Virus record (IMG/VR): IMGVR_UViG_3300017917_001910
Span: 1 to 64,000 of that record
Length of the DNA stretch: 64,000 bases
Direction: 5' to 3' (one strand)
Origin: a virus
Taxonomy: Duplodnaviria > Caudoviricetes
The notes under the pieces are model-generated. The model worked only from the letters and a program-made list of their open reading frames with translations. It made no database searches and was not told where the DNA came from. Below, one piece after another: positions 1 through 64,000 of the stretch. Position 1 is the first letter of the stretch, and every line of letters starts with the position of its first letter. A program made the position numbers and the translations under genes.

Positions 1-93
1 ATGCTTTCAGTTTTTCAATTAAAGTTTTCATATATTTTAAATTTTAGTTTATCAAATCAAGTTCAGTGTAAGCACTACGCTTATACTCAACCG

Positions 94-273
94 TTATAAA
101 ACATTTTTTAATTGGTTCTTCCAATATTCTTTCGTTCTATACAATTTAAAAGAATAATCCTGTTCCATTCTATCTCTTTTTTGTTCTCTTAAACTTTCTT
201 CATCTAAATACTTCAATTTCTTTTCAATTGTATCATATTCATCAGGTATCTTTAATAATTCTCTGTATATCAT
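94..273 (-). CDS. Cassette-borne hypothetical protein, 59 aa (MIYRELLKIPDEY...KNVL)
   Basis: Manual translation; the TAA stop lies inside the GTTA core at 93-96. Confidence 0.55.
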   Translation of the reverse strand: MIYRELLKIPDEYDTIEKKLKYLDEESLREQKRDRMEQDYSFKLYRTKEYWKNQLKNVL

Positions 274-286
274 AAAAAACGTTTTA

Positions 287-400
287 TAACAACAAATATA
301 AGCAATTATTTCATTACTTTAAAATAAATGTTGTTGGTTAATAATTATTTTTGTTCTTCTAATTTAGTTTAGTTATAACTGCTTATATTTGTAACCGTTA
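287..400 (+). repeat. attC-like hairpin site
   Basis: TAAC-AA-CAAATATAAGCAATTAT ... ATAACTGCTTATATTTG-TAACC-GTTA. Confidence 0.8.
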
Positions 401-501
401 TGTACAAGTGGGGTTGCCAGCTTCTCCAAGCCTGATGCGTTTTTAGTTTAAAGTCGGTATCCGTCACAACCGATTGCAGTTAATTACCCCCACCTGATAC
501 A

Positions 502-628
502 TAACAGCGTATATAAGAAATTGCGGTTTTGACTTTGGAAATGTAAGTCGCACAACTTTACATCTACACCCCATCAAAGTTACCATTTTGTGCAAAATAC
601 CGCAACTTCTCATATACGCAAAACGTTA
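502..628 (+). repeat. attC-like hairpin site
   Basis: TAAC-A-GCGTATATAAGAAATTGCGGT ... ACCGCAACTTCTCATATACGC-AAAAC-GTTA. Confidence 0.8.
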
Positions 629-841
629 TAAGCCATTTATGTAATCCTCAATAGCCTCTAAGTGTGCCAACATTAAAAATGCTTTATGGCATTGTTCATT
701 TTCTTTCGGTTGCTTACCTTCTTTTAATAGCGGTTCTGCTAATCTACCAGCGTTCACTTGCAATTTAAACTTTAAACGGCTTATAACATCGGCTATATGC
801 AATGCCTTTCCGTTTTCATCAAATACTTGTATATCAATCAT
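626..841 (-). CDS. Cassette-borne hypothetical protein spanning a core site (probable start MIDIQVFDENG at 841)
   Basis: ORF track 626..892; ALHIADVISR is encoded across the TAAC core at 784-787; stop lies in the GTTA core at 625-628. Confidence 0.6.
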   Translation of the reverse strand: MIDIQVFDENGKALHIADVISRLKFKLQVNAGRLAEPLLKEGKQPKENEQCHKAFLMLAHLEAIEDYINGL

Positions 842-906
842 TTTTGTATATTTATTAAGTTTTGTGCAAGTTTCACCATCGGCACTGCACATAGCCGTAA
901 GCGTTA
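784..906 (+). repeat. attC-like hairpin site
   Basis: TAAC-AT-CGGCTATATGCAATGCC ... GGCACTGCACATAGCCG-TAAGC-GTTA. Confidence 0.8.
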
Positions 907-922
907 TAGGTAATAAAATTTA

Positions 923-1117
923 CTACCATTGTCGTATAATTGAAAGTATTTCTTCCAATTCCATTCCATCACTAATCATTTCCGATATATCAGTTTCTTG
1001 TGAAGTGGTGAAGGTTGGTTCTCCATCAGGTATCTTATCAATACCATATCGTTTCTCAATCAACTTTTCTTCCCTAACTTTCAGTTCTACTTGTTTGAAT
1101 AATTTATCTTGTTTCAT
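923..1117 (-). CDS. Cassette-borne hypothetical protein
   Basis: 64-aa ORF lying wholly inside cassette body 903-1143. Confidence 0.6.
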   Translation of the reverse strand: MKQDKLFKQVELKVREEKLIEKRYGIDKIPDGEPTFTTSQETDISEMISDGMELEEILSIIRQW

Positions 1118-1139
1118 ATCCGTAAATTTTACATACCTA

Positions 1140-1229
1140 TAACAAAGTGTATAAGTAATGTGGCTAATAAAGTTTTGTTCTAAGTTGAAAGTATGTGCAA
1201 AGCCACACTACTCATACACTCAACCGTAA
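1140..1229 (+). repeat. attC-like hairpin site with mutated right core (GTAA)
   Basis: TAAC-AA-AGTGTATAAGTAATGTGGCT ... AGCCACACTACTCATACACT-CAACC-GTAA. Confidence 0.75.
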
Positions 1230-1401
1230 TACATCATTCTTAACCAATTTGTATCCTTCTTGTTCAGCTATTTTTTCCAACCAATGTTTAATGTAAAAAT
1301 TCACATCATCATCTGCTTCTTCGTGTTCCCATCTTACAACTTGTCTTAAATTATATTCCCAAGAGTATTCTCATTGAATTTTTCCATAGCAGAACGATGT
1401 A

Positions 1402-1530
1402 TAACATCAGATATATTCAAGTTTTCTTCTGACTCGTTAAATCTTTTAATGTGTTTTAAATCTTTCATCTTCGTATGTTATTTTAGTGTATATATTAAAA
1501 AGAAAACCTAAATATATCTGAGTATCGTTA
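1402..1530 (+). repeat. attC-like hairpin site
   Basis: TAAC-A-TCAGATATATTCAAGTTTTCT ... AGAAAACCTAAATATATCTGA-GTATC-GTTA. Confidence 0.75.
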
Positions 1531-1731
1531 GCGTAAATTGCCACTATTACAATATTTGTCTGTGCAAAATGGTTTTCCCATAGAATAACCACTTCTACCA
1601 CATTTTTGACAGTTATTAGGTGGCAACTGTCCACTAACACCAAATAAACGCAATAACCGTGCTTTTGCTTCATTTGATGTTATATGTCCTTCTCTAAGGT
1701 CTGATGCTATTTGTAAAATTTCTTCTTTCAT
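1528..1731 (-). CDS. Cassette-borne small Cys-rich (possible Zn-finger) protein spanning a core site
   Basis: CQKC...CTDKYC; LLRLFGVSGQ crosses the TAAC core at 1635-1638; stop in the GTTA core at 1527-1530. Confidence 0.6.
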   Translation of the reverse strand: MKEEILQIASDLREGHITSNEAKARLLRLFGVSGQLPPNNCQKCGRSGYSMGKPFCTDKYCNSGNLR

Positions 1732-1761
1732 ATCGTTACTGCGTTTATTTGTGAACCGTTA
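1635..1761 (+). repeat. attC-like hairpin site
   Basis: TAAC-AC-CAAATAAACGCAATAAC ... GTTACTGCGTTTATTTG-TGAACC-GTTA. Confidence 0.8.
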
Positions 1762-1770
1762 TAAGTAATA

Positions 1771-1932
1771 TTATTTTTGTTTTGAATTTTTATAACTATC
1801 GTGTGTTTTATTAACAGCATCTTGAACACTTTCCATCCAAGTTCTAAATATTGGTCTGAAGTTAAATATACTCATCTCAGCATCCCAAATTACTTTTGGT
1901 ATTTCAATTTTAATAATTTTTCGGTTTTTCAT
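1771..1932 (-). CDS. Cassette-borne hypothetical protein, about 53 aa (MKNRKIIKIEIPKVIWDAEM...)
   Basis: Manual translation inside cassette body 1758-1980. Confidence 0.5.
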   Translation of the reverse strand: MKNRKIIKIEIPKVIWDAEMSIFNFRPIFRTWMESVQDAVNKTHDSYKNSKQK

Positions 1933-2055
1933 AATTTAATTTTTTTATATGGTAAAACAAAAATAATACATACTTATAACAACAAGTTTGTGAAATAAAC
2001 CGCTTTCGATTTGTCCGTAAGTTAATCGGTTAATTGAATTTTTGTGTTTCATATA

Positions 2056-2089
2056 CTTAAAGATAAGAAAAACATTTCATATTTACAAA
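2056..2089 (-). promoter_or_regulatory. Bacteroidota-type promoter (-33 TTTG / -7 TATCTTTA) reading into array 1
   Basis: Minus strand TTTGTAAATATGAAATGTTTTTCTTATCTTTAAG; nearly identical to 16535-16568. Confidence 0.6.
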
Positions 2090-2586
2090 TAAAAGTCGCT
2101 GTGATATGGTAAAGTATTGTTATTCAATGTATTATTTTTAGTTTCATCCTCTAATATACGTTCTTCTGTAGAAAGAAGTCCTTTTCCGAACTTCTTTAAT
2201 CTTTTCCAATAACGTTCTTTAATACGGTTAGATATACGAATTGGATTTCCTTCATCATCAATTCGTACGAACTTCATTTTTGTATGAGTTACAATTTCTT
2301 GAATGCCTGTATATACGTTATGCTTTCTGGCTTCAATATATAATGTTATAGAAGTATTTCCGAATTCCGATACTTCTCCATAAATCTTTATAATATTTCC
2401 TAACTTTATGGGCTTTTTAAAGATAAACTCATCTACTTTTATAGTAATCATTCTAGGTGTATCGCAAATTTGAGCAGAATATACTGCAGAAGCTTCATCT
2501 ACCCACCCGACTAATGTACCTCCAAACATATTGTTATGAATACCAATATCCGATGCTTTACATATATGTGTACTTATTAGTTCCAT
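2083..2586 (-). CDS. Acyl-CoA thioesterase (hotdog fold)
   Basis: HNNMFGGTLVGWVDEA...F.KPI.LG...GNTSI...FVRIDDEG, YciA-like motifs. Confidence 0.85.
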   Translation of the reverse strand: MELISTHICKASDIGIHNNMFGGTLVGWVDEASAVYSAQICDTPRMITIKVDEFIFKKPIKLGNIIKIYGEVSEFGNTSITLYIEARKHNVYTGIQEIVTHTKMKFVRIDDEGNPIRISNRIKERYWKRLKKFGKGLLSTEERILEDETKNNTLNNNTLPYHSDFYL

Positions 2587-2587
2587 G

Positions 2588-3307
2588 TTATTTATTATTG
2601 TGATAATCTATTAATTTCCATTTACCGTCTTTTGTTTCTACTAATGCCGTACAATTTTCACACCAATCTCCAGAATTCATATATTCGTCTTTTAAAGATG
2701 GTTGATGAATATGTCCGCATATTGCTACTTGACATCCTTTTCCCTTTGCTAATCTAACAGCATTTATTTCAAAGTCATTTATAAAGTTCGTAGCTTTCTT
2801 AATACCATTTTTAATATCCTTGGATATTGAATAGTATGGTAATTTTCTCCATGCTCTCCAACGATTATACCAACGGTTTATCCAAAGCGCAATATCATAT
2901 CCAATACTACCAATATAAGCTAACCACTTTACTTTTGTAATAAAGACATCTAATATATCTCCATGAAATATATAATAACGAATACTTCCGTGTTGATGTA
3001 TATAATCTTCTACGATTTTTATGTTTCCTAAGTCAAATGGAAGAAAGTCTTTTAAGAATTCATCATGATTACCTCTAAGCCAAATAACTTCTGTGTCCGT
3101 TTCTGATATTTTAAGAATCTTTCTTATAATTTTAGTGTCTTTTTTAGTCCATTTACTTCCTCTTTGTAAAGACCACCCATCAATAATATCTCCGTTTAAG
3201 ATTAATGTTTCCGTAGATATTTTATCTAAGAAATCTAGTATATCATCCCTTCTAGCAGCCTTACTTCCTAAGTGTAGGTCTGATATTATTACTGTATTAT
3301 ATTTCAT
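2588..3307 (-). CDS. Metallophosphoesterase, UDP-2,3-diacylglucosamine hydrolase (LpxH/YbbF)-like
   Basis: ISDLHLG, LNGDIIDGW, RGNHD, FHGD, CGHIH, YMNSGDWCE motifs. Confidence 0.85.
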   Translation of the reverse strand: MKYNTVIISDLHLGSKAARRDDILDFLDKISTETLILNGDIIDGWSLQRGSKWTKKDTKIIRKILKISETDTEVIWLRGNHDEFLKDFLPFDLGNIKIVEDYIHQHGSIRYYIFHGDILDVFITKVKWLAYIGSIGYDIALWINRWYNRWRAWRKLPYYSISKDIKNGIKKATNFINDFEINAVRLAKGKGCQVAICGHIHQPSLKDEYMNSGDWCENCTALVETKDGKWKLIDYHNNK

Positions 3308-4002
3308 TTCCAGTAGTTATAATCTTCTTTGAAAAATGTATCATCATGTCTGTTAAACCAACATCTTATCATTAACTTACACATATATAATACTCCTTTA
3401 TTTTTAAATCTTCTCGAAGAAGTGCTGGCATAGAAATTAAAGATCTTAAAATATTTTGGATTAGCTTTCATTGATAAATGAAAATCTTCTGCAAACTTAT
3501 CTTCTTCATTAAACTGACCCAGCTCCTTAAAGTATTCTGAATTAAAAAGCATAAATCCTCCGACTGCAAATGGCGACTTAAATGATATAATCCACTGAAC
3601 TAAATCAAATACTTTATATACTAAAGCATATTTCATATCCCAGGTAGTTATATTGCAAGTAGCTAACTTAATGTCATTAATAATCATTTTAGATACTATA
3701 TAATGTAAAGGTACATCAGTTACATCCATATCAGCATCTAAGAATAAAACATAAGGTGTTTTAACTTCTTTAAATCCATTATTACGAGCAATTGCCGGAA
3801 GACCTCCTTTAACTACTTTAATGTCATTTATACCTAAAGCAACTAATTGATCTATATAATCTAATGTATCATCTGTAGAAGAATCTGCTATAATAATATT
3901 ACAACTATGCATGGATAGTAATTTTACTAATGTATTTGCTAATCCAACTCCTTCATTTTTACACGGAATAACAACTGTTAAGTTATCTTTAAGATTCATC
4001 AT
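3304..4002 (-). CDS. Glycosyltransferase family 2
   Basis: VVIPCKNE, IIADSSTD, ARNNG, LFLDAD, EDF, TSSRRF. Confidence 0.85.
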   Translation of the reverse strand: MMNLKDNLTVVIPCKNEGVGLANTLVKLLSMHSCNIIIADSSTDDTLDYIDQLVALGINDIKVVKGGLPAIARNNGFKEVKTPYVLFLDADMDVTDVPLHYIVSKMIINDIKLATCNITTWDMKYALVYKVFDLVQWIISFKSPFAVGGFMLFNSEYFKELGQFNEEDKFAEDFHLSMKANPKYFKIFNFYASTSSRRFKNKGVLYMCKLMIRCWFNRHDDTFFKEDYNYWK

Positions 4003-4285
4003 ATAATACCTCCGTAATTGGTTCTAAAGTACCGTAAATATCCATTTTAGTTTTTAATTCTTTTGCTTTATTAATATACCAAGAAGCTTTCTTAGCATCT
4101 TGTTCTAATGGTTGATCTGGTTTATCTCCCATACGCATTTTATATTTGAAAGCATTCATTTCACAAAACGCAATTGTTTTTTCAATGCCCCAAATATCTA
4201 TCATCATATTAATTACTTCTTTACTGAATGTATTATAATGCTTAGGATGATTAACGTGTTCGTAATTATTATTTGTTGTTGTCAT
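3989..4285 (-). CDS. DUF3310 family protein (T7 gp1.7-like nucleotide kinase domain)
   Basis: VNHPKHY...FCEMNAFKYKMR...K...D.KKA.WY. Confidence 0.8.
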   Translation of the reverse strand: MTTTNNNYEHVNHPKHYNTFSKEVINMMIDIWGIEKTIAFCEMNAFKYKMRMGDKPDQPLEQDAKKASWYINKAKELKTKMDIYGTLEPITEVLYDES

Positions 4286-4287
4286 TT

Positions 4288-4503
4288 TTATTTTATTTTA
4301 TTAAAGAATCTTCTTACGATATATCCTCGTGCTATTGATAAGAATGTAAATAATATTGTAGCCATTCCTAATTGACTGTAAGTATACTTCATTCCGACCA
4401 TACTGTATATAATAGGGCTAAAGATAAGAGTTGTTAAGATTCCAATGCCAGTATTAGTAATACTTTCGAGTATCGAATGTTTTTTAGTTTGTTGTCCCAT
4501 CAT
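4288..4503 (-). CDS. Small membrane protein
   Basis: QTKKHSILESITN...two hydrophobic helices...RGYIVRRFF. Confidence 0.7.
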   Translation of the reverse strand: MMGQQTKKHSILESITNTGIGILTTLIFSPIIYSMVGMKYTYSQLGMATILFTFLSIARGYIVRRFFNKIK

Positions 4504-4747
4504 TTTTATCTAAGTTACTGTATTTAGCTGATGTATATGTTCCAATCATACCTCCTATTGTTGCTGGTATTAATGCCCAATGATCTTCGATATAACTAAT
4601 AGCCGTAAATGCGCCGCATAACATAATTAAAGCCCCGAATATTGAAGCTTTGATGGCTTGATGTTTTGCCATTGCTTTAATATAAATGCCCCAAAAATAA
4701 TCTGTAGCCATCATTATAAAAAATACTAATATATAAGTATAGTCCAT
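4484..4747 (-). CDS. Small membrane protein
   Basis: Three hydrophobic segments; overlaps its neighbour as in an operon. Confidence 0.65.
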   Translation of the reverse strand: MDYTYILVFFIMMATDYFWGIYIKAMAKHQAIKASIFGALIMLCGAFTAISYIEDHWALIPATIGGMIGTYTSAKYSNLDKNDGTTN

Positions 4748-4748
4748 T

Positions 4749-5270
4749 TTATTTAGTTGTTTTTGTTTTTTTAGCAGCTACTTTCTTTGGCTTAGCTGTT
4801 GGTATTGTTTTATTTAATATAATAGCTTCGACTTGTGCTTCAGTATATCCATACTTAGAAACTATTTTAACAATTGCCTCTATATTATTAGATTCTGTTA
4901 AGATATTTAAGTATTCATATGCTTGAGTCTTCGAACATTCATATTCTTGGGCGATTAAGCTAGTTAGATGATCATTATAAGCACTATCTTTCGTTCCCTT
5001 TATCCAAGTACTATAATAACTTCTCTTTGGTAATAGCTCGTTAAAGAACGTATATACTTCCCTCGGAGATAAGTCTGATGATATGGCATAACGTTGAAAT
5101 TCATTACATATCTCTAATAAATCAGGATGCATCGAAAGAATCATAATAATCATGAAAGGTTCTACTGCATTCTTTTCTTCATCGCTAAGATCGGACCACT
5201 TTCTTTCTGTTGTGGTCATCACTTTTACAATATCAAATACACTTACTCTTTTATTTTCTTGTTCTGCCAT
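4749..5270 (-). CDS. Putative clamp-loader small subunit (T4 gp62-like)
   Basis: PFMI...LSM...D...NE.Q...LPK...WIK...A.EYL pattern; lies next to the clamp loader. Confidence 0.55.
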   Translation of the reverse strand: MAEQENKRVSVFDIVKVMTTTERKWSDLSDEEKNAVEPFMIIMILSMHPDLLEICNEFQRYAISSDLSPREVYTFFNELLPKRSYYSTWIKGTKDSAYNDHLTSLIAQEYECSKTQAYEYLNILTESNNIEAIVKIVSKYGYTEAQVEAIILNKTIPTAKPKKVAAKKTKTTK

Positions 5271-5491
5271 TATGGTTGAGGAAATCTATTAGGAATAGAA
5301 CCACATGCACTGCATCTATATGTTTCTACAGGAATAAGTTCTTCTTTTCCTGACGGAGACATCATAGGCGATAATTCTTTAAAGAACATTACCGGAAAGA
5401 ATGTAGTATTCTCACATAAATTATGTTCTTCATCTAAAACAGCACACGTCATTGTTGGTTGTTCTGATAGTTTTATATTTAAATTTTCCAT
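5270..5491 (-). CDS. Hypothetical Zn-ribbon protein
   Basis: LSPMMSPSGKEELIPV...CSACG. Confidence 0.6.
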   Translation of the reverse strand: MENLNIKLSEQPTMTCAVLDEEHNLCENTTFFPVMFFKELSPMMSPSGKEELIPVETYRCSACGSIPNRFPQP

Positions 5492-5496
5492 GTTGT

Positions 5497-6438
5497 TTAT
5501 TTTTTATTAATTTCTCCTATGATTTGTCCGAACATTGCTGCTACGTTGATATCTTTATTTACGCTAAAACTATCCTTATACTGATATTCAGCAATGATTA
5601 ATATAATAGGCCCTATATGACCACTTCCATATGATTCAATTTCATCATACATTAATCTATACAAATCCGCAAAATCTTTTATCTTAGCATCTGCAATTGT
5701 TTGTCTAATATTCGTAAAGCAATCTTTAGGATTCTTTTCTGATTTAAGAATATCAATACATTTCATTGCATAGCTTCCGCGCTCTGCAATTCCTTTAGAT
5801 ATAGTTAATTCTCCGTTAGATGAATGTTGTTGACAAAGATTAATAACTTTCCTGATATCAGGATATCCTTCATTAACTAATGTTGCAACATCTTTAATAT
5901 CATATATAATGTTTTCGTTATTTAAAATCTTTACTATTCTTTCCGCAACTTCTTTTTTGCTAGGAGGAATGATTTGAAATACTTGACATCTACTTTGAAT
6001 AGCAGGAATAATTCTATCCACATAATTACAGGTCAGGATAAAACGAGCATGTTTACTAAACGTTTCCATTAAGTTACGAAGAGCGGCTTGACCGTTAATC
6101 GTTACATAATCACTTTCATCTAAAATAACTACTTTAAACTTATTAAAGCTAATAGTACTTACAAAAGATTTAATCTTATCTCTAATAACATCAACTGAGT
6201 TTTCATCGGATGCATTAATATAAAGAGTTTCAAACCCAAAGGTATTAGTAATTAATTTGGCACAGCTCGTTTTTCCTGTTCCTGGAGGACCGTATAATAA
6301 AAGATGCGGAATATCCTCTTTTTGAAGATATTGCCCGATCTTTTCTTTTATATGCTCATTCCCAATATAATCATTAATAGTTACTGGCCTGTATTTCTCG
6401 CAGAAAATGTCGTGTTCTTGATATATACTAATTGACAT
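5497..6438 (-). CDS. Clamp loader AAA+ subunit (RFC / T4 gp44-like)
   Basis: EKYRP, GPPGTGKT, INASD, ILDESD, QAALRN, SRC motifs. Confidence 0.95.
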   Translation of the reverse strand: MSISIYQEHDIFCEKYRPVTINDYIGNEHIKEKIGQYLQKEDIPHLLLYGPPGTGKTSCAKLITNTFGFETLYINASDENSVDVIRDKIKSFVSTISFNKFKVVILDESDYVTINGQAALRNLMETFSKHARFILTCNYVDRIIPAIQSRCQVFQIIPPSKKEVAERIVKILNNENIIYDIKDVATLVNEGYPDIRKVINLCQQHSSNGELTISKGIAERGSYAMKCIDILKSEKNPKDCFTNIRQTIADAKIKDFADLYRLMYDEIESYGSGHIGPIILIIAEYQYKDSFSVNKDINVAAMFGQIIGEINKK

Positions 6439-6730
6439 TCTTAGAAGCTAAGTCGGTTGTAAACATATAACGATATCTCATTAATAATCTTTGCATCTTT
6501 TGACGAGATTTATATTCTTCAAAAGTCTCTACATCACTACGTTTGTTTGGTAATGCTGTAATATCATTAACTAATCTTAAGTTAGAATCTAAAGATTCAT
6601 CAATAATCCAATTTACAAATCTAAAGTGCTGTTTAGCACCGATTACATAACTTGGAACAGACATATTCATATTCTTTAAAAATGATTCTTTAAGTCTGTT
6701 TGTTTCGTGTATAATTGCTGTATTTATCAT
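6428..6730 (-). CDS. Hypothetical protein
   Basis: 100-aa ORF co-oriented and tightly packed in the operon. Confidence 0.55.
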   Translation of the reverse strand: MINTAIIHETNRLKESFLKNMNMSVPSYVIGAKQHFRFVNWIIDESLDSNLRLVNDITALPNKRSDVETFEEYKSRQKMQRLLMRYRYMFTTDLASKNVN

Positions 6731-6739
6731 GATATAATG

Positions 6740-7456
6740 TTATTGTATGCTCAACTGAACTAAGTAATAAGTACTGTTAAAATCTTTACCTGTAAAGGTA
6801 ACTCTAGCTAATCCTTGCCCAGATACTTCAAATATTCCTGATTCTGCTCCTTTATTTGCAGTTAAGATTTCTTTAAAGATATTAGCAGAGAAACAAGTAG
6901 CACTTAATTTATTATGCGATGTAGCATCTACATTAAACTTAATTCTATTAGTATTTACTGTCGAATAGTTAAGTAAGATTTCTGATGATATTGCATCTGA
7001 TACTACTGCAAAATTTTCTGCTTCTGGCATACCATTCTTAGCTTTTAAGAATTTTTCAGAGAATTCTTTAGTAATATTAATGCTCACATCAAATTGAGGA
7101 AGTGTTTTTACTTTTGGAACTGCTTTAATAACAGATAAATCCGCTAACATATAAGTAATCGATGTATTCTTATCTTCAACAATCATCGAGAATACTTTAT
7201 CTCCAACTTTAACGAACTTAATCTCTACTGAATCATCTAATACAGAAAGCATTTTTAATAATTGACTCGTAGTATATACTGCCAATTCTGCATCTTCCAT
7301 ATCAACGGATTGTAATGTAACTTCTCCAATTACATTTTGATTTGCGGAAATAAAAGAACATAATAACTGTCCTTCTTTTACAACTAACTTAACACTGTCG
7401 GTATTACCAGCTAAATAATAGCGATTGATAAAACTAACTAATTTTTCTTTTTGCAT
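6740..7456 (-). CDS. DNA sliding clamp (T4 gp45/PCNA-like)
   Basis: 238 aa, alternating beta/alpha pattern ending STYYLV; directly upstream of the clamp loader. Confidence 0.75.
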   Translation of the reverse strand: MQKEKLVSFINRYYLAGNTDSVKLVVKEGQLLCSFISANQNVIGEVTLQSVDMEDAELAVYTTSQLLKMLSVLDDSVEIKFVKVGDKVFSMIVEDKNTSITYMLADLSVIKAVPKVKTLPQFDVSINITKEFSEKFLKAKNGMPEAENFAVVSDAISSEILLNYSTVNTNRIKFNVDATSHNKLSATCFSANIFKEILTANKGAESGIFEVSGQGLARVTFTGKDFNSTYYLVQLSIQ

Positions 7457-7494
7457 AACTTATTTTTTATTTTCTTAATTATAATGATTTTATT

Positions 7495-8703
7495 TTAATT
7501 TTCAAAGAAACTACTTAAAATTTCTCTGTTTTGGCTAGGAACCCAATCTCCTCCATAATTTACATAGTAATGTCTATACTTTTCGTAAATTTTATATGCA
7601 TTATCTGGCTGATCAAACATTTCATGTATTGATTTAAGTATAATATACATATCATTAGGAACAACGCCTTGTAATAACTCTACATCTCCAGAACAAAAAT
7701 CTGCAATATCATACATACCTTTATTAAATACTAATAAGTTTTGAATAGTAGCTCTGTCATAATATTCTTGTTTATAATCATTAACTACGCCCATTGTAAA
7801 GTTTTTAGATACTGGTGTATGATAAAGAACAGGTATTGGTTTTGTTTCTGTATACTTAATATCTCTAGAAACATGCATTTGCGTCCAATTTAATGTTCCA
7901 AAATTCGGAGCTAAAATAATATCTCCATATACTGGAAATTGTCCTGGCGAAGAACTATCCGTCATTAATTGAATTTTACCACCATAATGCTTATTTAAAA
8001 GCGCTTGATAAGTTCCAAGTACAAAAAAATCAGATACTTTAGAAATACCTAACATATGAATAAATTCATTTCTTGGATTTTCAAATTCGCGATTCTCTAA
8101 GAATAAAGCAATAGTATAAATAAAATCTACTAATCTACGACTACCTCCAACACACCATCCTTTAAAATCAAAATGCTTAACGGTATCATACCATAAATTC
8201 CATTGACTAGGATTATTTCCTTGAAGTACGTTTAAGAATTTAGTTTTACCAGATTGTTTACTTGCAAAATATTTAAAATTATCATAACTAAAATCTAATG
8301 ATTCTTGGAATCGTCCTTCATATTGAGTACGTGGCGGAATATCTAAATTCGCAGCAACGTCTGAATTTTCTTCTAAGAATGCTAAGATTTGATCTCTAAT
8401 ACCTACGTCCCATTTAATTGCTCCTGTGGCAATCTGGAAACCTCCTGAATCGCCAAATGTAAATACATTCTCTAATCCGAATGTTATACGAGCATCCATC
8501 TTTTTATAAAAATGCCCTGCTGTAATTAAGAAGTATGGGTGGCGAAATTCTTCTGGAAAATCTTCCGCATAAAATCTAGTTGTTAAACCAGGTTCAACTT
8601 CTCTATTCTTTTTTAAAGACGCTGCTGTTCCTCCTGCGGATAATGAAGGAATAAATAATGGCTTTCTGTTTGGGTTTGGTGCTGTGATTTTTGATAAATC
8701 CAT
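7495..8703 (-). CDS. dpdA: DpdA/TGT-like 7-deazaguanine DNA transglycosylase
   Basis: GDSGGFQ, LDIPP, LNVLQG, GWCVGG, IHMLG, TDSSS motifs of the TGT fold; co-occurs with folE, queD and queE. Confidence 0.7.
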   Translation of the reverse strand: MDLSKITAPNPNRKPLFIPSLSAGGTAASLKKNREVEPGLTTRFYAEDFPEEFRHPYFLITAGHFYKKMDARITFGLENVFTFGDSGGFQIATGAIKWDVGIRDQILAFLEENSDVAANLDIPPRTQYEGRFQESLDFSYDNFKYFASKQSGKTKFLNVLQGNNPSQWNLWYDTVKHFDFKGWCVGGSRRLVDFIYTIALFLENREFENPRNEFIHMLGISKVSDFFVLGTYQALLNKHYGGKIQLMTDSSSPGQFPVYGDIILAPNFGTLNWTQMHVSRDIKYTETKPIPVLYHTPVSKNFTMGVVNDYKQEYYDRATIQNLLVFNKGMYDIADFCSGDVELLQGVVPNDMYIILKSIHEMFDQPDNAYKIYEKYRHYYVNYGGDWVPSQNREILSSFFEN

Positions 8704-8765
8704 TTTATAACTTATTTTTTATCTAATATAAAGATATTATTTCATATATCCTAATGTATGAACAT

Positions 8766-8791
8766 AAAAAAAGCCCTTAATTAGGGGCTTT
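8766..8791 (-). terminator. Intrinsic terminator
   Basis: AAAGCCCT-TAATT-AGGGGCTTT hairpin followed by a U-tract on the minus strand, after 8804. Confidence 0.7.
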
Positions 8792-8803
8792 AATTATTTA
8801 TGA

Positions 8804-9583
8804 TTATTTCTTTAATCCGTCATTTATTAAATAAAAAAAGTTAGATTTACTATCTCGTTTAATTTCTGGATATACTTCTTTTAGTATATCGTATATTTTA
8901 AATGCTAACTTTGGGTCGATGCTGAATAAATTTAATTCTTCTTTACCAGATATATCTTGTTCTTTTAATTTCTTTTTAGGTCTTTTATTGAAACTAGCAA
9001 ATTTATCTACCGGTGCTGGTCCGGTTTTCTTTATTATGTATAAAGTAATAAACGAAAGGGTTGCAATAGTAAAGAATACAAAAAATGCATACATACCTAA
9101 TTTAAACCAAATACTTCCTTCAGTTGCTTGGGCGCCATACAAATCAACCATAATCTTCATTACATCAGATTCAGCCATTCCTTGGATTGTTTTGTAATAC
9201 CATTGATTGAATGATCTGTCTATGTATTGTAGACCACCGGCAACAGATAATAGTCCACTTACAAAAGAACCTATCCCTCCACCTAATAAACCACCTTTTG
9301 CAAATTGTTTAAGCCTGTCTACAAAGCCTTCATTTAAGCTTTGTGAGTCTGTTTCTAACTCCATTTGGGCTTTTTCCATAGATCCTTGTGGAAGGGGCTT
9401 AGTAGTTAAGTTATCTATATTAACGTGATTAGAAGCTTCTTCGTAGTTATCTTTAGCAGCCTTTACTGCCGCTGCTTTAATCTTTGATAAAAAGTCTGTT
9501 AGCTTAGATTCAGTTAGTTGTTGTTCAAATACTGCTAGTTGAATTTCTTCCTTAATGATCTTTTTTAAATCTGATTTTTTCAT
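8804..9583 (-). CDS. Hypothetical membrane-associated protein with MKKSDLKKIIKEEI leader
   Basis: 259-aa ORF with two hydrophobic segments. Confidence 0.7.
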   Translation of the reverse strand: MKKSDLKKIIKEEIQLAVFEQQLTESKLTDFLSKIKAAAVKAAKDNYEEASNHVNIDNLTTKPLPQGSMEKAQMELETDSQSLNEGFVDRLKQFAKGGLLGGGIGSFVSGLLSVAGGLQYIDRSFNQWYYKTIQGMAESDVMKIMVDLYGAQATEGSIWFKLGMYAFFVFFTIATLSFITLYIIKKTGPAPVDKFASFNKRPKKKLKEQDISGKEELNLFSIDPKLAFKIYDILKEVYPEIKRDSKSNFFYLINDGLKK

Positions 9584-10204
9584 TTATTTCTTTTTGAAGT
9601 TAGGATTTTTTAAGATAGCTTTTTTCATTAAAGCTATGTCACTATGATACTGAGCAATCCTATCTGTACTATTAACAGATGGATTACTAATTTGATACTT
9701 GTTTGTACCCTTCTTGATAAGAACTTTTTTATCTATCAATTCTTTTATCATTTGATCAAAGCTACCTTTGTATTGATACACATCTTTATTTTCACGTACT
9801 CTAATCATTCCTTGATCAGTACTTGCTTCTTTTTCCAAGTATGCAACTGTGATTCCGTTTGGACCACTACCCATCACTTCATAGGTTTTTGTATTGTAAG
9901 AACTTTCACTTTCTATAGTCCCTTGTATAAGTTCAAGTACAGCATCTAATGGACCAGTCATAGTTTCCTCTGCTTCCATAGTACCAGCAGCTAATTCTTT
10001 AGGATTTTCTAGACCAGCCTTTTTATAGATTCTTGCAAGAGTCATTTGCATATCGTCATGGGCACCTTCATCCTCTGGGTAACGTATACGTGATTTTAAA
10101 GCTGTTTTAAGTGCGGTTAATAAAGCAGGGTCAATAGTTACATTTTCCTTTAATACTTTACGAATCTCTTCTTTGATCAATTCTTTTAGTTCTAATTTTT
10201 TCAT
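9584..10204 (-). CDS. Hypothetical protein with MKKLELKELIKEEI leader
   Basis: 206-aa ORF; late-type motif upstream. Confidence 0.7.
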   Translation of the reverse strand: MKKLELKELIKEEIRKVLKENVTIDPALLTALKTALKSRIRYPEDEGAHDDMQMTLARIYKKAGLENPKELAAGTMEAEETMTGPLDAVLELIQGTIESESSYNTKTYEVMGSGPNGITVAYLEKEASTDQGMIRVRENKDVYQYKGSFDQMIKELIDKKVLIKKGTNKYQISNPSVNSTDRIAQYHSDIALMKKAILKNPNFKKK

Positions 10205-10221
10205 ATTTATATTTAATATAA

Positions 10222-11316
10222 TTATTGTTCCAAATAAAAAACATTATCTTTTAACGCTTCTATTCTATAATAATTGGTATCTAAATGTTTTGCCCATTCT
10301 TCAATACCTTCTTTATATATATCATAGTTCTCCATACGGTCTTTGATATAATCTATAATTGTTGTATAATTTTCCGTGTAGTTTAAATAACTTAATGTCC
10401 ATTCCGACGGATATCTCCATTTTTCTGGAACTATTTCTTTAAAGTTTAATCTGTCAGGTGCTAATGGTATTGCTCCGTGCATTATAGCTTCAAAGGCTGT
10501 TATAGAAGAAGAATCAATTAAATCTAAGATTAATACGTATTTAGAAGAAGCTAATAATCCATGATATTGAGTTTCGTTTGGCATTTTATCTTCTATACAT
10601 ACCCATTCGTATTGAGGCATTGCTCGTTGCAGTTCACGAAATATAATCATGTTACGATCTACTGTACCTTTATCAGCAAATAAAATCATATCACGTTTCT
10701 TTGTTTTTTTAAATTGCTCAGCATAATCACGTACATGAGCCATTGGAGGTCCGGCTTTTTGAACTCGTCCCGGAGTATTAAATAAATTCTTTGCTCCGAA
10801 TGTTTTAAATAAGCTCTTAAGTAAAGATAAATGATAATCACTATCATAATAGTTATGATTAATAGCAGCTACTAAAGCTCGTTCTGCATTTTTTTGCCAT
10901 GTTAATGTTTTAGCAAATGCTAGATATGATGTTTTATTAAATGACCCAGTTTGCCAAAATCCATGAATCCAAACAGGTATACGATACACTGTAGATAAAT
11001 AACGTAATTGAAAGATAGCAGGGTTCCAAGCATCCATAAAAATAAAATGATCTCCTTGGTGTACTTCTTTATTGTAAAAAAGCTCCGCAAATCTGGTAGA
11101 CTGCGAAGCTTGTTGATTTACAATATCTTTAAATGTTAATGGACTATTATCTATAATTGATAATGGGTTCGGCTGAATATCATAAAGAGTCTTTACTTGA
11201 TACTTAAGTGATTTCTTTTGGATATACTCCTCTAAACAATCTCGAAGATTATTTTGCCAATTACGTATATATTTTAATTCAATAGTCTTACTGTCTAAGA
11301 TATATATCGTCTTCAT
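10222..11316 (-). CDS. GT-B glycosyltransferase-like protein, divergent paralog of 18678..19733
   Basis: Shares F.F.DAWNP.I.Q..Y, IHG.W..GS and P..PDRL...E motifs with its paralog; probable start MKTIYILD at 11316. Confidence 0.7.
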   Translation of the reverse strand: MKTIYILDSKTIELKYIRNWQNNLRDCLEEYIQKKSLKYQVKTLYDIQPNPLSIIDNSPLTFKDIVNQQASQSTRFAELFYNKEVHQGDHFIFMDAWNPAIFQLRYLSTVYRIPVWIHGFWQTGSFNKTSYLAFAKTLTWQKNAERALVAAINHNYYDSDYHLSLLKSLFKTFGAKNLFNTPGRVQKAGPPMAHVRDYAEQFKKTKKRDMILFADKGTVDRNMIIFRELQRAMPQYEWVCIEDKMPNETQYHGLLASSKYVLILDLIDSSSITAFEAIMHGAIPLAPDRLNFKEIVPEKWRYPSEWTLSYLNYTENYTTIIDYIKDRMENYDIYKEGIEEWAKHLDTNYYRIEALKDNVFYLEQ

Positions 11317-11675
11317 TATACTAATTCGCAACGCGCACCATTTTCATTATCTTCCCAAACTTCGACCCAATTACATCCAAATTCATTAAGTATTTCTTTT
11401 GCGAGCATTTCGCAAGATCTATGATCAAATAAATGACTTCGAGAAGATTCATTATAATATTTTTCTTTAAGATAATCTATAATATCGCGCTTAAACATTA
11501 TAAATTCTTTATCTCGATCATCATGAAATACTTCTAACGAAGCTTTAAATGTGAATATGTGTCTATGATAGTCAGATAAGAATCCTACTTCTGGAAATAT
11601 ATCTTTTGCAGATTCCCATCTATGAATACCGTCTACATTAACGCTAACTATAACTGTTGTTTTTAAATCTCTCAT
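11316..11675 (-). CDS. QueD/PTPS-like (T-fold) protein
   Basis: GIHRW...HRHIF...HDDRD.EFI...SCEMLA...VWEDNENG; His-rich PTPS-like pattern. Confidence 0.55.
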   Translation of the reverse strand: MRDLKTTVIVSVNVDGIHRWESAKDIFPEVGFLSDYHRHIFTFKASLEVFHDDRDKEFIMFKRDIIDYLKEKYYNESSRSHLFDHRSCEMLAKEILNEFGCNWVEVWEDNENGARCELV

Positions 11676-11697
11676 CCTATAATATAATAAAAACTAA

Positions 11698-14241
11698 TTA
11701 AAATTCAAAGAAATTTTTTCCGTAATTATTCTTCGGCACTTCTGACCAACCTAATGCTCCAAAGAAATCATTAAGTTTATTTTCTAAGGAAGCTTCAAAG
11801 ATGCTCGTATAATCAATATGTTCCTTAACGATAGAATAGATATCCATTGGATCATTAAAGCCCGTTAAAGCTAAGGTTTCGATACCTAATCGATTAGGTT
11901 TTAGGTAAGTCCATTTTATTTTATCTCCGTCACTAATAGGTGCCATAGAATTAATTTTAAAGTGTTCTAATAAGTCATTAAAATTAGCAGCAGATTTTGC
12001 ATGAATAGGCATACCTTTTGGTCTTGTTTTAAATATAGACCCAGTTTTCTTACAAGGATACTTACTTAATTCTTTAATACCAGAGATGGTCATAATATCA
12101 TAAATGTCTAATGAAGGTAATGAATCTTTAAGATCAAATATCTTATCAACGATTTCTTGCTTTTCTGCTTTATTAAGAATATCAATAATAATGCCTGACA
12201 TAAATCCTCTAAATGCTTTTGGAAATGAAGATCTTACAACATCTAATCCTTTTACATCTAGTTTATATTCTTTTTTACCATTTGTCATTTTAGATATACT
12301 TACACCCTTTTCAGAAATAATTTTTTGAGCATATCGCTTTTTTGCAATCCACATTGCCGTTTCAGACACATATTCTTGTTTTGTTTGAAAATGATGTTCT
12401 GTTGCATTAAATGCGTTCTTTGCAAAATCATTAAACGTTGAATTAATAACACTTTCACAAGCTACGGCTAATTTAAAAGTAATATCTGCACATTCATCTC
12501 TAGTTAATTCACGTCCTTGGTTTCTTTGCATCTTTTTAATTAACGGCATTGCTGAGAAGAATGCAGAATCCGTATCAATATACAATACATAATCAATGCC
12601 ACTCGTTCCTAATTTTTGGTTTAGCCAATTATTAGCATAATTCGTTTTATGCATAATAACTGCTTTACCTCCTAATGTAGTTCCTTCAGCATTATCAATA
12701 TCATAAAATCTAAATCCAGCATTACCTAAAACACCATATAAAGAATTAGATAAGATTTTCATTGTTAATTGACGCGAATCAAAGAAACGATACATTTTTT
12801 CATTACCAGATTCACCATATTTCTTTGCAAGTTGTCGATATTCTGTTCTTTCCGTATCCCATTTTTCTAAGATAGATGGAACTAATCCTTTTGTTTTAAG
12901 ATCATAAATAACGCCAACGGCTGAGATAGAAAAGTTATTTTCTTCTAAGAATCTTCTTAGCTCCATTCCTTTCCAAGACTTAGATTTATACTTATATACA
13001 TAAGTTTCATCATTCTTCATGAATTTTGTATGGTCCCAATTTTCAATCTTACATACCTTAGTTTCTGGAGAAATATTAATTGTTCTTTGAGTTGAAGGAT
13101 ATAAGGCTTTTAAGTCCAAGTCAAATACCCATTCATACAATCCTGGTTTAGGATCTTTTACAAATGCTCCTTCAAATCCATTTTCGTCAGAATCTTCATC
13201 TTCGTCACTTTCTTCTCTTAAGGGTTTATTAGTAGCAATGATTCCTAATCGATTTAAGTAAGTAAGACAAGCTCCATCCAAATATCTACTAGATGCAAAT
13301 ACATCTTCATAAGGAACATGTCCTTTATGAGCAATGTTTCTTGCTAATGTAATAAAGTCTAGTTTCTCATCTAAGTCTACAACCAATTGAACGTCATTAA
13401 TATTATACTCAATAAACTTTTCTAAATCTTGTTTATAAAGATTATCTAAGTCTCCTTCATACTGAATCTTTCCGCGACCTAATTCTTTTTGAGATATAAA
13501 TTCTAAAGCATAAGAAGGTTCTTCGTTATAAGTAAATGCTTTATACAAATACATATAATCTAGTGCAGCTACGCCACCAATATTCATTCTGTCTTTACGG
13601 AAGTCTTTTGAAACTACTCCTACTGGACTTAATTGCTTTGCTACATTAGCACCTAAAAGCTTTTTAGTTCTGTGATAAATATAAGGAACGTCAAATCCAT
13701 CTATATTCCATCCAGTTAAAATATCTGGGCTAATTTCTAGATAAAGTTGAAAGAATCTATTTAATAAGTCCTTTTCTGTTGAAAATGCTTCAAATATATA
13801 CTTATCTGTTCTTTTATTTTTTGTAAGATGTTCTTTATCTAATAATAATACATTCCAATCTTTAGAAATATTATCATATAAAGTTATTGCCGTGACTTCA
13901 TTATCTGCATCCCATGGAGTAGAATAACCATCACCTTTTGATACTTCAATATCAAAAAACAATGTAGTTATATCTTCTGAAATATCATCTGTATCTCCGT
14001 AATTATCTATTAGAACACGTATTTCAGGTCTTATATCTGATTCATATATAATTCCTCTTTGTTCATCTTCTTTATCCCAATTATAAACTTTCTCTACACG
14101 ATTACCGTCTAAAGCAGTATGCTTTCCGTTTGGAGCTTTAATATAAGCATATTTCTTATACTTAAAATTAAGACGACCTTTTTTATCGTCCCAAACAATT
14201 ACTTCGTTTTGTTCTCTATTGTAATATACGTTTTTATACAT
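11698..14241 (-). CDS. polB: DNA polymerase family B (T4 gp43-like)
   Basis: FFDIEV (exo I), GWNIDGFD, DLKALYPS, KILSNSLYG, YIDTDS, KKRYA, VKGLDVVRSS. Confidence 0.97.
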   Translation of the reverse strand: MYKNVYYNREQNEVIVWDDKKGRLNFKYKKYAYIKAPNGKHTALDGNRVEKVYNWDKEDEQRGIIYESDIRPEIRVLIDNYGDTDDISEDITTLFFDIEVSKGDGYSTPWDADNEVTAITLYDNISKDWNVLLLDKEHLTKNKRTDKYIFEAFSTEKDLLNRFFQLYLEISPDILTGWNIDGFDVPYIYHRTKKLLGANVAKQLSPVGVVSKDFRKDRMNIGGVAALDYMYLYKAFTYNEEPSYALEFISQKELGRGKIQYEGDLDNLYKQDLEKFIEYNINDVQLVVDLDEKLDFITLARNIAHKGHVPYEDVFASSRYLDGACLTYLNRLGIIATNKPLREESDEDEDSDENGFEGAFVKDPKPGLYEWVFDLDLKALYPSTQRTINISPETKVCKIENWDHTKFMKNDETYVYKYKSKSWKGMELRRFLEENNFSISAVGVIYDLKTKGLVPSILEKWDTERTEYRQLAKKYGESGNEKMYRFFDSRQLTMKILSNSLYGVLGNAGFRFYDIDNAEGTTLGGKAVIMHKTNYANNWLNQKLGTSGIDYVLYIDTDSAFFSAMPLIKKMQRNQGRELTRDECADITFKLAVACESVINSTFNDFAKNAFNATEHHFQTKQEYVSETAMWIAKKRYAQKIISEKGVSISKMTNGKKEYKLDVKGLDVVRSSFPKAFRGFMSGIIIDILNKAEKQEIVDKIFDLKDSLPSLDIYDIMTISGIKELSKYPCKKTGSIFKTRPKGMPIHAKSAANFNDLLEHFKINSMAPISDGDKIKWTYLKPNRLGIETLALTGFNDPMDIYSIVKEHIDYTSIFEASLENKLNDFFGALGWSEVPKNNYGKNFFEF

Positions 14242-14263
14242 ATTTTAATATAATGATAATACC

Positions 14264-15061
14264 TTATATAGGCAAATTTATTTTAGATAAAAGTTGATTT
14301 GATACATGAGTGTAAATTTCAGTAGTTTTAATATTAGAATGACCTGCAAGTTTTTGTATTATTCTAATATCCGTCCCGGATTCTAATAAGGCAGTAAAAC
14401 AAGAATGTCGTAGCGTATGAATATGTCCCGATGAATCTATATATTTTTTATAAATTTTTTGACAACTACCTATTGAATAATAAAGAGAATCTTGCCCGTT
14501 AAATAGATATTCTATAGGCTTATATTGTTTAAAATACTCTCTAAGTAATGTTAATACATTTTCTGAGAGCGGTACAATCCTATCTTTTCTGCCTTTAGCA
14601 TTTTTAATGTGTATAAGCATCCTTTTCGAGTCAATATCCTCAATTTTTAGATTGACTATTTCAGACACTCGTAATCCAACTGAGTAGGTTAGTGTTAAGA
14701 TTGCTTTATGTTTAAGATTTTCTATTTTTTGCAGTTGTGTTTTGATAAGATTACTATCAACTACCTTCGGTAATTTCTTTTCTGATTTTGGTCTTTCTAT
14801 TTTAGATAAATGAATGTCTTTTTTATTTAGTATATACTTAGAAAATAATTTCAATGCTCCTATATATTGATTTTGTTGACTACAAGAAGTATATGGATAT
14901 TTTTCAAGGAATGAGACTATCTGTTGAGTTCTTACTTGATATGGGTCTTTAATTTTTTCCGTTTCTAAAAAAAGTTTTAAATAAGAAATATATAACTTGA
15001 TACTGTTATTAGAATAGTTTTTATATCTTAATTTTTCTTCAAAAATTTTAAGAATTTTCAT
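14264..15061 (-). CDS. Tyrosine recombinase, integron-integrase-related (SAM-like N-terminal domain)
   Basis: GLRVSE, AKGRKDRIVPL, HTLRHS, DIRIIQKLAGHSNIKTTEIYTHVS; R-K-H-R-H-Y catalytic set intact; no IntI-specific insertion. Confidence 0.92.
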   Translation of the reverse strand: MKILKIFEEKLRYKNYSNNSIKLYISYLKLFLETEKIKDPYQVRTQQIVSFLEKYPYTSCSQQNQYIGALKLFSKYILNKKDIHLSKIERPKSEKKLPKVVDSNLIKTQLQKIENLKHKAILTLTYSVGLRVSEIVNLKIEDIDSKRMLIHIKNAKGRKDRIVPLSENVLTLLREYFKQYKPIEYLFNGQDSLYYSIGSCQKIYKKYIDSSGHIHTLRHSCFTALLESGTDIRIIQKLAGHSNIKTTEIYTHVSNQLLSKINLPI

Positions 15062-15097
15062 GTTTAAATTATTGATTTTATTAGAGATTTAGGTAGG

Positions 15098-15130
15098 TTA
15101 TGTATATATAATAGTTATATGCAATGCTAC
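15098..15130 (+). other. attI-like site
   Basis: First GTTA core (15114) lies 53 bp upstream of the integrase start and, unlike all other cores, has no preceding hairpin arm (TATGTATATATAATA-GTTATATGCAATGC). Confidence 0.55.
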
Positions 15131-15196
15131 GTTTCTGCTTCGTATTAAGTTTGGTGTATAATCTTTTTGTTTTATTTTTTCTTCCACCACACAAAA

Positions 15197-15634
15197 TTAA
15201 CGATTATATACCATAAAAGGTGCTGTTGAATCTGTTTCAAAATTGTTATCTTCTTCTGAAACTCTAAAACCATTTTTAATATACCAATCTACTAATTCTT
15301 GTTGATTTAAACCACCGCTTGTTTTAATATTATTTGATATTGATGCTCTTAAAGATAGTGGTACACCTGTTTTATCAGAATATTTTTTTAGTTTATTAAG
15401 TAATTTAGTTGCGTATCCTTTACCTTTAATATCAGACCAAATTTCAGATATATAAATAGAAACTTCACCATCAGATAATTGTTCAATATTTAATTCAGCG
15501 TGTGCATATCCATCATCAATTTTAACTTCGTCTAATTCAAAATACAATAATTTATTTAATCTTGAATTTTCAAATATTTTCTGTTCATTCAAATATTCAC
15601 GTATAGTAGTTGCTATAAATTTTCTTAATTCCAT
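15197..15634 (-). CDS. Cassette-borne GNAT-fold protein (probable start MELRKFIATTIREYLNE)
   Basis: KGKGYATKLL (acetyl-CoA-binding motif A) and LVDWYIKNGF. Confidence 0.7.
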   Translation of the reverse strand: MELRKFIATTIREYLNEQKIFENSRLNKLLYFELDEVKIDDGYAHAELNIEQLSDGEVSIYISEIWSDIKGKGYATKLLNKLKKYSDKTGVPLSLRASISNNIKTSGGLNQQELVDWYIKNGFRVSEEDNNFETDSTAPFMVYNR

Positions 15635-15753
15635 ATTATCAAATAGTTTTATTCTATATATAAATATCCAAATTTTAATTTCCCACTCACAAAAATAAAA
15701 CAAAAAGGTTCATCTCTCGTATCAAAGTTTGTAGGTTAAAACCGCACTGCATA

Positions 15754-15842
15754 TAACAAAATGTATAAGAAAGTTTGCTATCAAGTTTAGTACTAATTTG
15801 AAAGTTCATCATAAGCAAACCTTCTCATACACCCAACCGTTA
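15754..15842 (+). repeat. attC-like hairpin site
   Basis: TAAC-AAAA-TGTATAAGAAAGTTTGCT ... AGCAAACCTTCTCATACA-CCCAACC-GTTA. Confidence 0.8.
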
Positions 15843-15853
15843 TGTTCAATGAA

Positions 15854-16147
15854 TCAAAAACCAATTTCTTCTAATCTTTTTTTAATCGCTTTAAGAACTT
15901 TACTTCTTATTTTATTTGATTTGTTCATACCACTCCAAAGACCTTGTAGTTTAACTAACTTTTCCATTCCTTTTTCACCATTACATTTAGATATATCAAA
16001 TAAAATATCTTCTAATTCCTTATCTTCCATTGTGTATATTTTCTTATCTTCCATTGTGTAGATTTTTGATTCACTAAACATAACATCAGATATATGTAAT
16101 TTTTTATCTGTGTTATCAAGTTCTGTGTTCTTATTATCTTTATTCAT
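15854..16147 (-). CDS. Cassette-borne hypothetical protein spanning a core site
   Basis: KLHISDVMFS crosses the TAAC core at 16081-16084. Confidence 0.65.
   Translation of the reverse strand: MNKDNKNTELDNTDKKLHISDVMFSESKIYTMEDKKIYTMEDKELEDILFDISKCNGEKGMEKLVKLQGLWSGMNKSNKIRSKVLKAIKKRLEEIGF
16019..16066. repeat. 24-bp tandem duplication (KIYTMEDK x2)
   Basis: CTTATCTTCCATTGTGTA(T/G)ATTTT twice. Confidence 0.9.
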
Positions 16148-16204
16148 ATTATTTAAGTTTTGTGTTTCAATTTAAGAAAAAACTACATATATCTGTGACC
16201 GTTA
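16081..16204 (+). repeat. attC-like hairpin site
   Basis: TAAC-AT-CAGATATATGTAATTTTTT ... AAAAAACTACATATATCTG-TGACC-GTTA. Confidence 0.8.
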
Positions 16205-16213
16205 TACGTAATG

Positions 16214-16468
16214 CTAATCATACAGCGTTACCTTTCCATCTTTATAATCATAACTTCCACTACGACCCAACACCCAAAAAAGAACACCTGCGTCATTTGC
16301 ATATTCTTTCTGTGTTTCAATATCACCACATTCTCTTGCGTTTTCAAGTCCTGCCAACGCACATCGTAGTCGTTCTTCTATCTCAGAAGCACTACGCATA
16401 ACAACAGATAAAAGCAATTTTTCATCACTTCTATTTGAGTTATCTTGCATAATTTTACTTTCGTCCAT
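16214..16468 (-). CDS. Cassette-borne hypothetical protein spanning a core site
   Basis: KLLLSVVMRS crosses the TAAC core at 16399-16402. Confidence 0.65.
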   Translation of the reverse strand: MDESKIMQDNSNRSDEKLLLSVVMRSASEIEERLRCALAGLENARECGDIETQKEYANDAGVLFWVLGRSGSYDYKDGKVTLYD

Positions 16469-16511
16469 TTTATTTAATTTTAGTTAAAACTGCTTTTATC
16501 TGCAACCGTTA
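16399..16511 (+). repeat. attC-like hairpin site
   Basis: TAAC-AA-CAGATAAAAGCAATTTT ... AAAACTGCTTTTATCTG-CAACC-GTTA. Confidence 0.8.
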
Positions 16512-16534
16512 TAAACAATGCTACTTTTATTATA

Positions 16535-16568
16535 CTTAAAGATAAGGAAAACAATTCATATTTCCAAA
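16535..16568 (-). promoter_or_regulatory. Bacteroidota-type promoter reading into array 2 and the integrase
   Basis: Minus strand TTTGGAAATATGAATTGTTTTCCTTATCTTTAAG (TTTG-N20-TATCTTTA). Confidence 0.6.
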
Positions 16569-16621
16569 TTTTATTATAATTTTAATGTATTGATATTCAG
16601 TATGTAAGGCCTTACTATTCA

Positions 16622-17125
16622 TTATGAAAAATGTTTTTTTATTGTTATAGGATATAATCCTTTATTGTTTTGAGTAATATCAAACTGCAGAAGAATTGCT
16701 CCATTATAATTTATTTTCTTAAATAAAGTATCATTATTACTTAATAAAGCATCTACTACCAACTTTCGCATTTCATTTAAATCATACATTACATAGGTCT
16801 TAGTATATGTATTTACATGATAGATTCGGTCAGCTCGGCTCGAAAAGAACCAACCGAGCTTTCCGTGATCTTGAATCTCTACTTTAAAATGATGGTCCCA
16901 ATCGCAATACAAATTATTTTTACAGTCTAGATAATATTCTCGTAACCACTCTGGCTTCTTAATACTAAAGTCATAACCGCGCTTTTGATGTTCTACTTGG
17001 CCTGCATAATCAGTTACTTCATAACCATATGATTGTAATATTGATTTAAGCCATTCTTCTCCGATTTGTCCTTTGGTGCCAGTTACTGGAAATCTCTCTG
17101 TTAAGGTTGTATTGTATTGAGCCAC
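16622..17125 (-). CDS. Putative PD-(D/E)XK-fold nuclease
   Basis: G..GE...Q.RGYDF...DCK...VEI...GW...S.AD pattern. Confidence 0.55.
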   Translation of the reverse strand: MAQYNTTLTERFPVTGTKGQIGEEWLKSILQSYGYEVTDYAGQVEHQKRGYDFSIKKPEWLREYYLDCKNNLYCDWDHHFKVEIQDHGKLGWFFSSRADRIYHVNTYTKTYVMYDLNEMRKLVVDALLSNNDTLFKKINYNGAILLQFDITQNNKGLYPITIKKHFS

Positions 17126-17126
17126 T

Positions 17127-17273
17127 TTATTTTAAATTCTTAACGAAATTATAAAATTCTTCTCTTACTTTAGCATCGTCTTTAAATGCTCCCGTTAATT
17201 TTGAAGTAATCATTGTCGAATCATGCTGAATACCTCTTAAACAAGCGCATTGATGACCTAATTTCTTTTCCAT
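17127..17273 (-). pseudogene. Orphan duplicate of the folE 3' end (48-aa ORF MEKKLG-HQCACLRGIQHDSTMITSKLTGAFK...)
   Basis: Manual translation matches the C-terminus of 18037..18666. Confidence 0.9.
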
Positions 17274-17869
17274 TATTTTAAATTTTGTTTTTGTTCCTGT
17301 CTTACACGCTTCATTGTTTCTGAAATACGTTGTTTAATATCATCTGGAGTTTTTTTACCTGCATTCCATGCTTTCCTACCTTTATGCATATTAGATAAAT
17401 TATCTTTAAACTCTTGAGAACGTACCTTACCGCTATTTGCATTACTAATTTTTAATTTTGTCGCATCGGTATGTTTCCAATTTGTTCTAGATTTTTTTCT
17501 TTTAGCAATGCATTCTGCACTCATTTTCTTACCAGTAAATAACTCACTACGTATACTTGATTGTTGAGTTTTTATCAACTCATATATTCTTGATGACGGG
17601 ATATATCTTTTTCCTGCCCGTCCTTTACTCGTAACCATACACCAAAGAGCATAAATTAACTGTTTATTACCTGGATATATTTCACAAAGTAACCGATGAC
17701 AAATAAAATGTTCTTTTGCAGTTAACATTACTAAATTATCACTATCATTATTACCGCCCAAACATTTAGGAATAATATGATGTTTTTCGTAATAATGTTC
17801 TTTAGTACGAATTCGTATTTCTGAATTAGCTTTTTGTATTATCTGATTGTATATTTTTTCGTAATTCAT
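17273..17869 (-). CDS. HNH homing endonuclease with NUMOD3 motifs
   Basis: EKHHIIPKCLGG.N...NLV.LTAKEHFICH.LL; KHTDATKLKIS; GRKAWNAGKK. Confidence 0.9.
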   Translation of the reverse strand: MNYEKIYNQIIQKANSEIRIRTKEHYYEKHHIIPKCLGGNNDSDNLVMLTAKEHFICHRLLCEIYPGNKQLIYALWCMVTSKGRAGKRYIPSSRIYELIKTQQSSIRSELFTGKKMSAECIAKRKKSRTNWKHTDATKLKISNANSGKVRSQEFKDNLSNMHKGRKAWNAGKKTPDDIKQRISETMKRVRQEQKQNLK

Positions 17870-17987
17870 AGTATTTTTCCATTGCTTTATCGTTTATAAT
17901 CTGTTTATTACGGTCATAATAAGATTTAGACCATTTACGTTGAGCTTCTTTAAGCTCTTCTTCGGTATATTTCTTTTTACGTCCCAT
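17826..17987 (-). CDS. Small basic protein, 53 aa (MGRKKKYTEEELKEAQRKW...), overlapping the HNH gene start
   Basis: Manual translation; late-type ATAATTAT motif just upstream. Confidence 0.55.
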   Translation of the reverse strand: MGRKKKYTEEELKEAQRKWSKSYYDRNKQIINDKAMEKYYELRKNIQSDNTKS

Positions 17988-18036
17988 ATTGCTTTATTAT
18001 AATTATATCACTAATAGAAAAATACTAATAGAATTA

Positions 18037-18666
18037 TTACTTATTTTTAAGATACCCAATGAACTTATAAAACTCATCGCGTGTTGCTGCATCTGATTTA
18101 AATGCTCCAGTTAGTTTAGAAGTCATCATTGTTGAATCATGTTGAATGCCTCTTAAACAAGCACATTGGTGATTTGCTTCAATTACTACAGCAACTCCTA
18201 AGTTAAACTCACAAGTGTTATTTAAATATGCACTAATTTGTTCTGTTAGGTTCTCTTGGACCTGCGGCATACGACAAAAATAATCTACAACGCGATTTAA
18301 TTTACTTAATCCAATTACTTTACCATTAGGCGCTGGAAGATATGCAACATACGCTTTACCGGTAAACGGCAAATGATGATGGCTACAAATAGATTTAACA
18401 TTAATATCTCCTTGAAAGACCATTCCATCATATCTATCTGTGTTAGAAAATGCTGTAATTTTAGGTGGTTCATTAAACTTTGATTTAATTAAGTCATTAA
18501 CAAAAGATTTAGATACTCTTCTCGGAGTATCTATTTCATGTGGATTATTATCAGGATCTAGTCCTAATGCTTTCATAAAATCATAATAGTGCTTACTTGC
18601 AGTTTGTATGATTGTTTCTTTTTCTTCTTCAGTGTATTGTTTAAAATTCTTCATTGTTGTTTTCAT
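18037..18666 (-). CDS. folE: GTP cyclohydrolase I
   Basis: TPRRV, SICSHHHLPF.G, IGLSKLNR, QVQENLT, HQCACLRG. Confidence 0.96.
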   Translation of the reverse strand: MKTTMKNFKQYTEEEKETIIQTASKHYYDFMKALGLDPDNNPHEIDTPRRVSKSFVNDLIKSKFNEPPKITAFSNTDRYDGMVFQGDINVKSICSHHHLPFTGKAYVAYLPAPNGKVIGLSKLNRVVDYFCRMPQVQENLTEQISAYLNNTCEFNLGVAVVIEANHQCACLRGIQHDSTMMTSKLTGAFKSDAATRDEFYKFIGYLKNK

Positions 18667-18677
18667 ATAAATAGTTA

Positions 18678-19733
18678 TTACTTAAAAATTTTAATTAATA
18701 AGGTATCACACTTAAAAAATTCATTAAGCTTATTAATAAGTGTTGGTAATTTTTTAGAGTAAGAATCATACATATTCATTTTATTTTGTATAAATTTTAC
18801 AAGATAATCAGAATGTTCTAAATAACTTTCGTAAGATTCTGTCCAAATACTAGTATATTTAAATTCCGACATATACATTTCACTATAACTTAGTCTATCC
18901 GGTACTATTGGAAGTGCTCCAGATAAAGCTCCTTCATAACAAGAAATTCCTAGTGTTTCTTGTAAATTTGCAGAGAATACTATCTTTGCTTTACTTAAAA
19001 GATTATGATATTCTTTTTTAGTTAAGTTATGTTCCTGACAAACAATAAACTTATATTCAGGAAGCTTAGATTCTAAGTTTTTAAATATCTGTAACTGCTT
19101 TTCCGGGGCTAACCTATGAGGAAATAATATAATATCCTCTTTATGATTTTCAGTGCTTAATATGTTATTTAAGTACTCCATTGGCCACCCAGTTACAAAT
19201 AATTTAGAATCTTTAATATCAAATACGGTTTTAAATAAATCTACATGAAACTGAGTAGCAAACCAATTAAAATCAATTGCATTCATCATTGCTTTTTCTG
19301 TGTGACGAACCCATGGTTTATCTCCAATTAATCTACCTAAAAAGTCTTGAGGGTCATAACTGCCTGCGTGCCATAAAGCATGTATCTCTACAGGTATATT
19401 TAATAACTCACTCATATATTTTACTTGTAATATAGTCGGATTCCAAGCATCTGTATACAAGAACTTATCCCCTGCTTTTACTTGTCCATTACAAAACATT
19501 TCCGCAATCGTTATTAGCTGAGTCGATTTATAAATGTTAGTACCTCCAAAGTTTAAAAATGCACCTGGCGTAGTTGCGTCAGGAATATTATCTGACCCAT
19601 TAATAACTTTTAAATTCCATTCTAAGTTATTATCTAATATGTATTGATTTAATCGTTTAGGTAAGAATATCTTCCATTCTCCAGTATATCTACTTTCGAC
19701 AGCTTCTAAATCTATTAAGTGTAATGTTTTCAT
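18678..19733 (-). CDS. GT-B (GT4-like) glycosyltransferase
   Basis: FPHRLAPEKQ, SANLQETLGIS..EG, VPDRLSYSEM. Confidence 0.8.
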   Translation of the reverse strand: MKTLHLIDLEAVESRYTGEWKIFLPKRLNQYILDNNLEWNLKVINGSDNIPDATTPGAFLNFGGTNIYKSTQLITIAEMFCNGQVKAGDKFLYTDAWNPTILQVKYMSELLNIPVEIHALWHAGSYDPQDFLGRLIGDKPWVRHTEKAMMNAIDFNWFATQFHVDLFKTVFDIKDSKLFVTGWPMEYLNNILSTENHKEDIILFPHRLAPEKQLQIFKNLESKLPEYKFIVCQEHNLTKKEYHNLLSKAKIVFSANLQETLGISCYEGALSGALPIVPDRLSYSEMYMSEFKYTSIWTESYESYLEHSDYLVKFIQNKMNMYDSYSKKLPTLINKLNEFFKCDTLLIKIFK

Positions 19734-20143
19734 ATAGTCGATATTTTACTGTCAAATTTATAATCATCAGGTGTTGATTGTTGCATTGTACATTTAACTG
19801 TATTAAATGTAGTAAACGGCTTTGTAACAATCTTTAATATATCATGCTTCTTTAATAACTCCAATTCAGGACAATCTAAAGATAACATAATTCTACTTCT
19901 GTTAAAAATAGTAGGCGGTATCATTTTTAGTAGTTCTGGGGTTACTTCTAATGTAACGATTTGTTTTTTATCTAAACAACTTTCAATTATATCCCAATAG
20001 TTTTTTTCAATATAACTGATACAAAAGTAAATATGAGGATATTTACTAATATCACTGGGTACTCTTGTTCTTACAAAACAAGTTTCTACATCGGCTAAAG
20101 GGCCCTCTACTTCTTTACCGTAAAAATATTCATTTCCAAACAT
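19730..20143 (-). CDS. Hypothetical protein in the DNA-modification operon
   Basis: 137 aa; overlaps the glycosyltransferase start by 4 nt. Confidence 0.7.
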   Translation of the reverse strand: MFGNEYFYGKEVEGPLADVETCFVRTRVPSDISKYPHIYFCISYIEKNYWDIIESCLDKKQIVTLEVTPELLKMIPPTIFNRSRIMLSLDCPELELLKKHDILKIVTKPFTTFNTVKCTMQQSTPDDYKFDSKISTI

Positions 20144-20146
20144 AAA

Positions 20147-20178
20147 TTAATATAAGTAATATACTTGTAGATTCCAAA
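20147..20178 (-). promoter_or_regulatory. Bacteroidota-type promoter
   Basis: Minus strand TTTGG...CTTATATTAA. Confidence 0.45.
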
Positions 20179-20183
20179 TATTT

Positions 20184-21095
20184 TTACCATTTTATGTAAC
20201 TTCTAACAAACGGTTTAGTTGTTTTACGTAACACCGATTCTTCAAATGCACGTTTAAAATCACTAGCTTTATATTCATGTGTCCATGCCCATTCAACATT
20301 AATGTAGTTTAAATATATACAAGCTTCTGATTTTTTCATATATTTATGAAAGTTTTTATCTCGTGGAGATGGAAATAATAAAGTATAGTTATTCCATAAC
20401 ATGTTCCAAAACGTTGTTGTTAATGGCTCATCTAATGCAGCTCCTACACAAATATTAGCCCCTGTGGCTGCAATTGTTAATATTTGTTCTAGATTACTAC
20501 GTTTACCTGATAATTCTACAATATTTTTAAATTTCATATTCGAAGCAGTGTTCCAATCAATAAATTTAGTATCTATATCTTGCCATTGTTTTTTATTATG
20601 AGACCCAATTACATATATATTAATATTTTTATGTAAATGACGTATGTATTGAGCTGCTATATTAGCTATAAACCCAGAACCAACAAATAAAATATTTGAA
20701 TCTTCTTGTATAAATGATAACATACGTTCTGCAATGTTTACAGAACAAGCTATTGGTTCAATAATATATTTTGTATTATTTTCTGAAACTTTTATAGTAT
20801 TATGTTCATCTGCATAAAAATACTCTGAAAATGCAGGGTCATTTCTTGAAGCTACATAATCTCCTATTTTAAAATCGTTAACTTCTGCTCCAACATCAAT
20901 CACCTCTCCTATAGATTCATGACCAAAATGCCCGTACGGAATTTCGATATGTCCTAAGTATTGATCAATATCGCTTCTACATATACCTGTATAAGTAGTT
21001 TTTATTAACATTTGATTTGGAAGCATTTCTCCTAAATCAAATTCATATTCGTTTATTTCGTTATTTCCGTAACTGTGTAAGATTTTAGTTTTCAT
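20184..21095 (-). CDS. Zn-dependent medium-chain dehydrogenase (sugar/alcohol)
   Basis: GICRSD, GHESIGEV..VG..V..FKIGDYV, EPIAC, GSGFIA. Confidence 0.85.
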   Translation of the reverse strand: MKTKILHSYGNNEINEYEFDLGEMLPNQMLIKTTYTGICRSDIDQYLGHIEIPYGHFGHESIGEVIDVGAEVNDFKIGDYVASRNDPAFSEYFYADEHNTIKVSENNTKYIIEPIACSVNIAERMLSFIQEDSNILFVGSGFIANIAAQYIRHLHKNINIYVIGSHNKKQWQDIDTKFIDWNTASNMKFKNIVELSGKRSNLEQILTIAATGANICVGAALDEPLTTTFWNMLWNNYTLLFPSPRDKNFHKYMKKSEACIYLNYINVEWAWTHEYKASDFKRAFEESVLRKTTKPFVRSYIKW

Positions 21096-22029
21096 GTATT
21101 ATTTTATCTATTAAATGTCTGCAAGGTTCATTTTTAAAATTATCAAGTATATTATGTATTGCAACATCATACTTCATATAGTCGTTATAATCCGAATCTG
21201 TAACATTCATATATGTGTCAATCATTTTTACATAAGCTTCTTCTGGACAAAGTCCTGCAACATATGTTATATGTAATCCTGAATTGAATTTTACTCTCCA
21301 TTCTACACAATCTTTAGAAATGTTATCATGCTTCCAAGTAGCTGCACATTCTATATCAATATTATTGATTTTAGTAGAAAAATATGATTGATCATCTACA
21401 TTATATACTCCATTTAATTTAGCAGTGCCCCAACTATTTGTAGTTATATCACTTAAAGAATACATTTGTTCATGTAGTGCGGTATACTCCGAGTCAATAT
21501 TTGGTGTAGATAACAGGGTTTGAACTACACTTAACGTATGTGGTATTAAATCTTTAGATACACCGCCATACGATAACTCTTTATTCGTAAACCAACTACC
21601 GGCGCCGGGCACTCGATCTTTATTAATCCATAATATCTTTATAGATTCGATTTCATTTAAAATTTGTATATTAGATACTGATTTATAAAAGTCTGTACGA
21701 AACATATTATTCTTTACCATAAATAACTTTACTCCGTAAGAGTTTTGAAAATCAACCCAATGTTTTGTAGATTCGAAACCAGGTTTTTCTACTACAATAC
21801 GATCTGTGTACTTAACTAACTTTTTAGCAGTTGATTCATGTAAATAATTAGGCAAACAAATAATTGCCATGTCGAATTTTAAATGACTAGGCAAGTCATC
21901 AATTGATAAATAATTAGCATTTAACGTTGGGTTGTGATCTATAGTTACTATATTATACCCCAACGTTTTAGCTACACTTACATATAATGTTCCGATTCCT
22001 AATCCTACTATACATACTGTTTTTGTCAT
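21085..22029 (-). CDS. Gfo/Idh/MocA family oxidoreductase
   Basis: IVGLGIG, PNYLH, VVEKP, GSWF, GGV..DL.PH. Confidence 0.85.
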   Translation of the reverse strand: MTKTVCIVGLGIGTLYVSVAKTLGYNIVTIDHNPTLNANYLSIDDLPSHLKFDMAIICLPNYLHESTAKKLVKYTDRIVVEKPGFESTKHWVDFQNSYGVKLFMVKNNMFRTDFYKSVSNIQILNEIESIKILWINKDRVPGAGSWFTNKELSYGGVSKDLIPHTLSVVQTLLSTPNIDSEYTALHEQMYSLSDITTNSWGTAKLNGVYNVDDQSYFSTKINNIDIECAATWKHDNISKDCVEWRVKFNSGLHITYVAGLCPEEAYVKMIDTYMNVTDSDYNDYMKYDVAIHNILDNFKNEPCRHLIDKIIHEN

Positions 22030-22033
22030 ATCA

Positions 22034-22065
22034 TTAATATAAGAGAAACAACTGTAAAAACCAAA
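22034..22065 (-). promoter_or_regulatory. Bacteroidota-type promoter
   Basis: Minus strand TTTGG...CTTATATTAA. Confidence 0.45.
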
Positions 22066-22365
22066 TTACAGAACCATTAATAATTCAGATTCTCTTAAAA
22101 TAATATAATCTTTGCCGTCAATCTTAATATCATTTCCTTGATGATATGGAGGAAGAACTACTTTATCTCCTACTTTTACAGACATAGGAATCGGTGTTCC
22201 GCTTTGAGTAAAAATGCCATCACCTACGGCTACTACTGTTGTAAATTTTACATCTTCTGTTGATGCTGAGTCAGGAATAAAAAATCCTGCTTCTGTTGTT
22301 TTTTCTTCGTTTTTAGGAAGAGCTTCTACTAAAACTCTATCTCCTAATGGTTTACTTGTTATCAT
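22066..22365 (-). CDS. groES: Co-chaperonin GroES
   Basis: KPLGDRVLV, VVAVGDG, VKVGDKV, YIILRESELL. Confidence 0.95.
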   Translation of the reverse strand: MITSKPLGDRVLVEALPKNEEKTTEAGFFIPDSASTEDVKFTTVVAVGDGIFTQSGTPIPMSVKVGDKVVLPPYHQGNDIKIDGKDYIILRESELLMVL

Positions 22366-22388
22366 AACTTTATTTTATTTATTAATGT

Positions 22389-22910
22389 TTATTTAATTTT
22401 AGCTATATATAGCCCTGGCTTACCCATGAATTTACTAGTATCCCAATAATATCCAATACTATTTAATAAAGATTCATTACCATGTAATATAGAAGCATAA
22501 ATACTTAATTTCTTTTTAGCTTCAATATCATTCTTACCAAACGGTATTACAGTAACTACATCTGGATTGTTTTGTTTAATCCATTCTAAGGTTGATTTAA
22601 CTACTATTCCTAGTATATTGGCTAATGTATTATAGTCTGTTTTATATTTTTGTATTGTAGAATCTTCAATATCAAATCCAATATTATAATATGTATTAGG
22701 ATTGAATTTATTATATAGAATAGATCCTCGCTGAAACATTATTTTGCCATCATGGTCAAATTTTTCTATTTTTACTCCAACATCTAAATCTTTAACTTTA
22801 AATCTAACATCTTGATTTAATTTTAAAGTAATAGGTGTTGATTTTTCAAAATCAATAGACTCTGCTAATTGATTATAGAGAGTGTTATATTTTATTTTAT
22901 TAATGCTCAC
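22389..22910 (-). CDS. Hypothetical protein
   Basis: 173-aa ORF. Confidence 0.65.
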   Translation of the reverse strand: MSINKIKYNTLYNQLAESIDFEKSTPITLKLNQDVRFKVKDLDVGVKIEKFDHDGKIMFQRGSILYNKFNPNTYYNIGFDIEDSTIQKYKTDYNTLANILGIVVKSTLEWIKQNNPDVVTVIPFGKNDIEAKKKLSIYASILHGNESLLNSIGYYWDTSKFMGKPGLYIAKIK

Positions 22911-22949
22911 AATTTATATTTTTATTATATTTTTCTTTTAAAGAAACAT

Positions 22950-23393
22950 TTATATATTAAAATTTTCGTTTTTTAACATTATAAAATCCTGCATATCTTT
23001 TTTACGAGCATATTTTTTCTTAGCTTCGATTATTTCATTTATAGGAACTAAAGGATACTTAACATTATTATAAGTATAATATAATGAACCTATATTACCT
23101 GTATAATTATCAATGCATAATATATTTAGATATAAATCTGATTTCTTAAATTTAAAATTATTATCTCCAGGAGAACCGCCATTAATATTAAAAAACTCTA
23201 ATCCTTTTAAATATATTTTTTGATCTCTTGTAGGATTGACTATTATTATATCTAAATCTCCTACAGATCTAGAAAAATTTAATCCTAATAATTTTAGAAC
23301 CAATGTTCCGCCTAATCTAACATTAGATTGGTATTCTGATAAATCTTTAATTATTATATTAAAGGTATCTAAGTATTTGTTTAATTCTTTCAT
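22950..23393 (-). CDS. Putative nucleotidyltransferase (Pol-beta superfamily)
   Basis: LGGT..L..LG...R..GDLDII...IIEAKKKY.R.KD..D. Confidence 0.65.
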   Translation of the reverse strand: MKELNKYLDTFNIIIKDLSEYQSNVRLGGTLVLKLLGLNFSRSVGDLDIIIVNPTRDQKIYLKGLEFFNINGGSPGDNNFKFKKSDLYLNILCIDNYTGNIGSLYYTYNNVKYPLVPINEIIEAKKKYARKKDMQDFIMLKNENFNI

Positions 23394-23396
23394 AAT

Positions 23397-23633
23397 TTAT
23401 ATATTTAATAATTCATTTTTTAATTGAAGGCAATATTCATAATCTTCAATACTAATTGCCTCTTGTAATTCTTGGCCCAACCATTCTTTTTTAGTAAGAG
23501 GGGCGCCCAATCTAATAAATAAATCAGCAATATAGTTATCTAATATTGCGTTTGAAGTTATTTTCATCTCATATACACCCTTCCAATAGTTAAACACGAA
23601 TTTATTATATTTTTCTTCTAAAGAAGTATTCAT
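23397..23633 (-). CDS. Hypothetical protein with a UVR-like C-terminal motif
   Basis: LQEAISIEDYEYCLQLKNEL. Confidence 0.55.
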   Translation of the reverse strand: MNTSLEEKYNKFVFNYWKGVYEMKITSNAILDNYIADLFIRLGAPLTKKEWLGQELQEAISIEDYEYCLQLKNELLNI

Positions 23634-23644
23634 AACTTATACAT

Positions 23645-23932
23645 TTAATGTTTTATCCCAAGATCTTCTAACTGCTCAGGTGTTAGTTTTGTAATGTGTG
23701 GTTTATTACTAACATCAGGTTTAGGTTCAGCTAAAAACATTTCTTTAGCTGATGTTGGTGTTTTATGTATGCGCGACAAAGGCTCTTTTTTAAAAGAATA
23801 TCCTGTAATATCAACATATCTAAGCAATTCTTTATCCCCATCAATTGTTATACCAGGTATTTCACCTCCAATTTTAATCATTGCTATTTTATAACCCATC
23901 TTATGAGTTAGCCATTTAATTAGTTTTATCAT
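23645..23932 (-). CDS. Hypothetical protein
   Basis: 95-aa ORF. Confidence 0.6.
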   Translation of the reverse strand: MIKLIKWLTHKMGYKIAMIKIGGEIPGITIDGDKELLRYVDITGYSFKKEPLSRIHKTPTSAKEMFLAEPKPDVSNKPHITKLTPEQLEDLGIKH

Positions 23933-24095
23933 AACTTATATATTTTTAATTCTGAGTATTTTTTTCGTATATCATTAGCTTTAGAAATACCATATTCATT
24001 TTCTAATGAAATTCCTTTTCGATGACTATGTTTCATATTAATATCTTTAATATAAATATCTGACATCTAAGGTTTTATTCCATACAAAATATACT

Positions 24096-24971
24096 TTATT
24101 TATTTAATACCTGATTCCAAGCCGAAATGTGTAATCTTGTTAAGCCTCTAAATTTATACTTCTTAGCCATCTCTAATACAAATTGAGTACGCTCTTCAAA
24201 ATTAGATACATCATCTAATCCCGGCATACAAACTACATTTTTAAGCGGTATGCTAAATGGTACAACAAAGTCACGGAATAATTCTTTAACATCTTCTTCA
24301 TTTGAAATAACAAATTTAAATTGGTAATTGGAATGTTCCATTATGCGCTTGATTGCGTCTGGATTGATACGTTGTTTCTCAGTCATACCTGAGTTGGATA
24401 ACTTTGGTGAGCAGTTGATTTGATTAATAATATCGAATAGAGGTTTCTCAATTACTACTGTACCATTTGTTTCTATTTCATGATATCCTAATATTATCCC
24501 TCCATTTGATGCTTTCATATTTTCATAGGTGGATATTATTGATTCTACTGAGTATCTCCAATATACGTTGAAATTATAGATAGCTTCCTGATGTCCTTTG
24601 ATTGTAGGTTCACCACCAGTCCAAATGATATGGATAGTACCATTCTTAATATCTTCATAGATACCTTGTTCTTTCCATCTATCAATTAGATATTGAAACT
24701 CTTTATCTTCACCTCTCCATAGCCATTGAGATGTACTATCACAAGTCCATGTTGCTTTACCTTCCTTGTGTAAGTCACCTTCAAATATTTCACCATCTTC
24801 TAGTGATTGTTCTTTCATTAAATTGTTAGTGAATGCTCTACTCATTCCGCAAGTTAAATTGCATATTCCTAATCTTACAAAATATGATGGTATTCCTGAT
24901 GAAATGCCCTCGCCCTGAATGCTCATAAAATCACTACTAATTAGTAGTTTATTACTATTTATTTTACTCAT
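24096..24971 (-). CDS. queE: 7-carboxy-7-deazaguanine synthase (radical SAM)
   Basis: SIQGEG...FVRL..CNLTC...CDS, TGGEP, IETNGT, SPKL, FKFVI, RLHI. Confidence 0.92.
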   Translation of the reverse strand: MSKINSNKLLISSDFMSIQGEGISSGIPSYFVRLGICNLTCGMSRAFTNNLMKEQSLEDGEIFEGDLHKEGKATWTCDSTSQWLWRGEDKEFQYLIDRWKEQGIYEDIKNGTIHIIWTGGEPTIKGHQEAIYNFNVYWRYSVESIISTYENMKASNGGIILGYHEIETNGTVVIEKPLFDIINQINCSPKLSNSGMTEKQRINPDAIKRIMEHSNYQFKFVISNEEDVKELFRDFVVPFSIPLKNVVCMPGLDDVSNFEERTQFVLEMAKKYKFRGLTRLHISAWNQVLNK

Positions 24972-25659
24972 AATCTTTAAAATTTATATTTAATTTAATT
25001 AATTCTTCCCTAACTTCCAAATTATTTCTTGCATTAAATGAATATCTAAAGACTTTCCATCCTAGTGAAGTTAAATATTCATCTCTTTTTTTATCTCTTT
25101 CAATAGCTTCTGGAGATGAGTGCCAATATATACCGTCATATTCAAAGTTTAATTTATGCTCTGGTATCGCGATATCCAAATAATATTTTTTACCTGGTGC
25201 CGGGATTTCATATTCTAATTTAGCAGTCGGGAACATTTCTTTTATCATTTCATATAATAGGCGCTGCCCTTTACTAATATTATTTCCAGTAAAGTATTTT
25301 CTAGGATTATTTTCTTTCCAAAATTTTGATGCTTGTGCTTTTTTAGAAATTACCTTTTCAGGGGACATCCATTCTTCATACTTCATACCTTTATATTTGT
25401 TAGGACGACCTTTAGTTTTACCATGTCCTTTACCGGCCCTTGTATTATCTTTATATTTAACATTATCTTCAACACTTCCAAACTTTTTCATGAAATCACG
25501 TGCTGTTGGGTGTGAACATAATATTAAATGTTTATCTTGCATTTGTTTTGATGTTAATCCTTGCCAAATTAATGGTTTTATTACATCATTATAATACTGT
25601 TCTTTTTCTTGAAATGTAAGACGTAATTTACGCCATTGCATGTTATTTTTATATTCCAT
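24964..25659 (-). CDS. Vsr/DUF559-like endonuclease (putative homing endonuclease)
   Basis: Y.LDIAIP..KLNFEYDGIYWH...D..RD.YL...GWKVFR. Confidence 0.85.
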   Translation of the reverse strand: MEYKNNMQWRKLRLTFQEKEQYYNDVIKPLIWQGLTSKQMQDKHLILCSHPTARDFMKKFGSVEDNVKYKDNTRAGKGHGKTKGRPNKYKGMKYEEWMSPEKVISKKAQASKFWKENNPRKYFTGNNISKGQRLLYEMIKEMFPTAKLEYEIPAPGKKYYLDIAIPEHKLNFEYDGIYWHSSPEAIERDKKRDEYLTSLGWKVFRYSFNARNNLEVREELIKLNINFKDYE

Positions 25660-25708
25660 ATTCTTTTAATATAAATATGGTCATTTTTACTTTTTACACC
25701 GTGTATTA

Positions 25709-25764
25709 TGAATTGAATAGAAGTCAGAAGAGATTAGTAGTTTATTACTATTTATTTTACTCAT
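25709..25764 (-). pseudogene. Orphan duplicate of the queE 5' end (MSKINSNKLLISSDFYSI)
   Basis: Matches the QueE N-terminus MSKINSNKLLISSDFMSIQ; the first ten codons are identical in DNA. Confidence 0.9.
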
Positions 25765-25779
25765 AACTTTTTATTTATT

Positions 25780-26088
25780 TTATTCGACTTCGAATTCTTT
25801 TTTAAGTTTTAGATATTGTGTATATCTATTCTTTTTTAATAATGCATCTGTAGATCGGGCTCTTTCCATTCTATCCTCATATTCTTCGTCAGTTTCTTCA
25901 ACCATTCTTTCAACACAACAATAGAAAAACATATCCCATGAATTAGTTTCATCACTATAATATGATTCTTCAGAATTTATATTAATGATATCATCATCTT
26001 CAAATTTGAAATCTTTAATTTCTTTCCAAGTAATAGGCGTATCCTTTTCAAGGAAAAAGACGTCTTTTTTTATTTTAATCTTACTCAT
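25780..26088 (-). CDS. Hypothetical protein
   Basis: Acidic 102-aa ORF with R.VEETDEEYEDR and YLKLKKEFE. Confidence 0.7.
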   Translation of the reverse strand: MSKIKIKKDVFFLEKDTPITWKEIKDFKFEDDDIININSEESYYSDETNSWDMFFYCCVERMVEETDEEYEDRMERARSTDALLKKNRYTQYLKLKKEFEVE

Positions 26089-26103
26089 AACTTTTTTATT
26101 TAC

Positions 26104-26733
26104 TTAAATATATAATAAATTTTTATTTCTTTTCAAAGCTTCCGTAATAAAATTTAATTCATTTGCAACGTTTTCAATATCTGGTAATATTTCGTTAAAT
26201 CTAGAAAATCTATGCCCTGCATTTTCAAACTTCTTTAAAGTTTTTCTATACGGGAAGTATTGATCTAGTTTATCAAACGTTAAACGTTCATCGTCAGAAG
26301 AAATATAAAAATGTAAATTTGATGATGTAATAGATGATGATTGAATAGCATCAAATAAAAACTTTAATGAATCTAAATATTCTTTTTTAAATTCATAAGG
26401 TTCTCCATTTCCGTAACGAGTATGTGTTCCTATATCTTTAGCTAAAGACATATGAGGTTCTAAGGAAGGATTAATTACAAATGCTGGTACATCAAATCTA
26501 GCTGCGCAATATAAAGCATAAAATCCACCTAATGAAGTGCCTACAACAATCACAGGACCTTTAGTACCTTTAATAATTGAAGATAATGTACTTACTGCTT
26601 CTTTAGGATTAGCTGATAATGTAGGACTAATTATGTTTACCTTAGGCCCGTATTTTGAAAAGTACTTTATAAGTTGATTGGATTTATCATTATCTCCGGA
26701 AGATTTAAATCCATGTATATAAATTATATTCAT
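26104..26733 (-). CDS. YqiA/YcfP-family alpha/beta hydrolase (esterase)
   Basis: IYIHGFKSS, GTSLGGFYA, INPS, D, GHRF triad. Confidence 0.88.
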   Translation of the reverse strand: MNIIYIHGFKSSGDNDKSNQLIKYFSKYGPKVNIISPTLSANPKEAVSTLSSIIKGTKGPVIVVGTSLGGFYALYCAARFDVPAFVINPSLEPHMSLAKDIGTHTRYGNGEPYEFKKEYLDSLKFLFDAIQSSSITSSNLHFYISSDDERLTFDKLDQYFPYRKTLKKFENAGHRFSRFNEILPDIENVANELNFITEALKRNKNLLYI

Positions 26734-27302
26734 TATTTTGTATGTGTTTTTGTATATTTAAAGTCCTCAATATTTTCATACCCGGCTATTTTACCTACGA
26801 TTACTTTTTCATATGGAACACCGCTTATTAATCTTGTGTAATGTATACCATCTGGATTAAGATTTAAAATTTCTTTATTTAAAATTTCAGCAGCATACTT
26901 ATTAGGAATTGGTTTAAATCCTTGTTTAAGTTTAATATGCTCCGTTTTTCCAGATACTTCCGTCCATGCTCTATTTAATTTTAAATCTTCTGCCCATAAA
27001 TCATAAAGTGCTTTCTTACCTTCTTCAGACCCATCACTACCAGCGCCAATTCCTTTTCTTCCTTTAAAATCTTTATATAAAGATATAGCTACTATTTTAC
27101 CATTACGGCGTACTAATTTCCATAGACTAGATGTTTCAATTAATTCTTCTATAGATGAAGCGCCTTTATATCCTCCAATGTCTTCGTATGAAGTTTGGAG
27201 CATGTCCCACACTAACTGACCGTATTTTCTTTTGTCAGCACTATCTGTGATATTAACATATCTTTCTAAAAGTAACTCATTATAAAGCCTTTTTAATTTC
27301 AT
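26733..27302 (-). CDS. Hypothetical protein
   Basis: 189-aa ORF coupled to the esterase gene. Confidence 0.7.
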   Translation of the reverse strand: MKLKRLYNELLLERYVNITDSADKRKYGQLVWDMLQTSYEDIGGYKGASSIEELIETSSLWKLVRRNGKIVAISLYKDFKGRKGIGAGSDGSEEGKKALYDLWAEDLKLNRAWTEVSGKTEHIKLKQGFKPIPNKYAAEILNKEILNLNPDGIHYTRLISGVPYEKVIVGKIAGYENIEDFKYTKTHTK

Positions 27303-27571
27303 TTTATTATTTCATTATATGATGTCCATCGAAATTGCTCTTCGGTATCATCAGGTAATGGAGGTACTGGCATTGCCAACATTATCTCATTATCAACACT
27401 TCTACCGATTGCAATAAATCCATAACCTTCGCATATCTCTGGTACATACGTATCCGGTTGTAAAGAATCTGCTTTTTCTAAGATATCAAAATCCCATTCG
27501 ATACCATTGGGGTCATTATTTTCAACCCATTGTTTACTGTAATTTGCCATAACTTGTTTTTTTGTTAACAA
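27299..27571 (-). CDS. Hypothetical protein
   Basis: 90-aa ORF overlapping both neighbours. Confidence 0.6.
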   Translation of the reverse strand: MLTKKQVMANYSKQWVENNDPNGIEWDFDILEKADSLQPDTYVPEICEGYGFIAIGRSVDNEIMLAMPVPPLPDDTEEQFRWTSYNEIIK

Positions 27572-28089
27572 CCGTAATGTTGTTCATGATTAATTGTTTG
27601 ATTTGTATTATTTATTTTAATGTTATCCTCATAATAGATTGAACTATTCTTATTATTCTCAAAACACTCTACTTTAACAACTTTAACTCTGCCACCTTCT
27701 GTTTTAGAAAATACATCATTAAACTTATCAAATACGAGCTTAGCTGCACTTTCTGCTCCAATTCTATCTAAGAATACTGGTTTAGCTAATCCCATTTGAC
27801 CCATTTGTTCAAATATGTCATAGTAAGGATCATCCTTTTCAATTAGCATAGTATGGTCAAACATATCGTTCATCCAATCTTTTAATCCGTTACGGCTAAA
27901 GATACCATAATCTACAATCCAATTCATTTCATCTAATTGTTCTTCATCTACACCATCTACAGATTCAAACCATACTTTAAATTCTAACGCATATCCATGT
28001 AAGAGTTGGCAATGAGAATGTTTTGCTTTCCATTGTCTAATCGCGACACTATAATTATCAAAGCGCTTTGTTGATTGATATTTTCTCAT
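27565..28089 (-). CDS. queD: 6-carboxytetrahydropterin synthase (probable start MRKYQSTK at 28089)
   Basis: SHCQLLHGY, NWIVDYG, FDHT, AESAA, V.CFEN.KN. Confidence 0.9.
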   Translation of the reverse strand: MRKYQSTKRFDNYSVAIRQWKAKHSHCQLLHGYALEFKVWFESVDGVDEEQLDEMNWIVDYGIFSRNGLKDWMNDMFDHTMLIEKDDPYYDIFEQMGQMGLAKPVFLDRIGAESAAKLVFDKFNDVFSKTEGGRVKVVKVECFENNKNSSIYYEDNIKINNTNQTINHEQHYGC

Positions 28090-28090
28090 A

Positions 28091-28309
28091 TTAGTTATTA
28101 ATGCTATATTTTTTCTTGTTTTTAATAGTGTTAAAGTATATCTCATCCACTCTATATAAATAGTTTGGGTCATGAATTTTACGTCCTAATAAGTTTTTTG
28201 ATTCTAATTCTTTTTTAGTTTCAAACTTAATAATTTCATTTTCAAAAGATCTAACAGCATTGCTAAAATGATCTACATAACCTCTTTTTTTACCCATAAA
28301 CTTTATCAA
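28091..28309 (-). CDS. Hypothetical protein
   Basis: 72-aa ORF directly after a promoter motif. Confidence 0.45.
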   Translation of the reverse strand: MIKFMGKKRGYVDHFSNAVRSFENEIIKFETKKELESKNLLGRKIHDPNYLYRVDEIYFNTIKNKKKYSINN

Positions 28310-28321
28310 TTTGTAATATAC

Positions 28322-28400
28322 TTAAATATAAGTAATACATTTCATATTTCCTAATGTTTTTTAAAATAAGAGTAAAAGAGCCCGAAGTTTTACGTTCGAG
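28322..28400. repeat. About 80-bp promoter/terminator direct repeat, copy 1 (copy 2 at 29350-29430)
   Basis: TTAAATATAAGTAATACATTTCA.ATTTCCTAAT.TTTTTTAAAATAAGAGTAAAAGAGC.CGAA...TTCGAGC. Confidence 0.85.
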
Positions 28401-28415
28401 CCCATTTTTAAAATA

Positions 28416-28823
28416 TTATTTAAAGTTATTTATAGCAACTGCTAATTTTTTGAATTTTTCACCTATAAGGTTTAAGTCCATTTTATATATTATACGAGAT
28501 AATTCTCGTAAAGCAATGTCAATGCCTCTCCATCTAGCTTGTTGTTCTGGATTTAAATTTGCAAGACCTGACAACTCATACGTGTCAACTTGTGATTCTT
28601 CCATTGTTTCAAATATAGACTCATCATTAGTTTTTACTGCATTTTCTAATGCTTTTATATCTTCTATTGTTTCATCAACAATATAAGGTTCATATAACTT
28701 AAGTTTACTAGCTAAAGTATATATTTTCTTTAGTTTTTGATAATCAATAGTATTAATTTCATTTTCTTTTAATACTTCTTTAATGCTCTCTTTTATAAGA
28801 GATTTTAGTTGTGATATTTTCAT
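28416..28823 (-). CDS. Hypothetical protein with MKISQLKSLIKESIKEVLKE leader
   Basis: 135-aa ORF; first 20 aa identical to the next gene. Confidence 0.7.
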   Translation of the reverse strand: MKISQLKSLIKESIKEVLKENEINTIDYQKLKKIYTLASKLKLYEPYIVDETIEDIKALENAVKTNDESIFETMEESQVDTYELSGLANLNPEQQARWRGIDIALRELSRIIYKMDLNLIGEKFKKLAVAINNFK

Positions 28824-28858
28824 GTTATTGTTATTTTATATATATATGTTATACTTTA
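28762..28858. repeat. 97-bp direct repeat, copy 1 (copy 2 at 29120-29216)
   Basis: Identical sequence covering the upstream region and first 20 codons of two adjacent genes. Confidence 0.9.
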
Positions 28859-29181
28859 AGAGTATCAAAAATATTACCTTCATTTAAATTGCGCCCTGAT
28901 GAATCATAAAAAATGCCTCGGTTACCTGTATCAAAAAATTCTTCTACTGCTTCATCAAATGCATTTTCTAAATTATTATCTTCTAATTTATCTTTCACAT
29001 TTTGAATTAGTTCGATAGCAGAAGCAATCTTCCTTTTATTTAATAATTTAATTAATACATCTAAATTTTCTTCAGAGTTGCGATAATTTTCATTTAATAA
29101 TGAAACAGTTGATATTTGTTTTTCTTTTAATACTTCTTTAATGCTCTCTTTTATAAGAGATTTTAGTTGTGATATTTTCAT
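28849..29181 (-). CDS. Hypothetical protein with MKISQLKSLIKESIKEVLKE leader
   Basis: 110-aa ORF. Confidence 0.7.
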   Translation of the reverse strand: MKISQLKSLIKESIKEVLKEKQISTVSLLNENYRNSEENLDVLIKLLNKRKIASAIELIQNVKDKLEDNNLENAFDEAVEEFFDTGNRGIFYDSSGRNLNEGNIFDTLKV

Positions 29182-29216
29182 GTTATTGTTATTTTATATA
29201 TATATGTTATACTTTA
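29120..29216. repeat. 97-bp direct repeat, copy 2
   Basis: Offset 358 bp from copy 1. Confidence 0.9.
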
Positions 29217-29349
29217 TTTTTTCTTGTCGTAACTGCCGTTTCTAATTTCGACCCATTTATAAAAATATGATCTCCTTTGAATTGTGCTATAGCCTTAGAT
29301 AATCTATAATTTTGACATCTAACTGAATTAAATACTGAATCAGCACTAT

Positions 29350-29430
29350 TTAAATATAAGTAATACATTTCAAATTTCCTAATATTTTTTAAAATAAGAG
29401 TAAAAGAGCTCGAAATTTTTATATTCGAGC
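29350..29430. repeat. About 80-bp promoter/terminator direct repeat, copy 2
   Basis: Near-identical to 28322-28400. Confidence 0.85.
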
Positions 29431-29450
29431 ACTTTAAAGTTGTACATTAT

Positions 29451-30548
29451 TTATACCTTTTCTTTAATATAAATACCCCCTTGAGAGATTTTAGAAAATT
29501 CAAATTCTGTGGTAATTTTTGGCCCATCCGGCCTAAATACTATAAATGGAATTTCATTCCCTACAATTGAATTTACAGCTTCTTGCATATCCATTTCAAA
29601 CTCTTTAGGGTTTCTTACGTATTTTAATCTTTTTAATTCGATAGTTAAACTTTCAGAAATACCGCGTTGTTTTAAATTTAAAGTAACGCTTTTCTTTAAG
29701 TTAGCAGGTACTTCGTCTACTGTATATGATATTGGTTCTATATTTGGCCCTCTGAAAGTTACGTATGTATATCCTGTCGCACTTGATTGAGATGCTGTAT
29801 TAAAATCAACATAAAGTTGTTTTAATTTTTTAATATCATCTTTATTTAATTCTCCTTTTGATATCATATCAATACGAGAATAAATATCCATTATTAATTT
29901 TTTTAAACTTTCACTAGGTCTTAAGTATTGAAGTGCTGTATATCCAGACTGTGATGCATCAGCATTTGTTGCTACTAAATTATTAACAACATCTAATGTT
30001 TTAATAATTTCCTTCCAAAATTCAAATCTTGTAACTTTGCCTTTAGTCCCTAAACGAATCGGATCTGATTTTGCTCTTCTATAGTCTTTTATTTCATATT
30101 TTTTATTTCCTATAGATAAGTCAAATGATTCTCCGCCGCCTGATACTTTTGAATTTCTTAATAACACTGCTAAAAATAACTCCGCCTTTCCAATTCCTTT
30201 TGGTTCTAACTCATACAATCTAGAACCGAATCCTGAAGAATAATCTTCTGCATTAATATCTGCAACAGATTTTTTAGAATATAAAAGATTTACGAATTCA
30301 TCTTGTTCTTTAGGTTTTAAAGAATTTAAAAAATTAGACATCGCAACTGAAGAAGCCCCTCCGGGTAAATTATTTATGAATGTTTTAAAATCAAGTTCTT
30401 TGCCGGCTTTAATAATCTTTTGTTGTAAAGATTTTGGAATGATTAATGATGTATCTTCTTTTTTAGATTTAAGAGCATCATTAATCATGCCATGAACATC
30501 TTCTTTAGTAAGCTGTATACGTTCTAATATTTTACTTATCATACTCAT
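29451..30548 (-). CDS. Hypothetical protein, possible PD-(D/E)XK nuclease fold
   Basis: GIGKAELFL...GG.SFDL...KYEIK; late-type motif upstream. Confidence 0.6.
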   Translation of the reverse strand: MSMISKILERIQLTKEDVHGMINDALKSKKEDTSLIIPKSLQQKIIKAGKELDFKTFINNLPGGASSVAMSNFLNSLKPKEQDEFVNLLYSKKSVADINAEDYSSGFGSRLYELEPKGIGKAELFLAVLLRNSKVSGGGESFDLSIGNKKYEIKDYRRAKSDPIRLGTKGKVTRFEFWKEIIKTLDVVNNLVATNADASQSGYTALQYLRPSESLKKLIMDIYSRIDMISKGELNKDDIKKLKQLYVDFNTASQSSATGYTYVTFRGPNIEPISYTVDEVPANLKKSVTLNLKQRGISESLTIELKRLKYVRNPKEFEMDMQEAVNSIVGNEIPFIVFRPDGPKITTEFEFSKISQGGIYIKEKV

Positions 30549-30577
30549 ATTATATAATATAAATATCAGAGATTAAA

Positions 30578-31003
30578 CTATTTCCCGCTACTTCCAAACC
30601 CACCCTCGCCTCTTACTGTTTCTGTTAAATTATCTAACTCCACAAATTCTACTTCTGGGTATGGCATTATGATGATTTGTCCAACACGGTCTCCTACTTC
30701 ATAACGCTTAGAAGGTATTCCTCCATTCTTATTAAACGTAAATTGTATTTCTCCTCTGTAACCGCTATCAATTACTCCGACACAATTTGATAATGAAATT
30801 TCATAATTACGAATAGAACTTCTTGGAAATAATAATCCAACATATCCTAATGGAATTTCCATTGCTAGACCTGTTCTATAGGTAACTTGAAAGCTTTCAT
30901 CGTTAATAACTTCTACTGCAGTTAAATCTAATCCTGCATCTCCCGGTTTTGAATACTTTGGTATTACTGCATCCGGATGTAACTTTTTAATTCCTACTTT
31001 CAT
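30578..31003 (-). CDS. dut: dUTPase (trimeric)
   Basis: AGLDL, PRSS, GVIDSGYRGE, RVGQ, RGEGGFGSSG. Confidence 0.97.
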   Translation of the reverse strand: MKVGIKKLHPDAVIPKYSKPGDAGLDLTAVEVINDESFQVTYRTGLAMEIPLGYVGLLFPRSSIRNYEISLSNCVGVIDSGYRGEIQFTFNKNGGIPSKRYEVGDRVGQIIIMPYPEVEFVELDNLTETVRGEGGFGSSGK

Positions 31004-31012
31004 TTTTTATTT

Positions 31013-32869
31013 TTATTTTACTTCACAACCTGCTGCGCCACAAGCAATTTCTCCGGCAAGATTAGTATCATCTACTAATTCTACTACTTGAGTCAAATCA
31101 ACATTAACTAATGATTCCATCAATTCATTATATCTTTCTTCTGTAATATCTTCAAATGGAGCTTGAATATATGTATGGTCTGCATAAGGAAGAACTGATA
31201 ATCCGTTATAACAATTTTTATTCTCCCACATCCATTCTCCAACGCTTTCCCATTCATTATCTTTAATAGATACTGTAGCAGATATATTATGAGTATTTTG
31301 TCCTGTTCTGTGACCTGGCTTAATCCAATTAGTATAGAACCATTTAACACGACTTAATAAATCTAATGCTGATTCTGTCCTTAAAATAGAACCTTCTGGA
31401 GCTTTTTGTGGTACTGAAATAACTGCAGTATCATGAGGTCTAAAATATTCATCTTCAATAAGCTCCGGATGATTTATTAATAAATGAGTATATAATGATT
31501 CATTTTTTCCAATACGCATTCTTCTAATATAATAATCATTGTGCCAAGCGTGAATACCACTTGATGTTCCTAATACTAATGAAGATGTTCCGCTAGGTTT
31601 AATTGTAGTTGTTCTAGCAGCTTTATTAATACCAATAAGATTGGCTACTCTTTCGTTTTCTTCTTTTACGATTTCAGCAGCTTCATTCATATCATATTGT
31701 TGAGCTTTACCAGAACCTACTCCTGTAATACCAACTCCAATTAAAGCTTCTTTTTCTGTCGTTCTTTGCCAAATTGGTCTTAAGTAATGAAAATCTGTAT
31801 ATCCTGCTTGAAGTGTTCCTATAAATGCTGCGACCTTAACTCTATTATTTAAATCTTCTTGTGATTCAATATTACTTACATTTACTTCACATAGGTTACA
31901 AAACTGAAATGGACGTAGTGCAATTTCACAACAAGGATTAGTTCCCCAATCTTTATCATTGTTTAAATAAATTCCAGGTTCTCCTGCTCCAGAAGCTTTA
32001 ATCTTGTCCCATATTGACATAAAGAATTCTTTAGTAACTCGATTACGTAATAATACTGCTGAGTTATTTGCTCTTCCTCTTTGTGGATTTAGTTCCCACC
32101 AATTACCTGTTTTAGATGAAATCATATCATCATCATCTGCGCTAAATAATGAAATTAAAGCAGCTCTTCTAATACCACCTGCTAATACTGCGTCTGCAAT
32201 ATGGCATACAATATCATGCGTTTCTATAGGAGTTAACTTTTCTCCGTCAGATTTAGTATCTAAAATACCTTGAATCTTAACAATACATTCTTTTAATGGT
32301 TGAGGACCTGGAGCCTTACCACCAGAAGTTACAAGTAATGCTCCTTTTGGTCTAATATCAGAAAAATCAAATAAAATACTTGAACCGCCTTCAAAATAAG
32401 ACTTCATTAGTACTTTAATTGCATCTGCCCATCCTTCAATAGAATCACCAATTAAAAATCTTCTATGTTTTACAGGATTTGGTTTTCTTATTTCCGGTAA
32501 TTTTTCTACGTGATGTTTTTGAACTGAATATCCGACTCCTGTGCCGCCTAATAATAAGAACATTGTTTCGCCAAACGCTCTGTAATCATCTATTGGAAGA
32601 TAAGCACAGTTATAAACTCTGTTTGGAGAAAGCTCAATTGATTTACCTCCGAATTGTAAACTTCTCATTGAAGGAAGTACTTTTCTGTCATAAACCAATT
32701 GATATGCATTTTCTATTTCAGCTTCCATATGCGGATACTTTCTAATATGCATTTCTTTGTTTCTTGTTACAATTTGCCACCAATCTTCTCGGCGACTTAA
32801 CTCACTTTTATATTTTGCATACTTACTGTATACAGTAATATCGGAGAGTATCTTGTTTGAAATTTCCAT
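31013..32869 (-). CDS. nrdJ: Class II (B12-dependent) ribonucleotide reductase
   Basis: NCAY, GGIRRAA, TNPCCEI, CNLCE, TIKPSGT, C-terminal ACGAAGCEV. Confidence 0.93.
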   Translation of the reverse strand: MEISNKILSDITVYSKYAKYKSELSRREDWWQIVTRNKEMHIRKYPHMEAEIENAYQLVYDRKVLPSMRSLQFGGKSIELSPNRVYNCAYLPIDDYRAFGETMFLLLGGTGVGYSVQKHHVEKLPEIRKPNPVKHRRFLIGDSIEGWADAIKVLMKSYFEGGSSILFDFSDIRPKGALLVTSGGKAPGPQPLKECIVKIQGILDTKSDGEKLTPIETHDIVCHIADAVLAGGIRRAALISLFSADDDDMISSKTGNWWELNPQRGRANNSAVLLRNRVTKEFFMSIWDKIKASGAGEPGIYLNNDKDWGTNPCCEIALRPFQFCNLCEVNVSNIESQEDLNNRVKVAAFIGTLQAGYTDFHYLRPIWQRTTEKEALIGVGITGVGSGKAQQYDMNEAAEIVKEENERVANLIGINKAARTTTIKPSGTSSLVLGTSSGIHAWHNDYYIRRMRIGKNESLYTHLLINHPELIEDEYFRPHDTAVISVPQKAPEGSILRTESALDLLSRVKWFYTNWIKPGHRTGQNTHNISATVSIKDNEWESVGEWMWENKNCYNGLSVLPYADHTYIQAPFEDITEERYNELMESLVNVDLTQVVELVDDTNLAGEIACGAAGCEVK

Positions 32870-32878
32870 TGTTGTTTG

Positions 32879-33022
32879 TTAATTAAATTGTTTGTATTTT
32901 ATTAAATTGATTAGTTCTTGTATAGAATTAATTTCTTCAACCTCTTCATCTTTTATTTCAATATTATATTTAGATTCAATAAGATTTAATATTTCTATTT
33001 TATAAATTATATTTTCTTCCAT
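32879..33022 (-). CDS. 47-aa protein resembling the C-terminal half of an acyl carrier protein
   Basis: IEILNLIESKYNIEIKDEEVEEINSIQELINLI; no DSL serine. Confidence 0.4.
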   Translation of the reverse strand: MEENIIYKIEILNLIESKYNIEIKDEEVEEINSIQELINLIKYKQFN

Positions 33023-33462
33023 ACATGTAAAATTATATTACCATACTTTTCTTCGAAATGTTGATAGTCTGAAAAATGTTTAGTTAAATAATAATTATAT
33101 AGTTTAGATCTAACATCTCCCTCTGCGCCGTATTCAAATTGTTGAATACTATGTTTATCTACCCAATATCTAATTAACCCAAAAATAGCAGCTAAAATTC
33201 TAGATGAGTATGGAGAATTTAATAATTGAGTTAAGTTTAGATTTTTATATTCATTGTCAGTACTACCAAAGTTTATTGATGGTCGTTTAGGATTAAATAT
33301 AGGTAATATAGTTAAAGTATAATATTGATCTTTATATTTTAAATCAACCCTGAAACGATTAGAAGAATCCCTATCAATTTTATATTCAATATTCTTAGAA
33401 TTTAATTCTTCTGGAGAATATATATCTATAATTTCTTTTAGTATTGGCAATAATTTTATCAT
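33007..33462 (-). CDS. Hypothetical protein
   Basis: 151-aa ORF; MIKLLPILKEI leader and late-type motif. Confidence 0.65.
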   Translation of the reverse strand: MIKLLPILKEIIDIYSPEELNSKNIEYKIDRDSSNRFRVDLKYKDQYYTLTILPIFNPKRPSINFGSTDNEYKNLNLTQLLNSPYSSRILAAIFGLIRYWVDKHSIQQFEYGAEGDVRSKLYNYYLTKHFSDYQHFEEKYGNIILHVWKKI

Positions 33463-33500
33463 ATTATTTGGGTATTAATAAATATTGTTTAAGCCACATT

Positions 33501-34667
33501 TTATCCTAAAGAATTTCCTAAAAGTTCTGAATATTTTGTAGCTAAAGATTTTCGTGTTACTGAATCTTCATCCATCTCTGTTTTTGTTTCTCTTCCTTTA
33601 ACAGATGATTCTTGATACATATCAATTCTACCATTTGACATATTAAGTTTAGTTGGTAATGTTAATCCATCTGGCCCGAAACGATTCTTAATAAAATGCA
33701 CTCTTCCTGTACCTGCAATCTTATCTGTTGTTTTTCTTGCTAATGAAATAATAACATCTCCAATCATAATCTTACTAAATGAAGAAGCTACTTGATCTGA
33801 TGTAATAATATCAGATTCTACAGAAGATCTATTTGCTTGAGATGCCGTAACAACTGGTATTTGATATTCTCCGGCTAATCCTCTTAAATCTTCATATGTA
33901 GTTTCTAATTCTTCATGAAGTTTTTCTTTTGCTTTTGCTGAACGTAATAAATCTGCATAATCTACAATAACAATATCAGGTTTTACTCCTTGCATTATCA
34001 TTTTATCTAAATGAGCTTTTAATGTCGTTACAGATGCTGTTTTTGTCGGAAAGAACTTTAAATATAATTGTCCTTTTAATTTAGATAATTCATGCTCAAC
34101 TTCTTCTAAGTTATATTTTAAATTTGCAGTCGCTATTCCAGTAACTACTGAGTCATATCTTTGAGCTACATAGGGCTCTGATAATTCCATTGTATAATGG
34201 ACTACTGTTTTTCCTTGTCTTAATAAATGAGCTCCTACATTAATCATCGAAGTAGAGTTATGTGATAAAATACCATTACTATAATAACAATTAACTTCGT
34301 CTACTGTAATATCATATAAAGATTCATACTTATCTAAATATTTCAACTCTTTTAGATATGTCGTTCCTAATTCAGTTTCTATAATATCAGAAGGTTTAAT
34401 ATTTAATACTTTAGTCCAGCCATCTTGTGTTTTTAATAAATGATGTGATGAACATTGTAAAGTTTTATTATTTCCGAAATAACATGTTACTTTTTGTTGA
34501 ATTTCTGTTCTAAATAAAGAAGTTATACTTTTATATCCATATGGAGTAAGTACTTTAACATGGATATCAGGTATAACTTCTATATTAGGCGTATTTGGTA
34601 TTTGATATTTATCAAATAATTCTTTAATAGTTATAGTTTCTTGTTTATTTCGTTTAATTAATTTCAT
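33501..34667 (-). CDS. dnaB: Split DnaB-like helicase C-terminal part, preceded by a 137-aa C-intein
   Basis: Intein blocks CSSHHL and LYDITV...YYSNGILSHN/S, then HYTMEL, IVDYADLL, TASQANR, KNRFG. Confidence 0.92.
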   Translation of the reverse strand: MKLIKRNKQETITIKELFDKYQIPNTPNIEVIPDIHVKVLTPYGYKSITSLFRTEIQQKVTCYFGNNKTLQCSSHHLLKTQDGWTKVLNIKPSDIIETELGTTYLKELKYLDKYESLYDITVDEVNCYYSNGILSHNSTSMINVGAHLLRQGKTVVHYTMELSEPYVAQRYDSVVTGIATANLKYNLEEVEHELSKLKGQLYLKFFPTKTASVTTLKAHLDKMIMQGVKPDIVIVDYADLLRSAKAKEKLHEELETTYEDLRGLAGEYQIPVVTASQANRSSVESDIITSDQVASSFSKIMIGDVIISLARKTTDKIAGTGRVHFIKNRFGPDGLTLPTKLNMSNGRIDMYQESSVKGRETKTEMDEDSVTRKSLATKYSELLGNSLG

Positions 34668-35559
34668 ATATAAATTTTATGACTTGATCTAATATAATAT
34701 CTTTTTTGGATTTCCAATCCGATTCCCATATAATAAAAATGGAATAATTAAGTGCTTCTAGGTCTTTGCATCGAGAAGCATCTTTATTCCATTGGTCATC
34801 AACAAGATACATTCCTCCTGGCTTTTTAATATAATCTCCAGACTTATATATTTTTGGATTACAGTGCCAATAATCTCCATTTACTTCAATAATTTTATTA
34901 TCAACTTGAATATCTACAATATATGAAGTATTAGATATCTTTTTATTAAATTTAAACACTTTATCTTTGCAAAGAGATTTAATATTTTCCTGAATTAATC
35001 TTTCTAATTTAGATACACATCCGGTATTATTATGTTGATCACCAAAATTTTTATCTAACCATGCTTCTTTACCAATTAATGCAATTTCATTTAATTTATT
35101 TCTTCTTGTAGCATTACTTTGCTTTATTTTAGCTTCTTTGGTATGTGAATGACCTAAGAACTTTTTTGATTTAGCACTGGCTATTGATTGATATTCTTTT
35201 AATTTATTACTAGCTTCTTCATGAGACAATCCGTTATTTAAATAATAATCAATAGATCTTTTAGAACCTTTTTTACTTTTTAATTTTGAAGCTTCTTGTA
35301 TTTTTAAAATTTCTACGGGGTCTGATATATTACGTTTAGCATAATATTCATCACAGAATTTATTTCTTTCTCTCTGACTAATGGACACTTGCAATTTAGA
35401 TTCTTCTTCAGTATATCCTAAAGCTAGCCAATATTCTATTCTATTATTGTTAATAGGAGGCGTGCCATTAGAATTAAATCTTTTCTTTTGATCTTCCCAT
35501 TTACGAAGACCTTCTACTTCGCCGTACTTTTTAATCCAAGCTTGTTTTACAGATGCCAT
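34654..35559 (-). CDS. Free-standing Vsr-like homing endonuclease between the helicase halves
   Basis: SKLE...VDI...IIEVNGDYWHCNP...KD..R...IWESDW; NUMOD3-like GHSHTKEAKIKQS. Confidence 0.85.
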   Translation of the reverse strand: MASVKQAWIKKYGEVEGLRKWEDQKKRFNSNGTPPINNNRIEYWLALGYTEEESKLQVSISQRERNKFCDEYYAKRNISDPVEILKIQEASKLKSKKGSKRSIDYYLNNGLSHEEASNKLKEYQSIASAKSKKFLGHSHTKEAKIKQSNATRRNKLNEIALIGKEAWLDKNFGDQHNNTGCVSKLERLIQENIKSLCKDKVFKFNKKISNTSYIVDIQVDNKIIEVNGDYWHCNPKIYKSGDYIKKPGGMYLVDDQWNKDASRCKDLEALNYSIFIIWESDWKSKKDIILDQVIKFIYEIN

Positions 35560-35601
35560 ATTCTTTATTATAAATATATAAATAATAAAGTTTTTATATA
35601 T

Positions 35602-36390
35602 TTATTTTTCCTGGACCTGGACCTGTAAAAGGTTAATTACTTCATGCCCTTGAATTTTATGATTATCTATTTCATATATGGTAAATGGATCAATCCAAAA
35701 TATAAAAGGCATTCCTTGAGAATTAATCATTTCAATACCTAACTCTTCATACTGTATATCTATAGACGTATTAGGCCCTATACATTTACCAGCACCAGGC
35801 CCTGCCACAAATATAATAAGCTCTCCTTTACCAATACCGCCATCAACCAATTCATTAAATGCAGTCCAAGGTGTAGGTAAAGTTATTCTAGCTGATTCTT
35901 CATAACGTAATTTAACATCTTTTAAATATTCTAATCCAATATCTTGATTAGCCCCTGCTTTCATTGCAGTATCAATTTTCTTTTTGATATTATCATATTC
36001 TCCTGATTGTAATAACTCAACAGATTCGATAATAGCTTTTTTAATACATTGATTTTTACAGAAGTTAACACACTCTGTTTTGACAAAATCTAAATCTTCT
36101 GCTTCAACATATCTTAATATATCTTTTAAAGATTCTACAATAGACAATTTTAAAGGTTCAGATGTAAGTTCTAATGCCTTTACTTTAAATACTTCTAATG
36201 TAGGTACTGTTTTATATTCTGGATAGTATTTCATAATAATACCTACAATCCAAATATTAGCTTCAGAATCAAAATATTCAGGTATTAAAATATCGAATAT
36301 TTGTTGAAGAAATGTTTTATCTTTTATAAGTGCCGCAATTATTTTTAATTGAAAGGTCTTTCCGTACTGCGTAAATCTATCTTGACTCAT
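35602..36390 (-). CDS. dnaB: Split DnaB-like helicase N-terminal part, followed by a 60-aa N-intein
   Basis: GGIGKGEL...AGPGAGK immediately followed by intein block A CIGPNTSIDI (Cys codon at 35784). Confidence 0.92.
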   Translation of the reverse strand: MSQDRFTQYGKTFQLKIIAALIKDKTFLQQIFDILIPEYFDSEANIWIVGIIMKYYPEYKTVPTLEVFKVKALELTSEPLKLSIVESLKDILRYVEAEDLDFVKTECVNFCKNQCIKKAIIESVELLQSGEYDNIKKKIDTAMKAGANQDIGLEYLKDVKLRYEESARITLPTPWTAFNELVDGGIGKGELIIFVAGPGAGKCIGPNTSIDIQYEELGIEMINSQGMPFIFWIDPFTIYEIDNHKIQGHEVINLLQVQVQEK

Positions 36391-36421
36391 ATTCCTAATA
36401 TATAATATACTTTTCTAAAGA

Positions 36422-37477
36422 TCAAGAATTATTATTTGTTCCTAGCGCAAATATATTTAATTGATTAAAGATGTTTAAAAATGTAATAGGATCGTTAATA
36501 TAGTTATATCCTTTATCCGTAGCTAATATTTGTATAAATTCGTTTTTATTAATTAATGATATAGGCTCGTTAAACTTATCAATTAAGAATAGTTTATGCG
36601 TACCTGATATATCTACATTATGTAGTTGCATTAATTTATAATTACGTGTTATAATGTCTTTATTGTTAATGATTTTTTTGTATAATTTATCATCTTGTTT
36701 ATCTTCACAAAAAGATAAAAATTCTTCTAAACCAACTACCCTATTTTCTTGCAAAATAGGCATCTTTCCTACGGTCTTAGGGCCGATTCCAGGCACTCCG
36801 GGTATATTATCTCCATCGTCTCCAATAAACACTTTATAGAGGTGATAATTCTCTGCAGGCACTCCAAATCTTACTTTAACATCTTCTAATTTATATAAAC
36901 GCTTTTCTACTGGTCTATATACATTAACTTTCTCATTTACAAGTTGTAGATAATCTTTGTCGTCTGAAACTATCATTACATTATTACTTCTTGTATTAAG
37001 AATATCTGTAGTTAAATACGCTACCATATCATCTGCTTCAATATGGTCTGCAGTAATTACTGATACTGGTAAGCAACGTAAGTATTGTATTAATCTTACA
37101 AATTGATGCTTCATCGAAGCACTTTCATCTTCTGCGTTTTCAAATATCTCTGCTCTGTTAAAAGATTTAGGAGCTAAACGATTGCCTTTATATTCAGGAT
37201 ATAGCTCTTTTCTTTTTTTAGAGCCTCCTTTACCATCAAACGTAATAATAATTCTTGTGGGTTTGAATGTTTTAACATAAGAAGCTAGTGACTTTAAGAA
37301 TCCTAAAGACCCTCCTAAATGCTCCCCATTATCATTCATTACGGGATTGGCCATGAAACATCTCAAGTAAAAATTAGTCCCGTCCACTAACATAACCCTG
37401 GAGTTAATATTTAGTGAAACGGGACTTTCTTTTTCTTGTTGAATCTCTGCTAATAACTCAACAAATCTATTTAACAT
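36422..37477 (-). CDS. 5'-3' exonuclease / flap endonuclease (T4 RNase H-like)
   Basis: VDGTN, FDGKGG, YKGNR, EADD, SDDKDYLQL, GDDGDNIPGVPGIGPKT. Confidence 0.93.
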   Translation of the reverse strand: MLNRFVELLAEIQQEKESPVSLNINSRVMLVDGTNFYLRCFMANPVMNDNGEHLGGSLGFLKSLASYVKTFKPTRIIITFDGKGGSKKRKELYPEYKGNRLAPKSFNRAEIFENAEDESASMKHQFVRLIQYLRCLPVSVITADHIEADDMVAYLTTDILNTRSNNVMIVSDDKDYLQLVNEKVNVYRPVEKRLYKLEDVKVRFGVPAENYHLYKVFIGDDGDNIPGVPGIGPKTVGKMPILQENRVVGLEEFLSFCEDKQDDKLYKKIINNKDIITRNYKLMQLHNVDISGTHKLFLIDKFNEPISLINKNEFIQILATDKGYNYINDPITFLNIFNQLNIFALGTNNNS

Positions 37478-37483
37478 AACTTA

Positions 37484-39124
<1,641 letters not shown>

Positions 39125-40279
39125 TTAAAAATCATCTCCGCCATCTGGCGTCGTAACTATTTGAATTCCTTCATCTGGATTTGCAGGGTCATACTTCATA
39201 ATATATTCTTCACAAAGCTTTTCATATACTTGCTTTTTCAATCTAGGATCTTCGGCAAACTTTGTTAGTATATTTGCTGATGTAAATACTACTTCTTCTC
39301 CTGTTTCTGTATCTACATAATCATAATAAGCCCCGCGCTTCTTAACTAATTTATGCTTTGTTAATTCGTCAATCCAACTTGGCGCTGAATCAATACCAGA
39401 GTCAAAATAAATATCATATTCTACTTCTCTGCTTGGAGGTCCTAAACGATTCTTCTTAATCTTTAACTTTGTTTTAGCTCCAATTACAGTTCCGTCAGAT
39501 TTCTTAATCATTCCTAAATTATATAATGATAATCTAACTGATGCATGGAATCCGACTGCTTTACCACCAGATGTTTGAGTCTTTTCACCAAAGCCCATAA
39601 CACCTACTTTATCACGTAATTGATTTGTTAAGATTAAGCATACTTTTTGACGACCAATCATATTAGTAATCTTACGCATTGCTTTTGATAATACAATAGC
39701 TTTTGTAGTTGCATAACCATCTTTTTCGTAATCTGCTTCTTGCTCCACTTTTGTTGTAGCACCCATAATAGAATCAATAGCAATACATACTAATCTATTT
39801 TTGTCAGCATTTCTTACTTTCTCGATAATAGTTTCTACAATTGCAAATGCATCTTCTATAGTTTCTACTGGAGCATAAATCATTTTACTTAAATCCATAC
39901 CTAGCATTTCAAAGAATTCATTTGCTACGGCATTTTCTGTATCAATATAAATTGATAATCCTCCTTTACGTTGACATTGAGCTAATATATTTGCTGTTAG
40001 TAAAGATTTACCAGCAGCACTTTCGCCCATAATCTCTATAATACGACCTACTGGCAATCCGCCATATGGTCTATTTGATATTGCTAAATCTACAATATCA
40101 TTTCCCGTTGTTATCCAATCTGTTACATTACTAGGTGAATCAGCATCTTTATCTAAAAAATACGCTACTTTCATGTTAGTTTCTTTAAACTTTGCATTAA
40201 GCGTATCTGCTAATAATGATGCCAAATCTTCATGCATTGCACCAGATGATATTCCGTCATCCGTTTTCTTTTTTGCCAT
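39125..40279 (-). CDS. recA: RecA/UvsX recombinase
   Basis: GGLPVGRIIEIMGESAAGKS, YIDTE, IDS, NQLR, GGKAVGFHASVRL, KKNR. Confidence 0.93.
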   Translation of the reverse strand: MAKKKTDDGISSGAMHEDLASLLADTLNAKFKETNMKVAYFLDKDADSPSNVTDWITTGNDIVDLAISNRPYGGLPVGRIIEIMGESAAGKSLLTANILAQCQRKGGLSIYIDTENAVANEFFEMLGMDLSKMIYAPVETIEDAFAIVETIIEKVRNADKNRLVCIAIDSIMGATTKVEQEADYEKDGYATTKAIVLSKAMRKITNMIGRQKVCLILTNQLRDKVGVMGFGEKTQTSGGKAVGFHASVRLSLYNLGMIKKSDGTVIGAKTKLKIKKNRLGPPSREVEYDIYFDSGIDSAPSWIDELTKHKLVKKRGAYYDYVDTETGEEVVFTSANILTKFAEDPRLKKQVYEKLCEEYIMKYDPANPDEGIQIVTTPDGGDDF

Positions 40280-40346
40280 AATATTTTGGTTTATAGTAAA
40301 ATAAGAGGAGTAGATGATTCTAACTCCCCTTACTTACTTTATGTTT

Positions 40347-41138
40347 TTAGTTTTTAAATAAATCGTCAAATGCACTAGAAATATCCTCTACTGATTTTGT
40401 TTCAGCGGGCTTTGTAGGTGTCGACACTTTAGCTTCTGTACCTGTAGATGCTGTTCCTTCTTGAACTCCTTCAGTATCGCGATTTAACCAATTGGTCAAT
40501 ACTACCTTTAAATCTTCATATGAAGGTTCTTTAAAGATTTCTGTTAAATTTTTCTGGCCAGTTGCAATCTTTGTGATAATTTCCTTATCTGTATGTACCG
40601 GAGTTTGATTTGGTTTAATACGAATAGAAGTTTCTGGAAAATCTTTTCCCGTTTGTTCTTTAGTTTTGAATTCTACTGTAATATCTCTTCCACTAACTGG
40701 ATCTGTAATATCACCATAATCTGGATCTGCAATAAATGCTAATAATTCTTGGTATACTGTTTTACCGAATCCCCAATATTTAACACCTTCATGTTCTTTT
40801 CCACGAATAACGATTGGAGCATAAACGCGCATTTTAGGTTCGATCTTTTTACCTAATTTCCATTCTTCTTTTTTTCCTGTAGATTGAAGCTTTTCTGCGA
40901 ACTCAACTACTGGATCTGGTTTACCAAATGTAGCTGGAGATAAATACTGCTTATTTCCAAATTCATAATGGAAATAAAGTTCATTGAATGGATTGTCTTT
41001 GTTGAATTGATAAGGTACAATTCTAACTACTTGTGTACCTGGTTCTGGTTTCCATAAGGTGTCTTGTCTTTCACCTTTTCCTGTGTTTTTTTGCAAATCG
41101 CCTAGTTTCGCGCGAATTGCGTCTAAATTAATCGCCAT
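40347..41138 (-). CDS. Single-stranded DNA-binding protein (gp32-like)
   Basis: WKP..G...VRIVP, FGKTVYQ.L, DYGDITD...GRDI, acidic tail FDDLF; next to recA. Confidence 0.8.
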   Translation of the reverse strand: MAINLDAIRAKLGDLQKNTGKGERQDTLWKPEPGTQVVRIVPYQFNKDNPFNELYFHYEFGNKQYLSPATFGKPDPVVEFAEKLQSTGKKEEWKLGKKIEPKMRVYAPIVIRGKEHEGVKYWGFGKTVYQELLAFIADPDYGDITDPVSGRDITVEFKTKEQTGKDFPETSIRIKPNQTPVHTDKEIITKIATGQKNLTEIFKEPSYEDLKVVLTNWLNRDTEGVQEGTASTGTEAKVSTPTKPAETKSVEDISSAFDDLFKN

Positions 41139-41232
41139 TTTTCTTTTTGTTTTTAATTGTTTAACTTACTAAATATCTAACTGATATCTAAATTTCTTAT
41201 CTAATATAATATCTTATCTCTTATTTTCCTAA

Positions 41233-41619
41233 TTATTTTATATGAATTATTTTGTATATTTGCAATTCATGTAAAATTAATTTCTTATCTGTTACTAAAA
41301 TAGCTGTATTTGAATAATCTTCCCAATTCACTTTATAATTCTTATCTAATATATTATTATTAAGTGATTTTATCAAGAAATTTAATCCATTAATGGTATA
41401 AAGCGTATTAGTTTCTTTTCTTCTGTGTATTGAAATAGTGTTATCTAACAAATCATTAAGATTGCCAGACTCTATATTGTACGTGCAAGCCAACTCAGGA
41501 TTCTCGCTCATTTGCAGAACGAAAATTTTACCGTTAAGTATATTATAATTACTTACGATATTATCAATTGTTGGTTGTAAATCATTCTCTAAAGTGAATG
41601 TGCAAAGTAAACGTATCAC
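41233..41619 (-). CDS. Conserved hypothetical phage protein
   Basis: LLCTF...CTYN...HRRKETNTLYTINGLN. Confidence 0.7.
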   Translation of the reverse strand: MIRLLCTFTLENDLQPTIDNIVSNYNILNGKIFVLQMSENPELACTYNIESGNLNDLLDNTISIHRRKETNTLYTINGLNFLIKSLNNNILDKNYKVNWEDYSNTAILVTDKKLILHELQIYKIIHIK

Positions 41620-41645
41620 GTATATAGATTATTTATTATAAATAT

Positions 41646-42998
41646 CTACATACTTACATTTTTTAAGTTATTATAATCATATCCGGCCTGAACTTTTACT
41701 GGATATTTTCCATTACATTCTAATATTCTTTGACATTGCTTAATATACTTACCTCCGTCATCTTTATGGAAGTCGATCAATAACGAATCATAAGTATATA
41801 ATATCATCTTACTCTTAAATCCTTTGTTAAAGCTCATTAAAGTATCTAATATTCCCATAGTTTCTTCCATCTCTAATGATTGAATTAAATAATTAAGAAG
41901 CTTCTGAGAATTCATTTCAGTAAAGAATGTATTTTTTAATGTTCTTTTATATATTGGTGTTTCTAAGTATTTTTGATCTTTATAAAGTTTCCAGTTAATT
42001 TTTGTAAAATCGTCTACTAATTTAAAAAATGGAATTTCTAAAAACTCTTTTTCAATACCTCCGTACAATAATTTAAAAGTTATGCCCTTACTTTGATCAT
42101 ATTCTTCCGGAGTTAATTCTTCTTTTCCAAAATATTGACGCCCTAAATGTTCGTGCATATTTACTTTGCCTGGAAATTGATATCCTAATAATTCTCCTAA
42201 TAATCTAATATGATAAGCATCATAATCAAACTGCAGTAAAAATCCATCTTTACCAAAACGAGACTTAAATGATTTTCTTACTCCCGTTTCTTTATTTAGT
42301 GCCGCATAATTTACAGAATCAAATCTATTTGAAGGTCTTCCTGTTGTTGTATAAGGATTATATTCTGTATATACAAAGTTATTTGTTATTGTTACATTTG
42401 GAAATGTTTCTTTAAGTATATCAGGATTTACATACATACCATTTACTTCTATATGATGTAAAGTTTTAACTACATTATTATATTTTAAGAATGTGTCTGA
42501 TATTGTAAATGCTTTAAATTCTTCTTTATATTCTTTAATAAGATTGCCAAACTTTTCGTGATGTTTTACAATTGGTATAAGATGATTAAGGTTTTTTAAG
42601 TTGGAATATTTTTGATTAAAGTAATCATGTACAGGCGTATCAAACTCCTCAACATCTATAGATTTATTTGTTAAGAAGTATATGACCATATTTGCATCAT
42701 ATATATGATCACAAGTAATCTTACTTAATAAATATTTAAGATTTAAAACAAAGCACTCTTTACTAGAACATAATAAATCACTTAATAATGATTCTTTTAT
42801 TGAAAGTGCCTCGGAATGATTAAAACTTACAATACATTCTTTGTTTATTGTAAGATCATATAAATAAAGTAATGAAAGCTCATTTATACTGTAGTGAAGA
42901 AACGGGTCTTTTAAAACCGGCGCAACAAAGATACGATGATCTTTAATCTCTGTTATAAGGTCAAATAATTCAGTTTCGGTTTCTACAATTGGTAGCAT
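41646..42998 (-). CDS. Family A DNA polymerase-like protein
   Basis: TTTGRPS, FDYDAYHIRLL (motif A), K.ITFKLLYG (motif B), NYLIQS, LYTYDSLL (motif C variant). Confidence 0.8.
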   Translation of the reverse strand: MLPIVETETELFDLITEIKDHRIFVAPVLKDPFLHYSINELSLLYLYDLTINKECIVSFNHSEALSIKESLLSDLLCSSKECFVLNLKYLLSKITCDHIYDANMVIYFLTNKSIDVEEFDTPVHDYFNQKYSNLKNLNHLIPIVKHHEKFGNLIKEYKEEFKAFTISDTFLKYNNVVKTLHHIEVNGMYVNPDILKETFPNVTITNNFVYTEYNPYTTTGRPSNRFDSVNYAALNKETGVRKSFKSRFGKDGFLLQFDYDAYHIRLLGELLGYQFPGKVNMHEHLGRQYFGKEELTPEEYDQSKGITFKLLYGGIEKEFLEIPFFKLVDDFTKINWKLYKDQKYLETPIYKRTLKNTFFTEMNSQKLLNYLIQSLEMEETMGILDTLMSFNKGFKSKMILYTYDSLLIDFHKDDGGKYIKQCQRILECNGKYPVKVQAGYDYNNLKNVSM

Positions 42999-43012
42999 AC
43001 CAGAAATATAAG

Positions 43013-43564
43013 TTATTTTTTATATAACTCCAAATAATTTCTTAAGTATTTTTGTAAGCCAGGCAATTCTTCGTTATATTTACGTACAACTTTAAAGTTA
43101 GTTTGTTCAACGTCAGATTCATTTCCTGTTAATTTCCACGGAAGAGATGTTTTTAAATATAAGAATGGGTCAATTCTACTTCCTATTAAGTTCCATTGTT
43201 TTTTATCAATCTCTATAATTCTGGCATCTACATTATTAGATTTTCTTAGAAAGTAACGAGTTACATATCCTTGGTCATAATCTTGTTTTGATGGTTGTGG
43301 ATAATATTGTTGTGGAGTAGTATAATCTTTAACGTTAGTTTGAGTTAACGTATCATACTTAAAAGAAGATTGTGGTTGATATGGTATTAAATATTCAGAA
43401 GTAAATTCGTTATAACTAAAGCCAGTCATTATCATACCATCTTTATAAGTATGATAATACCCTTTAAACTCAGTACCGTCTCGTAACATCCATTCTTTAC
43501 CAGATGTTTTAAGTCCTACTGTTATTTGGTCTTGAGGATAATATATTTTAGGTCTTTTTGCCAT
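43013..43564 (-). CDS. Hypothetical protein (tail/baseplate region)
   Basis: 183-aa ORF at the end of the tail operon. Confidence 0.65.
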   Translation of the reverse strand: MAKRPKIYYPQDQITVGLKTSGKEWMLRDGTEFKGYYHTYKDGMIMTGFSYNEFTSEYLIPYQPQSSFKYDTLTQTNVKDYTTPQQYYPQPSKQDYDQGYVTRYFLRKSNNVDARIIEIDKKQWNLIGSRIDPFLYLKTSLPWKLTGNESDVEQTNFKVVRKYNEELPGLQKYLRNYLELYKK

Positions 43565-43565
43565 T

Positions 43566-45731
43566 TCATGAAATTACTCTATATATAGTTTCTAATTCTG
43601 TTGTCCAATCATTATTTTGTATCATGTGACGAATTTTAGTTACTGTCCAATAAACATTCTTTTCTCGGTATTGTGTTGGTACCCAATTTGTTTTAATAGC
43701 ATTTCCGTATTGAAACCCCTCGATGCCGTCCATTGTTATTTTAAGTTTTATTGGAAATATTGCTGTTTTTAAATTTGATAAACTATATGCACTTATAGCT
43801 GAACCTTTACCTGCTAATACACCGCCTTGTTGAATATTAAACATTTGAAGATATATTGCTCGTACTTGAGATTGCCAACTAGTTAATGAAGTTTGAGTTT
43901 CATTTTTTTCATGTTCAATATTTTCCATAAATGCACCATTAAGTTTAATCAATTCATCTCTTAATTCTTTTAAATTTGAAGATAATTCGTCTGAACTTGC
44001 ATCATTTCCTACATAACTTATCCCCGCTCGAGTATATGTAGCTACTTCCGTTTGAATTGCATCGGGTACAGACGATTCGACGCTCAACCCACGTACTATA
44101 GAACCTTTTACAAATGCAGGAATTGGGCAAGGGTCTAATTTAAGACTTTCACCCTCGTAATTTTGATTTAAAATTTGTATATACTCAGATTTTCCTGATA
44201 TTTTATTTATTGGGCTATCATTTACAGTTAATCTAATATGACCTCCAGTATCAGTTTCTAACTGTTGAAATATACTATTTAAAAATGTAATAATCTTTTT
44301 ATCTGTTAAACTTTTATTATTACTTAATATAGATTTTATTTCTCCATATAAAAAATTAACATTTAGTAAAACTAGATCTGCTATTTTCTGTAAGCCATTT
44401 GCTCGTACAGTTCCCTCGTCAGCACTAACGTTAAAATCGAAGCGTGGTGCAGAATTTCCATTAATTTGCGTAGTAAATGCAAATTTTGAAAAATCTACAG
44501 GCCCCATTCCTATAAAAAATACATTTCCATTAATTTTACATATATCTTCGTCTAAAATATCGCCGGTCTTATCATCAAATCCGTTAAATGTATAATGTGG
44601 TACATCCGTCTTAAAAGCATTATCAAGTTGTAAATTAATTAAATTAATAAAATTTCTTAATGTTATATATGTTACTTTAGTGGCGTCAGTTTTTTCTTCG
44701 ATATCAGCTGTATATCCAAAGCCGCCAAGTAATCCTTCTCCAAGTATTACACTAGCCCATGTTCCAAACGTAAATGATTTTTCTACAGGTAATTCAAATA
44801 TATATGTATTTACTTTATCATATTCAATATCTGGAAGTGTGTTAGTTGAAGTAGAAGTCGAATTTGTAATAGTACTTAAAAATGCATCATATACACTTCT
44901 TTTTTTACATGTGGCTAATGATGTGGGTTCTGTTCCTGCATCATTATCTGTTATATCCATAAGAGTTTTAAATATTTCTTCTAAATGTAATCCTTTTTTA
45001 GCAGTTAAGGTAGTACCATTTCTATCATTTGTACCATGTTGATCTAAATCAAATCCATATGTCATTGATGATGGTCCTAGAGCATGTAATGTACAGTCCC
45101 AACTTCCATCCTCTTTAGCAGAAAATGTAAAGTTATAAACAGTGCCTCGTATTTTACCTCTATTAACATTTATATTTTCGTTAATTGTCCACCCATATTC
45201 TAATCCAATATCCTGCCCCGGAGTTAAAAAATTTTTAATATATCGGTCCATTTCTCTTACGTCAAATACAGTAAAATTAACAGTAATTCGTAGTATCGAG
45301 CCATATGTTCCATCAGAAGAAATTTCTGCAGAGTTTAATATTGCATCTTTAATTGTACCATTAGAATTTGTATAATTTGGACCATATAAATCTAATATAG
45401 GCGCCATAGGATTTACCATCCTAGATTGTTCTGTATACGTAGTAATTGTTTCAGTTGCAGGTTCAGATGAAGGAGGCCATGGCTGTCCATCGCCTGGTAC
45501 GGTAGGAGTAATAGGCTTTCGAAGCACACCTAATCCTTGACCTTGTATTGTAAATCGTTCATAGGTTTCTTTTTTTAATGATGTAAGTCTTAAGTATGCC
45601 GTTTTTTGATAGTTCCAAGCTAATGTTTCATTATTAATATGACCGTCTGGCCAATAATATTCCTGTCTTCTTTTTAACTCATCTCGGATATCATTACTAA
45701 CATCATTTATAAAATTATAATTTAATGCCAT
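43566..45731 (-). CDS. Putative baseplate hub protein
   Basis: LEYGW, V.NFTFS...DGSWDC, PIKLKITMDGIEG, V..I.H.I....W.T.L; follows the LysM-like gene. Confidence 0.6.
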   Translation of the reverse strand: MALNYNFINDVSNDIRDELKRRQEYYWPDGHINNETLAWNYQKTAYLRLTSLKKETYERFTIQGQGLGVLRKPITPTVPGDGQPWPPSSEPATETITTYTEQSRMVNPMAPILDLYGPNYTNSNGTIKDAILNSAEISSDGTYGSILRITVNFTVFDVREMDRYIKNFLTPGQDIGLEYGWTINENINVNRGKIRGTVYNFTFSAKEDGSWDCTLHALGPSSMTYGFDLDQHGTNDRNGTTLTAKKGLHLEEIFKTLMDITDNDAGTEPTSLATCKKRSVYDAFLSTITNSTSTSTNTLPDIEYDKVNTYIFELPVEKSFTFGTWASVILGEGLLGGFGYTADIEEKTDATKVTYITLRNFINLINLQLDNAFKTDVPHYTFNGFDDKTGDILDEDICKINGNVFFIGMGPVDFSKFAFTTQINGNSAPRFDFNVSADEGTVRANGLQKIADLVLLNVNFLYGEIKSILSNNKSLTDKKIITFLNSIFQQLETDTGGHIRLTVNDSPINKISGKSEYIQILNQNYEGESLKLDPCPIPAFVKGSIVRGLSVESSVPDAIQTEVATYTRAGISYVGNDASSDELSSNLKELRDELIKLNGAFMENIEHEKNETQTSLTSWQSQVRAIYLQMFNIQQGGVLAGKGSAISAYSLSNLKTAIFPIKLKITMDGIEGFQYGNAIKTNWVPTQYREKNVYWTVTKIRHMIQNNDWTTELETIYRVIS

Positions 45732-45736
45732 ATAAC

Positions 45737-46045
45737 TTATTGATTTTGATTAAAATTATTTATTTGAATAATATATTCTCTAAATTTATTAGGATCTGGT
45801 ATACGTAATTGTTTTCCTTCTTCAATATTTAAAGTTCCTAGTCCTATATTATTAGCAGTTGCTATTATAGGCCATGCAGTTACATCTCCGTAAAATTGAT
45901 TTGCTAATAAATCTAATCTATCAGATGGGTCAGTAATAACATAAATATCATTATCTGATTTGTCAAAAAATGGAACAAACGTAGTTGTATATTTACGTCG
46001 CCCATTTAAATCTTTTATAATTGGAAGGTCTTGATATCTATTCAT
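45737..46045 (-). CDS. LysM/tail-X-like baseplate protein
   Basis: DRLDLLANQFYGD...W.IIA.AN...G.QLRIP. Confidence 0.85.
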   Translation of the reverse strand: MNRYQDLPIIKDLNGRRKYTTTFVPFFDKSDNDIYVITDPSDRLDLLANQFYGDVTAWPIIATANNIGLGTLNIEEGKQLRIPDPNKFREYIIQINNFNQNQ

Positions 46046-46072
46046 ATATTAATAAATATCAGAGATAATGTA

Positions 46073-49000
46073 TTATTCTTTTGTTTCTACGTTATAATTA
46101 GCAAATTGACGTCTTCCTCGTAATCCTTCATTTCCCAATGGATATAAATTACCTTGATTATAATGAGTTGAATTTGTAATTCCTTCTGGCGTAGCTATTT
46201 GATCAGATTTGCTAGTTTCACTTTCCGGGCGTGTTTCTCCGAATATTTGCATCGATACTTGAACAGATACTATCATAGGTAATTCCCCAACAGAATTTGA
46301 ATTTAACATCGCACCGCCTCCACCATATACTCCTGAATTACTTAGGTTAATTTCCCATGGAGTTTCATTATCAACTGTATAAGATAATGACTTAATAAAT
46401 GCCGGAGTATTTATAAACCAATTGCCTAAAGTAAATTTAATTAACGGCCCTTTCATTTTAGCATCAGTTTGATATTGTGGTACTGTTGTTTTTGCCAATC
46501 TTTCTAATTGGTCCCACATTAGCATTAAATCCCCTCTAGATAATGCAGCAGCTTTGAATGATATACTTAAACTACGTTCAAAACCTTGATAAATATAAGG
46601 GCTATCTGCTCTTCCTAGGATTTTTACTTCTTGCCAGTTAGGATTAAAATCCTCAGATACATTTTCGATGTAAGCTCTAAATCTAAATCTTTCGTTAGTA
46701 TTTAAATCATGAAACATGAATTTTATAAAATCATCAACAGCTTCTTCATCCGTTTGGTTTATTTGCCAAATTGGATCTGTCATACCAATACTTCCAGGGC
46801 CTTTATAAGTATATTGAAAGTTATCAGAGTCTGGCATTGTCGGTTGAGGATTTGTTAAATCTTTACCACGTTTACCATAATCTGGTACTCGAAGCTTGCT
46901 ACGTTTATGTTGACTTGTTTCTGCATAATTTTGTATAACAGTATTACCATAATCTCCCTCAGTAGGAATCCATTTAGCATTACTATCTGGAGATACTAAT
47001 AAGAAATTTTGTATAGACGTTGTATTAACTAATGAACTTGCTAATATCCTTATATCATCATATCCTAGTGTATAATATTGTTGAGGGTCTCCACTAAGCG
47101 TTGATTTATTTTTAATAGCAAGTTTAGAGGTACCTGAATTATTAAAATTAAATATTCCATTAGGAATTGACTTTGCTACTGCTCCTTTTCCAGCAAATGC
47201 CGAGCCTTCTAATTTTAGACTTAATTCTTTATAATATTTCTTAATATCTTCTATTTCTAAAGGTTCTTCATTATAGATAAATACAGAATTATATATATTT
47301 TCTGTAATTGTTTTTTTATCTTTAGTAGTAAATACAGGCCCCCTTTTAAAGCTGTTATATGTAAATGGTCCTGTACTATTAACAACTCTTCTAATATTTG
47401 TAACTCCAATTCCATATAACGATTGAGGGCCGCCCAATCCAGTACTTATGATATCTATGTTTGAAGGCCTTAAATCAATTAACCTTCTTGTAAGTGAAGT
47501 TAATCGGTTTAATATTAGGCTTTGATTTACTGATTTTATACCTCTTCCAGAAGATGGGTCTATACCTGCAAGGCCAAACATTACACCTGAATATGTTGTT
47601 CTAGGCACAATTGGAACTGCATCTTTTCTAAATCTAAGACCTAAATGCTGCGTTGCTGTATTAGCTAATGAACTTATTAATGTTAACGCGCCATTACCAG
47701 CTCTCTTACCAACTAAAGGATCAGCTTCTGTATTAGGAGCTGAAGCTTGAAGACCTGCTTGACGAGCTATAAATAATAATCCTTTAACAGAAGAAAACCA
47801 TTTTCCAATACGAAGAACATCTACAATAGCTCTTTGAGTAGATGTAACAACACCGCCTCTAATAAACCCATCATCAAATTTCCATGTCTCCCATGGATAA
47901 AATCCTGTTTTTACAAAGTCTTTACGTTGTATACCAGTTAAGATTAATGGTTGATTGAATAAAACTAATCCAGTATTAAATGAATTATCTCTTAAATTAA
48001 ATGAGCTATATAAAATATCTCTAGCTGAGGGAGAATTAGTTCTAAAGAAATATTTTTCTAAAGTATCTCCAGTTATGCCTGTAGATGATATATATGGTGT
48101 ATTACTATTATATACTGTTCTTGTATATTTAGTATTGCCCAGACGATTAGAGAATGTAACCTTTAAAGGCCATTGTTGAGCGCCTTTTATTTTAGTACTA
48201 TCACTTAATCTTCCTTCTCTTACTGTTTTAGGATATGTATATGTATTACCGCTTATTCCTAAGAATGCTGTTTGTCCTTCTTTTTGATTTATTATAAAGC
48301 CTTTAGCTCCAGACGTTAAATCATTAAAATAGTTAAATGATGGCGGATACTTACCTCTATATAATAATCTTAATCTATTTGATACATTTCTAAATCCTAA
48401 GATTTCTTTTCTAGTATCATATATACTGTTTTTATTATCAATTAGTTTTTGAATATATTGACTAATCTTTGCCAACATATTAGGTCTTTGATCTTTATAT
48501 AAACTTAGTTTAAGTAATGCTCGTGGAGATTGATCTTTATATAAACTTAATTTGTCAAGCAATGGAGGTAATTGATCTTTGTATAAACTTAGTTTATCTA
48601 TAATAGCAGGTAATTGATCTTTGTATAAACTAAGCTTAAGTATATCAATTGGTAATTGATTTTTATACAAACTAGTCTTTGTAAGATTTCTCGGAAACTG
48701 TTCTTTGTATTTACTTATTTTATCTTTTAAAATAGTTTTAAGTATTTCTATTGTAGATATGTGTTGAATACCTCTTGGAGTAAATTTTATAAACTCAGAT
48801 ACTTTATTTATTTCTTTTACTCTTTGTTCTTTATATTGCGAAACTTTATTTAAAATAGTATCGCCGAATAATGTAGATATAGCAGGTATTCCTCTATTTC
48901 TTTTTGCATTAATAGAGAATGGTTTATAATCTATTTTTTTAGCGCCTGGCACTTGAATAGACGTAGAATTATCTACTTTATTTATCTTTATATCAGTAGG

Positions 49001-49132
49001 AGGTTTAAGTTCATTAGACGTGCTATAAACAGCTTTTATTGGAGATTCAGAAAGTTTCTTTTTTTCTCCAGCTTCTACTGTTGTCGGCTTACGCCATTGA
49101 GATAAATTTGATTTTAAATCTAGTATTGCCAT
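46073..49132 (-). CDS. Large baseplate / tail-tube-initiator-like protein
   Basis: C-terminal FRAYI...E.F.P.W.....GRA....YQGFERS.S.SF...P.IKFTLG..F...P.FI.SLSY domain; lies between tape measure and LysM genes. Confidence 0.65.
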   Translation of the reverse strand: MAILDLKSNLSQWRKPTTVEAGEKKKLSESPIKAVYSTSNELKPPTDIKINKVDNSTSIQVPGAKKIDYKPFSINAKRNRGIPAISTLFGDTILNKVSQYKEQRVKEINKVSEFIKFTPRGIQHISTIEILKTILKDKISKYKEQFPRNLTKTSLYKNQLPIDILKLSLYKDQLPAIIDKLSLYKDQLPPLLDKLSLYKDQSPRALLKLSLYKDQRPNMLAKISQYIQKLIDNKNSIYDTRKEILGFRNVSNRLRLLYRGKYPPSFNYFNDLTSGAKGFIINQKEGQTAFLGISGNTYTYPKTVREGRLSDSTKIKGAQQWPLKVTFSNRLGNTKYTRTVYNSNTPYISSTGITGDTLEKYFFRTNSPSARDILYSSFNLRDNSFNTGLVLFNQPLILTGIQRKDFVKTGFYPWETWKFDDGFIRGGVVTSTQRAIVDVLRIGKWFSSVKGLLFIARQAGLQASAPNTEADPLVGKRAGNGALTLISSLANTATQHLGLRFRKDAVPIVPRTTYSGVMFGLAGIDPSSGRGIKSVNQSLILNRLTSLTRRLIDLRPSNIDIISTGLGGPQSLYGIGVTNIRRVVNSTGPFTYNSFKRGPVFTTKDKKTITENIYNSVFIYNEEPLEIEDIKKYYKELSLKLEGSAFAGKGAVAKSIPNGIFNFNNSGTSKLAIKNKSTLSGDPQQYYTLGYDDIRILASSLVNTTSIQNFLLVSPDSNAKWIPTEGDYGNTVIQNYAETSQHKRSKLRVPDYGKRGKDLTNPQPTMPDSDNFQYTYKGPGSIGMTDPIWQINQTDEEAVDDFIKFMFHDLNTNERFRFRAYIENVSEDFNPNWQEVKILGRADSPYIYQGFERSLSISFKAAALSRGDLMLMWDQLERLAKTTVPQYQTDAKMKGPLIKFTLGNWFINTPAFIKSLSYTVDNETPWEINLSNSGVYGGGGAMLNSNSVGELPMIVSVQVSMQIFGETRPESETSKSDQIATPEGITNSTHYNQGNLYPLGNEGLRGRRQFANYNVETKE
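48480..48720 (-). repeat. 42-bp (14-aa) tandem coding repeat KLSLYKDQLP-x4
   Basis: About 5-6 units visible in DNA (TTGATCTTTRTATAAACT) and in protein. Confidence 0.85.
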
Positions 49133-51366
49133 TATCCTAATCTATTATATGAATTACCTACACCAGCATTATAACTATTATTCATTGAAATTTTATTTCC
49201 TATTTCTTTAATTGCTGTATTACCTACTACTAAAGAAACATTAACGGTTGGTTGAGAATTTGTTGTACCTGGCTTATTTGGTGTTGCTATTAAACCATCT
49301 CCTGCACTAGTTACTCCAATATTACCTTTTCTATCTGTAATAGTAAATGGTCCATTTGATGCCGGGGCGACGCCATCTTGTACCATTTGGACCGCCCCAA
49401 TAACAGCGCCAGCAGCAACAGCAACTCCAGCAGCAATAGCAAATCCCATTAATCCGCCTGATAATGCTGTTGTTAAACCAGCAGCTGCTATAGCAGCTTT
49501 TAATAATCCGATACCTATTATAACTATTGCAGCACCTATTCCTACTAAAACAGGCCCTAAAAATTTAAACCCTTTAGTCATCATTTCAATTAATGAATTC
49601 ATCTTTTCTTGAGTCGTTAATGCTTCATTATCAGCTTCATATTTCTGTGCTGCTAGATCACCCTCTTTTGCCATTTGAGCTATTCTTTCTTGATGTCCCT
49701 TTAAAGAATGTTGTAATCCCTCTGCAGTTTGATTTTCTGCAGCTGCCATGTCAATATTTAATTTTCTAGCTAATTCTTGTTGAGAAACAAATTTTGCCAT
49801 TTGATCAACATTCATACCTAATGCAGCTGCCGTTGATTGTTTCTCAACACGATTCATTTTTGAATATGAATTATAATCAATTTCTTGCTTAACTAACTCA
49901 TCCATTAAACCATTCATGTCATCTTGTAATGCAAACATTCTGGCTTTATCCATATTAATATTTCTTCCAGTTACTAATTGAGCTGTTACTTGATTCTCGA
50001 TTGATGATTCAATATTTAATAATTGATCTGCAATACCGTTTAAATCTTCTAATGTCGTTCCTAACATTTTAGCTTTCATTACGGCATGAGTTAATTCTGT
50101 ATCGCTGCCTCTAAATTGTATACGTATTGAGTCTGATACTTTAGATACAGCTCGTAATACTGCTGATAATGATTGTGTTGAACCAGTAGCTTTATTAAAT
50201 CCAGTTGCGATTGCAAACACTTCTTTCTTTACAACTTCTGTATCTTTACCAGCTATTTTTGCTGTTCTTTGAAAGTTAGATGCATCTTCTGCTTGAAGTC
50301 CATAAGCTTTAGTTAATTTAACTTGCTGGTCAACTAACGTTTCATTTTCTGCTCCATATGTACCAAAATCATCTACTAGTTCTGCAGAAGCTTTTCTAGC
50401 TTCTTCCATAGACGTAACCATTGACTTAGAACTAAATAATAAGCGACTTTGCATTGAGTCAACTGCGTTAGATTGCTCATTTGTCAATCCTATAGATCTT
50501 TGTTGATCTTTCATGTCTTGTTCACGCTTCAAAGTCATTTTTAGACCTGTTTTGGCCAATCCTATACCGCCACTTATCAATCCTAAAGCAGGTCCTGCTT
50601 GAAGTTTTGACATAGCATTCATTAAACCTTTATCGTTTCTGAAATATTTGTAAAACTTTGCAGTTAATTTTCTTTGTGCTTTTCGACTCATTAATGTATT
50701 AGCCATAAAGTCTCCAACTAAAGGAATTTTCCTCATATTAGATTCAAGACCAGATACATATTCTTTAGCAGCCGTCATCTGAGCTTTTTTAATTTTATGT
50801 TCTAAATCTAATTGTTTTTGTTTTAATTTAATCTCTATTTCATTGAGTTCTATTGAATCTTGTAACGCTCTATTTTTCTCTTTATATTCTTTTTTAAGTT
50901 GTTTTAATAAAGTTTCATTTATTTGTATTTCTCCATCTTTTTCTGTTACTGCTTGTTTTAATAAGTGCTGATACTTATAAGCAAGATTTAATTGTTTCTG
51001 CCCATCTTCAGATATAGTTCTTTCAGCTTTCGCTTTCTTTTTTAAAGATAATAATTGATCATGTAATGAATCTTTAAAGGATTCGTATAATTGTTCTTGC
51101 TTTTCGGCGGCCTTTTTTTGAATGTCTGCAGCCTTTTCTTGAGCGATATTCGCACGTTCTTGTTGACGTATTCTTTGTTCTTCAATAGAAGCTAAACGTT
51201 CTTGAATAGCCAGTTCTCTTTCTATTAAAACTAATTGTCGTTTTTTGGCAGCTTCTTTTTCTTTAGCGCTTTTACGATCATTATCAATAATCGTTTGTTG
51301 TCTGTCAATTTCTAAACGAGTTTCTTCTAATCTATCTTTTACGATATCTTCACGAGATCTAGCCAT
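49132..51366 (-). CDS. Tape measure protein
   Basis: Long helical/coiled-coil sequence, LLNIESSIENQ..AQL.TGR.IN...AR, C-terminal Ala/Gly hydrophobic stretch; follows the chaperones. Confidence 0.75.
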   Translation of the reverse strand: MARSREDIVKDRLEETRLEIDRQQTIIDNDRKSAKEKEAAKKRQLVLIERELAIQERLASIEEQRIRQQERANIAQEKAADIQKKAAEKQEQLYESFKDSLHDQLLSLKKKAKAERTISEDGQKQLNLAYKYQHLLKQAVTEKDGEIQINETLLKQLKKEYKEKNRALQDSIELNEIEIKLKQKQLDLEHKIKKAQMTAAKEYVSGLESNMRKIPLVGDFMANTLMSRKAQRKLTAKFYKYFRNDKGLMNAMSKLQAGPALGLISGGIGLAKTGLKMTLKREQDMKDQQRSIGLTNEQSNAVDSMQSRLLFSSKSMVTSMEEARKASAELVDDFGTYGAENETLVDQQVKLTKAYGLQAEDASNFQRTAKIAGKDTEVVKKEVFAIATGFNKATGSTQSLSAVLRAVSKVSDSIRIQFRGSDTELTHAVMKAKMLGTTLEDLNGIADQLLNIESSIENQVTAQLVTGRNINMDKARMFALQDDMNGLMDELVKQEIDYNSYSKMNRVEKQSTAAALGMNVDQMAKFVSQQELARKLNIDMAAAENQTAEGLQHSLKGHQERIAQMAKEGDLAAQKYEADNEALTTQEKMNSLIEMMTKGFKFLGPVLVGIGAAIVIIGIGLLKAAIAAAGLTTALSGGLMGFAIAAGVAVAAGAVIGAVQMVQDGVAPASNGPFTITDRKGNIGVTSAGDGLIATPNKPGTTNSQPTVNVSLVVGNTAIKEIGNKISMNNSYNAGVGNSYNRLG

Positions 51367-51370
51367 ATTT

Positions 51371-51631
51371 TTATTTAACTCTTAATTCTTTTTTATGAAT
51401 AGCAATTTTATTTTTATGAGTTTCTATCGCTTTCTTATATTTCTCAGTTTTTTTAGATGCGCCGTATTTCTTTTCATATGAATCAACAGTTGCCTGGGCT
51501 TTTCTACGTTGCTTATCAGCAGCTTTAAGAGCCTTTAACACTTCTGGATCTTTTTTCCATTTATTTTTAGCGTCATGATAATTAGGGCCAAATAATGTTC
51601 CTAATACAGTTGCAAATAATCCTCCTAACAT
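51371..51631 (-). CDS. Hypothetical basic protein
   Basis: 86-aa ORF upstream of the tape measure gene. Confidence 0.6.
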   Translation of the reverse strand: MLGGLFATVLGTLFGPNYHDAKNKWKKDPEVLKALKAADKQRRKAQATVDSYEKKYGASKKTEKYKKAIETHKNKIAIHKKELRVK

Positions 51632-51671
51632 ACTTTATAGTCTTTTATATTATTAATTATCGTTATACAGT

Positions 51672-51697
51672 AAAAAAGCCCTTTTTATTAGGGCTTT
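51672..51697 (-). terminator. Intrinsic terminator
   Basis: AAAGCCCT-TTTTATT-AGGGCTTT hairpin with U-tract. Confidence 0.7.
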
Positions 51698-51930
51698 CTT
51701 TTATTGAAGTTTGGTTTAGAAATCTTCGGCATTTTACTTTTTGCTTCTGAAGTTTGTTTTTCAATTTCTTCATTTTCTTTATTAATAAAGTCATTGATTT
51801 GTTTAATATAGAATCTTCGAAGCCACACGGGAAAGGAATACACGCTCTCCCACGTAAATCCTCCTTTGCCATGATATACCAAGTTAAATATCTCGGTATG
51901 CAGAATGGGCCTATAGTTAGGCCCCAGGCC
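51688..51930 (-). CDS. Tail assembly chaperone C-terminal extension (probably reached by frameshift)
   Basis: The frame of 51688..51882 stays open back to the T7 run at 51931-51937 (GLGPNYRPILHTEIFNLVYHGKGG...). Confidence 0.55.
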   Translation of the reverse strand, partial: GLGPNYRPILHTEIFNLVYHGKGGFTWESVYSFPVWLRRFYIKQINDFINKENEEIEKQTSEAKSKMPKISKPNFNKRKP

Positions 51931-52771
51931 AAAAAAAGTCCACTCCCACAGGTAAATTTACTTTCCCTTCGTAGAAGCACTCTTGACATAAAAAATCAAC
52001 ATTAAAATCTACACCTGGAGATATAGTTTTAATATGTTCTCTTAAAGCCCTTGAATCCTGAGCAAATAATTCACTATCAACAAAATCACTAATATATTTT
52101 CTATCGTCATTACCATCAACTGCAATAATAATATATTTTAATCTTGTAGTAAGGTCTTTACTAATACCTGATTTATTTGTCTTTTTAAGATTTTCAAGTT
52201 CTAATTGTATTTTCTTTTCATCTCCGTGAGTAAGTAATTTAAATATTACTTCTCTGTTTGAAGCTGGAAGAATAAATTTGAATTCATTTGCATTAATCAT
52301 TTCGGCTTTTTCAATATCAAATTCCTTTTCTTTTAATGTATTTAAATCAAACGATACTTTAGATTCTTTATCACATTCAGGGCAAGTGCAAGTAGCATCA
52401 TACATTTTTCCGTATCCTAAAATTCTCGCAGCAATCATAATAGCATCTTTATCAGCGCCAATTAAATCATTATACTTAATAGGAGTTACGATTAATGCTT
52501 GAAATAATTTGTCTAATACAACACCTTGTTTAATTAATGATTGTGTTGTAAGAATATCTTCTTCAGCAGCAGTCATATATTTTAATTCAATAGTGCCACT
52601 TCTTAATGGAGAATCTTCTGGATATAATAATCCTTTAGATGGTAATGAAATTACTTCTGTTGGGAAATTATGTGTTCTAACTTCTTTTTGCTTGTATTCT
52701 TGAATAATACTGTTTTTTAAATCTTGGATAGATGATTTATCCATTGGATAATTGTCGTTTACTATACTCAT
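51917..52771 (-). CDS. Tail/baseplate assembly chaperone (T4 gp26/gp51-like)
   Basis: LPSKG..YP, MTAAEEDIL, ARILGYG, CPEC, LP.S, DSRALR, CQEC, FFWP. Confidence 0.75.
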   Translation of the reverse strand: MSIVNDNYPMDKSSIQDLKNSIIQEYKQKEVRTHNFPTEVISLPSKGLLYPEDSPLRSGTIELKYMTAAEEDILTTQSLIKQGVVLDKLFQALIVTPIKYNDLIGADKDAIMIAARILGYGKMYDATCTCPECDKESKVSFDLNTLKEKEFDIEKAEMINANEFKFILPASNREVIFKLLTHGDEKKIQLELENLKKTNKSGISKDLTTRLKYIIIAVDGNDDRKYISDFVDSELFAQDSRALREHIKTISPGVDFNVDFLCQECFYEGKVNLPVGVDFFWPGA

Positions 52772-52815
52772 AACGTATTTATTTTATTATAATTATTTAA
52801 GATGAAAGATAGTAA

Positions 52816-53412
52816 TTATACTATTTTTTGTGCCATAGCTTGAATTTCTGATGCCTTTATACCTAACAATCCGCCTTCACCTGCTAATGTAGCTAATGAA
52901 TGTATATCTGGTAAGCCAGAAACAGTTGCAATTGCACAGGCAGATAAGATAGTTAAATATAATCCATGCGCATGTTTGTATAAAAGAGAACTTTTATCCT
53001 CCCAATTTTGAAGGCGGTATTTATCTGGAAATGCGGCTTGTAATAATGAAGCTAATCCAGATATATATGCATCATGTAATTCATGTCCCCATTTTTTAAG
53101 CGTATTACCAAACTTAGTCTCTGCATAAGGATCATTTTTTATATATTTTACTAGATTATTAGTAGCATTTCCTAAAGCTTCTAATATACCTGGTGCGCTA
53201 GCAATTGCCCCGAATGTTAATGCTAATCCTTCTTGTAATTCTTCTTCTTGAGGTTCAATTGTTTTAGCATCTTGTTTAATTGATTGTATAGATTGTTTAA
53301 AGGCTTGAATTAAATCTTCAGATTCGCCTTCCATTAATCTATTATATTCACTTAATGTAATAATTCCAGCTTGTTTTTGAAATCTTAATTTTTCTTTTAA
53401 TGTTAAGCTCAT
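52816..53412 (-). CDS. Hypothetical protein (N-terminus similar to 53428..54846)
   Basis: MSLTLKEKLRFQKQAGIITLSEY. Confidence 0.7.
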   Translation of the reverse strand: MSLTLKEKLRFQKQAGIITLSEYNRLMEGESEDLIQAFKQSIQSIKQDAKTIEPQEEELQEGLALTFGAIASAPGILEALGNATNNLVKYIKNDPYAETKFGNTLKKWGHELHDAYISGLASLLQAAFPDKYRLQNWEDKSSLLYKHAHGLYLTILSACAIATVSGLPDIHSLATLAGEGGLLGIKASEIQAMAQKIV

Positions 53413-53427
53413 GTTAATATTTATATT

Positions 53428-54846
53428 TTATGCTATATTAGATATGTCTTGTTGGGTTGGTACTTTTATATTATTTGATGCAATCGTATTCATAAGATCT
53501 ATAAAATTTTTCTTTTTTTGCTGTTCATTACCTTTTAAAGAATTCATAATATCTTGAAAATGTGTATTATCTTTAATTTTATCACTATTCATCATTTTAT
53601 TATAATCTTTTTCAGTAAAATCACTTTTTCTAGCATCATATATATTTAACTTTTGTAACAAATATCTTACAGGCTGTAGTCTATTAATAAATTCAGTCGG
53701 AGTAGTAACATAATCAAATTCCCTACCACCAGATCTATATTCTTTAGATTGATTACCGCCATTAGTATATTTATAAATTTTTTCTTTAGTAGAAGCGGGT
53801 ATTCTATAACCCCCATCGTCGACTGCATGTCCTAATTCATGCGCTGGTATAGTCTCATATCCAGGAGTATTAAATCCTTTTTCAATATAAATATTCCCTT
53901 GTTTATCGTATTTTTTTTTATTTGAACTTGGCTCGTATTTATTCTTAACCCATTTTTGTTGTACATAATCCCATCTTTCTCCTTCATATTTTTTACCTAT
54001 ATACATTCCACTGAAATATCCTGGTTCTTTTCCTATTGCATTAACAAACTGCGTTTTATTTTTTACGCTTTGTAAATTATTAAGTCTAACATCTCTCTCA
54101 TTTTCAATCCATTTTTTATCTTTACCAGGAAATTCTTTTTGTAGTCTTTGTAAATATTGTGGAGATTGAAGATAGGAAAGCCACCAATTATATTGACTTG
54201 CTAATTCTTCTTTAGCATTTGGGCTTGTTTTTATTACAGTTTCAATTGCAGGTTCTTTACGTAAAACGTCTCTCTGCGCAGCGGTTAATGAAGGGCTACC
54301 TAATACTGCAGATATAATACCTAAAGTTAACATTCCTTGTTTAGCATATGATTTTAATTTATCTAATAAAGTGTTAAATGCTCCTTCATTTAAAGTGCTT
54401 AATAAATCATCTACAATTTTTTGTTCTTTATCAGATAATTCATTAGATTTTTCTTTTTCAAATTCTTTTAAATCTTGTGTTACTGGCATATCATTAATTA
54501 TTAGATCTGTACCACTCTCAAATCCAACAATATTACCTATCTTTAATATCTTACCACGAGAGTCTCTTAACATTAATTTAAGATTACCTTTAGGTTTAAC
54601 ATAATTATCTTGAAAAATTTCTATTATATCATCAACATCCCATTTACCTGTTATGGTAGTTGGTTTAGAATCTATATCAAAAGTAACTTCTTTTTTTGTG
54701 TTGTTATCAGTAACGGTCAATTGGTAGTCTTTATATGACTTATGTTGACCTTGTTTGAATTCTTCTAACTTTTGTTTATATTGAGATTCTGTAATGATTC
54801 TTGCTGTTCTTTGCAAGTCTAATCGTTCTTTTAAAGTTAAGTTCAT
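53428..54846 (-). CDS. Hypothetical protein with HEXXH zinc-metallopeptidase motif
   Basis: AHELGHAVD...PTE. Confidence 0.65.
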   Translation of the reverse strand: MNLTLKERLDLQRTARIITESQYKQKLEEFKQGQHKSYKDYQLTVTDNNTKKEVTFDIDSKPTTITGKWDVDDIIEIFQDNYVKPKGNLKLMLRDSRGKILKIGNIVGFESGTDLIINDMPVTQDLKEFEKEKSNELSDKEQKIVDDLLSTLNEGAFNTLLDKLKSYAKQGMLTLGIISAVLGSPSLTAAQRDVLRKEPAIETVIKTSPNAKEELASQYNWWLSYLQSPQYLQRLQKEFPGKDKKWIENERDVRLNNLQSVKNKTQFVNAIGKEPGYFSGMYIGKKYEGERWDYVQQKWVKNKYEPSSNKKKYDKQGNIYIEKGFNTPGYETIPAHELGHAVDDGGYRIPASTKEKIYKYTNGGNQSKEYRSGGREFDYVTTPTEFINRLQPVRYLLQKLNIYDARKSDFTEKDYNKMMNSDKIKDNTHFQDIMNSLKGNEQQKKKNFIDLMNTIASNNIKVPTQQDISNIA

Positions 54847-54880
54847 ATTAAATGATTTATTATAATTATCTTAAATCATG

Positions 54881-54907
54881 AAAAAAGCCCGCATTTTATT
54901 GCGAGCT
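54881..54907 (-). terminator. Intrinsic terminator
   Basis: AGCCCGCA-TTTTAT-TGCGAGCT hairpin with U-tract. Confidence 0.6.
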
Positions 54908-54951
54908 AATTTCGGGGTAACTTCGGGAAAAGTTAATATTGTTATTATTTA

Positions 54952-55293
54952 TTATAATTCATTATTAGATTGGACTAATCCAGATTTAGCTAACAATCGT
55001 ATGATATCCTGACCGTTATTAAAAAATCCATTTAAATACTCAGCATTAAAAGATTCTGTTGTATCAAAGTCAGGTGCTTGACACCATTCTTGCATACCTA
55101 AAAAGAATTCTCTACCCTTCGGAGTAAATATTACATCATTTAAAGTTATTGATTCTTTAACTGGTTCTTCTTTTTCTTGTTTAGATTCGTACTCATCCAT
55201 TACTTCTTGAATAGTAGGTAATGGTTTGCCAGGTTTACGTTCCCATGCATATCCTTCTTTAAGAAGTGATTTTAGTTTTATTTGTTTTGACAT
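54952..55293 (-). CDS. Hypothetical protein
   Basis: 113 aa; LKEGYAWERKPGKPLPT. Confidence 0.65.
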   Translation of the reverse strand: MSKQIKLKSLLKEGYAWERKPGKPLPTIQEVMDEYESKQEKEEPVKESITLNDVIFTPKGREFFLGMQEWCQAPDFDTTESFNAEYLNGFFNNGQDIIRLLAKSGLVQSNNEL

Positions 55294-55300
55294 TTTTAGT

Positions 55301-55672
55301 TTAACTTAAAAATCTTAATTTATATAATGTGCTTGTTATCAACGTAACAATATTATCTATTTCATTTTGAAGGTTTGAATCTTCTTTAACAGAGCCCCTT
55401 AAATCTTCAACGGTTTTTAATAATGCTTTAAAATATTTTATAGTATTAGCAGTATTTTCATAATTATTAAGAGCATAATTTTCATAGCTATTTATAATAT
55501 CATACTTACCTTGAAACGATTCTACTAACGTATCTACTAATCCAACTATTAAATCATAATATTCATTTAATGCTTTATGTTCAGCATATGATTTAGTTTG
55601 TAAATGAAATATATGTACCTGCGTAGAAGAATGTAACAGATATGAAATTAATTTTATAAATTCTTTGTTCAT
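55301..55672 (-). CDS. Ferritin/Dps-like four-helix protein
   Basis: H.FHLQT.SYAEHKAL.EYY...D.LVE..QG...N.ID.I...T.YKL.FL. Confidence 0.75.
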   Translation of the reverse strand: MNKEFIKLISYLLHSSTQVHIFHLQTKSYAEHKALNEYYDLIVGLVDTLVESFQGKYDIINSYENYALNNYENTANTIKYFKALLKTVEDLRGSVKEDSNLQNEIDNIVTLITSTLYKLRFLS

Positions 55673-55743
55673 CGTTTATTGTAAATATAAATGAAAAATC
55701 TCAAAATGCCTAATGATTTTGTTATTTTTAAATTAAGTAAAAA

Positions 55744-56235
55744 TCAATAGTTAAGTATAGCATAATCATAGGTAACGGTAACTGTAATAGTAACAGCTTC
55801 TCCGTCATTCGCCCAATCCATTTCATTGAAGTTAGCATCTGAACACCAAGCACCTTTTAATACCCATTCTTCTACTTTATCACCTACAGGACCTAACATG
55901 TTAAATGTAACGTCTTTTTTATAGAAGTCACTATAACCATCACGACCTGTTACGCTTTCATGTCCTAGACGAATCCATTCCATTACTGCTTGAGCTCCTG
56001 AAGGAACAATTGGGTCATATAAAGTAATAGTGAGATCTTGCCAACGAGACTTACCTTTTACTTTTCTGTCTACGTTAATATGATCTAACGTTGTAACAGT
56101 TGATGTTAATTGAGGTCTTCCTGCTGCTTTAATAATAAAAGAAGGAATTCCTTCAATATACATGAAGAATCTATTTGTTTGTTTTGGTTCCCAACTCTGG
56201 AACATTATTTCAGCTGGGTCTAAAATTTCTGGCAT
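55744..56235 (-). CDS. Tail tube protein (T4 gp19-like)
   Basis: EPKQ.NRF, W..L.ITLYDPI, EW, YKKD, LGPVGD.VEEW.L.GAW, YDYA. Confidence 0.88.
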   Translation of the reverse strand: MPEILDPAEIMFQSWEPKQTNRFFMYIEGIPSFIIKAAGRPQLTSTVTTLDHINVDRKVKGKSRWQDLTITLYDPIVPSGAQAVMEWIRLGHESVTGRDGYSDFYKKDVTFNMLGPVGDKVEEWVLKGAWCSDANFNEMDWANDGEAVTITVTVTYDYAILNY

Positions 56236-56297
56236 AGTATTATATGTTTAAATTTGTTATTTATTATAATTATTGTTAAGTGTTAAAAACTAATGTA

Positions 56298-56924
56298 TTA
56301 TTTCTTACGTAAGAACGTATCTAATAAAACGCCTATTTGAGCTGCATGAGTCTTTAAACTATCATATGCTTCGTCACTTAATTCTTTTTTACGTTTTATT
56401 GATTCTGCTGAAAGAACTCCGATCATTTTGCCGTCAATATTCTTAAGAGCAAACATATATGAAGATTTACAGTTTGTTTCTTCTGCTAAATATCGTAGTC
56501 CGTAAGTAGCTGTTTCTTCATTTTTATAATCAGTGATAGTAATTTTATCATGATCTAAAAGTCTATTAATAGATTTACTAAATAAGTTTATTGGTATATT
56601 TTGAAAGTTATGTCTTATTGATTCTGCTTCAGCAGTTACTGCTTCGTAAATCATTGAAAACTTTTGAATAGATTTACCTGTAGGATAAAAATGTCCTCCA
56701 TTATGGAATTGAGTTATCCATACACGATCTAAACCCGTTTCATCTAAGATTTGATCTAATACTTTACAAATAATTTCTCCGTTTGCTGCCGCATCTTTAA
56801 TAGGGTCTTTAGTTTTTTTATGTTCTTGAAGATAATGCCTTACTATTAATATTAATATAGGCCCTAGAACACCGGTTAAGAACGCCGGTAATGAACTAGA
56901 TATGATATTTAATATACTTTCCAT
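56298..56924 (-). CDS. Membrane-anchored GAF-domain protein (T4 holin T-like)
   Basis: N-terminal TM helix; RVWITQFHNGG.F...KFSMIYE...GKMIGVL. Confidence 0.6.
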   Translation of the reverse strand: MESILNIISSSLPAFLTGVLGPILILIVRHYLQEHKKTKDPIKDAAANGEIICKVLDQILDETGLDRVWITQFHNGGHFYPTGKSIQKFSMIYEAVTAEAESIRHNFQNIPINLFSKSINRLLDHDKITITDYKNEETATYGLRYLAEETNCKSSYMFALKNIDGKMIGVLSAESIKRKKELSDEAYDSLKTHAAQIGVLLDTFLRKK

Positions 56925-56949
56925 TGATTAATAATACAGTTCGTTAGAC

Positions 56950-57616
56950 TTAAGATATTTTAGTTAGTTGTGGAGTATATTTTGAGATCTTAACTCCTTT
57001 TAATTCAGGACGAGCTTTAATATCTTTAGACATTGAAAATGCTCCAGGCCCATTTAATTTAAGTATAAGATCATTTGGATTTCCTTTTGATGGAAGCATA
57101 GTTACTTTTACTTCTGGAAATTTTTTGCTTTTACCCGTTGTTAAGTTATCTAATAAAGCTTTAATGTTTATCATAGCTTCATCTCTATTTCCAGGAACTG
57201 TTAAACGATAAGCTACTGCTGTATCATAATCTACTGATTCAGATATTTTTGGCACTTTACCTTCTTCAGATGCCATTTTTGATATACGATTAAATACATC
57301 ATGATCTTTTTCATCCCATGTATTTTCTGGCTTCTTAGATAAAAAGAAGTCAGGCCCCATTAACTGAGCTATAATTTTATGTTTTGGAGTGGTATTAGTT
57401 TGTTCTGATATTACTTCTTTAATGACTTCTTGAATCATTTTAGTTAGCTCTGATTTTTTCATAGTATTAGTTTTACCTTCATTAGCATTTGCATATAATG
57501 CTTTTAGTTGAGCCTCTGCTTTTTTATGAGACATTGGTTCTTTTGAAAATTCTTTAGATGTTCCTTTTTTGAACACTTTATATCCTTCTCCGGATTTTTT
57601 TATTTCGTATGGCATA
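56950..57616 (-). CDS. Hypothetical protein (probable start MPYEIKKSG)
   Basis: ORF track 56950..57699; internal MKKSELTKMIQEVIKE motif. Confidence 0.6.
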
Positions 57617-57641
57617 TTAATTATTTTTATGTTTATTTTTA

Positions 57642-58013
57642 TTACCAAGCTTTGCAACTCCAGTAGCGTGCTTTCCAACGAGGTCCGGGAGTATCGCACT
57701 TATGACGTGCTCTGAATGATTTTCTTCTCGCAGGAATGTTTTTCTTTATTCTCATATTTGGGTCGCCAAAGTTTACTTTAACAACATTACCTTTATCGTT
57801 CTTAACATATACACTACGCTTTTTAGGGCCGCCTGGAGTTAAGAATGGCTTTCCTAATGATACCTTTCTTCCTTGATATTCAGCTTCTCCAATTATTGGA
57901 TTGGCTTTAAGCTCTTGAAGAAATTTAATGGCACATGAATTGCACATTGTTTGCTCAGATTCCATTTCTTCTAAGCATTCTCTTATTAATGATTCAAGTA
58001 ATAGTTTTTTCAT
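57642..58013 (-). CDS. Conserved basic viral protein
   Basis: KK.SVYVK...KVNFGD...RRKSFRARH.C...ARYWSC..W. Confidence 0.75.
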   Translation of the reverse strand: MKKLLLESLIRECLEEMESEQTMCNSCAIKFLQELKANPIIGEAEYQGRKVSLGKPFLTPGGPKKRSVYVKNDKGNVVKVNFGDPNMRIKKNIPARRKSFRARHKCDTPGPRWKARYWSCKAW

Positions 58014-58165
58014 CTTCCTTGACCTCTATATGGTTTTTTATAATATTTTGATTTTTTATTATTGCTCGTTCTTTTTTTAGAAACAATACCCGAGCGCTTT
58101 TTCTTAGCTTTTTTATGAAACGCTTTAATATTAGTTGAAGATTTTTTATCTGGTTTCTTTGCCAT
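58010..58165 (-). CDS. Very basic 51-aa protein (MAKKPDKK...YKKPYRGQGR)
   Basis: Manual translation; late-type GATATTTAT upstream; ATGA overlap with the next gene. Confidence 0.65.
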   Translation of the reverse strand: MAKKPDKKSSTNIKAFHKKAKKKRSGIVSKKRTSNNKKSKYYKKPYRGQGR

Positions 58166-58193
58166 TGATTTTTATAATAAATATCGTATGTAC

Positions 58194-58229
58194 AAAAAAA
58201 CAGCCCTATATTTTTTAGATATAGAGCTG
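58194..58229 (-). terminator. Intrinsic terminator after the sheath gene
   Basis: CAGCCCTATAT...ATATAGAGCTG hairpin with U-tract. Confidence 0.6.
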
Positions 58230-58258
58230 CTCTTGTTAAGTTAGATTTATGTTATAAA

Positions 58259-61180
58259 TTAAGCAGGAAATTCAGCACCGGTTGGGGTTAGATTAAAGTT
58301 AATTACTATAAACTCCGCAGTTTTTGCCGGTTGTAAGTAAATATCACCTACTAATAAATTTCTGTCAATTACGGCAGGAGTATTATTAGTGTCATCCATT
58401 ACAACTTTAAATGCATATAATCCTTGTCTTTGTTGGATTGATTCTAAGTAAGGATTAACGATGCTTAAGAATCTATTTCTTGTTGCTGCGGTATTTTGTT
58501 CAAATACTAAGTATCTAGAAGTAGATGCGATATATTTCTTAACAGTTATTAATAATCTTCTTACGTTGATTCTATCTAATGCACTAGGCTTTTGTTGTAA
58601 GGTTTTTTGACCCCATGCACAAATTCCTTGACTAGGGAAAGAAGCAATTGGATTTACTTGATTTTCATATAATGTATCACGCTCTGAATGATTTAATTTT
58701 GTTTCAATATTAATAGCATCTGTAATACCACCTCTATTTAAACCTGCAGGTGCATACCACTCTGCTGCTACTGAATCATTATAAGCTAATACTCCTGGCA
58801 TTAATACGCTTGGCGGAACCCAAATAGGCTTATTAATAGAAGTATCTAATACTTGCATCCAAGGATAATATGTCGCAGCATAATTACTATCCATATTAGC
58901 TGTTTGATTTGCTGCTGTTGCAATACTATCTCCTTTAGCTGTATTATCAACGATTACAAATGTATCTTGACGTCCTTCTGCTGTTGATATCATATAATTT
59001 GCTACATATGGATGTAATCTTCTAATAACACCTGGAGCTAATAACATATTAATATCATATTCGTCTTGATTTGAAAGCATATCAAATGCATCTGTATATT
59101 TAATACTTCCGTTTGATGTTGCGGTTGATAAGTCATATCCGAATGAATTTGCGGCAGTAATATCACCACTAGATAATTTAACTCTAGCAGGACTCATACC
59201 ATCTGAACCACCTTGCATTGGAACTGTAAACTGAACGTTATTAGCAGTTGGGCCAGTAACACCAGTGATATCAACTCTTGCTTTTAAATCACCTGTATAT
59301 GTAAATCCTGAATTAATTGGCATTACTAAATTATCAACAACAAAATCTGAATTAATTGCTGATACTTCAATTGATGCTGATGTAGGAATTGCTTTTAAAT
59401 AATTAACATTATCTACTGCTCCAAAATCCCATCCTAAGAATCTATTAGATACATATGATTGATCAGAATCATTTTGAGATACTATATAAGATGCAGGAGG
59501 CATATTAGCATTTGTAAATCCAATAAACGTTTGTTTTAGTTTTCTAAATCCTCTAGGAGATAAAGTTTCGCTTACAGCTTTTGAATCTACTGCAGGATCC
59601 ATTTCTATTCTTACGTATTTAGAAACGTTATTGTAATTACCATACTCGACAACTTTATTTGTTGAAGTAACAAATTCTTTATACTTATCTCCAATTACAC
59701 GAGCAATATATTGAGGACTATCTGGGTCTAAATTAACGCCTCTATATTGTTCTAATATACTAGGTCTGTTATCAGTATCGCTATAGCTTCTAACTAATAA
59801 ATCAAATGTAGAATAACTACCAGAGCTAAATTCTCTTAAGTTAGTAATGCTAATTTTAACATCTGTATTAGTATCATTACCGTCACTTAAATGATGAACT
59901 TTAAATAAGTTTTGTGTTGTTTTAACACTAAAACCATTAAGACCTGATGTAATCCATGGAGTAGAAGCATGATTATAATCAGGGAATGTTACATTATATG
60001 ATGACGTTAAAACTGTTACTGTTGGTATAAATGATGTAGGCGTGCTACTTCCAGAAATTACAGGGTATACTACTTTTGTAGGAGTTATTGTTCCTAGGAA
60101 AGGTAAGCTAGTTGTATTAATGTTATATGTAGTATTAGAATAACTAGACCATACTATATCACCATTTAAATACATAGTAAATGTACCTGAGCCTGAATTA
60201 TAAGTAGTTAATGTTGGAATATAATCATAATATGATTCATTTAATATAGCTGGGTTGGATGTTGTTTCTAATCCAATATTTAAATATTGAGGAGAACCTG
60301 TTATAAAGTTAAACGACTCTATTGGCATTGCTGCTTTTATAGATGCTGTTGTTAACGTAGCTATAAATATTTCAGAATTTAATGCCCAATTTTGAGTAGC
60401 AGTCGGAGTAGATGACCATCCGCTTGATGCTGTTAAAAAACTATTACTAGTAGAGCTAGTTACTGAAAATGCGGTAGTATAGTTATTATTAGCTGTTCCT
60501 AATAAAGTAAAGCTACTTGAACCATTACTTACAGATACGCCATATCCATTTGCTATATTAGTACTAAAATCTTCAAACGTCACATATGAATAAATTCCAT
60601 TATTATAATTTGTATTACTTATTTTAGTAGAATCTGGAGTGCTTCCAATTACTTTACTAATAAAGGTAGTGTTTTGACGATTGATAGATACGGTATAAGT
60701 TTTAGCAGTTAAATTACTTCCTGATGCTACTAATGTGAAGTTATTGGAAATATTACCGCTTATTGCTGTTGATGCTCTTAAGTCAAAATTAGTACTGGTA
60801 TTGTTTTTTGCTGGATGTAATCCCGAAACAATTTGATATGTAATTGTTGACCCCGTTGAAGCAACTGCCACAGCAGCTAATTTATTTGTGTCTGTTGTAA
60901 ATGTCCAACCGCCATTACCTAAAATACGAACTACCATAGCAGAACTAGCATTCTTAAGATAATTTTTGATTGCATAAGGTATGTAAGTTTGAGTTGAATC
61001 TTCGCCTCCGAACATTACTTGATAGTCTTGAAAGCTTGTTACCTGCATTGGTACTAAAGCTGGCCCTTTTAACGTAGGTCCTACGAAGGCTGCTCCTATC
61101 TGAGCTATACCAGCGGGAAGAAACGATAGGTCGTTCTCGTTGGTAAATACGCCTGGGCTAATAATTCTTTCTGTTGCCAT
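58259..61180 (-). CDS. Contractile tail sheath protein (T4 gp18-like)
   Basis: SPGVFT.E.D, GPT.KGP, YYPW, VPPS, WYAPAGLNRG, NPI, WGQKTL, RINVRRL, FEQN, AEFI. Confidence 0.96.
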   Translation of the reverse strand: MATERIISPGVFTNENDLSFLPAGIAQIGAAFVGPTLKGPALVPMQVTSFQDYQVMFGGEDSTQTYIPYAIKNYLKNASSAMVVRILGNGGWTFTTDTNKLAAVAVASTGSTITYQIVSGLHPAKNNTSTNFDLRASTAISGNISNNFTLVASGSNLTAKTYTVSINRQNTTFISKVIGSTPDSTKISNTNYNNGIYSYVTFEDFSTNIANGYGVSVSNGSSSFTLLGTANNNYTTAFSVTSSTSNSFLTASSGWSSTPTATQNWALNSEIFIATLTTASIKAAMPIESFNFITGSPQYLNIGLETTSNPAILNESYYDYIPTLTTYNSGSGTFTMYLNGDIVWSSYSNTTYNINTTSLPFLGTITPTKVVYPVISGSSTPTSFIPTVTVLTSSYNVTFPDYNHASTPWITSGLNGFSVKTTQNLFKVHHLSDGNDTNTDVKISITNLREFSSGSYSTFDLLVRSYSDTDNRPSILEQYRGVNLDPDSPQYIARVIGDKYKEFVTSTNKVVEYGNYNNVSKYVRIEMDPAVDSKAVSETLSPRGFRKLKQTFIGFTNANMPPASYIVSQNDSDQSYVSNRFLGWDFGAVDNVNYLKAIPTSASIEVSAINSDFVVDNLVMPINSGFTYTGDLKARVDITGVTGPTANNVQFTVPMQGGSDGMSPARVKLSSGDITAANSFGYDLSTATSNGSIKYTDAFDMLSNQDEYDINMLLAPGVIRRLHPYVANYMISTAEGRQDTFVIVDNTAKGDSIATAANQTANMDSNYAATYYPWMQVLDTSINKPIWVPPSVLMPGVLAYNDSVAAEWYAPAGLNRGGITDAINIETKLNHSERDTLYENQVNPIASFPSQGICAWGQKTLQQKPSALDRINVRRLLITVKKYIASTSRYLVFEQNTAATRNRFLSIVNPYLESIQQRQGLYAFKVVMDDTNNTPAVIDRNLLVGDIYLQPAKTAEFIVINFNLTPTGAEFPA

Positions 61181-61257
61181 TATTTGTTAAAGTTTATAAA
61201 TTTTGTTGGTTTGTGTAGAGAGAATCTTTCTACAAATATAATTATAGTATCTTAAGA

Positions 61258-61533
61258 TCAAACCTCCGAAATAAATTCACCTGACTCTAAATTTACAGTA
61301 CCTAGACCATATTTTTTAGTAAATGCTTCCTGAACTTTAGATTCTTGCTCTTTTAATTCTAAAAACACGCCTTGTAATTTAGAAAGCTCATCATCCATAC
61401 CAGATAATGCTAATGTTAAATTAATCTTCTCTAAGTGTATTTGACCTAGTTGAGCTGTTAATTCTAAATACTTGTTTTGAATGCTTTTTAATTCATCTAA
61501 CTCTTCTTGTGTTAGTTTTTTTGTTGTTGTCAT
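61258..61533 (-). CDS. Coiled-coil hypothetical protein
   Basis: KLTQEEL...LGQI...KYG.G.VNLESGEF. Confidence 0.7.
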   Translation of the reverse strand: MTTTKKLTQEELDELKSIQNKYLELTAQLGQIHLEKINLTLALSGMDDELSKLQGVFLELKEQESKVQEAFTKKYGLGTVNLESGEFISEV

Positions 61534-61534
61534 T

Positions 61535-61933
61535 TTATTGTTTTTCTATTAAGTTTTGTAATATAAATATATAAGCTTCTTCCGTTTCTATTTTTTCTAG
61601 TACTGAAAATGGAATTGGTTTATATTGAAGTTCTTTTTCTTGAGTAAGTAAAGTACTAAATTCTTGTTGGAATTGCTCAAATTTAGGATTGATGATTTCT
61701 TTTTCAGTATCTATATAATATGGTATAATAATATTACCATCTGCATTAGGAGTGCCGTATGTTTTAATAAGCTCATCTCGTAAAGATTCGATAATAGGTT
61801 TAATTTCTTGAACTTGTTTATTAAGTTCTAATAGCCAAAATTTTGTTGATAATGAAATCTTTTCATTAAGCAGTTTTGTTAACTCTTCTTCTAGTACGAA
61901 GATGTTTGTAAGTTGAATTTTTAATGTTTCCAT
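61535..61933 (-). CDS. Hypothetical protein
   Basis: 132-aa ORF. Confidence 0.65.
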   Translation of the reverse strand: METLKIQLTNIFVLEEELTKLLNEKISLSTKFWLLELNKQVQEIKPIIESLRDELIKTYGTPNADGNIIIPYYIDTEKEIINPKFEQFQQEFSTLLTQEKELQYKPIPFSVLEKIETEEAYIFILQNLIEKQ

Positions 61934-61988
61934 ACGTTATAACTTCTTGTAATATAATAAATTAAAGTAGTAAGTCCTAATTAATTAT

Positions 61989-62813
61989 TTAGTAATTAGA
62001 AGAACCGCTAGTGTTTTGAAGTTTTACAGGTTGCAACGGAATAGTTGTTTCATTAAAACTAACTACTACTTTATTAGCAGGTATTAATTTTTGAATTGTA
62101 GGTCTATTTCTTTCATCTTCATTAATTAAATAAGCTTTAGTAGTAAATTGAAACTTTGCTTTTACGAATCTATCACTTCCAATATCATTACTTAATTCAA
62201 ATGACGGAGATGAAATCATTGTTGGAAATTTTTGAGTATCTCCAAATGCTGTACCATTAAAAAACATAATTTGTTCTACTAACTCATTCATTTGTTCTAA
62301 GAATTCTGTCCAACAAATTATATCGTATGTTATATGGATATATCTCGGAATATCCATTGCATAATATTCTTTAATAGGTTTAGTGTTTGTTAAAACATCA
62401 AAGGGAGTATATTTATTTTTTGAAGAATATGTTCTTTCAAATATCCATTGATTTCCTTCATTCTTTAATACTTCATTCTTCATGTAATCTTGACGCTGTT
62501 CAAATCCAGTTCTGTTAAGAACAATTACAGGTGCCATGATCTTATCATTATTATCTCTTAAATATCCTTGAGTTTGAACTCCGCTCCATTTTTCTGGTGT
62601 AGCAAATAATACAGGTACTTTTTTAGTTCCTTGATTAGTGTTTATTTGAACTTGAATAACGTTCTCTAAATGCCATTTAATTGCAGCATCAACATCATAC
62701 AATCCAATTTTAACTGCACGCAAATTTTCGTTGTTAGCAACTTGATTTACACGTACACCCGGATTAATATTATCTCTGTATTGATTTTGTTTTTTTGTAA
62801 TTTGCTTAGCCAT
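61989..62813 (-). CDS. Putative tail terminator / sheath stabiliser (gp15-like)
   Basis: VPV.FATPEKW, P.I...R, P......Y...WT....QMN.LVEQ; lies between neck and sheath genes. Confidence 0.6.
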   Translation of the reverse strand: MAKQITKKQNQYRDNINPGVRVNQVANNENLRAVKIGLYDVDAAIKWHLENVIQVQINTNQGTKKVPVLFATPEKWSGVQTQGYLRDNNDKIMAPVIVLNRTGFEQRQDYMKNEVLKNEGNQWIFERTYSSKNKYTPFDVLTNTKPIKEYYAMDIPRYIHITYDIICWTEFLEQMNELVEQIMFFNGTAFGDTQKFPTMISSPSFELSNDIGSDRFVKAKFQFTTKAYLINEDERNRPTIQKLIPANKVVVSFNETTIPLQPVKLQNTSGSSNY

Positions 62814-62817
62814 TTAG

Positions 62818-63342
62818 TTAAATATTTAAAGGTAAATCATAATCTTGATTATTGATACCATAGTTTAAATCTAATAATTGAAGTTGCGATTCTCTTACTT
62901 GATGCCCATTACACATAAATGATAAACTTCCACCGAAGTTATTACCTTTTATCCATGTATCAGGATTTTTTCCAGCAAAGTATTGGTTTTCTGTAGTATT
63001 GTCAATCTCGTAATATTTATCGTCCCAATTAATAATGTCGCCAATTTCCGGTACGATATTTAATGTTAACATTGTATCTCTTAAAATATAAAACTCAATA
63101 GCTACCATTGCATCAATACCGGCATCCGTTTGAACGGCATCATTAGGACTTCTGCTAATATAAATAGGTGTTCTTACTGGTTGATAATATACTTTAGAAA
63201 TTCCTTCTCCGTATAAATTAACACGAGATTGATCTAAGACGAATTTATAATATCCGACTTCTGTATCTACTAGTTTATAAACAAGCTCTCTGTTAAATTT
63301 TGTTACTAAAGAATAATCACGAGCTGAACCAAATAATGACAT
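62818..63342 (-). CDS. Putative neck / head-closure protein (gp14-like)
   Basis: NLYGE...K.Y, P.IGDII.W...YYEID. Confidence 0.6.
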   Translation of the reverse strand: MSLFGSARDYSLVTKFNRELVYKLVDTEVGYYKFVLDQSRVNLYGEGISKVYYQPVRTPIYISRSPNDAVQTDAGIDAMVAIEFYILRDTMLTLNIVPEIGDIINWDDKYYEIDNTTENQYFAGKNPDTWIKGNNFGGSLSFMCNGHQVRESQLQLLDLNYGINNQDYDLPLNI

Positions 63343-63343
63343 T

Positions 63344-63706
63344 TTATTTTCTTTCTATTAATTGTATTGTATCTTCTCTTGCAATAAGACCGACTAGACC
63401 ATGTACTTTATACTTGCCAGTATCTCCTAATCCTTTTGTTGCCGTTTCTCTAATATCATTTAAAGAATCTAAAGGCGTTTCTTTATATGATAAAAACTTT
63501 ATTTTTAATTGAGCATAATCATATAACTCATTACTTCGTTTCTCAATAAAATCAGAATGCTTTGGCTGTGCAGTAACAATATATGGTATTGCTCTTATTT
63601 CATCGTATGCATCTGATAATTTAGTTCTTTCCTTTTTTATTTTTACAATTGCCATACATTCGTAAAAATCTAAAGTTTCTTCTTTAAGTATAATTTTGTG
63701 TTTCAT
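63344..63706 (-). CDS. Hypothetical protein (probable start MKHKIILKEE)
   Basis: ORF track 63344..63718. Confidence 0.6.
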   Translation of the reverse strand: MKHKIILKEETLDFYECMAIVKIKKERTKLSDAYDEIRAIPYIVTAQPKHSDFIEKRSNELYDYAQLKIKFLSYKETPLDSLNDIRETATKGLGDTGKYKVHGLVGLIAREDTIQLIERK

Positions 63707-63707
63707 T

Positions 63708-64000
63708 TTACCCCACATAAATTTTTAATGGTATCTTATTTAATGTTGTTTGCACAGCATCATTCTCTGCTTGTTGCTTTTCAAGTTGAGCTTGACGCGA
63801 TACTTTATCTAATGCTCCACGTAAATCAGTAACTAATGTAGTTTGGTTTTCACGTCCTTGAGTTACTAAATCAGCTCCGTTCATACGAATCTCTGCATTT
63901 GGAATAGGAATTGAATCGTACTTATTACGAACATTACCTAATGTTTCCGTTGCTAATGCTAACGTATATTTTAAAATCCATTGCTTTCCTACATCATTAA
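63708..64000 (-). CDS. Neck / head-tail adaptor protein (gp13-like), 3' part only
   Basis: Manual translation: KQWILKYTLALATETLGNVRNKYDSIPIPNAEIRMNGADL...KIPLKIYVG-stop. Confidence 0.7.
   Translation of the reverse strand, partial: NDVGKQWILKYTLALATETLGNVRNKYDSIPIPNAEIRMNGADLVTQGRENQTTLVTDLRGALDKVSRQAQLEKQQAENDAVQTTLNKIPLKIYVG

What the first reader, a model, noticed from the sequence alone, without database searches (positions are those of the whole stretch)
1..2089. Second, longer cassette array of the same grammar, 12 kb from the recombinase
Seen: seven bodies (93-290, 397-505, 625-787, 903-1143, 1226-1405, 1527-1638, 1758-1980) alternate with attC-like hairpins. Each arm has a different sequence but pairs with its own partner, for example GTTATAAGCCATTTA/TAAACGGCTTATAAC and GTTATAAGTAATATTATTTTTG/CAAAAATAATACATACTTATAAC. 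This is covariation, not simple repetition. Bases 1-5 (ATGCT) are the tail of an arm whose partner is at about 71-87, so the array continues left of the window. Inference: either a CALIN-like array served in trans by the 14264 recombinase, or an array with its own integrase beyond the edge.
Basis: seen in the sequence. Interest (0 to 1): 0.8.

Follow-up and report, generated by a model that had tools for sequence, protein, structure and literature searches.

The report
Second integron-like cassette array in a phage
This stretch is a real array of small mobile gene cassettes separated by folding recombination sites, part of an integron-like gene-shuffling system that freshwater phages carry together with a short Xer-type recombinase rather than a classical integron integrase.

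Summary
Window 1-2089 contains seven bodies, each bounded by its own inverted arms. They alternate with 82-121 nt imperfect hairpins, and a further hairpin is cut by the contig start. Five sites pass a strict test, against a mean of 0.01 in 500 shuffles.

The window is one end of a 115 kb phage record estimated 59% complete. The same grammar occurs upstream of relatives of the 265-aa recombinase at 14264-15061: 262 of 268 sites in 80 viral loci.

Read on the gene (minus) strand, the sites look like attC: an AAC-ended box, a 3-5 nt bulge, a covarying stem, then a GTT-started box. The recombinase is Xer-like and lacks the IntI insertion.

Unlike classical integrons, the site lies 5' of its ORF, on the strand that folds better.

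A 97.6%-identical strain has a three-cassette array at this locus, ending in an attI-like site and a 12-codon recombinase stump. An 89%-identical strain has an empty site.

Whether array 1 is served in trans or has its own recombinase beyond the contig edge remains open. I call it a new variant of a known kind.

The parts
2053..2090 (-). 38-nt promoter-like element at the upstream (gene-strand) end of array 1. The same element heads array 2 at 16532-16569.
   Evidence: There are 5 copies in the 115 kb record with 9 or fewer mismatches of 38, all on the gene strand. It is conserved in strains L212 and L213. Reading it as a Bacteroidota-type promoter (TTTG, spacer, TAnnTTT) is recalled knowledge, not tested here.
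1758..2052 (-). Cassette 1, nearest the promoter. It comprises a half-site with a 35-aa leader ORF (1945-2052), then a GTT box, then body 1758-1980 with ORF 1771-1932 (53 aa).
   Evidence: ORFs. Body arms 1769-1783/1954-1968. The body is 83% identical over 243 nt to a body in L015 that lies between two different sites.
1527..1757 (-). Cassette 2. Site 1639-1757 plus body 1527-1638. ORF 1528-1731 (67 aa) starts in the hairpin loop, and its stop codon lies in the AAC box.
   Evidence: Folds at -15.7 kcal/mol on the minus strand against -14.2 on the plus strand.
1226..1526 (-). Cassette 3. Site 1406-1526 plus body 1226-1405. The site loop encodes a leader peptide ending LNISDV. The ORF is interrupted (1346-1468, then 1212-1304). 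The AAC box at 1226-1232 is degenerate.
   Evidence: This site family is 72-95% identical to sites in 14 other loci that have different flanks.
903..1225 (-). Cassette 4. Site 1144-1225 (the 82-nt class) plus body 903-1143 with ORF 923-1117 (64 aa).
   Evidence: Aligned with 82 other sites of this class in A2.
625..902 (-). Cassette 5. Site 788-902 plus body 625-787. The ORF runs from 892 or 841 down to 626 (88 or 71 aa). It starts inside the site, and its stop codon is the TAA of the AAC box.
397..624 (-). Cassette 6. Site 506-624 plus body 397-505 (109 nt, with 17-19 nt arms). The only candidate ORF is 464-613 (49 aa), and its coding status is doubtful.
   Evidence: minus strand -26.1 kcal/mol, z -5.4. 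There are no Rfam matches.
93..396 (-). Cassette 7. Site 291-396 plus body 93-290 with ORF 94-273 (59 aa).
   Evidence: Bases 283-370 are 91% identical to a site in the 462 kb uncultured phage LR756500.1, which carries its own array.
1..92 (-). The 5' part of an eighth cassette: a site truncated by the contig start. Its body, and the rest of the array, lie off the record.
   Evidence: Three metagenome contigs share only this site, and L210 shows the missing arm.
14264..15061 (-). Xer-like tyrosine recombinase of 265 aa. It is the only PF00589 hit in the 115 kb held.
   Evidence: Pfam PF00589 at 1e-34. NCBIfam XerA_Arch scores 185.6 bits, below its cut-off of 220. TIGR02249 integron integrase scores 157 bits, below 265. 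The alignment to IntI4 is split, with 30 residues in the query where IntI4 has 78. It is the only hit in the record.
15062..15112 (-). attI-like junction. The last AAC box is followed directly by a conserved TATTATATATA-type motif, about 50 nt before the recombinase start codon.
   Evidence: Conserved at 80% or more across 63 unique loci. It occurs once in the record on the gene strand.
15113..16569 (-). Array 2, with three cassettes and its promoter-like element. Sites lie at 15757-15839, 16084-16201 and 16402-16508. ORFs are 15197-15703, 15854-16147 and 16214-16468. The promoter-like element is at 16532-16569.
   Evidence: The whole block 14247-16629 is absent from related strains in runs X3 and X4.

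Best explanation
Array 1 is a cassette array of an integron-like site-specific recombination system carried by freshwater phages, probably phages of Bacteroidota.

**Anatomy, read on the gene (minus) strand.** Each cassette starts just after an ...TAAC box. It runs through a hairpin site: a 3-5 nt bulge, a private covarying stem of about 17-21 bp, and a loop of one of three size classes. It then passes a GTTA... box and a short body that usually holds one small ORF. It ends at the next ...TAAC box, which often supplies the stop codon.

**Why each body has private arms.** The GTTA box at the start of a body and the TAAC box at its end belong to the same cassette. If the cassette were circular they would pair for 10-24 bp.

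**Inferred mechanism.**
- The 265-aa Xer-like recombinase recognises the folded single strand.
- It exchanges strands at the AAC box of the gene strand.
- Site plus downstream ORF therefore move as one unit between arrays and between phages.
- Arrays are transcribed from a promoter-like element at their upstream end.

**Status of array 1.** It either uses the 14264 enzyme in trans or has, or had, its own copy beyond the contig start.

**Shown:** the anatomy, the covariation, the association with the recombinase, the context changes and the strain polymorphism.

**Inferred:** catalysis by this enzyme, the single-stranded substrate, the active strand and the cleavage point.
For: 1. The structure is non-random. 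There are 5 sites against a mean of 0.01 in 500 shuffles, and all 7 strict gene-strand sites in the 115 kb lie in the two arrays.

2. The sites go with the recombinase. In 80 viral loci carrying relatives of it (52-88% identity; 107 of 151 candidates confirmed), 262 of 268 sites lie upstream of the gene, although less upstream DNA was held (391 kb against 559 kb downstream). They pile up within 2 kb.

3. The stems covary. Among 83 sites of one length class, AAC and GTT are invariant and 15 of 22 stem pairs keep pairing through changes on both sides.

4. Box pairing is private to each cassette. Boxes flanking the same body pair for a median of 10 bp, and 132 of 298 pair for 14 bp or more. Boxes flanking the same hairpin pair for a median of 5 bp, and 4 of 298 reach 14 bp.

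5. Cassettes have moved. Of 135 body families, 13 occur in more than one context. In 9 the upstream site stays and the downstream site changes. In 1 the reverse holds. In 3 both change. Similarity breaks directly after ...TAAC.

6. ORFs respect that boundary. Of 409 ORFs, 364 end at or before the AAC box, and 70 use its TAA as their stop. By contrast 146 of 409 start inside the upstream site.

7. One strand is favoured. In hairpin stems there are 440 G.T pairs against 58 A.C pairs on the gene strand. In 5 of 6 array-1 sites the minus strand folds better.

8. A conserved attI-like junction precedes the recombinase in 63 unique loci.

9. Strains differ.
- L212 (97.6% identical flank) has 3 different cassettes, an attI-like site and a 12-codon recombinase stump.
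- L213 (89% identical) has an empty site.
- Contigs of runs X3 and X4 diverge left of 2047, and they lack 14247-16629.

10. The cargo is hyperdiverse. The 523 array ORFs fall into 453 clusters, including DNA methylases and a Tad6 anti-Thoeris protein.

11. Polaribacter phage P12002L has sites of the same grammar between its methyltransferase genes. Qi et al. 2023 report that an attC site from that phage was recombined by IntI1 (PMC9892861, section 3.4 read).

12. The residues I take to be the catalytic motifs align with XerA, XerD and IntI4. The assignment of those motifs is recalled.
Against: - There is no experiment and no direct excision product. Only assembled contigs could be laid, and most joints between cassettes have sides of 20-38 nt, which are weak.
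- The enzyme lacks the IntI-specific insertion, so its activity on folded DNA is an assumption.
- The linkage count is small (9:1:3), and the families were built by single linkage.
- I designed the scanner from this very window. The IntegronFinder attC model was not available.
- The G.T bias admits two other readings. It would also suit an RNA structure in the mRNA. The matching A.C mismatches on the other strand could instead be the recognised features.
- Site families are highly conserved: one 34-mer is exact in at least 120 viral stretches. Homologous recombination between sites could therefore contribute to shuffling.
- Nothing shows that the 14264 enzyme acts on array 1.
Confidence: 0.78

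Rival explanations
1. The hairpins are regulatory RNA or DNA stem-loops between small early genes, acting as terminators, RNase processing stems or translation controls. On this view shuffling is a by-product of homologous recombination between conserved stem-loops, as proposed for the promoter-stem-loop cassettes of T4-type phages (recalled from memory).
For: - The G.T bias on the mRNA-sense strand is 440 against 58.
- Start codons sit in the loops in 146 of 409 cases.
- The site families are very conserved.
- The arrays follow a promoter-like element.
Against: - The invariant AAC/GTT boxes and a conserved attI-like junction are tied to one recombinase family.
- Breakpoints lie at the box edge, where flanks share only about 5-7 nt.
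- Box pairing spans whole ORFs and is private to each cassette.
- The same sites occur in bacterial chromosomes with ORFs on the other strand, where an mRNA role for this strand is not available.
- There is no Rfam match.
Confidence: 0.1
2. The junctions are duplex dif-like sites, and the bodies are modules exchanged by Xer-type recombination on double-stranded DNA, like the pdif modules of Acinetobacter plasmids (recalled). The phage Xer-like enzyme or the host XerC/D would act on them.
For: - The enzyme scores best against Xer models.
- Bodies are flanked by inversely oriented core boxes.
Against: - The two junction types have very different spacings between box and stem: 3-5 nt against 0-2 nt. 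This does not fit a fixed central region.
- Covariation extends over about 17-21 bp of private sequence, far beyond a protein half-site.
- The strand asymmetry of the mismatches has no meaning in a duplex.
Confidence: 0.07
3. The bodies are miniature elements with terminal inverted repeats, inserted in tandem by a transposase encoded elsewhere.
For: Each body has terminal inverted repeats that start GTTA and end TAAC.
Against: - The arms differ between bodies. Only the 4-7 nt core is shared.
- No target duplications were seen.
- No transposase is associated, whereas the tyrosine recombinase is.
- The interleaved hairpins remain unexplained on this view.
Confidence: 0.03

Closest known systems
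Classical integrons (IntI, attI, attC cassettes)
   Same: - The recombinase belongs to the Xer/IntI group.
- Sites begin with an AAC-ended box and end with a GTT-started box, with imperfect private stems of 46-130 nt.
- The box at the start of each cassette pairs with the box at the start of its own site.
- An attI-like junction lies next to the recombinase.
- Viewed on the better-folding strand, the order is array, then attI, then a recombinase gene encoded on that strand. This matches the bottom-strand view of an integron (my inference; integron geometry recalled).
- The small cargo ORFs are very diverse.
   Different: - The enzyme has no IntI-specific insertion: 265 aa, with 30 residues where IntI4 has 78.
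- ORFs are on the folding strand and co-directional with the recombinase (320 sense-only against 6 antisense-only of 478 bodies). The site is therefore 5' of its ORF and can supply the start codon.
- The promoter-like element is at the far end of the array.
- There is a one-sided 3-5 nt bulge plus fixed G.T pairs, rather than the described extrahelical bases.
Clusters of attC sites lacking an integrase (CALINs) in virulent phages, Qi et al. 2023 (PMC9892861; abstract, section 3.4 and passages read)
   Same: - They are phage-borne arrays of attC sites with methyltransferase cargo and no IntI.
- P12002L, one of their phages, carries sites of this grammar, including the same loop motif as the 46-nt class.
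   Different: - That paper reports 17 small CALINs in its survey and no dedicated phage recombinase.
- Here a conserved 265-aa enzyme adjoins the arrays in 107 confirmed viral stretches.
- The ORF polarity and the attI-like junction are defined here.
I therefore cannot say that the P12002L sites I read are the ones they tested.
Xer/dif recombination and pdif modules (recalled)
   Same: The best profile and structure matches are XerA, XerD and XerC. Modules are bounded by inverted cores.
   Different: The sites are long private hairpins with strand-asymmetric mismatches, not 28-bp duplex sites. The arrays are tied to a phage-encoded enzyme.
Promoter-stem-loop mobile regulatory cassettes of T4-type phages (recalled; not retrieved by my searches)
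   Same: Small accessory ORFs in hyperplastic phage regions are separated by stem-loops that mediate shuffling.
   Different: Those are thought to work by homologous recombination, without a dedicated recombinase, AAC/GTT boxes or cassette-private box pairing.

Membership tests
Integron (sensu IntegronFinder: IntI plus attC array) | An integrase with the IntI-specific insertion in the catalytic domain. Smyshlyaev et al. 2021 call it essential (passage read). | tested here: not met
   TIGR02249 scores 157 bits against a cut-off of 265, in 2 stretches. The alignment to IntI4 (2a3v) covers query 8-177 and 208-260. The query has 30 residues where IntI4 has 78.
Integron | attC sites: an AAC-ended inverse core and a GTT-started core, inner paired boxes, and a variable imperfect hairpin of about 57-141 nt. 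| tested here: met
   AAC and GTT are invariant in 83 of 83 aligned sites, and 15 of 22 pairs covary. Lengths are 46-130 nt in three classes. The curated attC covariance model was not available, so this rests on my own scan.
Integron | Extrahelical bases and an unpaired central spacer that mark the recombinogenic bottom strand. | tested here: inconclusive
   There is a one-sided 3-5 nt bulge next to the AAC box, and G.T pairs at four fixed positions. Whether these are functional equivalents is unknown.
Integron | A cassette is a promoterless ORF followed by its attC. The ORFs are antisense to the recombined strand and divergent from intI. | tested here: not met
   The site stays with the downstream ORF (9:1:3 among 13 multi-context families). 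146 of 409 ORFs start inside the upstream site. 320 of 478 bodies have a sense-only ORF.
Integron | An attI site next to the integrase gene. | tested here: met
   A conserved junction is present in 63 unique loci and at 15062-15112. For array 1 itself this end is off the contig.
Integron | Demonstrated excision and integration of cassettes by the integrase. | not testable with these tools
   Only comparative evidence is available.
CALIN (cluster of attC sites lacking an integron-integrase; definition read) | Two or more attC sites with no integrase nearby. | tested here: inconclusive
   There is no recombinase within 12 kb to the right, and only one in the 115 kb held. The end where one is expected lies beyond base 1. 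L212 has only a 12-codon stump there.
Xer chromosome-dimer resolvases | They act on a single duplex dif site, and the gene is not linked to site arrays. | tested here: not met
   All Xer models score below their cut-offs. The gene is linked to arrays in the viral loci.

The most novel reading that the evidence does not exclude
Bacteroidota and their phages share an unrecognised integron lineage run by a short Xer-like integrase without the IntI domain.

- In bacterial chromosomes (Chryseobacterium, Epilithonimonas, Flavobacteriales) the lineage has the classical layout, with ORFs antisense and divergent from the integrase.
- In phages the cargo ORFs have been flipped onto the recombined strand. 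Each recombination site then doubles as the 5' leader of its gene.

On this reading, phages use the system to trade anti-defence and accessory genes across very different genomes. Arrays such as array 1 would be satellites served in trans, or decayed platforms.
Probability: 0.45. Interest if true: 0.88.

Novelty: new variant of a known kind. Interest (0 to 1): 0.8.

Why it matters
- Integrons are regarded as rare in Bacteroidota. IntegronFinder 2.0 reports only In0 elements earlier and one complete integron in Salinibacter (passage read). In phages they are regarded as marginal.
- If a Xer-like enzyme without the IntI insertion runs attC-type cassette arrays, the defining criterion used to find integrons misses a whole lineage.
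- It would also give phages a dedicated, sequence-independent way of swapping small accessory genes. The cargo seen here includes DNA methylases and a Thoeris inhibitor.
- The system could show how recognition of folded DNA evolved from Xer recombinases.
- It could show how a recombination site can be read through as coding sequence.

Tried and rejected
**Looking for DNA left of base 1.**
- The first 60 nt of the window had no exact match in viral contigs.
- The first 40 nt matched 3 metagenome contigs. These share only 57-68 nt, that is the site itself, and carry no recombinase.
- The other end of the contig holds tRNA genes, not an array, and there is no terminal repeat.

**A second array in the relative G001.** The thioesterase homologue there is followed by ordinary genes.

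**Function of the cassette ORFs.** PHROGs gave no family for 9 of 9 cassette or neighbouring ORFs tested; only the recombinase matched. Pfam gave only weak GNAT and RHH hints for 15197-15703.

**Known RNA families.** Rfam gave 0 matches in 1-2700 at E up to 1.

**A tRNA-like cassette body in L212.** ARAGORN did not call it.

**Strict scan of P12002L.** The scan returned no hits. The sites were found by reading the intergenic stretches.

**First linkage count.** The 17 pairs were superseded, which include them.

**Laid contigs.**
- Many joints between and within the arrays have sides of only 20-38 nt. I treat them as graph branches at shared site sequence, not as recombination products.
- This includes the joint from 16569 back to 15024, seen in X1 and X2. 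Its 15024 end matches where the L212 stump ends. The held record has only one copy of that 37-mer. I keep this only as a lead that array 1 may end in a stump.

**MITE, pdif and terminator readings.** These were considered and ranked low, for the reasons given under rivals.

**Not run.** No structure prediction or complex prediction was run. 

**Literature.** Seven searches found no description of this recombinase-linked phage system. The library lacks most subscription journals.
Full report
**What the record is.** The window is the first 64 kb of a single 115,252-nt virus record with no end repeats. Its estimated completeness is 59%. It has about 30% G+C. Genes from 2 to 22 kb are tightly packed on the minus strand. 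They include a family B DNA polymerase, an HNH/NUMOD3 endonuclease, a thioesterase, a metallophosphatase and a glycosyltransferase. The four runs I laid on it are labelled pond, aquatic and lake-water metagenomes.

**The observation.** Seven bodies lie at 93-290, 397-505, 625-787, 903-1143, 1226-1405, 1527-1638 and 1758-1980.
- On the plus strand each body begins GTTA (GTAA at 1226) and ends TAAC. Each has private inverted arms that extend those cores.
- Between the bodies lie hairpins of 82-121 nt with their own private arms.
- A further hairpin is cut by the contig start.
- There are no direct repeat families, so this is not simple repetition.
- A scanner for the grammar finds 5 sites in 1-2100 at 11 or more of 12 arm matches, against a mean of 0.01 (maximum 1) in 500 dinucleotide shuffles.
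- It finds 7 gene-strand sites in the whole record, all within 1-2000 or 15700-16520.
- The quoted example arms flank bodies rather than hairpins. That is the only correction.

**Association with a recombinase.** The ORF at 14264-15061 is a 265-aa tyrosine recombinase and the only one in the held record. A scan of viral contigs confirmed 107 relatives among 151 candidates. The best 80 (52-88% identity) were fetched with flanks.
- In these loci 262 of 268 sites lie upstream of the recombinase on its own strand, although less upstream DNA was held (391 kb against 559 kb downstream).
- 158 of the sites lie within 2 kb.
- Many contigs begin just upstream of the gene. This fits assemblies breaking in variable arrays.
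- Site lengths fall into three classes, near 46, 86 and 123 nt.

**Anatomy of a site.** Read on the gene strand, a site has five parts in order:
- a box ending AAC;
- a 3-5 nt one-sided bulge;
- a long stem;
- a loop;
- a box starting GTT.

An alignment of 83 sites of the 86-nt class, two of them from this window, has AAC and GTT invariant. It gives 22 consensus pairs, and 15 of them are kept through changes on both sides. G.U-type pairs sit at four fixed positions. All six complete array-1 sites fold as single-stranded DNA, and in 5 of 6 the minus strand folds better. There is no Rfam match.

**Which pieces belong together.**
- Boxes flanking the same body pair for a median of 10 bp, and 132 of 298 pair for 14 bp or more.
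- Boxes flanking the same hairpin pair for a median of 5 bp, and 4 of 298 reach 14 bp. This is the pattern expected if bodies and sites were joined by crossovers within the boxes.
- Among 942 sites and 681 bodies, 135 body families have two or more members, and 13 occur in more than one context.
- In 9 of these the upstream site stays and the downstream site changes. In 1 the reverse holds. In 3 both change.
- The printed junctions show identity ending directly after the TAAC box.
- ORFs agree. Of 409 ORFs covering at least half of a body (out of 499 bodies), 364 end at or before the AAC box, and 70 use its TAA as their stop. By contrast 146 start inside the upstream site.
- In array 1 this holds for the ORFs that start at 1731, 1468, 892/841 and 613.
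- The larger site class often encodes a leader peptide ending LNISDV, read through the stem and the GTT box.

The unit is therefore site plus downstream ORF.

**Strand.** Mismatches in the stems are strongly asymmetric.
- Hairpin stems have 440 G.T against 58 A.C on the gene strand, and 397 of the G.T pairs have the G in the 5' arm.
- Body arms have 164 G.T against 6 A.C.

This bias, the boundary at the AAC box and the ORF layout together fit recombination of the folded gene strand. The bias could also serve an RNA structure. Equally, the A.C mismatches could be the marks read on the other strand. I hold this step at about 0.6.

**Platform.** Directly after the last AAC box, and about 50 nt before the recombinase start codon, a TATTATATATA-type motif is conserved in 63 unique loci. 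In this record it occurs at 15062-15112. Both arrays start behind a 38-nt promoter-like element that has 5 gene-strand copies in the record. The layout is therefore promoter-like element, cassettes, attI-like junction, recombinase.

**The enzyme.**
- NCBIfam scores are XerA_Arch 185.6, integron integrase TIGR02249 157.4, XerD 154.9 and XerC 151.8 bits, all below their cut-offs.
- The best solved relatives are XerA (4a8e), then IntI4 and XerD.
- Against IntI4 the alignment is split. The query has 30 residues where IntI4 has 78, so the IntI insertion is absent.
- More than 120 clusters of 265-aa homologues at 75-90% identity exist in metagenomes. JGI, where it names them, calls them XerD.

**Array 1 in related strains.**
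- L212 is 97.6% identical over 1,354 nt of the flank (window 3400-2047) and diverges exactly below the promoter-like element. It has three other cassettes, an attI-like junction and the first 12 codons of a recombinase followed by a stop. After that come an unrelated gene and another promoter copy.
- L213 is 89% identical and lies on a 197 kb contig. Its promoter-like element leads straight into that same gene, so the site is empty.
- That gene is absent from the held record. This fits the array running off the contig.
- Contigs of two lake runs from two studies (X3, X4) also diverge left of 2047. They join 14246 to 16630, so the recombinase, array 2 and its promoter-like element are absent as one 2,383-nt block.
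- In the probable source run X1, body 1758-1980 is found next to three different sites (loose ends and joints). The short-sided joints among these are weak.

**How common recombinase-less arrays are.** Of the arrays recovered this way with at least 3 sites, 10 have the recombinase 161-901 nt downstream. Another 14 have none within 2.5 kb or more. Several contigs carry more than one array.

**Cargo.** The arrays hold 523 distinct ORFs of 60 aa or more, in 453 clusters with a median of 89 aa. Among the 150 longest representatives, 39 Pfam families each occur in one or two members. They include C5, N6/N4 and MT-A70 methylases, Tad6, NUDIX, SmpB, DnaJ, GrpE and RNA ligase. Some of these ORFs may lie between detected sites without being cassettes.

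**Relation to what is known.**
- Qi et al. 2023 reported CALINs in virulent phages and IntI1-mediated recombination of phage attC sites, including one from Polaribacter phage P12002L.
- P12002L has no homologue of this recombinase. It does have sites of this grammar between its methyltransferase genes.
- Relatives of the recombinase at 35-40% identity are annotated integrases in Cellulophaga and Polaribacter phages. Leef has GCCAAC/GTTGGC-type hairpins upstream of its integrase.
- In genome contigs the closest relatives (49-67% identity) are on short contigs of Bacteroidota MAGs.
- More distant relatives (about 42-44%) in Chryseobacterium, Epilithonimonas and Flavobacteriales contigs are preceded by arrays of the same site type.
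- There the ORFs lie on the opposite strand: 14 antisense-only and 1 sense-only of 20 bodies. In phage arrays the figures are 320 sense-only and 6 antisense-only of 478. That is the classical integron layout, and it supports the strand assignment made above.
- Seven literature searches found no description of this system.

**Verdict.** The system works like an integron but fails two membership criteria: it has no IntI insertion, and the site lies 5' of a sense-strand ORF. Whether array 1 is served in trans or has its own enzyme, or a stump of one, beyond base 1 cannot be settled from the held DNA.

Noticed in passing
window 14247-16629: The whole platform (recombinase, attI-like junction, three cassettes and promoter-like element) is missing as one 2,383-nt block in related strains from two lake runs. 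In those strains the polymerase gene is joined directly to ORF 16622-17125, with 3 nt shared at the joint.
   Followed up: partly
L263, L265, L267, L268, L273, L286, L293, L298 (genome contigs of Chryseobacterium, Epilithonimonas and Flavobacteriales): Recombinase homologues at about 42-44% identity are preceded by arrays of about 120-nt sites of the same grammar. The cassette ORFs lie on the opposite strand, which is the classical integron layout, in a phylum where integrons are reported as rare.
   Followed up: partly
window 2053-2090, 16532-16569, 28318-28355, 29346-29383; record 112980-113017: A 38-nt promoter-like element is repeated five times, always on the gene strand.
   Followed up: partly
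L212 5905-6010: The third cassette body has no obvious ORF. It contains a tRNA-like T-arm motif (GGTTCGAATCC) and long terminal pairing. ARAGORN does not call a tRNA there.
   Followed up: partly
window 397-505: This 109-nt body has 17-19 nt G+C-rich arms and no convincing ORF. It may encode a small RNA. There is no Rfam match.
   Followed up: partly
window 1212-1468 and 1226-1232: The ORF of cassette 3 is interrupted (1346-1468, then 1212-1304), and the AAC box is mutated to TAC. It may be a decaying cassette fused to its neighbour.
   Followed up: no
L001 (LR756500.1, 397228-409316): A 462 kb uncultured phage carries an array of the same grammar. One of its sites matches window 283-370 at 91% on its left half, but it has a different right arm, which recurs elsewhere in that locus.
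   Followed up: partly
L004 (Polaribacter phage Leef_1), L002, L003: Cultured marine flavobacterial phages with a 35-40% identical integrase have small ORFs upstream of it. In Leef these are separated by GCCAAC/GTTGGC-type hairpins, and a conserved TAAC-containing motif lies just before the integrase gene.
   Followed up: no
record 113750-115252 (outside the window): A cluster of tRNA-like genes lies on the minus strand at the far end of the contig.
   Followed up: no
run X1 and X2 contigs, joint 16569 to 15024: A contig joins the first 37 nt of a recombinase gene to a promoter-like element, at a depth close to that of the phage. The held record has only one copy of that 37-mer, so the contig comes from unheld DNA, possibly the far end of array 1.
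   Followed up: partly

Follow-up and report, generated by a model that had tools for sequence, protein, structure and literature searches.

Recombination hairpins of a freshwater phage probably double as exchangeable protein front ends in an integron-like cassette array

Several small phage genes in the window (the whole stretch of DNA analysed here, 64,000 nucleotides long) begin inside hairpins that resemble recombination sites, which raises the question of whether such sites can hand the same N-terminus to different proteins. The initial annotation had described five minus-strand open reading frames (ORFs) that begin within the loops of attC-like hairpins and continue through the inner core in a fixed frame, with the core GTT as an in-frame valine codon, and it had suggested that crossover at this junction could fuse any leader to any body, or that the sites would otherwise serve as cradles for de novo genes. 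Our three-frame translation reproduces the five junction strings, which are given below with their sites.

Sites were located in two ways, with our own hairpin script and with a covariance model (R1). Both found nine complete attC-like sites, which in the model are all on the minus strand and score 78–117 bits; the hairpin script found zero sites in bases 64001–115252 of the record. A further, partial hairpin (1–103, minus strand, 36.3 bits) is truncated by the contig end and cut at its 3′ end, and its core TAA (94–96) is the stop codon of ORF 94–273. Hairpin C (782–908, 116.8 bits) carries a loop ATG at 841 and the Val codon at 787–785 (ALHIAD-V-ISR) of ORF 626–892, which stops on the core TAA at 626–628. 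In hairpin E (1400–1532), a start codon at 1468 is followed by a 21-aa leader and the Val codon at 1405–1403 (NLNISD-V-IHR); the resulting ORF 1346–1468 is just 40 aa long. Hairpin F (1633–1763) provides the start codon (1731), a 31-aa leader and the Val codon (1638–1636, LLRLFG-V-SGQ) of ORF 1528–1731, which ends on the core TAA at 1528–1530. As an impression only, this leader resembles a structured helix. The described pattern of three ORFs that end on the TAA of the following core thus stands; such stops occur in only 36 of 216 cassette ORFs.

The other two loop-started ORFs lie in three adjoining minus-strand cassettes. Cassette 1 (15114–15839) contains hairpin H (15752–15844), which has a short loop without a leader, and a GNAT-like ORF with its own start, the GNAT match being weak (E 0.0097). 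Cassette 2 (15840–16201) comprises hairpin I (16079–16206; start codon 16147, 21-aa leader, Val codon 16084–16082, KLHISD-V-MFS) and ORF 15854–16147, and cassette 3 (16202–16508) comprises hairpin J (16397–16513; start codon 16468, Val codon 16402–16400, LLLSV-V-MRS) and ORF 16214–16468. Hairpin D (1138–1231) is also short-looped and leaderless, its cassette gene (923–1117) using its own start, and the loop of hairpin A (285–402) reads ATG AAA TAA and holds no ORF. Three-frame translation of the minus strand gave no loop-started ORF at sites A, D and H; at hairpin B (500–630), a doubtful ORF (464–613) starts in the stem with GTT in frame.

Cassette 1 lies beside an attI-like region (15062–15113, minus strand), in which we place the crossover on the plus strand between 15113 (G) and 15114 (T); the motif TAAC|TATTATATATAC is found again beside the integrase of another locus (L086). 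Next to this region, a tyrosine recombinase of 265 aa is encoded (14264–15061, minus strand), which is Xer-like, lacks the IntI insert and matches Pfam Phage_integrase (1e-34) and Phage_int_SAM_4. Its top NCBIfam match is XerA_Arch (185.6 bits, under that model's own cut-off of 220), and its top match in the PDB is the XerC-like chain 4a8e. An IntI-clade integrase with the IntI-specific additional domain was rejected on the basis of this length and of scores below cut-off for TIGR02249 (157.4 bits against 265, in two stretches, with residues 3–182 on positions 1–182 of the 315-position profile) and PRK15417 (110.6 bits against 435); the IntI4 structure 2a3v aligns with residues 8–177 only. The IntI insert is held to be necessary for recombination of folded strands, and the recombinase here is without it. 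A search of viral contigs found 107 relatives of the recombinase, of which 80 were kept, yielding 80 related viral loci. The covariance model identified 339 attC-like sites in these integrase loci, and 299 of the 300 listed lie on the integrase strand. Judged by sequence, then, the hairpins in the window belong to an integron-like system with a recombinase, an attI-like junction and at least nine sites.

The sites fold with 21 pairs and display the imperfect-palindrome R″/L″…L′/R′ box layout. In the L helix, 100% of positions are paired in the nine window sites, with compensatory changes in 10 of 15 pairs; in 94 relatives, whose alignment was fitted to the model, 97.3% are paired and 13 of 15 pairs are compensatory, as against just 27–52% pairing in controls with partners slid by 1–3 columns. 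From the pairing and the compensatory changes, the sites fold and conserve structure more than sequence, as integron sites do. One G·T pair on the minus strand is invariant (9/9 window sites, 87/87 relatives) and becomes A·C on the plus strand, and the minus-strand fold is the more stable in all nine sites. The spacer is unequal on the two sides (about 5 nt versus 1–2 nt), and classical-type extrahelical bases were not seen in the window sites.

Where do cassettes part from one another? In sequence comparisons alone, cassette borders lie at the G|TT of R′ and new cassettes appear beside attI, which is the integron pattern. Homology of cassette 1 to cassettes of other loci stops at 15114, beside attI, and another contig (X3) carries 15114–15842 in a different context. 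The whole cassette of hairpin J is present in L085, L086 and L088; L085 and L086 share it from TAAC to the next TAA|C with different neighbours, and in L086 it adjoins attI and the integrase. Among 369 high-scoring pairs between arrays that cover a hairpin, 290 are confined to the hairpin, 77 continue for 25 nt or more into the body downstream and 2 into the body upstream, an asymmetry that is inflated by short hairpin types keeping a conserved 26–53 nt after the core; about 5 of the 77 reach at least 100 nt into the body. In five close pairs of bodies, the upstream hairpin is common to four and the downstream hairpin to none, and in one pair (L014_0/L016_0) the hairpins differ on both sides and homology begins at the ATG, not at the core. 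These borders indicate that ordinary cassette movement cuts at R′, the core beside attI, so that whole ORFs normally move intact. With the routine cut at the other core, leader exchange at GTT would be a second event, probably rarer than routine movement. The proposed crossover at the GTT junction therefore fails as the usual cut, as the attI junction, the whole-cassette copies and the ratio of 77:2 indicate, and survives as a probably rarer exchange of hairpins.

This exchange is seen by comparing leaders with bodies. The leader of hairpin I is present in 255 protein clusters; among the best 120 matches it is found on 119, with a length of exactly 21 aa in 108 of these, and the 118 bodies fall into at least 70 unrelated families, joined exactly at the Val codon. 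The leader of hairpin F, joined in the same way, occurs in 62 of 69 database matches with 37 body families, so that neither leader keeps to one body, and the leader of hairpin E (21 aa) precedes nine further unrelated bodies of 76–112 aa in related loci. Conversely, the body behind hairpin J is found with six or more different leaders, each time with the junction at the Val codon, and stands behind other hairpins in L091 and P0125–P0135. In L091, a metagenome locus, 97% nucleotide identity with this body begins exactly at GTTATGCG, with a different hairpin ahead, and P0125 and P0126 have protein bodies about 98% identical and unrelated leaders. Where two hairpins are at least 80% identical, the bodies that flank them are unrelated on both sides in 172 of 173 pairs. 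Exchange borders lie inside the 4-nt cores at the repeat edges; two hybrid hairpins (L060_5, L017_0) hint at crossovers within the stem. Since one leader is found on dozens of unrelated proteins, the recombination sites appear to double as exchangeable protein front ends.

The reading frame across the core is strongly biased rather than fixed as initially claimed. With ORFs called simply from the first ATG and with a minimum of 35 aa, we found core-crossing ORFs at 125 of 270 sites in the relatives and the window, 121 of them beginning in the loop. Their frames split 86/12/27, the first being the GTT frame; for long-loop hairpins only, the split is 76/3/20, and per independent hairpin cluster it is 50/2/18 at 80% identity and 30/2/13 at 70%, with no mixed-frame clusters at 80%. 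The GTT frame thus accounts for 69% overall and 77% on long loops, where other frames make up about 23% of through-ORFs, and a random frame is at odds with the larger set (86/125 ORFs, 50/70 clusters). Across 82 GTT-frame ORFs, the median length is 82 aa; in 14 of the 86 GTT-frame sites the core reads GTTATG, and the gene there could begin at that ATG, leaderless.

We consider it reasonably likely that these observations reflect an integron-like platform with leader-coding hairpins, a routine cut at the outer core, a rarer exchange of hairpins, and the GTT frame as a compatibility rule; each step of this explanation is a comparison of assembled sequences. The hairpins would be the attC-like sites of a cassette platform driven by the short Xer-type recombinase and widespread among uncultured freshwater phages. 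The strand that folds is also the one that codes, and each cassette gene has its hairpin at its 5′ end. Hairpins of one class (loops of ~65–80 nt) carry an A-rich region for initiation together with the ATG and some 18–31 codons, and the frame runs on through the 3′ arm of the stem and the inner core (GTTA) to enter the body; hairpins of a second class (41–83 nt in total) hold no codons, and their cassettes start by themselves. As comparison shows, routine movement cuts the outer core (coding strand TAA|C, plus strand G|TT), and leader and body normally travel as a single unit. Comparison also shows that the hairpin module is swapped between cassettes, with borders inside the cores TAAC and GTTA, and such swaps place few leaders on hundreds of unrelated bodies and several leaders on one body. 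As to the mechanism of exchange, we infer most readily that the opposite, less stable strand recombines too, but more rarely, at a mirror-image TAA|C that corresponds to the Val codon G|TT; alternatively, two folded sites may undergo a complete double exchange. The predominant GTT frame would then keep exchanged hairpins and bodies in phase, and the main job of the leader would be to supply a translation start, its peptide being weakly constrained. In the literature, we found no description of leader exchange at such recombination-site cores.

A stronger reading, which we regard as on balance unlikely, holds that crossover occurs regularly at the Val codon and that the system has been selected as a combinatorial generator of functional N-terminal tags. 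The leaders are indeed few, highly conserved and constant in length (the 108 of 119), their pairing with bodies is many-to-many, frame-2 hairpins encode lipoprotein-type signal peptides, and leader F gives a helix-like impression. Selection offers a mixed picture: leader pN/pS is 0.36 in the E family, which would fit such a generator, but 1.55 in the I family, which would not. Moreover, leader pS is 0 of 10.7 sites as against 0.30 in the body, and stems are unchanged within hairpin families; this freezing of synonymous sites suggests constraint on the nucleic acid, so that the DNA site alone can account for the conservation, and we find no support for selection of swapping as a means of making proteins. 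The generator is further disfavoured by routine borders at the other core, by leaderless hairpin types that perform the same recombination job, and by the finding of no leader sequences outside the arrays in the phage genome.

It is distinctly unlikely that the hairpins act chiefly as RNA or expression elements, each a movable initiation region with a regulatory stem, shuffled by homologous recombination with the recombinase incidental, in the manner of PeSLs, the promoter/stem-loop motifs of T4-type phages that the available portions of two reports tie to modular shuffling (PMC2839356, PMC4122927). As far as those portions go, both kinds of element recur as stem-loop expression motifs on the flanks of small, variable genes within the hyperplastic regions of large phage genomes. 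The G·U pairs on the coding strand would let the mRNA take the same fold, the loop holds the ATG and an A-rich region, and hybrid hairpins occur. Against this, the arrays adjoin a recombinase in a single orientation in 80 loci, the same cassette stands at attI in another phage, and the two ends of each cassette body pair together over 10–15 nt, G·T pairs included. Borders lie in 4-nt cores at the repeat edges and not inside the repeat, and homologous recombination within a repeat would be unable to part a hairpin from its own body. We know of no PeSL with a dedicated recombinase, core-delimited cassettes or a coding leader, and PeSL-type membership, which would entail an early promoter and a terminator stem-loop around variable genes, is disfavoured because of the core borders and the linked recombinase.

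That the through-ORFs are an artefact, untranslated from the loop and open merely as a by-product of AT-rich conserved sequence, is highly improbable. The conserved stem is stop-free in two of its three frames, open stretches occur without a credible gene at sites A, B, D and H, and some of the frame-1 and frame-2 calls made at 41-nt hairpins probably just lengthen, on the upstream side, genes that possess an ATG of their own. However, E-family bodies have no ATG near the junction and yet are open for 76–112 aa in 9 of 10 members, frames are unmixed within the 80% clusters, continuity extends in frame across 70 and 37 unrelated bodies, and the J body is under purifying selection (pS 0.30–0.35, pN 0.08–0.10, pN/pS about 0.27). 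Finally, strong nucleotide constraint on the hairpin and fast evolution of small phage proteins might suggest that cassettes sharing a hairpin descend from old duplications, their bodies having diverged past recognition with no GTT exchange, an idea made barely credible by the drop in identity at GTTA from >90% to nil within a few bases, by widely varying body lengths, and by the near-identical bodies of L091 and of P0125 and P0126 behind different hairpins or leaders.

The nearest known system to the platform that we favour is the integron, particularly sedentary chromosomal integrons with homogeneous attC sites of the Vibrio VCR type. Both have a tyrosine recombinase beside an attI or attI-like junction and an array of one-gene cassettes; folded sites with an R box (TAAC/GTTA) and an L box, one strand apparently being favoured; crossover at G|TT, with the first bases of a cassette pairing with its own inner core; and near-identical sites on unrelated genes. 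In contrast to integrons, the phage recombinase is without the IntI insert and falls short of the IntI cut-off, the invariant G·T pair would mark strand choice in place of extrahelical bases, the platform is viral, and the loop of the site encodes the gene's start and leader. In the phage, the genes are on the strand that folds, each downstream of its site, and point towards the recombinase. An integron-style arrangement, in which promoterless cassettes share the orientation of the attC top strand and are transcribed from Pc near attI, was rejected, all cassette ORFs being on the folding (bottom) strand and facing attI and the recombinase.

Virulent phage genomes do carry clusters of classical attC sites (CALINs) with cassettes, found with classical attC models and recombined by IntI1, according to the available part of Qi et al. 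2023 (PMC9892861), which describes neither a phage-encoded insert-less recombinase nor loop-encoded leaders. In class 1 integrons, as the accessible portion of one account has it, ORF-11/ORF-18 of attI1 is a short reading frame that brings its own initiation region, extends across the crossover point and helps translate cassettes lacking start signals, the core giving the stop codon; this single site acts mostly by translational coupling, and fused cassettes, which arise by accident, yield proteins with altered N-termini (PMC8876359). Compared with ORF-11 as portrayed there, the phage has many attC-like sites with an in-frame leader kept in the protein, in at least 70 hairpin clusters. An ORF-11-type translational helper was rejected, the phage loop ORF passing the core into the body (median 82 aa). 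In the internal proteins of phage T4, the capsid targeting sequence is a short conserved N-terminal peptide. Like the phage leaders, it is common to unrelated small proteins in variable loci; the leaders differ in being conserved as DNA and part of a recombination site, and packaging or cleavage is unsupported here.

The recombination hairpins of this freshwater phage thus also hold the start codon and the first ~20 codons of many mini-genes. It is conceivable, if rather unlikely, that the leaders are addressing tags and that hairpin exchange gives any captured small protein one of a small set of N-terminal signals, such as those for virion packaging and injection or, as at the frame-2 hairpins, for lipoprotein export. 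If so, the array would be a recombination-driven, plug-and-play library of effectors, and the frame kept through the core would serve as an interface standard by which its parts become interchangeable.

The window carries nine complete attC-like sites in two clusters, at 285–1763 and 15752–16513, located with a hairpin script and an inverted-repeat scan. On the minus strand, each site runs from an outer core, TAAC (R'), through a spacer of about 5 nt, a 15–17-nt arm, a loop, the complementary arm and 1–2 nt to an inner core, GTTA (R''). When the nine sites are aligned, 100% of the cells in the pairing of the arms (the L helix) are paired, with changes on both sides in 10 of 15 pairs and one invariant G.T pair; sliding the partner by 1–3 columns as a control leaves 27–50% paired. 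A covariance model, R1, recovered the nine sites at 78–117 bits, every one on the minus strand, and also matches a copy at 1–103 that is cut by the contig end. DNA folding found the minus strand to be more stable than the plus strand in 9/9 sites, by 0.2–3.8 kcal/mol.

Between the two clusters lies the gene for a tyrosine recombinase of 265 aa (14264–15061). Its best-scoring model is XerA_Arch with 185.6 bits (cut-off 220); the integron-integrase model reaches 157.4 bits (cut-off 265), its match being split into two stretches. The closest solved structure is that of a XerC-like protein, and the alignment with IntI4 is limited to residues 8–177. Viral contigs yielded 107 relatives, 80 of which were kept (52–88% identical), and the best recombinase match among phage records (Cellulophaga and Polaribacter phages) is 40% identical. 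R1 found 339 sites in the 80 loci (E ≤ 0.01), on the recombinase strand for 299 among the 300 listed. We assembled a set of 277 sites, comprising 268 plus-strand sites from 76 non-duplicate loci and the nine sites of the window; it is incomplete in that it lacks some loci with R1 matches, such as L005, L031 and L075, which have strong model hits. Both cores could be placed in 270 of the 277, and the other 7 were dropped. Two hybrid hairpins in related loci (L060 site 5 and L017 site 0) have a spacer and first 5'-arm bases resembling another hairpin type, which leaves their arm pairing imperfect and suggests occasional crossovers inside the stem.

The source record is linear, with 115,252 bases and a CheckV completeness of 59%; the window is its first 64 kb. 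Judging from the translations, the minus strand at 2–14 kb holds putative phage replication genes, including an 847-aa putative family-B DNA polymerase and putative clamp-loader-like ORFs. A Pfam search with 9 cassette or neighbouring proteins returned no match above cut-off. Two adjacent ORFs (8804–9583 and 9584–10204) and the GNAT-like cassette ORF 15197–15703 have similar K/E-rich N-termini, whose translations include an ...IKEEI... or ...IREYL... stretch. The window stretch or close relatives of it are present on contigs from pond, aquatic, freshwater and lake-water metagenome runs, and Logan contigs of four runs (X1, X2, X3 and X5) were compared with the window. Contigs of related strains in X3 and X5 bypass the recombinase, attI and three-cassette array altogether (2383 bp, 14247–16629): in them, 14246 is followed immediately by 16630, and the shorter side of the joint matches over 215 and 255 letters, so that the whole block is present or absent between close relatives. 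Contigs in X1 and X2 show a joint from 16569 back by 1546 to 15024, with 37 letters on the shorter side; this may stem from assembly across a repeat, or attI and the array may exist in a duplicated or circular form. Joints with a side under 40 nt, such as this one and 1520 to 1754, were excluded as evidence.

Three-frame minus-strand translation of every site reproduced the five peptides of the initial annotation with their coordinates: the ORFs of sites C, E, F, I and J start in the loop and cross the 3' arm, with the core GTT as a Val codon. A doubtful sixth ORF at site B uses the GTT frame as well; no such ORF is present at A, D or H, the loops of D and H being short. The ORFs at 94–273, 626–892 and 1528–1731 do stop on the TAA of the next core, as had also been noted, and overall this TAA is the stop in only 36 of 216 cassette ORFs. 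The claim of a fixed frame through the core, however, gives way to a bias. Among all 270 sites, 125 ORFs pass through the core (minimum 35 aa, including 15 or more codons beyond GTT), 121 of them loop-started, and they divide as 86 / 12 / 27 between the GTT, +1 and +2 frames. For the 142 hairpins of 96–135 nt the division is 76 / 3 / 20, a further 40 having their own downstream start and 3 no ORF. Counted by hairpin cluster, it is 50 / 2 / 18 at 80% identity and 30 / 2 / 13 at 70%, and no cluster at 80% identity mixes frames. This split across sites and clusters amounts to a strong bias plus a second compatibility group, with no fixed rule.

Leaders, by which we mean the start codon and the first codons inside the hairpin, are almost absent from hairpins of up to 95 nt. 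Short leaderless hairpins (41 nt; about 72–83 nt) form the commonest clusters in the related loci, and a conserved stretch of 26–53 nt often follows their GTTA and ends near the cassette gene's own ATG; it looks like a portable untranslated leader. In the frame-2 leader hairpins (L007_2, L055_0, L046_1, L063_8 and L025_4), a hydrophobic stretch precedes a lipobox-like Cys, e.g. ...LLAVVLSSCG..., and on a reading of these peptides the stem and core encode most of a putative lipoprotein-type signal peptide. The window's E-leader ORF (1346–1468; cassette E, 1232–1405) has 40 aa compared with 76–112 aa in nine relatives with the same leader, and cassette E may have decayed, its ORF being short.

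Because the core sequence is identical at both ends of the hairpin, crossover is possible in principle at either. Four lines of evidence in the arrays indicate that cassettes are routinely cut at R', the outer core, which reads TAA|C on the coding strand and G|TT on the plus strand. The array unit next to the recombinase is a body (the part of a cassette outside the hairpin), with no hairpin first; homology of this first cassette to cassettes within other arrays stops at 15114, and an X3 contig carries 15114–15842 between different flanks. Cassette J, hairpin and body, also occurs among unrelated neighbours in two metagenome loci (L085 and L086), where identity spans from the TAAC of its own hairpin to the next TAA|C. 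In L086 it directly adjoins the motif TATTATATATAC, also present after the window's crossover, and a recombinase gene that shares 63% identity with that of the window. Comparison between arrays, with six duplicate loci left out (L011, L018, L019, L039, L057 and L078), gave 779 HSPs of at least 80% identity. Setting aside the 410 that cover no whole hairpin, 369 remain, of which 290 end within 25 nt of both cores, 77 extend into the downstream body and 2 into the upstream body. Finally, five pairs of bodies have at least 89% amino-acid identity; the upstream hairpin is shared in four of these and the downstream hairpin clearly in none. The inner core GTT is thus ruled out as the routine border, since a body adjoins attI, copies run from TAAC to TAA|C and extension is so one-sided, and crossover at the Val codon, proposed in the initial annotation, is not the routine junction. 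The layout is that of a classical integron (recombinase, attI, G|TT and a cassette ending in its own site), but the genes here lie on the folding strand, which puts each site at the 5' end of its gene, and the routine R' cut, as read from these arrays, leaves the ORFs unbroken.

Leaders and bodies are nevertheless extensively reassorted at the Val codon, and it is this part of the earlier leader-swapping proposal that stands; the routine crossover is at the other core, and the frame is biased, not fixed. Pairs of hairpins that are at least 80% identical and have defined neighbours have unrelated bodies on both sides in 172 of 173 cases (267 pairs with a side lacking a defined body were set aside). 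Within hairpin clusters, near-identical loop-ORF leaders lead into unrelated bodies at the Val codon: the E leader has 10 bodies, the I leader occurs in 9 cassettes, two of them with homologous bodies, and two more families of leaders comprise 5 and 4 members. In flank-anchored listings the conserved span runs from directly after TAAC to GTTA, beyond which the sole remnant is a semi-conserved AG, 9–10 nt after the G; the spacer and the 1–2 nt preceding GTT vary with hairpin type.

The same pattern is found in proteins. In a collection of 5.8 billion proteins, 255 clusters match the first 40 residues of ORF 15854–16147; among the best 120 of these, 119 carry the I leader, with exactly 21 residues before V in 108, and the 118 bodies behind it fall into 70 families without a blastp link at E ≤ 1e-3. 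At the third position after V, S occurs in 96 and R in 15, reflecting the conserved AG. ORF 1528–1731 has 69 matches, 62 of which carry the 31-aa F leader, spread over 37 body families, and its body is also found behind other N-termini. The same leader is thus joined to unrelated bodies exactly at the Val codon, as swapping predicts. ORF 16214–16468 (cassette J) has 16 matches, of which 14 were aligned (P0121 and P0122, near-identical to the window, were left out); its body stands behind at least six different leaders, and one match has the window leader on an unrelated body. Divergence in place of exchange is ruled out by the edge at the cores, by two bodies about 98% identical to the window's J body behind other leaders, and by locus L091, where the J body follows a different hairpin at 97% DNA identity that starts exactly at GTTATGCG. 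A tblastn search of the 115-kb record with the five leaders found the array copies alone.

Two further arrangements were seen. The 153-aa protein P0025 begins with an I-type leader and has part of another leader-like stretch (…KLHMSDV…) mid-protein, as if two cassettes had been fused in frame across a hairpin that was partly deleted. Eight cassette genes (L007_7, L058_5, L063_1, L009_6, L028_13, L060_1, L060_3 and L063_6) have their own start 106–124 nt after the core (66 in one case) and share only their first 30–50 residues before diverging, which may represent a second kind of shared N-terminal module, inside bodies.

The mechanism that we infer for this exchange starts from the two borders of the exchanged module, which fall inside the 4-nt cores that pair together in the folded R box. 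The simplest route would be occasional recombination of the other strand: on the plus strand, which folds less stably, the counterpart of TAA|C is complementary to G|TT of the Val codon; the hairpin would then contribute the G and the body the TT. Top strands of classical attC sites are described as recombining at lower frequency (PMC9892861, section 3.4). Alternatively, hairpin cores would likewise be swapped if two folded sites underwent a complete double exchange. The textbook geometry of a double exchange cuts between the arm and the two bases preceding GTT; this fits less well, because the spacer and the bases before GTT go with the hairpin type. By other-strand recombination or by double exchange, a shared frame would keep the products in phase, which would explain the frame bias, and the asymmetry in HSP extension fits an exchange rate that is higher at R' than at R''.

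The J body, compared between the window and L085/L086, has a pS of 0.30–0.35 and a pN of 0.08–0.10, which marks it as a real gene. In the same comparison its leader has no synonymous change over 10.7 sites and a single non-synonymous one. Stems are invariant inside leader families, and pN/pS of the loop part is 0.36 for the 10 E-family sequences and 1.55 for the 7 of the I family. Frozen synonymous sites, invariant stems and mixed pN/pS argue that leaders are preserved chiefly at the nucleic-acid level, for the recombination site or for the same hairpin formed in mRNA. Leader length and frame are conserved, with peptide constraint weak or variable. Many E-family bodies have no ATG near the junction, leaving the loop ATG as the sole plausible start, and a leaderless body could start at a GTTATG core.

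In its workings the platform resembles a sedentary chromosomal integron whose sites are homogeneous, but the enzyme is not of IntI type, as its integron-integrase score indicates, and the cassettes do not share the orientation of the top strand. Precedents for reading across a recombination site are ORF-11/ORF-18 of attI1 and fused cassettes, as described in PMC8876359; those appear there as a single helper ORF or accidents, whereas here an in-frame leader family lies in attC-like loops. The nearest phage analogue of modular shuffling is the PeSL motifs of T4-type phages. Classical attC clusters occur in phages (Qi et al. 2023, PMC9892861), and the phage CALINs reported there include Polaribacter phage P12002L; that list might contain a member of the present family. 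We found no description of loop-encoded leaders or of an insert-less phage integron in the non-subscription literature searched.

How integron cassettes acquire attC sites is a long-standing open question, as is the presence of near-identical sites on unrelated genes of one lineage. Here the site is part of a reading frame, so each site exchange remains visible in the protein. Database searches thereby yield hundreds of natural fusions that can be tabulated by leader and body, their junctions exact to the base, which makes site exchange and strand choice directly testable, and likewise an insert-less Xer-type enzyme acting on folded DNA. For large phages, such sites would be a compact supply of start signals, and perhaps tags, for fast-turning small accessory proteins.

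Follow-up and report, generated by a model that had tools for sequence, protein, structure and literature searches.

A likely integron-like gene-capture platform on a 2.4-kb module of a putatively T4-like phage

Integrons are regarded as devices of bacteria, and lately also of archaea, for which the IntI-specific I2 helix is essential. A phage locus which combines a tyrosine recombinase gene with a regular array of inverted repeats and small ORFs raises the question of whether viruses carry a gene-capture system of this kind with an enzyme of their own. The locus is situated in the window, i.e., the 64,000-nt stretch analysed here, which forms part of a 115,252-nt viral record. The phage is of freshwater origin and a carrier of the virulent type; matches of its polymerase suggest that it is T4-like, and the taxa of its relatives together with promoter-like motifs indicate that its host is probably a Bacteroidota bacterium. 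All features described in an initial annotation of the DNA, namely recombinase, attI-like site, and cassettes with hairpins, were recovered in place (Table 1). Judged from its sequence, the layout appears to be that of a bacterial integron, run by a different enzyme, and the best reading, which we consider likely, is that a T4-like phage carries an integron-like platform for gene capture on a 2.4-kb module. A nucleotide search of GenBank phages with positions 14000–17200 gave no match, and no published description of such a phage-borne module was found in the literature.

Table 1. Coordinates of the module and of the second array in the window
Feature	Position	Strand	Details
Second array, no recombinase in view	1..2095	-	Promoter-like motif 2046–2090, then at least seven hairpin units
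Hairpin units of the second array	1635–1761, 1402–1530, 1140–1229, 784–906, 502–628, 287–400		Seventh unit runs off the contig start from 96
Whole module	14247..16629	-	Promoter-like motif, three cassettes, attI-like site, recombinase
Tyrosine recombinase	14264..15061	-	265 aa, Xer/IntI clade, without IntI-specific insertion (Pfam, family scores, alignment)
attI-like junction, without hairpin	15097..15129	-	Minus strand reads cassette end ...GCATATAAC ↓ TATTATATATAC...
Cassette 1	15114..15842	-	89-nt hairpin 15754–15842, own 5' leader, ORF 15197–15634, conserved end arms
Cassette 2	15839..16204	-	124-nt hairpin 16081–16204, ORF 15854–16147
Cassette 3	16201..16511	-	113-nt hairpin 16399–16511, ORF 16214–16468
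Terminal core	16508..16524	-	Cassette-end-like arm; closes the array on the far side
Promoter-like motif	16525..16569	-	TTTG-N20-TATCTTTA; reads into the array; one of four genome copies

The recombinase contains a Pfam Phage_integrase domain (PF00589, 1e-34), besides SAM_4, and by this domain and its catalytic R-K-H-R-H/W-Y set belongs to the tyrosine recombinase superfamily; among 65 unique relatives, R131, K156, H215, R218, H241, and Y250 show conservation of 97% or more. Its gene is single-copy in the 115-kb record. Clade placement was based on family scores. Against the NCBIfam integron integrase model TIGR02249 (cut-off 265) the enzyme scored 157.4 bits, split in two stretches, and it missed all Xer equivalog cut-offs (XerA_Arch, 185.6 vs. 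220; XerD, 154.9 vs. 329.6; XerC, 151.8 vs. 335.15), the scores placing it nearest XerA, XerD, and XerC. Alignment with VchIntIA (2a3v) covered residues 10–181 and 260–312 of the latter; where IntIA has 78 residues the phage protein has 30, and the segment matching VchIntIA residues 182–259, i.e., the additional I2 segment of the IntI subfamily, is missing. Scores and alignment thus bear out its annotation as an IntI-related enzyme lacking the IntI insertion. According to PMC7790495, integron integrases owe single-strand recombination to their acquisition of the I2 helix; since the phage enzyme has no I2 segment, a folded-strand mechanism would here need another solution. That the recombinase catalyses strand exchange at the sites described below is highly probable.

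The 2,383-bp module is precisely missing in close relatives from two other metagenomes of two studies. In contigs of these runs, X3 and X4, whose flanks are ~90–97% identical to those of the window, position 14246 is joined straight to 16630, with three ambiguous letters at the joint. Phage genes flank the module on both sides. Its placement next to the DNA polymerase gene, as annotated, is incidental: close relatives lack the module, and related viral loci present it in other contexts in 80 of 80 cases.

Forward cores of the form GTTAT-N4-AATG, three of them exact and one with a single mismatch, occur on the plus strand at 15114, 15839, 16201, and 16508, and inverted cores CAYT-N4-ATAAC at 15744, 16071, and 16389. 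A search of all 115,252 nt of the record with the strict core pattern gave four matches in forward (three of these in the module) and none in reverse orientation, compared with one plus one for a backwards control. The distance of the first core from the recombinase start codon (15061) is 53 nt, confirming the annotated start of the array. This core lacks a hairpin, and its description as attI-like was substantiated by the related loci: a conserved TAAC↓TATNATATATA (arrow, junction; consensus of 63 non-redundant relatives), recognizable as TAAC↓TAT..TATAT, precedes the recombinase by ~50–75 nt in 74 of 81 loci (the window counted among them), and homology with other phages ends exactly at TAAC. 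The sites and the recombinase family are thus linked across genomes, as the annotation implied. As in attI, the docking site adjoins the integrase gene and is where cassettes are inserted, as judged from the comparison of loci L036 and L039 described below.

On the minus (sense) strand, a cassette has the form TAAC - 5 nt - left arm - loop - right arm - 2 nt - GTTA(K) - ORF - ...ATK-N4-M-TAAC. The cassette ORFs, as had not been recognized initially, all point towards the recombinase, and ORFs and hairpins are co-oriented within each locus (81 + 15 loci). In integrons, transcription proceeds away from intI from Pc at the attI end, whereas here a promoter-like motif is located at the far end of the array. 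The ORF of cassette 1 codes for a GNAT-like protein of 145 aa, for which Pfam returned sub-threshold GNAT and RHH matches only and the protein atlas a GNAT lead (score 0.95); the three cassette proteins and ORF167 had no match in PHROGs. The hairpin of cassette 2 holds a start codon and 22 leader codons, and that of cassette 3 a start codon and leader, both in frame with the body.

Complementary arms were found at 15839–15860/16063–16084 (22 nt, 91% complementary), 16087–16105/16177–16195 (19 nt, 95%), 16405–16421/16486–16502 (17 nt, 94%), and 15762–15779/15814–15831 (18 nt, 89%), and an additional pair not listed before at 15160–15179/15691–15710 (20 nt, 95%). A scan for TAAC, an asymmetric spacer, at least 13 of 16 paired positions, and GTTA identified nine sites in the real genome, vs. 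two in all over twenty shuffled genomes; eight of the nine fall within two arrays. Confinement to arrays also ruled out the repeated core as a genome-wide promoter or terminator. Double compensatory changes were observed at 17 of 19 stem pairs (28 hairpins), and arm pairing among 100 non-redundant hairpins was 0.8–0.99 per position, as compared to ~0.3 for shuffled partners. The spacers measure 5 nt vs. 1–2 nt in 83 of 99 hairpins. The sites thus have an attC-type structure, comprising an imperfect inverted repeat, R and L boxes, an unpaired spacer, and a variable loop, with structure rather than sequence being conserved; the core letters (TAAC/GTTA) coincide only partly with GTTRRRY, the core of published sites. 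DNA folding energies of single sequences were weakly better than those of shuffles (z -1.0 to -2.0), so that it is covariation and comparison, rather than thermodynamics, that carry the case for the hairpins. A search of Rfam with 14900–16800 at a permissive E-value gave chance-level matches only.

Non-Watson-Crick positions in the arms of the 100 non-redundant hairpins were G-T in 162, A-C in 6, and other combinations in 42 cases; this preponderance of G-T over A-C indicates selection on one strand. One G-T pair occurs without exception (28 of 28 hairpins), and the better-folding strand is the minus strand in all three sites. An RNA structure would account equally well for the G-T bias and for start codons located in loops. 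Beyond the core, the two ends of the same cassette pair at 7.08 of 12 positions (n = 134), compared with 4.34 ± 0.14 for shuffled end partners (maximum 4.66 in 200 shuffles) and 4.39 of 12 for pairing across a hairpin within an array (n = 145). The complementarity of cassette ends, originally noted for the bodies in the window, is therefore both general and partner-specific. It is read as an indirect footprint of circles, and the one-strand G-T bias as one of a folded single strand.

The longer hairpins contain a start codon and ~22 in-frame codons and are translated, a feature missed in the initial annotation; among 62 long hairpins, 36 continue in frame into an ORF no shorter than 30 aa. The letters of the shared leader, which ends in ..ISDV, lack synonymous variation and are part of the stem, so the peptide is probably set by the DNA site. 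Internal proteins of T4 carry capsid-targeting or cleavage tags; such a function of the ..ISDV leader was considered but is unsupported. The hairpin type of cassette 2 (hp2) recurs at 87–96% identity beside unrelated ORFs, with homology stopping at both cores. One crossover point by itself is not enough to explain this recurrence, and a second breakpoint or another, cassette-making process is needed.

Relatives of the recombinase, with 52–88% identity, are encoded in 80 viral loci. On the sense strand, 217 copies of TAACG[GA]T are present in the 314 kb upstream of the recombinase, as against 46 in 502 kb downstream; on the other strand, the counts are 30 and 47. Three pairs of loci are identical or nearly so (L008/L009, 100% over 1,229 nt; L039/L033, 100% over 2,651 nt; L024/L029, 99.75% over 6,853 nt), with identity beginning at the docking TAAC and unrelated preceding DNA in every pair. 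Locus L036 corresponds to L039 plus one unit of ~797 nt at the docking site, and L023 and L026, with a 97% identical backbone, share blocks of 960 and 1,828 nt (99.9–100% identical) in swapped order, with ends at TAAC. Near-identical backbones with different, extra, or reordered cassettes thus document the gain, loss, and reordering at cores that the initial annotation had led us to expect. An X3 contig carries exactly 15114–15842 (~97% identical) between unlike DNA on either side, i.e., cassette 1 cut at its cores. Most of these comparisons involve metagenome assemblies, in which repeats of 60–130 nt may give rise to false joins; in 15 of the 80 loci, a contig end lies no more than 750 nt from the recombinase, as the arrays cause assemblies of these phages to break here. 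Neither circle junctions nor strand-changing (inversion) joints were found in the assembled contigs of four runs, contigs being prone to drop rare forms.

Among 80 loci from bacterial genomes, the docking motif was detected in six, five of which belong to the closest relatives (≥52% identity), all on MAG contigs; bacterial relatives below 50% identity showed no arrays and a lone hairpin match in only four. In the reverse test, the recombinase was located within 10 kb downstream in only eight of 15 loci that contain the exact hp2 left junction, and at other places on the contig in a further two; it is absent from two hp2-junction records rated 100% complete.

Cultured carriers exist in the Polaribacter phages Freya and Danklef, whose arrays vary among isolates, which makes the idea directly testable. 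A stretch of ~4.9 kb (12 ORFs) in Freya_10, which has AAC cores at its borders and adjoins the integrase exactly on the upstream side, is missing in Freya_1; coverage of the Freya_10 array in ten isolates ranges from 2 to 100%, shared parts being 98.7–100% identical. The Freya integrase is 37% identical to the recombinase of the window, and its junction letters differ slightly. Pfam matches were obtained for 11 of 150 scanned array ORFs (278 in all), including four DNA methyltransferases and the Thoeris inhibitor Tad6 (4.6e-41).

To the observed anatomy, covariation, strand bias, core breakpoints, and linkage to the recombinase clade we add a proposed mechanism. The recombinase would exchange strands at or beside TAAC (G↓TTA on the plus strand), two TAAC sites releasing one cassette, composed of a hairpin and the downstream ORF, as a circle; such a circular intermediate is, on balance, favoured. 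In the circle, the cassette's own ends would meet and pair over 12–22 bp, extending the hairpin stem to a single-strand dumbbell, and recombination of the folded site with the docking site would place the newest cassette next to the recombinase. Chances are about even that the substrate is a folded single strand rather than duplex sites. Only the sense strand, by layout the equivalent of the integron bottom strand, would be selected to fold, which would fix cassette orientation. Cassettes may be expressed by read-through towards the recombinase, and in the 110–139-nt hairpin class the loop would provide a start codon and ~20 codons fused in frame to the cargo.

Shuffling at duplex sites, as in Xer/dif modules, would treat the junctions on both sides of the hairpins as double-stranded sites, and bodies and hairpins as independent modules exchanged between co-infecting genomes, with no folded strand or circle rule. 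The XerA/XerD/XerC-like scores, the lack of I2, the small modules with short sites of alternating core orientation, and the hp2 segments beside unrelated bodies, with homology ending at both cores, are consistent with it, and dif modules with inversely oriented pdif sites occur in Acinetobacter plasmids (PMC6449649, PMC13141974). We nevertheless consider it unlikely. Whereas dif is a conserved 28-bp duplex, the phage sites are structured hairpins whose core-adjacent arms are highly variable yet complementary, which fits structure recognition better than a sequence-specific half-site; mismatches are tolerated on one strand alone, as G-T; the moving units consist of a hairpin with its ORF and are cut only on the TAAC side; the enzyme falls below every Xer equivalog cut-off and is encoded beside its array; and ORFs and hairpins share one orientation with no strand-changing joint, although inversely oriented duplex sites should invert. 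Quite improbable is a set of RNA leader hairpins, i.e., translation or processing signals of mRNAs shuffled by homologous recombination, for which their conservation would supply the homology, with another job for the recombinase. The T4-like polymerase matches, the transcribed sense strand being the G-U-compatible one, and the loop start codons reading in frame into ORFs agree with this explanation, as do the PeSL promoter/stem-loop cassettes of T4-type phages, repeated stem-loops that flank small non-essential ORFs and for which modular shuffling and mini-circles have been proposed (PMC2839356). As far as described in that report, however, PeSL are promoter-terminator units that recur in hyperplastic genome regions and are recombined by homology, without a dedicated recombinase, docking site, or exact core breakpoints. 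Here, the unit inserted in L036 relative to L039 shares only the 4–5-letter core with the docking site, so homology cannot guide docking-site insertions; breaks are exact at TAAC rather than spread over the 90–130-nt repeats, the sites are clade-linked to the recombinase and, with their restriction to two arrays, no general genome signal, and pairing of cassette ends 200–700 nt apart has no evident RNA role.

That alternating inverted cores are inversion sites which flip segments to vary expression has an almost negligible likelihood. The R64 shufflon with Rci likewise combines repeats in alternating orientation with an adjacent tyrosine recombinase, as do the seven cores here, but its segments are inverted, whereas the phage units are gained, lost, and reordered: relatives differ in presence, absence, and order of segments, cassette ORFs and hairpins have a uniform orientation in all loci, and the assembled contigs, from which rare variants are dropped, contain no inverted variant. 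It is also very improbable that the enzyme is an ordinary lysogeny integrase or dimer resolvase, with TAAC↓TATNATATATA as its attachment or resolution site and the upstream small genes as a hyperplastic region. PHROGs and GenBank annotators name its relatives "integrase", and the integrases of Freya, Ingeline, and Leef were taken as a sign of possible temperate life (PMC8776804), but the gene is carried by large contigs (up to 362 kb) of T4-like or jumbo phages, the module is embedded in phage genes, 3 to 12 copies of the same core, all in one orientation, lie upstream of the recombinase gene, and the motif is missing in bacterial chromosomal relatives below 50% identity.

Among known systems, the integron-like platform which we favour comes closest to classical integrons, above all to sedentary chromosomal ones with homogeneous attC sites. 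Shared traits are a recombinase gene adjoining a hairpin-less docking site, an array of mostly one-gene cassettes, imperfect inverted repeats with outer boxes (..TAAC/GTTA..), unpaired asymmetric spacer, inner arms, and variable loop, a crossover at G↓TT of the outer box with one strand favoured, frequent use of the TAA of the core as stop codon, near-identical hairpins on unrelated cargo, and the occurrence of recombinase-less arrays. Unlike in integrons, the enzyme is short and lacks I2; because all ORFs run towards the recombinase, each hairpin is 5' of its ORF and often translated; end-to-end complementarity spans 12–22 bp instead of about 7; and the carrier is a virulent-type phage in which the whole module is an indel between close relatives. 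Clusters of attC sites without integrase (CALINs) were detected in virulent phages by IntegronFinder; they share GTT-core hairpin sites in lytic phages, including a Polaribacter phage, and methyltransferase cargo, but the sites are canonical attC tested with bacterial IntI1, and the account as far as considered here reports no phage recombinase (PMC9892861), whereas the present sites are linked, as a type of their own, to a dedicated phage enzyme of another subfamily.

If a shorter Xer-like enzyme runs a phage platform, the logic of capture and shuffling either arose at least twice or is older than I2, and phages would have their own route to exchange small counter-defence genes, the cargo including methyltransferases and the Thoeris inhibitor. 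Extended end-to-end pairing and start-codon hairpins bear on how cassettes are made and expressed. Tentatively, and as a possibility that we hold to be somewhat doubtful, an I2-less Xer-type enzyme may have independently evolved structure-specific single-strand recombination, with the hairpin acting as translation start and shared N-terminal tag and the arsenal being traded among co-infecting phages, which would make the module a mobile integron of the virosphere. Any ORF placed behind the hairpin would then be expressed at once, resulting in a swappable, self-expressing counter-defence arsenal.

The 45-nt motif at the far end of the array presumably functions as a promoter, as we assume from the Bacteroidota consensus. 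It was rejected as a conserved array leader, as it is missing in the 80 related loci and has four minus-strand copies in the genome (113017, 28355, 16569, and 2090). The copy at 2090 precedes the second array at the start of the window, which was absent from the initial annotation.

The IMG/VR source record comprises 115,252 nt (completeness rating, 59%), and the window covers its first 64 kb. At 11698-14241, the phage encodes a family B DNA polymerase of the T4 type, the top relatives of which are polymerases of T4-like cyanophages and Pelagibacter phages, and every gene from 11.7 to 20 kb lies on the minus strand. The tyrosine recombinase and the adjoining array of cores and complementary arms described in the initial annotation were confirmed at their sites (see table). 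Across 65 unique relatives with lengths of 243-267 aa, the recombinase residues R131, K156, H215, R218, H241 and Y250 each show at least 97% conservation. Against the NCBIfam models, the protein scored 185.6 bits for XerA (cut-off, 220) and 157.4 for integron integrase (cut-off, 265; match split into two stretches); the placement also takes in XerD and XerC, and the recombinase stays under all cut-offs. The closest solved structure is Pyrococcus XerA (4a8e; 5e-36). The integron integrase VchIntIA (2a3v) aligned over 10-181 and 260-312, and since about 48 IntIA residues have no counterpart in the phage protein, the absence of the IntI insertion, likewise claimed earlier, is borne out.

Features of the cassette arrays, and related loci with a recombinase close to the contig end
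Feature	Position or locus	Strand	Remarks
Tyrosine recombinase, intact, 265 aa	14264-15061	-	Pfam Phage_integrase 1e-34, SAM_4 1.4e-08
Forward cores	15114, 15839, 16201, 16508		
Inverted cores	15744, 16071, 16389		
Promoter-like motif, ~45 nt, TTTG-N20-TATCTTTA (TTTG-N20-TATCTTTAAGTAT)	window 2090, 16569, 28355; record 113017	-	4 genome copies
Second cassette array	1-2095	-	at least 7 hairpin units; promoter-like motif copy at 2046-2090; no recombinase in view
Near-end loci	L009, L013, L020, L024, L029, L030, L043, L061, L064, L066, L072-L074, L077, L084		

All ORFs of the array have the minus strand as their sense strand, and read on it, each unit consists of TAAC, a 5-nt spacer, the left arm, the loop, the right arm, a 2-nt spacer, GTTA(T/G), the ORF and, finally, an end arm leading to the next TAAC; the final unit adjoins TAAC/TATTATATATAC (the slash marks the junction), 53 nt ahead of the recombinase start. 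All arm pairs listed in the initial annotation are present, with lengths of 17-22 nt and complementarities of 89-95%. When the whole 115-kb record was scanned, the strict core was restricted to the array region, and a structure-aware scan returned 9 hairpin sites in the genome versus a total of 2 across twenty shuffled genomes. A lone match outside both arrays (8708-8843, plus strand, 13/16 paired) may be due to chance, as shuffled genomes yield about 0.1 each. In the second array, some leaders are translated, e.g. one ending ..NLNISDV, and the final unit is cut off by the start of the contig.

Covariation argues for folding of the hairpins. RNAalifold predicted 19 pairs for 28 hairpins of the 113-131-nt class, a set picked by arm complementarity and hence biased towards structure; 17 of the 19 keep pairing via two-sided changes, and one G-T(U) pair shows no variation across 28/28 hairpins. 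Among 100 non-redundant hairpins, arm pairing amounted to 0.8-0.99 per position, as compared to about 0.3 when partners were shuffled. On the sense strand, positions outside Watson-Crick pairing were G-T (162), A-C (6) or other (42). In 83 of 99 hairpins, the TAAC-side spacer measures 5 nt and the GTTA-side spacer 1-2 nt, and the two lengths differ by 3 or 4 nt in 96 of the 99. At each of the three window sites, folding is better for the minus than for the plus strand, with z-scores of just -1.0 to -2.0.

The ends of a cassette also pair with each other. Comparison of the 12 nt beyond the core revealed 7.08 complementary positions between start and end of the same cassette body (n=134), versus 4.39 matching positions between the two sides of one in-array hairpin (n=145) and 4.34 +/- 0.14 for shuffled partners (maximum of 200 shuffles, 4.66); at position 7 of the cassette-end pairing, G nearly always faces T. 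Such partner-specific pairing would be expected from an integron-type reaction: with exchange at a single core of each site, the outer box behind a hairpin within the array would come from the neighbouring cassette, and after excision as a circle, the two ends of a cassette would join and lengthen the stem. An AGT opposite ATT with a G-T wobble occurs in the hairpin stem of all 28 sequences of the hairpin alignment (columns 23-25/116-118) and recurs in the cassette-end stem at +9..+11/-8..-6 from the cores (T at -7, 97-100%; G at +10, 70%). This element may be a mark recognised by the recombinase. The main argument against a folded-strand mechanism in this phage comes from PMC7790495, which attributes the single-strand activity of IntI to the acquisition of I2.

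Related viral loci indicate where homology breaks off. From a viral collection with 107 stretches encoding relatives of the recombinase, the best 80 (52-88% identity) were analysed; the phage contigs carrying them are as long as 362 kb. These loci do not share the backbone genes flanking the recombinase, a polymerase, a distant one, being present within 6 kb in only one of them. TAAC followed by TATNATATATA was matched by regex upstream of the recombinase in 74/81 loci (docking consensus derived from 63 non-redundant sites), while sequences to the left of the docking TAAC are unrelated among loci. In pairs whose backbones are nearly the same, L008/L009 (100% identity across 1,229 nt), L039/L033 (100%, 2,651 nt) and L024/L029 (99.75%, 6,853 nt), identity starts at the T of TAAC. 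Gain and reordering of cassettes at the cores, for which comparison of relatives had been proposed as a check, were both found: L036 corresponds to L039 with one extra unit of about 797 nt placed between the preceding cassette end and the docking site, and L023 and L026 contain a 960-nt (99.9%) and a 1,828-nt (100%) block in reversed order, with TAAC at the block ends. On the sense strand upstream of the recombinases, the left-junction word TAACG[GA]T occurs 217 times in 314 kb, an about sevenfold enrichment; the downstream count is 46 in 502 kb, and the other strand gives 30 and 47. Arrays reach at least 11-12 units. The recombinase starts <750 nt from the contig end in 15 of the 80 loci; assemblies tend to break in or beside arrays, as expected from repeats or population heterogeneity.

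In a reverse test, 15 viral loci containing the exact 19-nt left junction of the cassette 2 hairpin type were inspected. In eight of them, the same strand encodes a recombinase relative at a downstream distance of 376-3,825 nt, and in L176 the recombinase lies at the opposite end of the same contig (L057). Five other records were searched whole; a recombinase was located 48 kb away in one and not found in four, two of which are rated 100% complete. Records without an on-contig recombinase have 1-2 hairpins, versus 3-12 in carriers with the recombinase downstream. Among 185,579 species genomes, close relatives (at least 52% identity) occurred exclusively on MAG contigs, and five carry the docking motif; it was absent from the relatives below 50% identity in these genomes, except for one regex match.

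Logan contigs from four freshwater metagenome runs were compared with 12500-18500. Contigs of two runs from two studies (X3 and X4; flanks about 90-97% identical) connect 14246 straight to 16630; close relatives therefore differ in the presence or absence of the entire 2,383-nt module, and in the phages lacking it, the polymerase start directly follows the end of ORF167. Another X3 contig, of 2,362 nt, includes exactly 15114-15842, a segment comprising hairpin 1 and the GNAT-like ORF, with 18 differences and 5 gaps; the flanking sequence is dissimilar on either side. Loose contig ends were also observed at 16080 and 16204. The contig comparison for the four runs reported neither strand-changing joints nor circle joints, although contigs may miss rare forms.

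The closest named relatives of the recombinase are integrases of Cellulophaga phage Ingeline (40%) and Polaribacter phages Freya (37%) and Leef (35%). Freya_10 contains about 4.9 kb with 12 small ORFs missing from Freya_1, bordered precisely by a cassette-like end (..ACAAC) on one side and the pre-integrase sequence (..CTAAC/ACCCC..) on the other. Coverage of the array among ten isolates takes values of 2%, 14%, 79%, 93% and 100%, with 98.7-100% identity where common, and the Danklef phages have 38% of the Freya_10 array at 97.3% identity. In GenBank MT732458-MT732472 (Danklef, Freya), isolates of the same species differ solely in how many small ORFs directly precede the integrase gene; the genomes range from 43,978 to 48,920 nt, and the second species, with 38% of the array, infects another host strain. 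The paper describing these phages, PMC8776804, gives genome sizes of 44.0-48.9 kb and takes the integrase as a sign of possible lysogeny.

Many cassettes appear to be translated through their hairpins. In the 110-139-nt class, 41 of 62 hairpins have a loop ATG open to the core, and 36 of the 62 run on for at least 30 codons; the corresponding figure is 0/55 for hairpins of 70-99 nt and 0/16 for those of 40-59 nt. Cassettes 2 and 3 are of this translated-leader kind, the leaders ending ..HISDV and ..LLSVV, followed by M-x-S. Leader indels preserve the frame, and because the letters encoding ..ISDV are without synonymous variation, this peptide end is probably dictated by the stem. For many cassette ORFs, the TAA of the next TAAC is the stop codon. 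The cassette 2 ORF contains a 24-nt tandem duplication (16013-16060, 92% identical; repeating peptide YTMEDK(K/E)). Cassette 1 has a short untranslated hairpin and its own leader; the conserved 5' (~200 nt) and 3' (~100 nt) ends of its type recur in other loci at 85-90% identity. In this type (also in L041, L044, L056 and L060), inner complementary arms of 20 nt (15160-15179/15691-15710, 95%) enclose an ORF that varies by locus. The TTTG-N20 motif is located at the far end of the array, and two of its four copies head arrays; we infer that it functions as a promoter. The presence of several copies explains why contig depth is very high at 16520-16720 and why some contig joints lead backwards.

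In a Pfam scan (E <=1e-4) of 150 of the 278 non-redundant array ORFs, 11 of the 150 had a match: four DNA methyltransferases, the Thoeris inhibitor Tad6 (4.6e-41), an Rv2179c-like exoribonuclease, an RNA ligase, and four domains of unknown function. The family search gave no significant match for the three cassette proteins of the window; the 145-aa protein of cassette 1 probably has a GNAT fold (Pfam, 0.007; atlas, 0.95).

Read on the plus strand with the recombinase leftwards, the order attI-G/TTAT, body, ..ATAAC-hairpin-G/TTAT has the canonical polarity of an integron, and the better-folding, G-T-tolerant strand corresponds to the integron bottom strand; compared with an integron, the ORFs alone are inverted. 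The integron-like reading of the initial annotation is supported by the docking-site breakpoints, the hairpin covariation and the cassette-end pairing. The phage platform, with cassette recombination as its putative mechanism, is a variant of the integron kind that differs in its enzyme, in sites that are inverted and in part translated, and in being carried by a phage. Literature searches turned up no account of a phage-encoded cassette platform driven by an enzyme other than IntI. The nearest published case is that of virulent phages, one of them a Polaribacter phage, for which PMC9892861 describes canonical attC clusters without an integrase; other comparators are PeSLs (PMC2839356) and dif modules.

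Further upstream of the array, an HNH endonuclease gene (17273-17869) follows the GTP cyclohydrolase I gene (18037-18666), and a 48-aa ORF (17127-17273) duplicates the cyclohydrolase C-terminus. A relative in run X4 connects 17259 to 18245 via 69 other letters and so lacks the insertion. The organisation of the region 17127-18666 resembles insertion of a homing endonuclease accompanied by duplication of the target end.
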